The position numbers and the translations under genes are program-made. The notes below the pieces were generated by a model. That model saw nothing but the letters and a program-made list of their open reading frames with translations. It had not been told where the DNA came from and did no database searches. A DNA stretch of 63,015 nt, the filler included, from Reclinomonas americana ATCC 50394 (lineage: Eukaryota), in assembly GCA_048213135.1 (NCBI GenBank). It is 8 parts of 3 records of this genome, joined end to end, with 100 filler letters (N's around TTAATTAATTAA, not from the genome) between each part and the next. Parts side by side here need not be neighbours in the genome. Positions count along the whole stretch, not along the records: positions 1 to 15,390 come from PS015073.1; positions 15,491 to 24,205 come from PS015074.1; positions 24,306 to 32,090 come from PS015074.1; positions 32,191 to 38,827 come from PS015074.1; positions 38,928 to 53,339 come from PS015074.1; positions 53,440 to 57,401 come from PS015074.1; positions 57,502 to 61,329 come from PS015074.1; 1 more part is not named here. One strand, given 5' to 3'. Below, in pieces: positions 1 through 63,015 of the stretch (the first letter of the stretch is position 1; every line of letters begins with the position of its first letter).

Positions 1-38
<38 letters not shown>

Positions 39-698
39 TAGGCAGAGCAGCGTGACGGACAGACGTTGACAGAGAAATGGCAGAGACAGTGACAGGGAAG
101 AGGGAAAGGAGGAGAAGTGAGAGAAGATTGATTGAGAGACAGAAGATGAAAGGCGGAGAGAGAGAGAGACGAGAGAGGGGACAGACAGACAAACAAAGAG
201 AGATAGGAAAAGCAGAGTGACAAGAGAGACAAGAGAGAAAGGGAGAGGGAACGGGAGCAGACTACGAGAGAGACTGATGAAGAAAGGAGGAGAGAAATGA
301 GAGGGGACAAGACAGACAAACAGAGAGATAGGCAGAGCAGAGTGACGGACAGACATTGACAGAGACAGAGACAGGGATGGAGGAAAAGAAGAGGAGAGTG
401 AGAAGACTGATTGAGAGACAGAAGAAGAAAGGGGGAGAGACACGAGAGGGTACAGACAGTCAGAAAGCGCGTGTGCGAGAGAGACAGAGAGCAGAGGGCT
501 CACTATGAAGGACATTACATCCACCCTCTCTCTCTTTCTTTCTTGTTTCTCTCTCTCCCCCTCGATGTTTGCGTGTTGTATCTCTTCCCAGTTCAGTCAT
601 GCTCTTCACGACATCACTCTCGGATTCTTGCAAACTCACTCAGAGACTCACTGTCACATTTCTCACTCATTGTCTCTCTCTTTCTCACACGTCCTCAC

Positions 699-930
699 CA
701 AACAGTGTACGAATTCTTCGTCACACTGGTGTCGAGAGTGATGGCCTCGACCACAGTGCTTGTGAACGATGATAACAGCAGCGAGAATGTCTGAGCGGAG
801 CCGTCGTTGCAGTCGGTTCCGACCACCAGCGTAATAATGTCACCGCCATCCAGGTCCGTTCCCGAGATGGTGACGGTGGTGAAGCGCGTCGCGGCGTAGA
901 TGGAGGCCGGGGAGAAGGAGGTGACGGTGG
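699..930 (-). CDS. Internal exon of a probable large secreted/surface protein (IPT/TIG-like beta-sandwich); rest of gene lost in microsatellites and gaps
   Basis: Flanked by acceptor ttctgacAG and donor GTGAGG. Encodes ATVTSFSPASIYAATRFTTVTISGTDL..., resembling the IPT/TIG 'ITSxSP...VTIxGxNF' pattern. Confidence 0.55.
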
Positions 931-1402
931 CTGTCAGAAAGGTAAAGGGGAAAGAGGGGAAGTGAGGAGGGAAAGGGAAAGTGAGGGGAAGGGGGATATG
1001 GAAGGAACGGAGAAGAGGATTGGAAACGAGGAGAGAGGGCACAGAAGATGGATTGAGATGCAGAGAGGAAGAGGGTAAAAGCAGGAGGATGATAAGGTAG
1101 AGAAAGAGAGAGAGAGAGAGGGAGGCGAAGAAGAAGAAGAAGAAGAGAAGAACAAGAGAGAGAGGCGAGAAAGAGAAAGTAGAGAATGATGGAGATACAG
1201 TACCGAGACTGGCGGACACAATGATATTGAATAAGTGAAAGAGCTGCAGCGAGACAGACGGAGAGAGAGAGAGGAGGCGAAGAAGAACAAATGGGAAGGG
1301 TATTTGAAATGAGAGAGGCGAGAAGAGAGAATGCAGAGAATGATGGATATACTGGCGGACACAATGATATTGACTAGGTGAAACAGCTGCAGCGAGACAA
1401 AC

Positions 1403-1511
<109 letters not shown>

Positions 1512-3228
1512 NNNNNNNNNNNNNNNNNNNNNNNNNNNNNNNNNNNNNNNNNNNNNNNNNNNNNNNNNNNNNNNNNNNNNNNNNNNNNNNNNNNNNNNNN
1601 NNNNNNNNNNNNNNNNNNNNNNNNNNNNNNNNNNNNNNNNNNNNNNNNNNNNNNNNNNNNNNNNNNNNNNNNNNNNNNNNNNNNNNNNNNNNNNNNNNNN
1701 NNNNNNNNNNNNNNNNNNNNNNNNNNNNNNNNNNNNNNNNNNNNNNNNNNNNNNNNNNNNNNNNNNNNNNNNNNNNNNNNNNNNNNNNNNNNNNNNNNNN
1801 NNNNNNNNNNNNNNNNNNNNNNNNNNNNNNNNNNNNNNNNNNNNNNNNNNNNNNNNNNNNNNNNNNNNNNNNNNNNNNNNNNNNNNNNNNNNNNNNNNNN
1901 NNNNNNNNNNNNNNNNNNNNNNNNNNNNNNNNNNNNNNNNNNNNNNNNNNNNNNNNNNNNNNNNNNNNNNNNNNNNNNNNNNNNNNNNNNNNNNNNNNNN
2001 NNNNNNNNNNNNNNNNNNNNNNNNNNNNNNNNNNNNNNNNNNNNNNNNNNNNNNNNNNNNNNNNNNNNNNNNNNNNNCTGCAGCGAGACAGACAGCGAGA
2101 GAGAGAGAGAGAGGACTGAAGAAAGAGAGGGGAAAGGCGACAACGATGAGAGAAAAAGACGGAGAGGGACAAAGGGAGAAGAAGGAGATGCACCAGAGCA
2201 AGAGAGACATGCAGCGAGGAAGAGGAAGAAAGAGGACAGCAGGAGGAGAAAGAGCGCGATAGAGAGGGAGGAACCGAGGAGGAGGAGAAGACACAAATGC
2301 AGAGGAGGGGAGTAAGAGAAGGAAGAGAGGGGGGCGACCCAGGTGAGAGAAGGATGAGAGAGAGAGAGACTTGTTGAGGGAGAGCGAGAGAGAGAGAGAG
2401 AGAAGATGACAGACCTGTAGATAGAGCAAGAGAGAGAGAGAGAAGTGCAGAGAAGGAAGAGAGAGAGGCGATCCAGGTGAGAGAAGGATGATAGAGAGAG
2501 GAGGAGACAAGGCGAGAGAAGGATGAGAGAGAGACTTGTTGAGGAAGAGCGAGAGAGAGAGAGAGAGAAGATGACAGACCTGTAGATAGAGACAAAAGAG
2601 AGAGAGAGAGAGAAGAGAGANNNNNNNNNNNNNNNNNNNNNNNNNNNNNNNNNNNNNNNNNNNNNNNNNNNNNNNNNNNNNNNNNNNNNNNNNNNNNNNN
2701 NNNNNNNNNNNNNNNNNNNNNNNNNNNNNNNNNNNNNNNNNNNNNNNNNNNNNNNNNNNNNNNNNNNNNNNNNNNNNNNNNNNNNNNNNNNNNNNNNNNN
2801 NNNNNNNNNNNNNNNNNNNNNNNNNNNNNNNNNNNNNNNNNNNNNNNNNNNNNNNNNNNNNNNNNNNNNNNNNNNNNTACTGCCACCACCAGTGTCACCA
2901 CAAGCAGCAGCAGTGGAGACGGTGAAGGTGAGAGGAAACCACTGCAAAACCAATGAGAAAAGAGTGAGACAACAGAGAGAATGAGCGCGAAAACAAACAC
3001 ACACACCGCTGTCCCATTGTTGCAGAGAGAAGCTGTTGGTGTTGGTGTGGGGGCGAGGAGTGTCACTCACTCACTCTGCCTGTGTGTGCTCTGGGAGAGT
3101 GTGTGATGCAAAAAATTGACCGTTACAAAATCGCATATTGTTTTTGGCAATATCAGCAGTCAAGATGGTCTCTTTGCCAGAGGAAAGAAAGTGAAAAACG
3201 AGAGTGCGGTAAGACTCTGCATGGGTCA

Positions 3229-3419
3229 TTGGATAAAGCTGATCTGCGCCTTGACCAAATTTGTCCATTTTCCTTGACACGTACCCTTTGCCCTTGAACC
3301 GATGCGTGAGTGTGATCAGCGACTTTTTCTATCCCTCGACGCGTCATCCGCCTTCGTGGAATCACTGTTCCTCGACCCTTGACCCTTTGTAGGACAAGGC
3401 GCAGATCAGCTTTATCCAA
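3229..3419. repeat. 25-bp perfect inverted repeat around a 141-bp spacer (MITE-like or hairpin)
   Basis: TTGGATAAAGCTGATCTGCGCCTTG at 3229-3253; exact reverse complement at 3395-3419. Confidence 0.85.
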
Positions 3420-3619
3420 CCGCAGAGTGGGGATAAAACCGTCTCAATATATGCATGTATTTCTCACTGTCGACGCAAACTGGGTTTTCATTTGCCTCTA
3501 TGACAGTACCCTACACGTACACTCCCGTCTCCTACGTATTAGAGTAACCTGAACTTTGGCAGGCGAGCCGCGCAGCAACATTCAAAAGAGCAAGAACCAA
3601 CGAACATGCAACAGCAGTC

Positions 3620-4415
3620 TAGATGGCCATGTGTTTCCTCTCGTTGTCTGCAGTATACCAGAATGAAAGTTCACCTGCGGCTGTAAGGAAGTGGTGATCT
3701 AGACGCGCCAGTGTGTACATGTGTGTTGTGAATGAGGTAGCGGTGCGTTCCTCCACCTCACTTTTGTTGTCGTACATTTGTTGCAGTCTTCTCTTCGTCG
3801 TGGGAACACTGGTTCACTTGACGACGGTGTGCAGGCCAACTTTGAGGTCTTCGACAACTGAGGACATGGTGCGGACGATCTGTGGTTGCAGTGTGAGTGA
3901 GACGGAGCAGAGAGTGGTGCGCAAAAGAATGTGTGACGAAACCTGCTGTTCGTCTTCGTCGCGGTCCTGCGGGGCGAATGGACAGGAGGTGAGAAACGGA
4001 GAAGGGGAAAGGGAGAGGGGGAAGGGAGAGGGGGAAGGGAGAGGGGGAAGAAACAGGGGGAAGGAGAAGGGGGGAGGAACATGGGGAAGGAGGGGTAAGG
4101 GAAGGGGGAAGGAACANNNNNNNNNNNNNNNNNNNNNNNNNNNNNNNNNNNNNNNNNNNNNNNNNNNNNNNNNNNNNNNNNNNNNNNNNNNNNNNNNNNN
4201 NNNNNNNNNNNNNNNNNNNNNNNNNNNNNNNNNNNNNNNNNNNNNNNNNNNNNNNNNNNNNNNNNNNNNNNNNNNNNNNNNNNNNNNNNNNNNNNNNNNN
4301 NNNNNNNNNNNNNNNNNNNNNNNNNNNNNNNNNNNNNNNNNNNNNNNNNNNNNNNNNNNNNNNNNNNNNNNNNNNNNNNNNNNNNNNNNNNNNNNNNNNN
4401 NNNNNNNNNNNNNNN

Positions 4416-4468
<53 letters not shown>

Positions 4469-4553
4469 GGGGGCAAGGAGAGGGCGCTGACCTGCTGACA
4501 TGGAAAAAAGGGGAGATATCGAGTTCGTGGGACGAATAAGCGAAGCGACTTGT
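3620..4553 (-). CDS. Fragmentary multi-exon gene of unknown function
   Basis: Short AG/GT-bounded exon candidates (DRDEDEQQ at 3943-3966; IVRTMSSVVEDLK; CSHDEEKTATNVRQQK), interrupted by an N gap. No recognisable domain. Confidence 0.3.
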
Positions 4554-4557
4554 ACTG

Positions 4558-4773
4558 CAACAACACAACTTTAACAATCCATTCACCAACAAACAAGCAA
4601 CAGTTGCAACTGCTGATGACCAAATACAACCGCATCCAAAACATCAACACAGACATCAGTCTTGAGGCAGCAGCAGGTTCCTTGTGTGTGTGTTCGCTCT
4701 CGGAGCTCCGAACGAGTCGAGAACTGCGATCTTCACTGCATACTAATCCAAACAGCAACACAGCTGCATGATG
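4558..4773 (+). repeat. Dispersed ~200-bp repeat, copy 1 (inverted relative to copies 2 and 3), followed by a partial second head module
   Basis: Reverse complement aligns to 33436-33636 and 62018-62216 (e.g. GTTCGCTCTCGGAGCTCCGAAC and GTCGAGAACTGCGATCTTCAC). Confidence 0.85.
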
Positions 4774-5011
4774 ATCACCGTCTTGAGTGAGCACCAGACA
4801 CTCAGACATCACGGGAAAAACGAGAAAAAGTAGAGACGGCTAATGCTGGCGTTTCTGCGCATGCAAGAGAAACCACCTCCATGATGAAGGGTTCACACAC
4901 ACCCTCTGTCATGCCCATGCTGTGTCGCTTGCAATCTATGAGAGGTAGAGTACGCAAGACGTAATTCACTTACCCATCGCCCCCCATCCGTGCTCCTGTT
5001 AACGGAAATGA

Positions 5012-8000
5012 CTACAAACTGAGGTAGTACATTTCACGCGACTGGCGCTCCAAGACCGAGCCGATCCGGCTGCCAACCATCTCCATGTCACGAACAACGC
5101 AATGAAACCGCTGATAGTCGACAACGACGCACCGTTCAACCTTCTCGGCTTCAAAATGGTTGCCTCGCGAACGGAGTGCAGACGCCAAGATGTGCCGACT
5201 GGACACAGCGTTTGGATGGTCGACTCCACGAATCCGCTCATTGTCGACCACCACATGCCGCTGCATCTGCTCCGCCTCAGCATATTCGCCAAGTGAACAG
5301 AGTGTCATCGCCAACTTGCCGCGGCTAGCGATGGTGTCCGGATGGTTGACTCCAAATATCCGTCCACGGTCGGCCACCGCACGCCGCTGAATCTGCTCCG
5401 CCTCTGCATATTTGCCGACTGCGTGGAGCGTCGATGCCAGGTTGCCGCGACTGGTGACGGTCTCTGGATGGTTGCGGCCAAGAATCCGCTCACTGTTGGC
5501 GACGACACGCCGCGCGATCACCTCCGCCTCGACAAACTTGCCGAGCGAAGAGAGTGTCATCGCCAGGCTTTGGCTGCTGGCAATGGCGTCTGGATGATCG
5601 ACCCCTAGGATTCGCTCATAATCGGCCACCACACGCCTCTGAATCTTCTCCGCCTCGGCGTACTTGCCAAGCGAGTGGAGAGTTGACGCCAAGTGAGCAC
5701 GACTGGTGATGGTGTCTGGATGGTCCAAGCCAAGGATCCGCTCACGATCGAAAACCACACGCCGTCCTATCCTCTCGGCTTCGGCATACTTGCCAAGACC
5801 GTTAAGCGTCGACGCCAATATGTGACGACTGCCGATAGACTCTGGGTGGTCCACTCCGAGTATTCGCTCACGATCGGCCACCACACGTCGTTCAATTTCC
5901 TCGGCCTCGGCATACTTACCAAGTGCATTTAGCGTCGACGCCAACTTGTCGCGGCTGGTCATCGTGTCAGGATGATTGACACCAAGAAGCCACTCGTGAT
6001 CGGCCACCATACGTCGCTCAATCTCCTCCGCTTCGGCATATTTGCCGAGTAGCAGGTATGTTAACGCCAAGCTGTGGCGACTGTTGACTGCGTCTGGATG
6101 GTCGACACCCAGAAGACGCTCACGATCGACCACCACGCGCCACTGACTGTCCTCGGCCTCAGAATGCTTGCCAAGCACGTGTAGAACCGCAGTGAGCTTC
6201 TCCCTCGCCCTCAGTGCCAAGAGCATGTAAACTCGAGCCTCCACTGTAGGAATAGGCTTGATTCAGCGCAAGAGCTTCAGAAGCACAACATGCGTGCCAC
6301 GATTCACCACGACCGCTGGCAGCACGCTCGTTAACATCGACAATCGCACGCAGAATACTGTGCGCTTCTTCTGCGGCCGCAATGCTCCTCTGTAGAGCAC
6401 GGAATGAACGATCAGTCGCAGATTGACCAATAATCATCAAAACAGCAGGCGCAACTGGGATGGGATCTTTCCAAGATTGCTGAATGCCGAGAAACACGAG
6501 CAGCACAGATCGAGGAATCCCTGTAACAGAACACATCAGTAAAGTCGATAAGAGTACAGCAGAACACGCGATCCAACTGCAGACCATCGACGGCACTCAA
6601 GTGCTGATTGATCTTCTGAGTCAGTGCCGCGAGTGCAGGATTCTGTGTCATGTCGCCTGCTGGGCAGTGAAGGTGAACAGACTGAACAGACATAAACAAT
6701 GAGAGAATATACATCCCACCTTTCGTTGACGTCACCAAGTCGACAAATGGCCCAAGAATCTCCAGAACATCCAACGATTTCTGTGCCTCCTCTCCGGACA
6801 GCCGTTCTCGCACCTCTGTGGATTGAAAAATACGGTTCAGGCACGAACATTGGTGCTGCTGTCGGTCAAGTACATGTGTGCGAGACACGGACCATTCCAC
6901 AGCCCTCGCAAGCAGTCTTGGAGTGCGGCTTGAAGTCGTGCACGTTGCTGTTCATCCACACGAGGCATGATCGTGTCAAACACATTGCCAAGAGCCGCCA
7001 CCACATTGTCCACCGTCACGCATTCTGCTTGAACTGGCAATGAGAGAATGGACAATGCCACGACAACTGCTTGCAGCAAAACACTCACCGTCGCTTGGCT
7101 GCAACGCTACACGCAGCAAGCGATCTGTTCTGTCGACGAACTTCGCATCATTCCAACCAAGCATTGAACGAAACGGGGCTGGCGGCGGGTGCACATTGTG
7201 AGAAGCACAGACGGGGGTGCCAAGTCAGGAATATGAATGCTCACCATTGTATCGCGGTGAGTCGTAAAAACGATCGATAGAGTGCGATTGGCGGGGTGGC
7301 AAGTCGTGTTCCACAGTGTTGGGCAACTCCAGGCTACGACGCAGACCAACCCACTGTGCCACTCGAACAGAGAGGTCATCGGAATTCGAATACGTGTGTA
7401 CGAATCCTTTGTGGTGCTGAGTTGCTTTGCTTGCTGTATTCCAGAGAGGCACGCCTCGCCGGGTTGCGCTCTGATGTTCGGCGTTTGAGATAAACCCAAC
7501 GAAAAAGTATGCAGTGAACAACAAACCTCGCTATCGTCGGAGGCCACCCAGGAAGCCGGTACTGGAATGGTGGCAAACAAATACGCGTTCATTGGGAGCC
7601 GCGCGCTCTTGGCCAGCTCGCTGTGCATCAACCAAGCACTCTGGTCCTCGACATGAGCGCAGAGCAAGGGAATACGCGGCACGAAAACGACAAAGAGACG
7701 CACAATGGCAGAGCCAAGGCCGTGTCCGTGCACACTGACGCGATACGGCTTGAATGCTGCGTCTGGTCCGTGACTGGCTTGATATGACGGCGCCACGACA
7801 TCGAGGGCGTATCGCAGAGCCTCCTTGGCGGCCTCGAACTGCCAAGGGACAACACCGAAGAAGGCAAATCCGAGTGCCAGCTTGATGTGGGTCCAGAGAT
7901 CCGTCAACTTGGTGAAACGCGTTCCCGCGATGCACAAGTTGATCTCACGATTTTCGCGATCAACCTGCACACAAAGAAGCAATATCGTGATGGGGTGAGA

Positions 8001-9264
8001 GAGCAGGTCAAGTGGCAAAAGGGGAAGGGGGGAGGGACGAGGAAGGATGTAGAGCAGAGTGAAGAGCAATGAAGGACAGGGAGCAGAGCAATGCAGAGCA
8101 TAGAGTGCAGGAGCAACGCAGAGTCGAGTGCAGGAGCAATGCAGAGCAGAGAGTGCAGCAATGAAGAGCAGAGTCAGTGCAGCAATGCAGAGCAGAGTGT
8201 AGAGCAATGCAGAGCAGAGCGCAGGAGCAATGCAGAGCAGAGCGCAGGAGCAATGCAGAGAAGAGCGCAGGAGCAATGCAGAGAAGAGCGCAGGAGCAAT
8301 GCAGAGCAGAGCGCAGAGCAATGAAGAGCAGAGCGACGGAGCAACGCAGAGCAGAGCGAAGAGCAAGAAAGTGCAGAGCGGAGAGCAATGAAGAGCAGAG
8401 CGGAGAGCAATGAAGAGCAGAGCGGAGAGCAATGCAGAGCAGAGTGAAGCAGAGAAAGAGCAGAGCGAAGAGCAATGCAGGCATTACAACGCATCTCGAG
8501 CACGCAACGACAATGACGTAGGTCTCCTGTGCATCCACCACTTCCAAGCTCCGCAGACGACGCTTGAGGCTGTAGGGACAATCATAGGCCATCTTGCGCA
8601 ACATCTCTCGCGCAGCGGCAATGCGTCCCTCCGCAGTCGCCAGCGCGACCGGCTTTCCCGTGTACTCGTTCACGGAGTACGCCAACATCGCGAGCGCGGC
8701 ATGGTAGCACTTCATCTCAGTGAGTGCAGAGACCAGGCTCTGTTCCGCGATGCAGATGCGTTGATCAATGGACTCCCGGATGGCCGAGGCAAGCTCGCCT
8801 TTGTTGTTAACGGCGATCATTGGAGACGGGCGGATGAGCGACAACGGCGGAGGGTGTGGTGGTGGGTGTGGAGTGTGGAGGGGGAGTGGAAGTCGTGAAG
8901 GGGGGGAGGGTGGGACTCGGTGTTGGGCGATGGTGGATTCGGTGAGGTGGATGAGGGTGGGGGAGGCCTGGAGGGGGGGGGGAGGGGAGGAGAGAGGGGG
9001 GAGGAGAGAGGGGGAGAGGGGGAGGGAAGGAGGGAGAGTGTGAGAGAGAGAGGCATGATTTCGCTGAGTTGCCACCAACACATGATGGTAAGAGGGAGGA
9101 AGCGAGCAACGAAGAGACGTGCTATGCGTTTTCTTCGCCGGCGCGAGTGCAAGCACACGCGCGTATTACATAAACGTGTGTGTCACGTGAATAAAACTCA
9201 CCAAGAGCCCGCCGACGCCGAGCAGCACTCTGCCACTCCAGTGGCGTCGCAGCTGGTGTAGCAT
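5012..9264 (-). CDS. Lipase_3-like (pseudo-enzyme) + TPR-array protein, paralog A; about 11 exons
   Basis: Spliced model: MLHQLRRHWSGRVLLGVGGLL|ASPTLIHL..., lipase motifs LCIAGTR, DLWTH, VHGHGLG, YSNSDD, a helical linker, then one exon with ~8.5 42-aa KLC-type TPRs (LGKYAEAEEIxRRVVADRERILGVDHPDT). Exon structure is collinear with paralog B. Confidence 0.85.
8050..8480. repeat. Intronic minisatellite (GCAGAGCA / GAGCAATGCA units)
   Basis: Degenerate tandem units inside the intron 7965-8508 of paralog A. Confidence 0.9.
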
Positions 9265-9651
9265 GCGTGCAGTGAGGTCTTTATGTCGACACAATCCAAC
9301 GAAAGAAAGTACGTAATATAAGGCCGATAATGAGATTGTCCTGCGGACGACTTGGGAGGCGGGCTTGTTGCGCGTCGCAACTGTCATCACTGGCTGCCAT
9401 GGAGGCACACTTCCAGCTGCTCGTCTCGCGTCGTTATGAGAAGATCATGATCATCCTGACGTCGAGGTTTGATACCAACAAGTTACTCCTGACTCGTTCC
9501 CAGCAACCCACGTGTGTATCACTTCGCCTCCTCCCTCTACTTCCCTACTGGAAATTGCAAAAGTTATTGGATTCACTGATCTGCTCACAAAGAGTCTTTC
9601 TAGTGCACGTCGTGTGTTGTTTCGTCTTTGCTCACGGTCAGCAGCCACACG

Positions 9652-12600
9652 TCACAGAGCCTCCTCGGCCTCGACCTGCTTGCCAAGCGATTGGAGTGTC
9701 GTAATCAAGTTGCCGCGACTGGCGATTGTGCCCTGATGGTCGACTCCAAGAATCCGCTCACGATCGGCCACCAAGGGCCGCAATACATCCTCGGCTTCAC
9801 CGAACCGGCGAAGGAAGAAAAGTGTTGCTGCCCAGTCATGGCGACTGGCCATGGTATCTGGATGGTCGACTCCAAGAATCCGCTGGCGAACATCCACCAC
9901 GTGCCGCTGAATCTCCTCTGCCTCGCGGTACTCACGAAGCGATTGCAGAATGGCCGCCAAGGTGTGGAGACGGTTGATAGTAAGTGCATGTTCAACTCCA
10001 AGAATTCGCTTACTGGTGTCCACTACATGCCGCTGAATCTCCTTGGCCTCGACATTCTTGCCAAGCGAGTGAAGTGTCGATGCCAAGTTGTGGCAACTGG
10101 CGATGGTATCTGGATGGTCGATTCCGAGGACCCGCTCGCTATCGGCCACCACAACGCGCTCGATCTTCTCCGCTTCGATGTGCCTATTGAGCGACCAGAG
10201 AGCGGCCGCCAAGTCGCCGCGACTAGTGATAGTGACTGGATGGTCGACTCCAAGAACTCGCTCGCGGTCTGCCACCACACGTCGCTCGATTACCTCGACC
10301 TCGACATACTTGCCAAGTGACCAGAGTATCGACGCCAACCTGTGACGACTGGTGATGGTATCTGGATGGTCGGCTCCAAGAACTCGCACAAAGTCCTCCA
10401 CCACACGCTTTTGAATCTCCTCGGCATCGGCATACTTGCCAAGCGACTGGAGAGACGATGCCAAGTTGTTGCGACTGGTAATGGTGTCCGGATGGTCGAC
10501 TCCAAGAATCCGCTCTCGGTCGGTCACCACCTGTCGCTGAATCTCCTCGGCATCGGCATGCTTGCCAAGTGACTCGAGTGTCGACGCCAAGTTGTGGCGA
10601 CTGGTGATGGTGTCAGGATGGTCGACTCCAAGAACTTCCTCATTGTCGGTCACCACACGCCGCTCAGTCTCCTCGACCTCCGCATACTTGCCAAGTGACT
10701 GAAGTGTCAAAGCCAAGTTACCGCGACTGGCGATGGTGTGTGGATGGTTGACTCCAAGAACTCGCTTAAAGTCCTCCACCACACGCTCCTGAATCTTCTC
10801 GGCCTCAGCATACTTGCCACGTGAGCGAAGGGTAGACGCCAAGTTGTGCCGACTACCAATAGTGTCCGGATGGTCGACACCGAGAACCCGCTCACGGTCG
10901 GTCACCACATGTTGCTGAATCTCCTCGGCATCGGCATACTTGCCAAGCGACTGGAGAGACGATGCCAAGTTGCCGCGACTGGTGATGGTGTCCGGATGGT
11001 CGACACCGAGAACCCGCTCACGGTCGGTCACCACCTGTCGCTGAATCTCCTCGGCATCGGCATGCTTGCCAAGTGACTGGAGAGTCGATGCCAAGTTACC
11101 GCGACTGGTGATGGTGTCCGGATGGTCGACACCGAGAACCCGCTCACGGTCGGTCACCACCTTTCGCTGAATCTCCTCGGCATCGGCATACTTGCCAAGC
11201 GCGCGGAGCGTCGAAGCCAAGTTGCTGCGACTCGTGATGGTGTCCAGATTATCGAAACCGAGAACCCACTCACGGTCGGCCACCAAACGCCGCTCGATCG
11301 TCTCCGCCTCGGTAAACTTGCCAACCGAATGAAGCGCTTCCGCGACCTTTGCAATCGACTTGAAAGCCCAAGTGCTGCTCCTGTCTGCACATGTCTTCGG
11401 TACGAAAGAAACAAGATTGTGCTTGTTTCACAACTCACCATCTATGTGATCACGTGCTACAAGTACACGATCTGCCAAATCGGTAGCTGACGGCAGAATT
11501 CGGAGCGCTTCCTGAGCTGCTGCTGAGCCTCGCTGCAGAGTGTGGCATAGTTAGTGAGTACTGCATCACTGTGCCTGTGTGCTGTACCAACGCATAACAC
11601 GCAACTGGCCTGCGGCCACCGCAAAGTTGTTGAACTCCGAGACACACAAACAACACAGATCGAGGAATACCAAGGCCTGCGGTGCATTCAGTAACAAACA
11701 TTGTGCACGCAAACATCAGCGAAACCCATTATCGAACCGTCGATATCAATCAGGTGCTGATTGATCTCCCGAGTCACAGTTGCGATATCCGGTGAATCCC
11801 CAACTGCGATGGATCAGAAATCAGCATTCTCAAGCAAGAAGAATTGACGACTTTGGAGGCACGAAGATGAGTGTGGAGGGCACCTTCTGTCACCACGTCA
11901 ACAAACGATCCAAGGAACTCCAGCACGTCCAATGATCTCCGAGCATCGTCTCCAATCACACGGTCTCGCACCTCTGCAATCAAACACGTACATAACTCTA
12001 AAACATAGACGGCAGGGTAAGTGCATGTGGGCGCGAGTCGCGAACCATTCCACAGCCCGTGCAAGCAGTCATTGAGAGTGGCCTGCAGACGCGCACTCTG
12101 TTGCACGTCCACATGGCGCTCGTTAATTAGCCGCATAAATTTGGAGAGATCGTCTGCCACTTTCGTCACGGAGAGAGCTGGTTGCAACATGAGCGCGAAA
12201 TGCATGCAGAAAAGTTGAATTAGAAATATGCACAAACATATGTCATCACCGCATCACCCGCAAACAAGGCTTACCTCCGTCCAACTGCTGCTGCAAGGCA
12301 GCCCGCAACATCTGGACAGCTTGTTGGACTGCGTCCGTGGCATGCTCACCAATTGCTGGCCATGGTGCTAAATACGTGAATATGTGCCGAAAGTAGAAGC
12401 CAGGGCTCGGAATGCTCACCAGCTCGCGCCGTGTCATAGAAGTGCACGACAGGATGTCCGTTCTGAGGCGAATCGTGCTCAACGGTGTCGGGAAGCTGGA
12501 GGCGGCGGCGGATCCCAATCGAACCGACCCACTGTGCCATTCTGACCACCCAGTCATCAGCATTCGAGTACCCATGAACTGCACCTCCGCGGTGGTACAC

Positions 12601-12777
12601 CGTCGTGCCGGCGGCCAATGCAAGCGGGGCGATTCCCACCTGATTCTGTGACGCAGCAGTGTTCCATAAAATGTCACTGAGATTCACACACACACACACA
12701 CACANNNNNNNNNNNNNNNNNNNNCGACGACGACGTACGTACGTAAACTAAAGTAACTACTACGTACGACGTACGTA

Positions 12778-25300: not shown

Positions 25301-28300
25301 ATTTACTTTTCCACACACAGCATCGCACATCATCACCATTGTGCTGCCGAAGCGGACAGTGGATTTCGTGATTGAAGACAATGCCCTCCGCGCGCAGTGG
25401 CTCATGGCGCTGCAGGTGTTGTCCGGTCGCTCGGTGCACACGCCCTCCGCCGTTGCGTCGCAAATCACACGCCGTGTGTGAGCGCAATTGCATTGACTCT
25501 TATCCTCGTCGCTCCGACAGGCTGCGGATGTCTCTGTGCCTCCACAACGGCGGCTGTCGTTGACACGACACAGTCGGTCGACGCGTCGATCACTGGCGGA
25601 CTTGCCACCGCGTGCCACCACCCTCGTTTGCCACTTTCTGTCGCTCAGTGGTGCGTCTCCAAAATGGTGATTTGTTCGTGTCCTTGAGAGTTCACCTCCT
25701 CGTCGCTTGCAGACTTTAGTTACTTGTGGCAAGTGTCGACTGGTTTCTGCGAAATACTGGAAAAGTGCGTATCGCAAGATAGTCTCTCTCTTTCTCTCTC
25801 TCTCTCTCCTCCTTTTATTCTCCCCGGCATCCGGTCTCCACTTACTTCCTCCCTGCTTCTCTCACCCAATTTATTATCTTGTCTGCAGTTCACTTGCAAC
25901 TCGCAGTGTCTCCCTGTTTCGTCCTCTCTGTCTCTCTTGTTGCCTATCTCTCCCGATTTCATTTTTNNNNNNNNNNNNNNNNNNNNTCCCTGCTCCTCTC
26001 ACCTGATTATTATTTTCGTCTTACTTGCAACTCGCAGTGTCTCCTCCCTGTCTGTCTTGGTGCCTGTCTCTCCAGTTTTCATGCTTGTCTCCTTTCAGTT
26101 CACGTGATGCTTGTTGTCTCTTCCTCTGACTCTCTCTAACCCCTTCGTCCCATATTCCCCACAAGCTGCTCGTCCACAGTGCTTGTCTTGTCATGGCTCC
26201 CTCTCTTCCCAACGCGTACGCTCACTCAACTCCCCAGCCGTCCTCCTTTCTTTGTTACCCTTATCTGCCGCTCTCTTACTTGCAGATGATCTGAAACTTG
26301 CACTCTCGCTCTCCCTAGATGTTTTCTCGCCATTTCTCTTTCATCTCTCTTCACCCTTCGCATTCCACTACTCTCTTGGCTCTCTCTCCTCTCTTTCCTT
26401 ACCATCCCCCTTCCCCAAACAAGCAACCTCTCCGAGCTGTCCCTGCCAGTGCGCACCAACTTGGGACTGCTGGTGGCCCCCTTCACCCACTCCGTGCGGC
26501 GAATCGTTCTCAAAGGTGGCCCCACTCACCCTGCGTGACGCTCCTTGTTGCTGCTCACCTTTCCCATTCCCATTCAGCTGGAATTTCCGAGAGTGCCTTT
26601 ATGTCCACTGACTTGCCGGCGCACGCGGCCCTGCCGGCCTGCACCCACCTGCACTCGCTGGTGCTGGGGCTTGCGGGACCACACGTCGCTGGTGATGATT
26701 ATTCGATTGGTTTCGATACGTGGGTCCAGCTTCCCGCGCTACGTGTGTTGTCTCTGCGAGGTAAGCCATTGTGGTGGGTCAGAGACCGATGCGATAGTGC
26801 GGAGATGGGGGAGTACATGAAGAGTGAGAGAGATTGAGGCAGAGTGAAGCTTATAGAGCAGATAAGGCATTGCACACAAGTCAGTGACGAACTTGTGAGA
26901 AGCACAACGCACATTAGGAAACTGGAGGAAAAAATGCAGATTACCTGCTGACCCCTCCCTTGTCCCGCTTGCTACCGTTTCTCGCCTTCCTTAGCACCCC
27001 GATCTACCCTTCCCCTTTCACATTCGCCTTACTTTCCACCTCATCACCCTTTCCCCTCATACCCCTTCCTCCTTTCATGTTCTCCCTTCTTCCCTTCCCC
27101 ACTCCACTTCCCCTCATCTCCCTTCCCCCTTTCACCTTCTCCCTTCTTCCCTTCCCCTTTACCTTCCCCCTCATACCCCTTCCCCCTTTCACCTTCTCCC
27201 TTATTCCCTTCCCCTTCCCCCTTTCCCCCATCCCCCTCCTGCCTCCCCCAGGCGGCTGCATCGGGGAGCGCGGATTCACCGACGCGATTGGCAACTGCAA
27301 CGCACTGACTCGCCTCAGTCTGAAAGGTTTTGTCTCGCGCATCACAACGCATCCCCATCCTTGCCCATCAACCCCTCCCTTTCCTTTCGCAGAATCCACC
27401 TTCACGCGCCAAGGATCACCCGAGTGCGCAATCCAGCTGCTGCACACGCTGGCACGACACAAAATTCCCACCGACTTGCTGGACTTGTCGTCGACCCCGT
27501 GGATTGCACAACGACTCAACAAGGACGACCTCACTGTGTTTGCCGAACTGGTCGAACTCCTCGGACAGGCGCCCGTACGCCGCCTCGATCTCAGCCGATC
27601 CTTGAACGGCTTGTCCAACGCAGCGCAGGCGTCGCTGTCACGACTCATCGGCCAACTGGCCGATCAGGCGCCGTGGTCTCTGGAGAGCTTGTGGCTGGCC
27701 GACAACAACATCGCGTTCATGTCGTCCAGCATCGGCGCACTGGTGTCAAAGTGCGCGTCACTCACGGAGCTGAATTTGCGCGGCTGTCCGCTGGACGATG
27801 CCGGCGTGGCCCGTGTAGCCAGGAGTCTCAGCGGCACTCGACTGCGTCACCTCGACCTGACCGCCACCGGTGTCGAGGTGGAGGGCGTGCAAGCCCTGGT
27901 CGCCAGCCTGAACGGCTCGACGTCGCTGGAGCGACTGCGCATCAGCAGCGGCTATGACACTGCGAATTTGCCGCTGATGAGGCCCAGCATATCGCAGAGC
28001 GGCTCATTTTCACGCCCGTCTCACGATCGGCAACGGCGATCCACGTGGCACGTCGTCGGCAGTCTGTCGGATGAGGCGTTGCGTGTGCTGCTCGAGCTCG
28101 TGGAAAGCCTGCCACATCTACAAACCCTGGCCATCGACGGTATGATTGGGAGGCGTTTCTATGTTGCTGAGCCTCGCTTTCACTTCAAATGTGCAGGGAA
28201 TTCACTGGATGCTGCCACCACCACGCGTCTCGCACATTTCTTGAGTCAGCCGCACTGTCCACTGACTGCGCTGTCGCTGCACGGTGAGTCTCTCGTTTCT

Positions 28301-29921
28301 TCACTGAGACATTCAAGAAACGGGCAGGTTGTGGCTGACGATTGTGTGCAGATACGTCGATGAATAATGACGCCTTCACCGCTCTTGTTGGCGCTCTGGC
28401 AGCGAACGACGGATTGCGCTCACTGGTTTGTTTGACCGCCTCCTTTGTCTCTCTCTCCCTCTCCCTCTCCCGCTCCCTCTTCCCCTCTGTACCTCTCTCT
28501 CTCTCCACTGGTGCTTACTGTTGTGGTGCAGGAAATCGGCTGCGGCAGCCTCTCGGTGAACCAGACGACTGGCATGCTGGATCCCATCTGTGCGCTTGCC
28601 AAGGCGCTGGCCTCCAACACCGGTCTTGAGCGACTGATCTTGTCAGGTAAACATTGGCTGCTTGCCGATATCAATCTCTTTTTTTTGATCGTGCGCTGCA
28701 GGCATGCCACACGACGAGTACCTGGAGAGCGCCGAGTGGACGGTGCTCTTCTCCGCTGTCGCGGAGCGAAACCTTCTGCCTGCATCCAATGCACGACCGC
28801 TGCGCGAGCTCGCGCTCACCGACAATTTTGCAAAGCCTGCCGACTTTGGCGAAGCACTCCTGCGTACGCTCGAAGGCCGATCTCACCGCTCTGCCTTGTC
28901 GCACTTGCCGTCGACGATATGGCGACTGGACTTGTCGGGTAGGCCAGCCTCATTTGTTCTCTATCTCTGCGCCAGGCATTCATTCTTACATGTGCATTTG
29001 TGTGAGTTTAGGGGCGGTGTTAAGCGTGGACGATGTTGAAGCGTTGAGCGTGTACGTGGCAAGACCGGAGGCAGAACTGCGCGAGCTTGTTTTGGCAGGT
29101 GCTTGTGAGGGGGGAAAGGAGAGGTCAAATCGACCAGTACATGAAATAGACACATATACTGTATGTAGTGATTTCTTCTTCTCCATCTCGATACTCATCT
29201 CCTTAGTGGGTCGGTGCATGCAGGCTGCCGACTGCGAAACGTACACTGGCCGTCGCTGCTGTGTATCGTGGAAACAGCTGCTCATCTGCGTCTGCTGGAT
29301 CTCAGCGGTTCGTCTTATTCCCTGTTCGTCTCCCCGCCGTGGTCCTTATGATGCATGCAGACAACTACTTAACGAATCTGCTCGCCACTGCCCTGTTCCG
29401 CTCCCTTCGACTCACCAGCACTACGGTGGAGACTCTGCGCATAAATAGTTCCGTGCATGTCGTGCTGCATGTTTACCGTGTTTCCTTCCGTCTCTCACAC
29501 GCGTGTGTCGCCAGATGCAAGTCTCACCGCCGGCGCCTTGGACGAAATGCTGTTGCTGGTGGAACGCACGCACTCGCTCCGTTACCTGCACGTCCGCAGT
29601 TGCGTTGATGGGAGGAGGCCGGAGGTTTGTGCGTCGCTCACAGATTCCGACAGATGCGTTCGCGGACGACTCGGCGACCTCGGTGCTGCGCGTGTTCGCG
29701 CGTTCGCACCCGTTTACAACATGCCAGGTCTTGGAAGACTGAACCTCGTCGAGTACATTTGGTGTGCAACCGTAAAATGCTGTATGATTGCAGAAAGCAG
29801 CAACTGTGCAAGGGGAAAGGGGCGAAAGAGAAGGGAAGGGAGAGATAAAAAGAGGACAGAACGCACAGTCGTGCAGCGTGGGTGCACACGTCTCACTTCT
29901 TGGCGGCGGGGCGGCGAGTGA
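21592..29921 (+). CDS. PH-domain + ribonuclease-inhibitor-like LRR protein (start and end uncertain; spans a gap and a linker)
   Basis: PLC-type PH motif (KHHRRVLCLSPDRSCLQ|W...TIVLPKRTVDFVIEDNALRAQWLMALQ) followed by RI-type LRRs (LESLWLADNNI, LTELNLRGCPLDDAG, LRHLDLTATGVEVEG, LERLILSG). Confidence 0.75.
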
Positions 29922-31673
29922 CGTTACCGGCCTTCTCGGCCTTGGTGGTGGTTGACGTCTCGCCAGGCGTGATGTCCTCGGCCTCCATCGGGTGTTCCTT
30001 GGTCTGCGGGGAACATGAGCGCGAATGCAAGGGAGGCGTGCAGGTGATTGTTTGTGACTCAACGTAAGCAAAGAACTGCTCCCAGGTGTACACATCGAGG
30101 TACTGTGTCTTCTCGATGAGCTGGCCGCGGCGTGAGCACACCTGCGGGTCGTTGCGGTTGAAGCGAGTGCCGCAAATGTAGTCCCAGCTGCACGGACAAC
30201 ACAATGATCAGCGGAAGAAAGCATCCAGCTTACGATTGCAGACAACGCAACATGCCCCAGTAGAGGCCAAAGTTCACATTGCCAAAGTGGTGGTGCTTGC
30301 TGCACGAGAGGAAAGGAAGGTGAGCAAGAGGAGAGGGAAGCGGTGGTTGTCGGTGACGACGCAACCAGTGATCGTTGAGGTCAAAAATGCGACCGTCGTG
30401 GGCGGCAATGGCGTACAACGAGGTCCAGAAGCCAATGAAGCTCGCCACCAGCGGGTGCACGTGCTGCGAGTGCGCCAACGAGGTGAGCATAGGGGAGAGA
30501 AGAGGGTGTGCACAGATAACTACGAACCCAGAGAACAAACACAAAGTGATGGCCCATCGGTCCCTGTGTAAGAATGGTCACACTCATTGTTGTTTAGGAA
30601 CAACTACACTGCTGCAAGTCGACGCACCTGCAGGATGGTCTCGAACGGGTGGGTGGCATCCTGCGCAAAGGCGCTCGGGTTGATGAACGCTGCAGGGAAA
30701 ATAGAAAATAGATGTCAGTGACCACTCGATGACGTGATGCGGTGGAGAGCATGTGAAGCACCGTGCTGCGTAGAAAACAAAGAATGAGATGAGATATCAG
30801 CAGGAGACCAAAAGAAACATGGACTCACGTGGTAGCAGTGGACATACTTCATCCAGAACGGCAGGCTATTCCCAGAAAATGAGTGACAGACAGCAAGACA
30901 GTTGCGGAGAAGGGAGGACGCAACTGCAACAGGCGATGAGTCCAGTAGAACCACGTGTCCATCCAGAACATGTAGATGGCACCGTCGCGGATCATGTCGA
31001 ACCACGTGAACTCGTGCGTCTCATACCACTGCGTTGGCAGGGGGATGAGATTGTGATTCAAGGAGGGGACGATGAAAGAGAGCGCGNNNNNNNNNNNNNN
31101 NNNNNNNNNNNNNNNNNNNNNNNNNNNNNNNNNNNNNNNNNNNNNNNNNNNNNNNNNNNNNNNNNNNNNNNNNNNNNNNNNNNNNNNNNNNNNNNNNNNN
31201 NNNNNNNNNNNNNNNNNNNNNNNNNNNNNNNNNNNNNNNNNNNNNNNNNNNNNNNNNNNNNNNNNNNNNNNNNNNNNNNNNNNNNNNNNNNNNNNNNNNN
31301 NNNNNNNNNNNNNNNNNNNNNNNNNNNNNNNNNNNNNNNNNNNNNNNNNNNNNNNNNNNNNNNNNNNNNNNNNNNNNNNNNNNNNNNNNNNNNNNNNNNN
31401 NNNNNNNNNNNNNNNNNNNNNNNNNNNNNNNNNNNNNNNNNNNNNNNNNNNNNNNNNNNNNNNNNNNNNNNNNNNNNNNNNNNNNNNNNNNNNNNNNNNN
31501 NNNNNNNNNNNNNNNNNNNNNNNNNNNNNNNNNNNNNNNNNNNNNNNNNNNNNNNNNNNNNNNNNNNNNNNNNNNNNNNNNNNNNGAGAGTAAGAGGGGA
31601 GTGGAATGAAGAGGGAGGGGGTGCTGAAGACGAAACCTTGGCCTTGGGGTTGGTGAACTCGAAGAAGGAGCCG
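29893..31673 (-). CDS. Sterol desaturase / fatty acid hydroxylase family protein (ERG3/SC5D-like), 5' part missing
   Basis: His boxes after splicing: FYWTHRLLH, YVHCYH, AAHDG, DHCKHHH. Also PSAFAQDATHPFE and NFGLYWGIWDYICGT. Confidence 0.85.
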
Positions 31674-32020
31674 CTGCGGAGGAACAAGGTGAGGGAACGG
31701 ATCAAAAAGGGAAAGGGGGAGATGGTGCAGGGGAAGGAGGGAGAGGGAGGGATGGAGAAGGGGGAGGGAGTGAAAAAGAAGAGAGAGTGAACAAGGGTAT
31801 GACTGAGACACAGTGAGTGAAGCGTAGGCTGGTGTGCGACAGAGGCAAGCAGCGAGCAGGAATGACAGGGTGAACGAGCACGAGAGCGAGTGAGAGGGAG
31901 GACAGCGGAAGGCAACGCGAAATGGAGAGAAACATGCATGCACACACTTGGCGAAGGAAATAATGGCAAGTAAGAGGAAGGGCAAGTGACAACAGAGCGA
32001 GAACAGGAAGACGAGGAAAG

Positions 32021-32079
<59 letters not shown>

Positions 32080-32418
32080 GAGGAGAACGANNNNNNNNNN
32101 NNNNNNNNNNNNNNNNNNNNNNNNNNNNNNNNNNTTAATTAATTAANNNNNNNNNNNNNNNNNNNNNNNNNNNNNNNNNNNNNNNNNNNNGCGAAAGGCA
32201 ATCAAGCAATCAGTCACACACAATCACAAATCAATGCACACAATCAACAATGCACGCAGAAATGCACACAATCACGCACGCGAAAAACAAACAAACACGC
32301 CAGGGAAACAACACACGCCGAGCATCGCCCGACAATCATCCACGCGTGAGACACACACCAACGAAGGAAAAAAAGGGCGCGAAAAACATTGTGTGTGTCA
32401 CATAGAGAGAGACGCAAC

Positions 32419-32548
32419 TGTTGATGTGCAACAGCTCATGCGCGACGGTTTGGATGGTGCCAATGGCAGCGTCTGACTGGTGAATGCTCATGCAGGCGAT
32501 CCACAGAGCAATCATGGCGAGAGACATGCGAGAGAAACGCGGGCCGTT
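32419..32548 (-). CDS. First coding exon of a gene with a signal-peptide-like N-terminus; continues toward the linker
   Basis: MNGPRFSRMSLAMIALWIACMSIHQSDAAIG..., ending at a GTTGCGT donor at 32418. Confidence 0.45.
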
Positions 32549-33289
32549 CATGCCATGATGATGGTGACTGTGAGTAGAGGGCGATGGAGCTGCAGCAGTG
32601 GTGGCGCCCATGAGAGAGCGCGCGTTGAGGAAGGACAGCATTGTGTGTGTGCGTGTCGCGGAGACTCGCCGGAGTTGTTGAGCGCTGCGACGGACGAAAA
32701 CCGTCGTGATCAATATTTGGATGTCGAACACGACAGCAGCAAATGCAATTGACACACAAGCAGGTCCGGGTCGACATGCTGCAGCTGTGTATGCACACGA
32801 ATTCGAATTCCGAACGCGACCAATGCTTTTTAAATTTCCGGGCCCCGCAGCGGGCCAGCTCCATGTTCTTGATCACAGATGCACAAGCATACTTTGTTCA
32901 GAGAGCTCATGCAGGCGATCCACAGAGCAATCATGGCGAGAGACATGCGAGAGAAACGCGGGCCGTTCATGCCGTGATGGTGGCGCCGGCTGTGAGCAGA
33001 GGGCGATGGAGCTGCAGCAGTGGTGGCGCCCATCAAAGAGCGCGCGTTGAGGAAGGACAGCATTGTGTGAGTGCGTGTCGCGGAGACTCGCCGGAGTTGT
33101 TGTGCGCTGCGACGGACGAAAACCGTCGTGATCAATATTTGGATGTCGAACACGACAGCAGCAAATGCAAGCTCGTCTTGACGACCGCTGCACCTTGGAT
33201 TCATGCAATCGACACACAAGCTGGTCCGGGTCAACATGTTGCAGCTGTGAATGCACACGAATTTAAATTCCGAACGCGACCAATTGCTT
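32486..33289. repeat. Tandem duplication of ~340-380 bp (32486-32827 and 32905-33289)
   Basis: Near-identical sequence from GCTCATGCAGGCGATCC to CGAACGCGACCAAT. The second unit carries small insertions. Confidence 0.9.
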
Positions 33290-33435
33290 CTTGAATTCGA
33301 ATATTCTCTTCGGCCCCAGATGACGGTACGTGATCGACGAAGACTGGTGCGTACATTACGCGATCCGACACTTTTCCCGAATTCAATGTGCCGTGTACGA
33401 TCGCAGAAAACGCTATGCGTCTATGCAAGTGCGTC

Positions 33436-33636
33436 AAATCCACTGGTCAACCACGCTTATGCGGTGAAGATCGCAGTTCTCGACATGTTCGGAGCTCCGA
33501 GAGCGAACACACACACAACACAAGGAACCTGCTGCTCCCTCAAGATTGGTGTTTGTGTTGATGTTTTGGATACGGTTGAACTTGGTCATCAAGACAGCTG
33601 TTGCTTGTTTGTTGGCGAATGGATTTGTTGTTGTTG
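33436..33636 (-). repeat. Dispersed ~200-bp repeat, copy 2
   Basis: AAATCCACTGGTCAACCACGCTTATGCGGTGAAGATCGCAGTTCTCGAC... matches 62018-62216 almost base for base. Confidence 0.9.
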
Positions 33637-33670
33637 TTTGCTGCGCCCTCAGCCTCTCATGACGACCGAC

Positions 33671-34780
33671 TCACAAATGCATCTCGGGGTCGACAAACAA
33701 TCGATGCACGACGACGGCCGCCTCCTCGACGATGAAACAGCGCAGCACCATCTCCGGCAGGCATCGTGAGTCCATCATCTCTTCCTCCTCCTGCTGTTGC
33801 TGCATCTCCCGCACAGCCAGCATTGCTGAGCGCGCCATGTGCAGCTCCTGCAGAGCGAGGCCGCGCGGAGTGGACCACACTTGCACCGTCTTGTCGTAGC
33901 CCGCACTCACGATGTGTTGGCCGTCGAGAGAAACGGCAACTGAGCACACCCAGTGAGCGTGTCCCTTCAGCCGTAGCACTTCCTGCCCGCCCGCCAGCGA
34001 CCACACTCGTATGCTATTATCTTCGCTTCCACTCACGATGTGCTGGCCATTGGGAGTAACGGCGACAGACCGCACCCCACGCCCGTGTCCCTCCAATCGT
34101 CGTATCTCCTCTCCACTCGCCAGTGACCACACCCGCACAGTCCTGTCTGGATAGCAACTCCCCGTCACAACATGCTGTCCACAAGGAGTGACGACAACAG
34201 AGTTCACCACACCCCTGTGCCCCTCCAATCGTCGCACTTCTTCCCCACTGGCCAGTGACCACACCCGCGCCGTCGTGCCAGGATACCCGCTCCCAGTCAC
34301 AACATGATGACCATCGGGAGTGACAGCAACACATTTCACGCCATCTCTATGGCCCTCCAATCGTCGTACGATTTTCCCACTGGCCACCGACCACACTCGT
34401 GCAGTCTTGTCACTGCTCCCACCGACGATGCACTGACCATCAGGTGTGATGGCGACACAGTTCACTTCTTTGGAGCGTTCGGTAAGCCGTCGCACTTGTT
34501 CTCCACTCTCCAACGACCACACCCGCACTGATTTGTCGTGACTCCCACTCACAACATGCTGTCCATCGGGAGTCACTGCGACGGCTGTTATCCATGAGGT
34601 ATGTCCTTCCAGCCGCCGCACTTCCTTTCCAGTCGCAAGTGACCACACGCGCACCATCATGTCGTCACCTCCGCTCACAATGTGCTGACCGTCGGGAGTC
34701 ACGGCGACAGCGTGTACACGTCCAGTGTGCCCCACCAGCACATGCTGGCGGAGGAAGACAGGAGGAGGAGCAGTGGACAT
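33671..34780 (-). CDS. Intronless 7-blade WD40 protein, paralog A (369 aa)
   Basis: Seven GH...VAVTPDG..VSGS.D..VRVWS repeats in one ORF, plus a ~60-aa C-terminal tail. Confidence 0.92.
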   Translation of the reverse strand: MSTAPPPVFLRQHVLVGHTGRVHAVAVTPDGQHIVSGGDDMMVRVWSLATGKEVRRLEGHTSWITAVAVTPDGQHVVSGSHDKSVRVWSLESGEQVRRLTERSKEVNCVAITPDGQCIVGGSSDKTARVWSVASGKIVRRLEGHRDGVKCVAVTPDGHHVVTGSGYPGTTARVWSLASGEEVRRLEGHRGVVNSVVVTPCGQHVVTGSCYPDRTVRVWSLASGEEIRRLEGHGRGVRSVAVTPNGQHIVSGSEDNSIRVWSLAGGQEVLRLKGHAHWVCSVAVSLDGQHIVSAGYDKTVQVWSTPRGLALQELHMARSAMLAVREMQQQQEEEEMMDSRCLPEMVLRCFIVEEAAVVVHRLFVDPEMHL

Positions 34781-35148
34781 GGTTCACGAGAGTGTGTGAG
34801 TGTGAGGTTGTGTGACGGATTGCGCGGGAGAGTACGTACGGAAAATGAGTCCCTTGTGTCAGCCGACGTTGGGCGCCGGCCACTTAAGTGCCATGCAGTT
34901 GACCAACAAACAATGCAGAGACGGTACACGCGGAGAGGAAAGCGCCTGGGCTCGAAAGAGAGTCCCGAAGTTGCATGAATGGCCGTATTTATTCATTCAT
35001 CGATGCATGCATACATCCCATGCCGGAGACAATGACAACAACACAGAGAAATTACCACAGAAAAACATGCATGCTGTGACAGTGATTGAACATGGGGAAG
35101 AGGAGAAGAGAACAAAAATGAGACACAGCGGAAACGAGCAGAGGTGAC

Positions 35149-36243
35149 TCACAGATGCATCTCGGGGTCGGCAAACAATCGATGCACCACGACGGCCGCC
35201 TCCTCGACGATGAAACAGCGCAGCACCATCTCCAGCAGGCATCGTGAGTCCATCATCTCTTCCTCCTCCTCCTGTTGCTGCATCTCCCGCACAGCCAGCA
35301 TTGCTGAGCGCGCTACGTGCAGCTCCTGCAGAGCGAGGCCGCGCGGAGTGGACCACACACGGATTGTGCAGTCACGACTCCCACTGATAACGTGCCGACC
35401 ATCGGGAGAGACAGCAACACAGTTCACTTGATCAGCGTGTCCCTCCAACCGCCTTAATTCTTGCCCGCTCGCCAGCGACCACACTCGCACAGTTTTGTCC
35501 TCACTCCCGCTGACGACGTACTGACTGTCGCGAGTGACGGCGACAGAATACACCTGTCGAGTGTGCCCCTTCAGCCGTCGTACCTCCTTGCCACTTGCAA
35601 ATGACCACACTCGCACTGCTCCGGCTGCACCCCCACTTACGATGTACTGACCATTTGGACTGACGACGACAGAACACGCACAAGGAGTGTGCCCCTTTAA
35701 CCGCCGCACTGTTCTTCCAGTCGCCAGAGACCACACTCGCACGGTCATGTCCTCACTGCCACTCACAACGTGCTGGCCATCGGGAGTGACGGCAACAGAC
35801 ATCACAGCATCATGATGCCCCTTGTACACGTGATCTTGTTGCTCGCTCGCAGTGGAGCACACTCGCACAGTCTCGTCCTTACTCCCACTCACTATGCGCT
35901 GACCGTCAGGAGACACAGCGACACAATAAACACGTCCGGCGTGTCCCTCGAACCGTCGCACTTGCTCTCCACTCTCCATCGACCACACGCGAACAGTCAT
36001 GTCCCAGCTCCCGCTCACAACATACTGACCGTCGGGAGTGATGGCCACGCACAGCACATAATCGGTATGCCCTTCCAGCCGCCGCACTTCCTTTCCAGTC
36101 GCAAGTGACCACACTCGAACCCTCTTGTCCCCACCACTCACAAAGTGGTTGCCATCGGGAGTGACGGCAACACACGACACCGCCGGAGTGAGGCACTCCA
36201 GCACATACTGGCAGAGAAAGATAGGAGGAGCAGCATTGGACAT
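35149..36243 (-). CDS. Intronless 7-blade WD40 protein, paralog B
   Basis: ATG at 36243 aligns with the paralog A start (MSNAAPPIFL vs MSTAPPPVFL). Seven WD repeats; tail nearly identical to A. Confidence 0.92.
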   Translation of the reverse strand: MSNAAPPIFLCQYVLECLTPAVSCVAVTPDGNHFVSGGDKRVRVWSLATGKEVRRLEGHTDYVLCVAITPDGQYVVSGSWDMTVRVWSMESGEQVRRFEGHAGRVYCVAVSPDGQRIVSGSKDETVRVCSTASEQQDHVYKGHHDAVMSVAVTPDGQHVVSGSEDMTVRVWSLATGRTVRRLKGHTPCACSVVVSPNGQYIVSGGAAGAVRVWSFASGKEVRRLKGHTRQVYSVAVTRDSQYVVSGSEDKTVRVWSLASGQELRRLEGHADQVNCVAVSPDGRHVISGSRDCTIRVWSTPRGLALQELHVARSAMLAVREMQQQEEEEEMMDSRCLLEMVLRCFIVEEAAVVVHRLFADPEMHL

Positions 36244-36420
36244 GGGCCACAAGCGTGTGTGAGTGTGAGGTTGTGTGATTGCGCGAGAGAGTACGTACGG
36301 AAAATGAGTGTCCCTTGTGTCAGCCGACGTTTGGTGCCGGCCTCCTTTGCCATAACATTTCCAACAAATATACACTCCTTATCCATGGCCACCTTCACCC
36401 CGCAGCTGCAGCATAATTAT

Positions 36421-38827
36421 TTAGTGCCGACCAACCGCGGCAGAAGCGGCGGCGAGGAACGGGTGGTCGAGGAGGGCAGAGGCCGGTGGCCGGTCGCTGG
36501 AGGACACGGCAAGACATCTTCTCACCAGGTCGCGTCCGTGCTCGCCGAGATGCGGGGCGCTGCGATCGTCCGGCACCGGCAGGTCGCCACAGCCGATGCG
36601 GAAGAAGAGCTGAACGGGTTTCGCGGAGGTGCCGTATGGCGGCTGTCCTGTACTCATCTCCACCAGCAGGCAACCGAGAGCCCAAATGTCGGCCGCCCTA
36701 CATTGGCACGTGTCATTATCACTCTTTCAGCACGAGACCGGTGATGGGGAGGGAGGCGCACGCAACAAATCACAGGCGTCGTCACGAATCGCTTCTGGGG
36801 GAAAGTAGCGAACCGAGGAGCACGGTTCGTCGGCCAGCGATTGGAGGTAGTGGGGCGCCGACAGTTTCCCTGTGCGCATCCAAGTGAGCATCATGAAATC
36901 GTTCTCCCCTGTCTCTTTGATGGATAAAAGAAAAATCATGTCTCTCCATTTCTCTCTCCCTCCCCTTTGCCCTCTCCATCCCTCCCCCTCATCGACGCAA
37001 CGCATTGGAGCACTGGCAAAACCGCCGAGTCGACACTTGCCACCCACCACCGTCACATTGCTGCTCTTCAAGTCGAAATGCCCGACTCCGCCACCGCGGT
37101 ACGGCGAGTGCAGGTAGTGAAGAATGTCAATGAGGTCGCGCGTGTACCGCGCCATGGTGGCAAGCGGCAGAGGTCCCTTGGTTTCCTTGATGAGCGAGAA
37201 CAGCGAGCGGCCACCTGCAACAATCAATCAATCAACACGCGAACGCAGAAAGGCGGCCAGACGCCTCGCAGCGCAGCCAGCACACCTGGAACATGCTCAC
37301 TCGCCACCGTCAGATGGCGCGGTCCAAAGTCGCAAAACAAGCAGCGCGTCACCGACGGGTGCTCCAACATGGCTCTCCGCTTCACCGCTTCCACCACCTC
37401 GCCTGCATTCACATTCATCTTCAGCCCATCAGCACACTCCCGCGGAAAACAGACTGCATGCTAACGCACCCATCACTCTCCCATCCACCTCCTGCTCATC
37501 CTCGCCCCACTGCAGATGATGCACCAGCAGCGTCTGATTGGTGGGTACGTGCAGCGCCAGAAATGTCTCCGCGCCCTCGCTCGACCCCAGCGGCTCTGGT
37601 CGACTCCACACCTGCAAGCGCTTGAGTACCAGCACCAAGTGCACATTTCTACACACACAAGTACACACCTCAGGCGACAACGCCACTCTCTTGTACACCT
37701 TGAGCGACGCCAGATCGCCGGTTTCGCCCACACACGCCTTGTACATGCGCACATTCTTGCTCTCCGTCACCAATTGCACCTTGGTCAGCACGATGCAGTC
37801 GGTTGAGTGTCGCCGCGCCACCCCCGATGCCGACGCGCTCCCACCGCCACCGGCGGCAGAAGCGGCAGCGATACCGAGTGCAGGCTGCGCATCGGGACTG
37901 TCGGGCGAGATGGGCTCCAGCTGCGCATTGGCCGAGTGTCTCCTATTCTCCTCCGTCTCGGCCACCACCACCGGCAGCCGTTCGACAGGCATTGCTCTGC
38001 CAGCTGCAGCCGCGCCCCGTGCAGACACCACCGCGTCCGAGTGGAAGCGCCGGATCGGCACATCATCATCGTCGGGCATACTCGGCGGCGATCGCACCGA
38101 TGGTCTTCGCTGCCGTCTGCACGACAATGAAGAGTGAGAAGCGATACACACACACAAAATAAAGTCCGCAAGTCGGCCGACGCAACTCGACACGCGGAGG
38201 CATGGCAGACAGCGGCGACTGTAGCGGCTCGACAGTGTCGACGGGCATCGGTGGTCGAATCGTGACATTGTGTTGCGCGCGGGCCGTCCGTGGCGAGTTT
38301 CCGTTGCTGCTTGGCGCAGTGGTTGCCGTTGTCGCAGCAGGAGCAGGAGCAGGAGCAGGGGAGTTGCCGGCACTGGCCAGCGCTAACCGCAACATGCGCG
38401 CCGCCGTACCATTATTCCCCCCACGCAGCGTATCGCGCACCAGCGGCGGCGCATCCACAAAACTATTCGTGAGCGGCACATTCGGTGACGACTGCGCCTT
38501 TCCCACGGGCGCCAGAAACGAGCCCAGCTCCGCCTCTACATAATCCGCCGCCCACACCTTCGGCACCGCACCTCCCATCGACGGCGATCGCTTATGTGCC
38601 GCAAACGACACACCCTTCTGATTCCCCGAGGCAGCAGCGGCAGGCGGTGGAGGTGGCGACTTGCCCATTAGCAACTGCGTTCCATGCGAAGGCGATCGCC
38701 TATGCGTCGTCGTAGCCGTCACCTTTTTCTTTTCATCCGTCACAAATGGAATACTGCGCAACGAAGGCGGCGCCACTGCCAGTACGTCATCCTCGACCTC
38801 GGAGTCGATCTCCGATGACGGTGCTGC
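36421..38827 (-). CDS. STE11/MAP3K-like protein kinase-fold protein, probable pseudokinase; 5' end missing
   Basis: LHYLH...GHFDLKSSN, YFPPE, ADIWALGCLLVEMSTGQPPY, DRPPASALLDHPFL. DFG is replaced by GFA and there is no beta3 lysine. Confidence 0.82.
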
Positions 38828-38954
38828 NNNNNNNNNNNNNNNNNNNNNNNNNNNNNNNNNNNNNNNNNNNNTTAATTAATTAANNNNNNNNNNNNNNNNN
38901 NNNNNNNNNNNNNNNNNNNNNNNNNNNATGCATTGATTGTTTTTCTCGTTTGGG

Positions 38955-48893
<9,939 letters not shown>

Positions 48894-49247
48894 GAGCGTG
48901 TGTGCAGGCGAGTGCGCTTGTTGATGCAAGGCGATGAGCGCGTGATGAAGACTTCAGAGGACGATGGGACCAATGCAACATGGAGACAAGCCAGAAGTGC
49001 AAGCGAACCTCTGTCGTAGCAGCAAGGGGCTTTTTCTGCTTACATGCCCGTTTGCAGATGGAGAAATTACACGAAGAACACTTGCCGAGACTTCAGACCG
49101 CAACACACGACGGCTGTGACACTGAGACGTGCCGCAGAAACGTTGAAGAGAAAGACGAAAATGAGACTGGTGAGAAAAAGCATGGATCCGTAACAGGTGG
49201 TACATTCGCCTTCACTCTGCCCGTCACCTTCCTGCATCCCTTACTCT

Positions 49248-52200
49248 TTACATGCGCACTTGCGTTGGGGCCGCAGGCGGCGGATGTGGATTGTTGCTGC
49301 CGGCGGGCGGTGCAGTGGGGTTCACCGACTGCATGTGGCCGGGTGCCGACGTCGGAGGCGGCATGTTGAATTCCGGATGCAACTGCGCGTGATCCTTGCG
49401 GTAGCCGTCCATGACCGCCTGCAGATCCTTGGAGGCATACACCTGCGAAGCACAAATTCAGCACGACTTCATGACAAACACAACTTCCTATCTGTCTCTC
49501 TCACACACACGCACCCTCTGTCTCTCATTCTTGTCTCTGTTTACATTCTCCCCACTCTCTCCCTCCCGCACCATCATGCCGTGCTTCATGTTGTCATTGT
49601 CGTACACATACAAATGCAGCGTGGTGTCGATGGCCGTCTCGAAGGTCTGCGACAGCACGTGATTTTGAGCATCGTACACATACTGCAGCAGCTTGCGATG
49701 GAGCACACCAACCTTCATGAATGTCTTGGCGACAAAGTAGTTGACTATAAAGGCGAGCTGAAACACCACCACTTATTGTCAGCGCCCAACAGCTGCGAAG
49801 CGCACCGCTTGCGACACACACTCACCATCGCCGGGAAGAACGGATTGGAAATCTGCTCAGCACCGCCTTGCACCAGCGCATCGGAACGGATGAACACCAT
49901 GACCAGGAAGGTGCAGAACGCGGAGATGCCCAGCTGCTCGGGCAAGCCGTGTCAGAAGCGATAAGAAAGAGACGAGGGACTGCTTTCCACGCACCTTGCC
50001 GAGGAACAGGAGCCAGTCGCCGACCAGATCGACGGCAAACACCAGGCCGAGGTTGTTGGTGTACAAGTGGAACGCGCGAACAGCAGAGCTGCAAAAGTTC
50101 TCGTCGGTGATCATCATCTGCGAGCGATGCGAATCAGTCAAACTCTCGCAAGCAACCAAACAACACGCGCGCTGACACAACCCTTCACCTCAATGTACGC
50201 GTGATGTGTCAGATACTTGAGGCACTTCTCCAGGCAGTACAAGCAGCACAGGCAGCAGCAGCAGCACAGCTGCCAGAGTGGCGGTGTAGTGGTGAGCAGA
50301 ATATCATTCGTGCAACTGTCCGTGATTAGCCCCCACTCACCTTGTAGCAGCACGTGGCTCCGCTGCACACGGCACCGACGCCGTTTGAGAAGAGCGCGCC
50401 GGGCACGCCGGGCAAGAGGCAGCTGGAGACCGGGATGATACCACACTGTGGTGTGCGGCAATGGCGATGAGAGAGTGAATGGCATTTATCAGGAACACGC
50501 TCGGTTACGCAACAAAGCGAGCAGATCCACGCTCAGCAGCCTGTGTATGGGGTCAGTCGGGAATGGACAAAGTTGAACGGAGAAGAGGATCACGCACCTG
50601 CAGCTTGGCCAGCAGGTACGTCAGCATGTAACGCAGCATCTGGACCACGGCCACAATGAGACTGCCAAAAGCCAGCGATCCTGCGTGGAGGGAATGGGGT
50701 GTGACGAGAGGAAGGGAGAGAGGGAGAAGAGAACAACAGCGTTGACTTCACACCGAAATGGTAAAACTGAGCACGCGCCCAGGACTTCATGACGGGCCAC
50801 GTGATCTCCTTGATCTGCGGTGTGCAGAATGCGGTGAGTGAGAGAAAGAAGGGAGGGGAAAGGAGGGAGAGGCAGGGAGAAAGAGGGAGATGGCGACCGG
50901 CTGTTTGTAATGCCTGTCCGCACGCACCTTCGGATCCTCGTTGCAGTACCAGAAGCGCGTGGCACCGGCCACCGTCGCGGTGGTCAGCGCAATAAAGAAG
51001 AGCGACACCCAGATGCCGAGGAAAATGTGATACAGAATGGCATACTGGGGTGGACGGGGTCAGTCGCATCATCCAGCATGACAGAAGAAAAAGAATGCAG
51101 AGTACGCACCCGCACGTTGGTGGCATAGGAGATGGTGCCATTCTCAATAGTGCCGGCGCCGAACAGGAAGACGCACACTGCGGTGTCGCGACGTGGTGAG
51201 AAAGGACTCCTGCGTGAGGTGGGAATCGAGAGGAGCACTCAACCTGCGATCCAGTACGAGAAGAAGCCGACTTGCGCGATGAACACCCAGAACGGAAACA
51301 CTGGAATGGTGGGTGTGTGTAGAATGGCTCGCGAGGCCTCCAGGATCACGAGACCGGCGACGCGGATGTGGTGGCGCAGGGCAATCTGATAAAAGAGGGG
51401 GAGGAGGGGAAGGAGGGGAAGGAGAGGGAAGTGAGATTAAGAAGGGAGCGAAGGAGGAAGAAGGGAAGTGAAAAAGAGAGAGAGGGAGAGAGAGAGGGAG
51501 GGAGAGCTAGAGAAGCACACTTCAAGGAAACATGCCGCAGAAACGCACCATCATGATGATCAAAATGAGAGCACCGAACAAGCATGCGCCAGCAAACACC
51601 CACAGCGCAATCACTTGACCACGCGTCTCCTCCTCAATGCCCAGATCGTCGTTCTCGTTCTGAATTTGCCGGGCTACACATGCACACACAATGAACATGG
51701 GTACTCGTGGAGCAGGCGACCGCCATTACGCACCTCGCACAGCGGCATACACGCCGAGAATCACCAAGCCCGCCACGACGACAATCATCGCGACCCACGA
51801 CAGCCAGCCGGCGAAGCGGCCAGTGAACCTGCATGGGGGAAAGAAGTGGGTGGCGTGATTAAAGCAGCGACGCAATAAGATGACTATTACGCACCAAACA
51901 AAGATAAAGGACATCACCACACAGATGAGCAGTGCGAGAAGCTGTGCCGGCCACGAGCGACCGACGTTGTTGATCGAGGTGCTGACCAGGTCGAGGCCCT
52001 TGCCGACGGGTAGATAGGCCGGCGCGACCGGGAAGCAGCGGTTGACGACTGGTTTGTGAATAGGAAAGTGAGGCGTGAGGCAGAAGAGGAAGAAGAAGGG
52101 CGAGGAGCAGAGCGACTCACATGAGCGGTATTTGCCGTACACTGCGCGAGTGGACAGTGATGAGAGAAGTGGTGGTGGCAAATGAGAGAGAAGGGTGTGT

Positions 52201-53209
52201 GCGCACCTTTCAAGCCGCTACTGTTTTGCACACAGACTTGGTAGGAGATGCCGTTCTTGACAGCTATGCTGGGGCTGCCAGGGGAGAAGTCGCTGTGCGG
52301 AGGGAAGAAGGGAAGGAAAAGATGAGGGACAAGAGAGAGAGAGAGAGACAAAGGAGAAGGCGAAGACGAAGACATGGGTGATGAAGGAGGAGGAATTCGC
52401 GAAAGAAGAAGAGGAGGAGGAGCTTGGAAAGGAAGAGAAGCAAAGGGATAAGGGACAAGAGCAGAGAGTCATCTCCAACTGGCAATTACAGCATGAGGGG
52501 ATGAAGAGACGATGGTATGCGTGGTGAAGGAATAAGATGAAGGGAGATCTAGAGGGAGGAAGGGAAAGTGGGAATGAAGCAAGAGGAAGAGAAACAACGA
52601 GGGACAGGAGAAAGAGAAGAAAGGCACCTCCAACTCACAAGCAAGCTGAGGAAGTGAGCGGAGGACGAAGAGACGGTGGAGCGGTCGGTGAATGAGGTGG
52701 AGGACGAAACGAAGGAGGAGCGTAGAAACAACGAGGGACAGGAGAAAGAGCGATAAAGCCAGGAACAAACGAAGGAGAAGATCATGCATGCACATGAAAG
52801 AGGCGTCGAGAACACCAGACAAATCAAAAGGGGCACATCTTGTCTCGCTTGTCTCTCGCTCGCTTCTCCACTTCTGGCGACCAACACAGAATGCCATCCG
52901 CAGACGCAACGACGGACACTGCTGTCCATTGGGGCACGCCGACGCACAGTAACCACCTCCACTCAAGTTCGAATAGTCGCTGTAGATGAACTTGGGCCTG
53001 CCATCATAACAACAACGAAAAGGTGAGAGTCGACGCACGCGCATAGCACACGTGATCAGCACACGCAACAGGCCCTCGTTGATGCCGACGCCGCAAAACT
53101 CATTGTTCTGGCCCACGGGGTTGAAAATGCCGCGGATGGAGCCCTTGCGGAAGGCCACGGCTGCAACCGCAACGCCGCCGAGCAGGAAGAGGATGAAAAT
53201 GACGGCGAA
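49248..53209 (-). CDS. Choline transporter-like (SLC44/CTL) membrane protein, 5' end missing
   Basis: NNEFCG, CASACP, PVVNRCFP, RHIRVAGLVILEASRAI, YHFGSLAFGSLIVAVVQ, CCLYCLEKCLKYLTHHAYIE, NFCSSAVRAF, WLLFLGK, ETAIDT. Confidence 0.92.
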
Positions 53210-53439
53210 CTGCACGGCGAAGGCGAAGGGAGAGAAAAAGGAGAAGGGAGGAGGGAGGGAGGGAGGGAGGAAAGGGAGAGAGGGAAGGGAGAGAGGGAAG
53301 GGAGAGTGAGTGAGTGAGTGAGTGAGTGAGTGAGTGAGTNNNNNNNNNNNNNNNNNNNNNNNNNNNNNNNNNNNNNNNNNNNNTTAATTAATTAANNNNN
53401 NNNNNNNNNNNNNNNNNNNNNNNNNNNNNNNNNNNNNNN

Positions 53440-54106
53440 GTCAAAGTGGAAGTGCCGCAGCACATGCACAGCGCGCACTCGCGTCTCCGAGTCCGTCGCG
53501 CCCGTCGCCTGCACCATCTCCAGCACACGCGGCAGCACCGACACTGCAAACTCTCGCGAATCCCCGCACAGCCGATCGACCAGTGCCAGCACAGCAATGC
53601 GCTCCTGACTCTGCTGCGCCGCCAGCAGCCGCAAGAAGCGATGATGCAAGTCCACACGCGCCGGCAACAGTGCATGCATCGTGATCAGCACGCGCAGTGT
53701 CAGAGTCCGCGCAGTGGAGTCGTTGCTCTCCAGCAACGCAGTCACGTGGGAGAGCACGGTCTCGGGGTTGAGAAGGCGGCCCATGTGCGCCTCCACCTTT
53801 TCAAACACCTTCAGAATCCAATAGCGAAGAAAGTTGGTGCTGCATGCAGGCAAAATCACAAATGCACAGTTGTCAGTGATGATGTTGTGCATGCATTGCT
53901 CTCTCTCTCTCTCTTGTGTGTGTAAGTGTATGTGTGTGTGCGTGCCTCGAGTTGTAGAGCGCAGACAGGCGCAGAATGGTGGCGTTGATGAGTGAGGGCA
54001 GTGGGAATGCAGCAATCAGAGGTGCACAGCGTGCGACTGCTGCACATCGCGTCTCCACTGATGCACTGCGCAGGCCCTTGTCGACATCGGCCAGTGCGCG
54101 CTCCAT
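53440..54106 (-). CDS. INTS7: Integrator complex subunit 7, N-terminal part (an upstream ATG at 54157 is possible; 3' end lost at linker)
   Basis: DKGLRS...FPLPSLINATILRLS|NFLRYWILKV...LESNDSTARTLTLRVL...VDLHHR matches the INTS7 N-terminal signature. Confidence 0.85.
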
Positions 54107-54181
54107 GTCGCTGCAGCAACACAACACTATGTGATCAAAGTGTAAATTTTCATTCATTGTTGCTTGTTTTCAAGCGTCGCT

Positions 54182-56227
54182 TTAGACAGTGTCGGCAGAG
54201 GGAAGTGGGGCCACGGAGAGTGCACAGTGCATCTCTGGGCGCAGTGGAGGCAGGTTGGCATCGGCAATGCCCACCGCCTGAGAGACAATGACGGATTGGT
54301 TGAGGGGCCGTGTTGGTTCCGACGACTTGCCCATCATGGTCGGCATCAGCAGCATGGGGTCCATGGAGAGTCCGGAGGAGACGGTTGACGAGGGCATCAT
54401 GGGGAGCGACGGTGGAATGACTGCAACGCGCGTACCACCGTCAGCAAAGTCCGTTTCTTCTGGTTATTTCGAAGGTTTTACAAGCACACACCAGAGGCTG
54501 CATCGATGGAGCTGCTGGCGGCATTAGGGTCACCGCCCAGCAACAACTCGGCTGTGGGTGTCGTTGTTGTTGTGGCCGGCGACGAGGAGCTCATGTCCTC
54601 GGCGGCCGGCATGTCGCTGTCACTCGGTGGCAGTGGCGGCGGTGGCGGTGGCGGAGGTGGCGGCGGAGGTGCCAACATGCCGGCCACCATCTCGGCGGGG
54701 ATGTTGAGCTGTCCGGCCAGCAGCGACTGCAGCTCGGGCGGGAAGGTGCCGGCGACCGTGGAGAGGAGCAGCGAGTTGAGATCGACATTGGCGAGAGCGG
54801 CAAACTGCGCAGGATCCAGCGACTGCAGCGCCTGCTGCATGGCCAACAGATTGGCCGTCTCCGATTCCAGCGATGGCATGCCTTGCATCAGCTGCTGTTG
54901 TGCGCCAGCGTCGCTCTGCCGGCGTCGTGAGCTGCCAGCCGAGGGAGAGAACAACTGCCAAAAGGGAAACTGAGTGTGCGAGGGAAAGAGGAATAGGAAG
55001 AGAAAAAGTAGGATGGGGAGACGCAACATCCGCGTGCGCATTCTTCTCGTGAGAGCGCCGATGCGAGACGTCGGTAAACACCTTGGTGCAGCCCTCCACC
55101 AAGCACGGATAGGTGACACCGCGATGCGCCGTGTCCACATGCCGTCGCAAATTGAACGAGCGCGTAAACACCTTGGTGCAGCCGGGGAACTCGCACGGGT
55201 AGTACGTGCAGCGTCCGCGCGACTTGCGTCCACTGTCGCCATCACCCGAGCCCGAGTCCTCGTTCAGCCCGCCACTGCCGGGGAACATGCCGCCGAGACC
55301 ACCACTGCCGGGCGTGCCCGGTGACTTGAGCGCAGCTGCCGCCGCCGCTGCCGCCGCCGCTGCCGCTGCCGCCATTGGATTGCCACCAGGTGCTCCCAGC
55401 GGCTGCAAAAACGCACTGCTGTTGCTCAACATCTCCTGGAATGTGGCCGGTGACGTCGAGGCCGCCAGTGCCGCCAGCAATTGCTCCATTTCCGGTCCGG
55501 CAAACATGCTCGGCGGCAAATTCCCCAGCGCCGCCAGCAGGTTCGGGTCGTTCAGAAGCGCCGCCGCGTCTATTTGCGCAGGAAGCAGCTGTGCTACTGC
55601 AGCAGCCGCCGCCGCAGCAGCAGCAGCAGCATTCGGCTCCTCCTGTTGCGCCTGTTGTTGTGTCGGCGACATGCTATGCCGCTGCCGCACAGCAGGCGGC
55701 GAATTGGACCGTGCACTGCCATCGGCCTCCAGTGGCCTCTTGCGCTGCGGCTGCGACGACAACCAATGAGCAAACTCAAAGTGGAAACGCACAATTTGGC
55801 GGGAAATGCTCTCACAACGCGCACACACACAGAGAAGCGCCAATGACACCAAACACACGAGACACGCGCACTCGACAGAAAACACGCGTGGCGCACACCA
55901 AACAGAGACAGTGGAGGAGGTGGAGGTTCAATTGGGGCGCGAGGGGGGTTTGCCGCAGCAAATGCGCGTGTTGCTCGCCCAGCGCGAGCGAGCGAGCGAG
56001 CGAGCCACTCGCCATCATCATCATCACTGTCGACAAAGCAAGCAGCTCACCTCGAACGGATTGACGGCGGCGGTGATCGACAACGTGACTGTGCCCTCCT
56101 CACTGATGCTCACAGTGGGTGGCGGTGGCGGCGGCAGAGGCGGGGGCGGAGGGAGTGACATGGACATCGCGCCCTCGCTCATGTTGGCCTCGTCGTCCAC
56201 CGACTCCAGACCGTGTTCGTCGCTCAT
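54182..56227 (-). CDS. C2H2 zinc-finger transcription factor (two fingers, Ala/Pro/Gln-rich)
   Basis: YPCEFPGCTKVFTRSFNLRRHVDTAH and YPCLVEGCTKVFTDVSHRRSHEKNAH, in GT-AG-bounded exons. Confidence 0.85.
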
Positions 56228-56441
56228 TACTTTGGTGGAGAGAGAAGAGGAGAAGACAGAGTGGGAGGCAGGCTGTGCGGAGAAGACAAACTGCCATGAG
56301 AACTCACAACAACTGTGCCGCGCTTTCCAACAACGCGCACGACACACACACGCACAAGACGCACAACAGCAAAGAAGCAACAGCAACAACAACACGCGCG
56401 CGCTTACCTTGCGCAGGTGACAAATCCGATCGCGACCAAAG

Positions 56442-56449
56442 TGACGTCA
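56442..56449. promoter_or_regulatory. Perfect CRE palindrome TGACGTCA in a ~250-bp divergent promoter (C2H2 gene / NYN gene)
   Basis: Motif lies 28 bp upstream of the NYN ATG and just upstream of a putative 5'-UTR intron donor of the C2H2 gene (56407). Confidence 0.4.
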
Positions 56450-56476
56450 TCTCACTTGAACACACACACACACACA

Positions 56477-57365
56477 ATGGCTTCCGCGGCACCTCCCTCG
56501 TCTGCGCGTCACAAGCAGCGTCCGCCGAACATGCGGCTCACTGCTGCTGGTACGCATCTCCTCTCAGACATAAAAGACGCACTCACAGAAGTCATATAAC
56601 AGCACCGCAACCTCCGCCGCCGCCCAAGGTGCACATTGAGGAGGCGAGTGCAGAGAGCGCCCCCAGTGACTTGTGTCAAGGACCTGTGGCCATTTTCTGG
56701 GATACAGGTTGCGAATGGCGCTCGTGCCACTCATGTGTGTTGCAACTCTCTCATAAATGTGTGTAGAGAATGCGGCGGTGCCCAAGGGCATGCCGGGGTA
56801 TGTGCTGGTGGAGCGCTTGCGGGAGACTGTGCATGCATTTGGTCCGATTGTGCTCTTCAAGGCGTACTTGGAGATTGGTGTGTCGGAGAAACAGCGCTCG
56901 TTGCGACATGAGTTGCAGTCGTCGGGAGGTTTGCCGTACGTGTATTGCCTCCGTCTGCGCCTATCCACGCGCGCATGCTGAGGAGCAAGGGTGTTTCATG
57001 CGCAGTATCGTTGACGGATACACCACATACGGGCAACAAGAACACTGCGGATCAGATGATGGTGTGCTGTCATGAAACCTTGTTTTCGAGCTGGTATCAT
57101 CCACAAGCTCATCACGTTGCGTGTAGATTGTCGACATGATGGCGTTTGCGTTGGATAACCCGCCGCCGCTGACGATTGTGGCCATCACTGGCGACATTGA
57201 CTTTGTGTATTGTCTGTCGACGCTGCGCAATCGCAAGTACAAGTTGCGTTGTGTGTGTATGTGTCGCTCTCTCGCGCGTGATAAGCGACTGACTGACGGA
57301 CTGACTCGACGCAGCATTGTGCTCATCTCGCCGCCGACGGGCACCAGTCAAGTGCTCCGTGCAGC
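56477..57365 (+). CDS. NYN-domain (Limkain-b1/MARF1-like PIN-fold) ribonuclease, 3' end missing
   Basis: VAIFWDT|ENAAVP, KAYL, LRHELQSSG, KNTADQMM, AITGDIDFVYCLSTLRNRKY|NIVLI. Confidence 0.88.
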
Positions 57366-57521
57366 GTTGCGTCTCTATCTCTCTCTCTCTCTCTCTCTCT
57401 CNNNNNNNNNNNNNNNNNNNNNNNNNNNNNNNNNNNNNNNNNNNNTTAATTAATTAANNNNNNNNNNNNNNNNNNNNNNNNNNNNNNNNNNNNNNNNNNN
57501 NGGACGCTGCCGCGGCCGCGC

Positions 57522-60500
57522 GACGTGCCGATCGCCGCCGTCGCAAACGTCGCAAGATCAAGCGACGCATGCGCAAGCTGATGGAGGCTCGACAGGCGGC
57601 AATAGACGCCGGACTTGAGGTGGAGGAGGCAGAGGTGGAGGCCACTCTGCAGGAGTACGAGCGGCGGTTGCACAGACGGTTGAAGCCGCGGCGACGAGAG
57701 CAGAATGCAGATGCAGCTGATGATGATGATGATGAGGTGCCGGAGGATGCCGAAGTGCGACGCATGATCATGCAGGCCAGTGAACAGCAGTCGTCGCCGC
57801 CGGGACCGCCAGTGCCTCCACCAGTGCCGGTCAGCAAGAGCGAGGTGCGGGCCAAGAAGCAGGCGAGCTGGAGAATGCGTTTGCCGGCGGGCACGACACC
57901 ACCGCCACCCGATGCGTCGCCGGTGCTCGGATCGCCGACACCACCGCCGCCGAATCGCAGTGGCAAGGTATGTGCATGCGCCGGGCCGAGCAAGTGAATG
58001 CATCGATTGAGCGCTGGTGTTGTTTTTTTTTTAGGTGCATCGATCGCCGTCGTCGGGGCAAGTGACGCCATCGCCGGCGACAGTGGCGGCTTCGGTGCTT
58101 ATGAATCCGCCGCTGGAGTCGACCAAGTTCCGGCATTCGTCGACCATGGCGGCGGCGCAGACACCGGCCAGTAACACGGCGGTGAGCAGTCGGGATCAGA
58201 GTATTTCGCCGGCACCGCGTCCGCTGGTCGTCGTGCCGTTGCCGTCGTCGGACACGGAGGGTGAGGCGACGGCGTCGCCAATGTCGGTGTCGACACCGGG
58301 CAGTGGCGCTGGTGTGGGAATCGCTGCTGCTGCTGGCGTGGGAACGACGTCGCTGCGCGAGAAGCTCGCCCAGCGACACGCGCTGCAGCAGAGGCTGAAT
58401 GAGGAGCAGGAGGCGAAGCAGCGGCAGGAGCAGGAGGAGGCTGCCGATCGCGCTCGTCGGGAGGCCGCGGAAGCGTACCATGCTCGTGTCAATCGACCGA
58501 CGCCGCGAGTGCACGGCCCTGTGCATTCGACACCGAATCCGACGCAACAGCCGAGGGTGAGCGCGCGTGTGGGGGAGAACTCATTCATGGTGCGCATTCT
58601 TGCTCACTTTCTTAATCTGCACAGGCCGTTGTTCTGCGCGCCGGCAGCGCCCCGGTCGCCTCGCCAGCCGCCGACACACCCGGCATCGACGGCGGTGACC
58701 ATCAGCAGCGACTGCTGCGGGCACCACAACATCCTCCGCTGCAACATCCACCCCTCGAACATGAGCGCACCTATCGACACGCATCAATGCAGCCTGCGCC
58801 TCCACCACCACCACCACCACCGCCACAGCAGCATTCACGCCCGCAGCAGCAACAGCAAGGCCCACCATTACCGTCGTCGGGTCCGGGGACGCAACTGGTG
58901 CCGCGCTCCTATCGGTCCGGTTCACCAGCGACTACGGCCATGTTTCCGCCTGCGTCGGCGTCACCCAGTGGTGGCGGCATGTCGCGACGACCGACATCGT
59001 CACAATTCCGCAGTGGGAGTGTGGTGCGCTTTGCCGACACGGCCGAGTCCACGACCCCGCAGCCGCTGTCTTTTGGTCGCCGCCACCTGACGTTGGAGGG
59101 GCCTCCGCCACTACCGGTGCGAGTGAATCGACGCCACTTGCGCCCTGCCGACTATGCACTGCTCAAGCAGTATGTGGCCGAGGGCTTTTGCTGCGAGACC
59201 ACCGTGTTTTTCTACGACGGTGGTCGAGTCGTGGAAGAATTCCCCGCCGAGTTGCGTGTGGGCGGTGACTCGACATTTGCGTTCTGGGAGAGCCCTCTCC
59301 TCCTGGCCTCGGAGGTGGCGCCCTGGTGGTGCTGCGGTCCATCGAAGCCGCGCAAGGCCCGTCAGTTGTCGCACACCAACCCCATACACCGCGACCTGCG
59401 AGTCGAAGTGGACGAGGCGACCAAGTACCTCACGGTGTGGGACATTCGCGTCTCCGATTTTCGCATCACCTTTGCCACCGCCACTCCGTACGTGGTGGAG
59501 GCCGCCTTTCGGTGCTTGATTGAGCGCAGCAAGTTGCGAAAACCACCGCCGCTCGTTCTCTTCTCCCTGCCACGCATGCACGCACTAACTTGTCGCTGAT
59601 GCTCTCCTCAGACTGCTTGACGAATTCGCCGCTCTCGGCGCACCGGCCACGTTTGAATTTGAGAGTGGATCCGTGCACGATGCAGCCATGAAGGCGTACG
59701 ACGAGGAAACTGGTGCACCGCCACCACAACCACCACAGCAACCACCATCGCAGTCGTCGACAGCGCTGTTGCCGCGACTGCCGTCAAGAACGTCTGTCCG
59801 TGATGCGTCGGCGGCGGGTGTGGAACCGCTTTCGTTGCCGCGCTTCGGCTCACCGCTGTCGTCGGCCGGCACACCATTGTCGCTGGCCGCCGTCGGCAAT
59901 GTGACTTCGCCGACAGCCGGTGGAGACCAGGAGAACAGATTCGGGAGTGACAGAAATGCGGATGGCGCGGTCGGCGGTGACAATGGTGGAGCAGGTGGCA
60001 CGCCGACTGGTGGCGAAGCTTGTTGCGTGCATTTCATTTCTCATCATTCATTCTCTTTCATTTGTATCCCACTCAACTCCCCTACGCAGTCGACCGACGG
60101 CGGCAAGCTGCATTCTCCATTGGCATCGACTCGCCGCGGAGCTACGGACCCGACGCGCCAGCCTTCAAGCGACCACCGCGAACCACCGCCGAACCAACAC
60201 CGCCCACGGTTCGTGACCCGGCGCTGCCGGTGGCACCTAGTCACTCGAGTCTCAAGCCACGCGCCACACCCGCCTCGCGACCTCTGCCACCACCCGAAGC
60301 GCTGCTGTCGCCCGCCGAGATGGACATGGAGATTGCTGCGGTGGCTGCTGCCGCGGCCGAGGTGCAGGCCATGCAGCAGGAGCAATTGCGTCGCCGACAA
60401 CGGCAAGCTGGGCTCATGGTGGCACCGCCGGACGACGACGAGCCACCACCACCACTCGATCTGTCCATTCCGCCACTCGAGCACTTTGAGTCGCTGGCGG

Positions 60501-61329
60501 AGACGGCCGAGTCGGTCGACTCGGGCACCGACGCGTCCACGGAGATGGTCGCCGATGGTGACGACGACGACGATGAGCGTGTCATCACTCCGCTCTCTCA
60601 CTCGTCGCGTGATGGGCGCGGTGGCGGCGACGGTACTCCGTGGCGCACGAGTCACTTGGCGGCTGGCGATGCGGCTGGCGACTTGGATCATGCGCCTGTG
60701 ATTTATGATCGTCCCTCCAGCCGATCCCGATGGTGAGTCTCAAAGGAGAAGAAGGTTGGTGGATATCACCGTCTCACCCTTTTGCTTGCGTGCTCACAGG
60801 ACGCCATCACGATCGNNNNNNNNNNNNNNNNNNNNNNNNNNNNNNNNNNNNNNNNNNNNNNNNNNNNNNNNNNNNNNNNNNNNNNNNNNNNNNNNNNNNN
60901 NNNNNNNNNNNNNNNNNNNNNNNNNNNNNNNNNNNNNNNNNNNNNNNNNNNNNNNNNNNNNNNNNNNNNNNNNNNNNNNNNNNNNNNNNNNNNNNNNNNN
61001 NNNNNNNNNNNNNNNNNNNNNNNNNNNNNNNNNNNNNNNNNNNNNNNNNNNNNNNNACCTGCGACGTCGGTCGAACGATAGGGGCGATCGCGACCGGCTG
61101 ACTTGACTCGCAGCGGGCGGTCACTCGCCAAGTCGGTGGCGTTGAGCAGGGCTAGCGCCGCAGCCGCAATGTCGCGCCCGCCGCGCGCCGCACTCGCCAC
61201 GCCACGTGCACCAGCGCCGCCACCCGCAGACGAGCCGACAGACGACGCCAGCGACGGCGGTGGAGCAGCACACGGCGCAAAACTGTCCTCCGATCCATTT
61301 TCCAAGTACTTCATCAGCACCGGCGTCAG
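57522..61329 (+). CDS. Large low-complexity protein with coiled coils and one globular, possibly PH-like, domain (~59130-59530); both ends missing
   Basis: Long coding-like exons joined by GT-AG introns (57968, ~58556, 59533, 60733). No family recognised. Confidence 0.6.
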
Positions 61330-61585
61330 NNNNNNNNNNNNNNNNNNNNNNNNNNNNNNNNNNNNNNNNNNNNTTAATTAATTAANNNNNNNNNNNNNNN
61401 NNNNNNNNNNNNNNNNNNNNNNNNNNNNNTTTCTATTATTACTTTGCACGACAAGCTTACGTACAAGTTACTCGATGTTTGTCCAACGATGCAAGGGTGT
61501 GGGTGGTGCACAGGTTCAGGCCGGAGTGCAACTTGACAATAATGGTGTGGTGTGAGAGAAGTAACAGTTGTCGTCAAGGGATTTG

Positions 61586-61861
61586 TGGGCGTTTATCGCA
61601 TTATTGGAATGTGGTGAATGAAGTGTTTTGTTTTTATAACAACAACCGTTCTGCTTCCGCAGCTTCCTTCATCGTCGAATTCGCGATCGAATTCGAATTC
61701 CGGAAGAAGCCGAATCCAGCTGCAGCTCCAACCATCGCCGTAAGTCGATTAATTATGGACATTTGTCGCATTATTGGAATGTGGTGAATGAAGTGTTTTG
61801 TTGCATCCTGGAAGAACAAAACACTTCATTCACCACATTCCAATAATGCGACAAATGTCCA
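61586..61861. repeat. 47-bp perfect hairpin (61756-61802 / 61815-61861, 12-nt loop) plus an upstream direct copy of the arm (61586-61632)
   Basis: TGGACATTTGTCGCATTATTGGAATGTGGTGAATGAAGTGTTTTGTT and its exact reverse complement. Confidence 0.92.
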
Positions 61862-62017
61862 CATCTCAACAGGAAAGAAAGTGAAAAACGAGAGGAGTAT
61901 GATATGACTCCGATCGTAATTTTCACTTTATGAAACCATGATATTCCAACAGTGGAAATCTGGAAATCCCTTGCCGACGATGACCATTGGCACACCAACA
62001 ATATAAAACACATAGAT

Positions 62018-62216
62018 AAATCCACTGGTCAACCACGCTTATGCGGTGAAGATCGCAGTTCTCGACTTGTTCGGAGCTCCGAGAGCGAACACACACACAC
62101 AAGGAACCTGCTGCCGCGCATGCCTCAAGATTGGTGTCTGTGTTGATGTTTTGGATACGGTTGAACTTGGTCATCAAGACAGCTGTTGCTTGTTTGTTGG
62201 TGAATGAATTGTTGTT
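62018..62216 (-). repeat. Dispersed ~200-bp repeat, copy 3
   Basis: Aligns to 33436-33636 and, inverted, to 4558-4742. Confidence 0.9.
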
Positions 62217-62373
62217 ATCATCTCCAACCGTCATCTTCCCTTTCAGGAGACAAAGCCAATCAAACGCGTGTTGGCCTCAAAAGGATTTCGTGGCGCATTG
62301 TTATCAGCAGCCGCACGCAGACGTCGACGCTGAACTCGTTGAAGCTGGGTGCTGCAGTAGCGACGCGATGGAT

Positions 62374-62817
62374 CTAGTTGCCCTGAGGCTGCGGCGCAGC
62401 TGCTGCGGGTGGGGGGTTATTTGCTTGAGCCTTGTTGCCACCGGCACAGCGGAAAGCGAACATCGCATAGTCCGCCCGCAGGATCTCCACGCAGCACCTG
62501 TCCACCACACGGCGCAGTTGACCGCTCTCGATGCCCATCTTCTTCAACGACGCCCGGGTAGTCTGCGCGCACGATCCAACTTGCGTGAAAACAATCGGCA
62601 CGTACGTAACCACCGCTTCATGATCAGTGTGCGTTCGGATCTTCTCCACCAGCTCGGCATACTTCACCAACATGAAGCTTGAGCAACCACAGCTGGTACA
62701 CCGTAAACCCCAAAGGCACCTGTGAATCATGCAGCTGCTGCTGTTTGGATTAGTAAAGTTGTTGTTGTTGTACACAAAACCGCGGACAATCGATATCGCA
62801 ACGTCGACATGCTCCAC
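62374..62817 (-). mobile_element. Degenerate C-terminal restriction-like endonuclease (RLE) fragment of a non-LTR retrotransposon (CRE/R2/NeSL type)
   Basis: EHVDVAI...LVKYAEL...VPIVFTQVGS...TRASLKKMGI follows the RLE pattern DVx...KxxKYxxL...PIVxxxxG...LxxLG. In-frame stop upstream; no RT visible. Confidence 0.5.
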
Positions 62818-63015
62818 CTCCTCTCACCAACACACGCGGCACATACACCCACCACTCCAGCCGCTGCCTTGCCTTCCCCGCATGCACGCACGCGAGAGAG
62901 AGAGGGAGAGCACGCGCGCGAAACAAACCAACAAATTTTCTGTGCACAGGACACGTCGCCGCGCCTCCCACTGTCACGGCTCGCACCCAAACACACACCC
63001 ACCCACACCCACCAA

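Follow-up and report, generated by a model that had tools for sequence, protein, structure and literature searches.

The genes of Reclinomonas americana ATCC 50394 in the 63,015 nucleotides analysed here (the window) carry two discrete classes of 5′ splice site. Class A, G/GTGCGT or G/GTGAGT (the slash marks cleavage), is in the canonical register; class B, H/GTTGCGT (H, not G), shares the UGCGU core of class A but holds it one nucleotide farther from the cleavage site. We give a probability of about one half to the reading in which both classes belong to ordinary U2-type GT-AG introns and class B is read in an offset U1 register. The existence and discreteness of class B, its place at the ends of predicted exons, the U2-type signals at the 3′ side and its associations with the last exonic base (−1G) and with intron phase are direct observations; all that is said below of its pairing with snRNAs we infer. 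A literature search found no published description of such an offset second donor class.

GTTGCGT on the coding strand

A previous sequence-only reading listed about 33 intron donors beginning GTTGCG, mostly GTTGCGT, in at least ten genes, and proposed that the GCGT core, shifted by one base, marks a second donor class. The observation is confirmed. All 33 coordinates hold GTTGCG on the strand given, 30 of them are GTTGCGT, and at least ten genes do carry such donors. Counted against chance in the whole window, GTTGCGT occurs 40 times (8.46±2.79 in shuffles; maximum 16 among 100) and GTTGCG 67 times (42.4±6.7; 0/100 shuffles attain 67). The surplus is confined to GTTGCGT, which within Pfam-defined gene blocks splits 25 sense to 1 antisense. 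The 27 GTTGCG sites followed by A, C or G (8 sense, 10 antisense) have no coding-strand bias, so the three listed sites of this kind are without statistical support. With A, C or G as the extra base, GTNGCGT has 1, 7 and 10 copies and no strand bias, against the 40 with T; the extra base of class B is thus invariably T, and T at +7 is obligatory. GTTGAGT, the corresponding offset form of GTGAGT, is rare as a word and without strand bias (2 sense, 3 antisense), although GTGAGT itself is frequent among class A donors.

Intron sets are predictions of a home-made gene finder, run donor-blind (GT being the sole donor rule) or with a donor model that took in exonic positions −3 to −1; the set certainly holds false calls, and 39 of its 151 introns fall outside both classes. 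About 33 of the 151 are class B, whose share of the window's predicted donors is roughly 22–40%; our overall estimate is about a quarter to a third of the introns. The donor-informed finder used 28 of the 33 listed sites and the donor-blind finder 18; five (6455, 48882, 50513, 56708 and 57366) were used by neither. Likely donors beyond the list are 25452 (plus strand), 60022 (plus) and 47316 (minus).

It is very improbable, and largely refuted, that the class is an artefact, whether from mis-called junctions, from GTTGCGT being the tail of a single degenerate donor matrix, or from chance. The gene models are home-made and those five sites went unused, but none of 100 shuffles reaches 40 copies, the strand bias is 25:1, and the donor-blind finder chose GTTGCGT for 20 of 135 introns where 0.78 were expected. 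A single weight matrix for the 151 predicted donors would give 1.6 GTTGCGT donors, and 30 were seen, which confirms the proposed second class as discrete. After its near-invariant 7-mer, class B has an information content of about zero from +8 onward.

Junctions of class B in genes

The phospholipase-B-like gene, with homologue alignments that also speak against an artefact, served as reference:

15753..21014, plus strand: phospholipase-B-like gene, 16 exons, 15 introns; reference for six GTTGCGT donors
15830..15836, plus: GTTGCGT donor after c, phase 2, intron to 15907; donor-model finder
17950..17956, plus: GTTGCGT donor after c, phase 2, intron to 18011; frame kept; donor-blind finder
18093..18099, plus: GTTGCGT donor after t, phase 2, intron to 18245; donor-blind finder
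18378..18384, plus: GTTGCGT donor after c, phase 2, intron to 18440; donor-blind finder
20183..20189, plus: GTTGCGT donor after c, phase 1, intron to 20783; donor-blind finder
20857..20863, plus: GTTGCGT donor after c, phase 2, intron to 20929; donor-blind finder
20040..20046, plus: GTATCGT donor after g, CGT at +5 to +7; homologue alignment

The 15-intron model is a single open frame ending in a stop and was aligned with 16 distant homologues, junctions being judged on the 12 shown; PF04916 (Pfam) matches five of its exon-bearing ORFs (E 8.7e-21 to 1.5e-07). Open frame and alignment together back 6 of the 33 listed sites, all in this gene, where, as the sequence-only reading had it, GTTGCGT makes up 6 of 15 donors and −1G precedes 8 of the 9 others. 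The junction at 18378 (VANRLANS/GGEWSS) has no gap against 12/12 shown homologues, that at 15830 (AWGKYS/DQIE..TTGW) is gapless in the 10/12 covering it, and that at 18093 (DDFYI/NQ..PSQLVTMETT) matches P0002 and P0035 in length. At 20857, FD..MP/ISHVGM adjoins a conserved H.G motif, and the 17950 junction falls in a variable loop. The GTATCGT junction at 20040 (DLNPK/NGTW) is gapless in the 8/12 homologues covering the loop; the other four are gapped there.

Cleavage could in principle keep the class A register, the exon retaining the G, the intron starting TTGCGT and the 3′ cut falling one base past AG. By hand, this gives an identical protein at 4 of the 5 class B junctions that the gene has in phase 2, so protein evidence cannot discriminate there, and −1G would become universal. 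The intron would, however, lose its +1 G and end in AGN with an unconserved last base, since the bases past CAG vary, whereas under the GT-AG reading CAG ends 29 of 33 class B introns. At 20183 the junction codon would change from L to R in a column that is hydrophobic in 8/12 homologues. We regard this as the least probable of the readings considered.

The remaining candidate sites are as follows:

8502..8508, minus: GTTGCGT donor after c, phase 0, TPR-repeat gene; donor-blind finders
11599..11605, minus: GTTGCGT donor after a, phase 2, TPR-repeat gene; donor-model finder only
13405..13411, minus: GTTGCGT donor after t, phase 0, TPR-repeat gene; donor-blind finder
23718..23724, plus: GTTGCGT donor after c, phase 0; donor-blind finder
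25452..25458, plus: likely GTTGCGT donor after c, previously unlisted, intron to 25520; donor-model finder
29599..29605, plus: GTTGCGT donor after a, phase 1; donor-model finder only
30245..30251, minus: GTTGCGT donor after t, phase 2; donor-blind finders
30359..30365, minus: GTTGCGT donor after g, phase 2, the window's only GTTGCGT after G; donor-blind finders
30918..30924, minus: GTTGCGT donor after a, phase 2, HRLLH site of the sequence-only reading; donor-model finder only
32412..32418, minus: GTTGCGT donor after a, phase 1, acceptor uncertain, intron spans N runs; donor-model finder only
36760..36766, minus: GTTGCGT donor after t, phase 2, kinase domain; donor-blind finder
36995..37001, minus: GTTGCGT donor after c, phase 1, kinase domain, two possible in-frame acceptors; donor-blind finder
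38180..38186, minus: GTTGCGT donor after a, phase 2; donor-blind finder
39476..39482, minus: GTTGCGT donor after c, phase 2; donor-blind finder
41353..41359, minus: GTTGCGT donor after t, phase 0, THOC2 (Tho2 domain); donor-blind finder
41806..41812, minus: GTTGCGT donor after a, phase 2, THOC2; donor-model finder
42307..42313, minus: GTTGCGT donor after t, phase 0, THOC2; donor-blind finders
45790..45796, minus: GTTGCGT donor after c, phase 0, THOC2; donor-blind finder
47310..47316, minus: likely GTTGCGT donor after a, previously unlisted, intron spans N run; donor-blind finder
48876..48882, minus: GTTGCGT after a, possible 47-nt 5′UTR intron, THOC2; by eye only, neither finder
50507..50513, minus: GTTGCGT after t, possibly ending a 27-nt micro-exon (50540-50514), choline-transporter-like gene; by eye only
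52904..52910, minus: GTTGCGT donor after c, phase 2, N-terminal part of choline-transporter-like gene; donor-model finder only
53063..53069, minus: GTTGCGT donor after t, phase 2; donor-model finder only
55021..55027, minus: GTTGCGT donor after t, phase 0; donor-blind finders
57243..57249, plus: GTTGCGT donor after a, phase 2, NYN-domain gene; donor-model finder
57366..57372, plus: claimed GTTGCGT donor after c, motif present, runs into assembly gap; neither finder
60022..60028, plus: likely GTTGCGT donor after t, previously unlisted; donor-blind finder
59533..59539, plus: claimed GTTGCGA donor after a; donor-model finder
56708..56714, plus: claimed GTTGCGA donor after g; neither finder
6449..6455, minus: claimed GTTGCGC donor after a; neither finder
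31630..31636, minus: GTTTCGT donor after g; passed donor-independent filter
29448..29454, plus: GTTCCGT donor after a; donor-model finder only
51237..51243, minus: GTTGAGT donor after g; passed donor-independent filter

In the TPR-repeat gene the exon end at 13411 is paralogous to that at 8508. Pfam Pkinase matches both exons flanking the 36766 junction, and splicing by eye to the acceptor ..AATGTAG gives ..PPEAIRDDACD-L-AADIW, which includes the AADIW of the sequence-only reading and has the APE-to-DIW spacing usual for kinases. Extrapolating from the Pfam Tho2 matches of THOC2, the profile runs to ~226 and resumes at ~234 over the 41359 junction, and stands at ~108 and then ~105 over that at 41812. 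By eye, 48882 is followed by a CTCAC branch motif and, 47 nt downstream, by a CAG. The finders skipped 50513 in favour of a 50597-50446 intron.

Exon side and 3′ signals

Among predicted introns, −1G is found at 55 of 70 class A donors (the +5G class) and at 2 of 33 class B donors (Fisher p=8.7e-13); without any gene model, G precedes 1 of the 40 GTTGCGT copies in the window. Of the 33 listed sites, 2 have −1G (56708 and 30365), the number given by the sequence-only reading. The depletion described in that reading is borne out, and GTTGCGT frequency exceeds that of one degenerate matrix and goes with an anti-correlation with −1G. The two class B cases also lie below the 9.3 expected from codon-position background (p=0.0014). 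Phases 0/1/2 number 34/23/13 in class A and 10/7/16 in class B (p=0.007; in the filtered set p=0.12). Exonic positions −2/−1 of class B are unlike −3/−2 of class A, which a pure shift predicts they would copy.

At the other end of the intron the classes agree. A CTNAY branch motif is present in 26/33 class B and 43/70 class A introns, at a median of 19 and 18 nt from the 3′ end; median lengths are 72 and 71 nt, and CAG ends 29/33 and 62/70. Class B introns are therefore U2-type GT-AG introns. They resemble U12-type (minor) introns in being a second class whose 5′ motif is long, rigid and wholly intronic, the exon showing no consensus. The U12-type consensus has the 5′ motif /RTATCCTT and the branch site TCCTTAAC; the class B 5′ motif is different, and its branch site, as in class A, is CTCAC ~19 nt from the 3′ end.

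Class B might instead consist of decayed copies of one introner with the 5′ end GTTGCGT, inserted after non-G, of which the functional donor alone survives. Introners are known from many aquatic protists, and one would account for the fixed 7-mer, the non-G bias at −1 and the spread through unrelated genes. We consider this improbable: when the 151 predicted introns were compared with one another by blastn, six hits resulted, none between two of class B, class B information vanishes from +8 on, and lengths and branch sites equal those of class A. The synonymous third base at phase-0 class B sites, moreover, is C or T in 9/10, A in 1/10 and never G, a pattern more suggestive of selection still at work than of a relic of insertion.

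U1 pairing and known systems

In the offset reading, the U1 that serves class A (and later U6) would pair one base along on class B, at its UGCGU core, in a register either shifted or with +3U bulged out, and later spliceosome steps would cut before GU all the same. Class A would depend on exonic −1G. The offset register would lose pairs and tolerate nothing short of the full core, which may be why class B is near-invariant and class A degenerate. The class that a site carries goes with the last base of the exon, and class B may be enriched in phase 2 because coding constraints disfavour −1G there.

Paired with a textbook U1 5′ end, class A reaches −7.4 kcal/mol whereas the consensus of class B does not form a stable duplex (+0.5), and even an imagined U1 that fits GUGCGU perfectly gives class B only −6.2 kcal/mol; both results weigh against the offset reading. 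Adding −1G to class B in the bulged register gives −5.6 (textbook U1) and −11.9 kcal/mol. This register thus predicts −1G to be helpful, and the observed depletion counts against it. Nor is the depletion explained by the suggestion of the sequence-only reading that +1G stands in for −1G, since simple pairing energy predicts −1G to be favoured or neutral, yet −1G is depleted; the reading's interpretation as a whole is partly supported.

Shifted or one-nucleotide-bulged U1 registers at human 5′ splice sites are said to have been described by Roca and Krainer in 2009 and by Roca et al. in 2012. Shifted and +2/+3-bulged registers in human have been validated with suppressor U1, the cut staying at GU, and are estimated at 1.5% of sites, of many different sequences (Tan et al. 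2016, PMC4856993). As in class B, one extra nucleotide there lies between the GU and the U1-pairing part, the bulged or mismatched base is U at +2/+3, and cleavage is at GU (PMC4856993). Class B differs in being a single invariant 7-mer at its far larger share of donors, and in its avoidance of −1G, which the excerpt of PMC4856993 does not describe for human sites.

Class A resembles the GYGCGY or +4C donors that Mamiellales and Thecamonas combine with a standard U1 (bioRxiv 10.1101/2022.06.08.495308) and the GTGCGTG of Ostreococcus (PMC2483917); an offset second class is not reported for these in the excerpts of either source.

Two U1 species, perhaps with matching U6 changes, may alternatively split the introns, a standard-like one reading G/GTGCGT and GTGAGT of class A and a variant complementary to GUUGCGU reading class B without any offset, in the register canonical for that variant. 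This is possible though unlikely. The near-invariant 7-mer with zero information past +7 is like a site with a dedicated guide, textbook U1 forms no stable duplex with it, and avoidance of −1G is the reverse of what one would expect if the class A U1 paired with it in a bulged register. Physarum polycephalum, said to carry standard and modified U1 genes (bioRxiv 10.1101/2022.06.08.495308), is the nearest precedent, although its modified U1 matches GUAUGU in the normal register, unlike the offset class B. A search of the window found no snRNA gene at gathering score or E<=1, and a complement of GUUGCGU needs a change opposite +1G or +2U, for which the excerpt of that preprint has no precedent.

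The offset register remains our preferred reading; for a variant U1, the Archamoebae offer further precedents. Donor consensus and U1 5′ end co-evolve there lineage-wide, U1 being altered to match GUUUGU (+3U) in Entamoeba and +4C (donor GUGCGC) in Mastigamoeba (bioRxiv 10.1101/2022.06.08.495308). They share with this window an atypical donor consensus, explained there by a changed U1 pairing region; each of those genomes keeps to a single consensus, read in the normal register, whereas here two classes offset by one base coexist. The Archamoebae show that U1 is able to change (bioRxiv 10.1101/2022.06.08.495308).

Gene content and the reference gene

Donors are sorted here into class A, in the canonical register (G/GTGCGT or G/GTGAGT, with G at +5; the slash marks the exon end), and class B, H/GTTGCGT (H is not G), whose UGCGU core lies one base further into the intron. 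For counting, class A is any donor with +5G and class B is GTTGCGT or GTTGAGT. The window is intron-dense, with ~55% G+C in its gene regions, and derives from a gapped draft assembly (4,177 N). A Pfam scan of open frames places the following genes:

~5-13.5 kb, minus strand: TPR-repeat genes
15.75-21.0 kb, plus strand: phospholipase-B-like gene
near 27-28.4 kb, plus strand: LRR gene
33.7-38.7 kb, minus strand: kinase/WD40 gene region
about 39.6-49 kb, minus strand: THOC2
about 49.3-53.2 kb, minus strand: choline-transporter-like gene
about 53.5-54 kb, minus strand: INTS7 (also confirmed in the protein atlas)
about 57 kb, plus strand: NYN-domain gene

Three neighbouring TPR_10/TPR_12 (nephrocystin-3-like) repeat genes occupy 5012-13500 (minus strand). 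In two of them the exon ends are paralogous (...ACCTACGTCAT.., with GTTGCGT next to it, at 8508 and 13411); as the two share both exon end and donor, this class B donor is taken to be older than the TPR gene duplication.

Seven identical 100-base blocks (15391-15490, 24206-24305, 32091-32190, 38828-38927, 53340-53439, 57402-57501 and 61330-61429) each consist of 44 N, TTAATTAATTAA and 44 N. They are artificial joins that carry stops in all six frames; the pieces flanking them may therefore not be true neighbours, and their repetition makes TTAATTA the most over-represented 7-mer. An Rfam scan of the window gave zero matches at gathering scores and, at E<=1, four sub-threshold microRNA-family matches only (three on one hairpin) and no snRNA; a U1 gene was found in the window at neither level. 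A near-perfect inverted repeat at 61755-61858, with arms of ~45 nt and a short loop, matches three unrelated microRNA families on both strands at 41-46 bits, against gathering scores of 70-90; a hairpin repeat or MITE-like element is likelier here than a known microRNA.

The phospholipase-B-like gene (15753..21014, plus strand; 16 exons, 15 introns) serves as the reference. Its introns were fixed by eye, and their removal leaves one open frame, ~530 codons long and ending at a stop; elsewhere in the window the open frame after intron removal rests on gene-finder frames and Pfam exon matches. Five exon-bearing ORFs match Pfam PF04916 (E 8.7e-21 to 1.5e-07). An exhaustive HMMER search with two of the exons found 52 homologues (best E=4.2e-10, with 37% identity), so that no close relative is present in the searched protein library; among 1.84 billion representative proteins the closest homologue has only 37% identity over the matched stretch. 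Protein searches for longer homologues, with a phospholipase-B exon and a THOC2 exon as queries, returned no match, and no relative of the THOC2 exon was found among metagenome contigs. Public protein data seem to cover this lineage poorly.

The spliced model was aligned with 16 homologues of 500-700 residues, and the junctions were inspected against 12 of these. Six of its donors are GTTGCGT. Two have gapless junctions, 15830 (AWGKYS/DQIE) in all 10 homologues (of 12) that span it and 18378 (ANRLANS/GGEW) in 12 of 12. At 18093 the model equals two homologues in length and is one residue longer than most, while 17950, 20183 and 20857 fall in length-variable loops, where they are consistent with the alignment. 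In-frame alternatives to the six would alter homologue spacings. Cleavage one base downstream (G/TT...) is compatible with the protein evidence at phase-2 sites, because the altered base there is a synonymous third position, but with it the AG/ consensus of the 3′ end would be lost, and R would stand at 20183 where 8 of 12 homologues are hydrophobic; we reject it as very unlikely. Cleavage before GU, despite the offset core, fits both the frames and the homologue spacing.

The nine other donors of the gene are G/GTTCGCG, G/GTACGT, G/GTGCGT (twice), G/GTGAGC, G/GTCCGT, A/GTGCGT, G/GTGAGT and G/GTATCGT; a G at -1 in 8 of 9, as the sequence-only reading had it, holds in the curated model. Four introns are long (919, 448, 837 and 601 nt) and eleven measure 55-153 nt. 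The four long ones are expanded by minisatellites (16155-16655, 17473-17861, 18947-19719 and 20418-20615), with units of 73-86 nt, of 16 nt repeated 24 times, and of 22-64 nt, CT-rich.

The GTTGCGT donor class

On both strands together, GTTGCG occurs at 67 sites, versus 42.4±6.7 in dinucleotide-preserving shuffles, an excess due entirely to GTTGCGT, with 40 copies versus 8.46±2.79 (the highest of 100 shuffles had 16). Against a third-order Markov expectation GTTGCGT has z=10.1, ranking, among the words listed, behind dinucleotide-repeat words, the artificial join word and GTACGTA/TACGTAC. The ordinary site with its exonic G, GGTGCGT, has 19 copies versus 8.84±2.86. In the four blocks that Pfam matches orient, GTTGCGT copies number 25 on the coding strand and 1 on the opposite strand (p=8e-7). 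The word is exact: GTAGCGT, GTCGCGT and GTGGCGT have 1, 7 and 10 copies and no strand bias, and the 27 sites with GTTGCG followed by A, C or G count 8 in sense and 10 in antisense. Two coding-strand GTTGCGT copies are unused as donors in the gene models, one at 45744-45750 (minus strand), within the 45796-45733 intron and 17 nt from its 3′ end, and one at 28078-28084 (plus strand), within the long open LRR exon.

Genes were modelled with a home-made Viterbi finder that combines codon-usage log-odds, intron and intergenic composition states and an acceptor matrix, keeping phase across introns. Earlier versions were dropped (a coding-potential-only pass was too coarse, and the next version over-called CT-rich DNA), as was an over-greedy automatic scan for the best acceptor of each of the 67 GTTGCG sites. 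The donor-blind form of the finder, whose only donor rule is GT, picked GTTGCGT in other genes at 55027, 42313, 30365, 30251 and 8508 when trained on the reference gene alone. Retrained on the window, with codon, intron and acceptor models derived from predictions that had used a donor model, it called 135 introns, 20 of which start with GTTGCGT versus 0.78 expected (GTTGCGT being 40 of 6,951 GT sites); this was by far the commonest donor 7-mer, the runner-up having 5. For the donor-informed form, two donor matrices were fitted by expectation-maximisation and used as a mixture, CAT/GTTGCGTC with weight 0.58 and AAG/GTGCGTGC with weight 0.42. It called 151 introns, among them 14 of the 15 that had been curated in the reference gene.

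These 151 comprise 70 class A, 33 class B, 9 with +6G and +7T but no +5G, and 39 others, many of which look spurious; the gene models certainly include errors. Filtering on flanking coding score, acceptor score and length, regardless of the donor, leaves 72 calls, 32 of class A and 24 of class B, and a stricter filter 43, of which 13 are GTTGCG. The class B share, always within this one 63-kb window, is 15% in the donor-blind run (20/135, a lower bound), 22% among all calls (33/151), 33% after filtering (24/72) and 40% in the reference gene (6/15). A single degenerate donor matrix is rejected as the source of both classes: fitted to the 151 donors, it predicts 1.6 GTTGCGT where 30 were called, and gene finders trained with one matrix will go wrong on a genome of this kind. 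Class B is by far the more uniform of the two. While GTGAGT is common in class A, its offset counterpart, GTTGAGT, is rare, and copies of the word show no strand bias (2 sense, 3 antisense). Donors of the form G/GTTTGT, with +3T, +4T, +5G and mostly -1G, occur at 25096, 25263 and 28426 (plus strand) and at 7526 and 11699 (minus strand), and the word GTTTGT is found 13 times in sense and 4 in antisense; +3T is tolerated in canonical-register sites too.

The existence of the GTTGCGT class, far beyond chance, is confirmed, as the sequence-only reading had proposed. Of the 33 GTTGCG donors listed in that reading, 28 are used by the donor-informed and 18 by the donor-blind finder, and five (6455, 48882, 50513, 56708 and 57366) by neither. 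By eye, 48882 could belong to a 47-nt 5′UTR intron. Donor 50513 needs a putative 27-nt in-frame micro-exon of the choline-transporter-like gene, also placed by eye (50514-50540, minus strand), with a CTGAC..CACAG acceptor before it and a GTTGCGT donor after it; as the frame is also kept when it is skipped, it may be a cassette exon. Beyond that list, 25452, 60022 and 47316 are likely donors. In THOC2, exon-by-exon Pfam matches leave the profile continuous to within a few positions across the junctions at 41812 and 41359. For 36766 the acceptor chosen by the finder is wrong; by eye, an ..AATGTAG acceptor yields ...PPEAIRDDACD-L-AADIW, which we take to have the usual kinase spacing.

The last exon base, phase and intron ends

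A G at -1 is found in 55/70 class A and 2/33 class B donors (Fisher p=8.7e-13), and in 26/32 versus 2/24 of the filtered set (p=6.7e-8). Since the donor model of the finder covered -3 to -1, the base was also counted free of any model: before all 40 GTTGCGT copies stand C 17, T 11, A 11 and G 1, and a G in 1 of 40 compares with 21.5% G before any GT (p=7.6e-4). Both counts bear out the -1G anti-correlation claimed earlier. Phases 0/1/2 are 10/7/16 in class B versus 34/23/13 in class A (p=0.007; p=0.12 in the filtered set). Given codon-position G frequencies, 9.3 class B sites with -1G are expected and 2 are seen (p=0.0014), so phase alone does not explain the depletion. At the ten phase-0 class B sites, C is the synonymous third base in five, T in four, A in one and G in none, while G makes up 36.5% of third positions. 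At class B, -1G looks counter-selected, beyond being merely unneeded. Positions -2/-1 of class B do not mirror -3/-2 of class A; the C/G preference of class B at -3 would most simply reflect the third codon position of phase-2 sites.

At the other end of the intron the classes are alike. CTNAY lies within the last 40 nt in 26/33 class B and 43/70 class A introns, at a median distance of 19 and 18 nt from the 3′ end and in class B mostly as CTCAC; median lengths are 72 and 71 nt. CAG ends 29/33 class B introns (the remainder include AAG in 2 and GAG in 1) and 62/70 of class A. Judged by these features, the two classes appear to share one spliceosome at the 3′ side. U12-type introns have the 5′ motif /RTATCCTT and a branch site TCCTTAAC 10-15 nt from the 3′ end. 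Class B introns all begin with GT and have the U2-type features of GT-AG ends, a CTNAY branch-site motif and, in the reference gene, a restored homologous frame; a U12 type is rejected on the 5′ motif GTTGCGT and the branch motif CTCAC at ~19 nt, as in class A. An introner family is rejected as well: blastn among the 151 introns gave 6 matches, 0 of them linking two class B introns, and class B information content is ~0 from +8 onward, which together argue against a recent repeat family.

Recognition of class B donors and its significance

The most likely reading, and a parsimonious one, is that one snRNA set reads both classes. U1 would pair with class A from -1G through +6; with the UGCGU core of class B one base inward, its helix would be offset there (shifted, or with +3U bulged), and later splicing steps would still cut before GU. 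The need to keep each remaining pair would make class B invariant, and coding constraint on the last exon base would decide which kind of site can evolve, which fits the link with -1 and phase. A register or variant-snRNA mechanism, as the sequence-only reading proposed, is plausible. An offset U1 helix has been established at a small fraction of human sites, those with validated noncanonical U1 registers being estimated at 1.5% in Tan et al. 2016 (PMC4856993).

Duplex energies do not sit easily with this reading. With the textbook U1 5′ end, from which the organism's own U1 may differ, the class A consensus gives -7.4 kcal/mol and class B +0.5; with a hypothetical U1 matched to GUGCGU the values are -15.3 and -6.2 kcal/mol. 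Class B duplexes pair via UGCGU only. In a bulged register -1G should stabilise the duplex (-5.6 with the textbook U1, -11.9 with the hypothetical one), yet -1G is avoided. A second, dedicated U1 (or U1 and U6) for class B is a serious rival, kept so by three misfits with the one-set reading: the unfavourable energy with the textbook U1, the avoidance of a -1G that bulging predicts to be of benefit, and class B -2/-1 positions unlike class A -3/-2. There is precedent, in bioRxiv 10.1101/2022.06.08.495308, in Archamoebae, where changes in the U1 pairing region can track the donor consensus, and in Physarum, said there to hold standard and modified U1 genes together. In its full form, two recognition systems would run in parallel, a standard-like U1 for G/GTGCGT and GTGAGT and a second U1, with or without its own U6, for H/GTTGCGT, rejecting -1G; this we consider rather unlikely.

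Class A resembles the GYGCGY or +4C donors of Mamiellales, Thecamonas and Mastigamoeba described in bioRxiv 10.1101/2022.06.08.495308, and the Ostreococcus donor GTGCGTG in PMC2483917. The same preprint gives Entamoeba a +3U consensus, GUUUGU, which is in the normal register, unlike class B. A full-text literature search, within its coverage and among the matches as listed, found no paper naming GTTGCG(T) as a donor class; its matches to the word looked like primers or uses of another kind, and papers on atypical donor consensus did not name it.

Class B is best described as a case in which 5′ splice sites of noncanonical register, elsewhere a rare exception, have become a major class with a fixed sequence. 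Few RNA-RNA contacts in eukaryotes are as conserved as that of U1 with the donor, and off-register pairing is to our knowledge a rare exception. If the finding is true, a lineage in which at least a quarter of introns carry one fixed off-register word, counter-selecting the near-universal -1G, would be a natural experiment bearing on the uncoupling of U1 pairing, hand-over to U6 and choice of the cleaved bond, and on whether core snRNAs can duplicate and specialise. Were two recognition systems at work, introns would be partitioned by the last exon base, and class B would be, in all but name, a third kind of intron beside the U2-type and U12-type.
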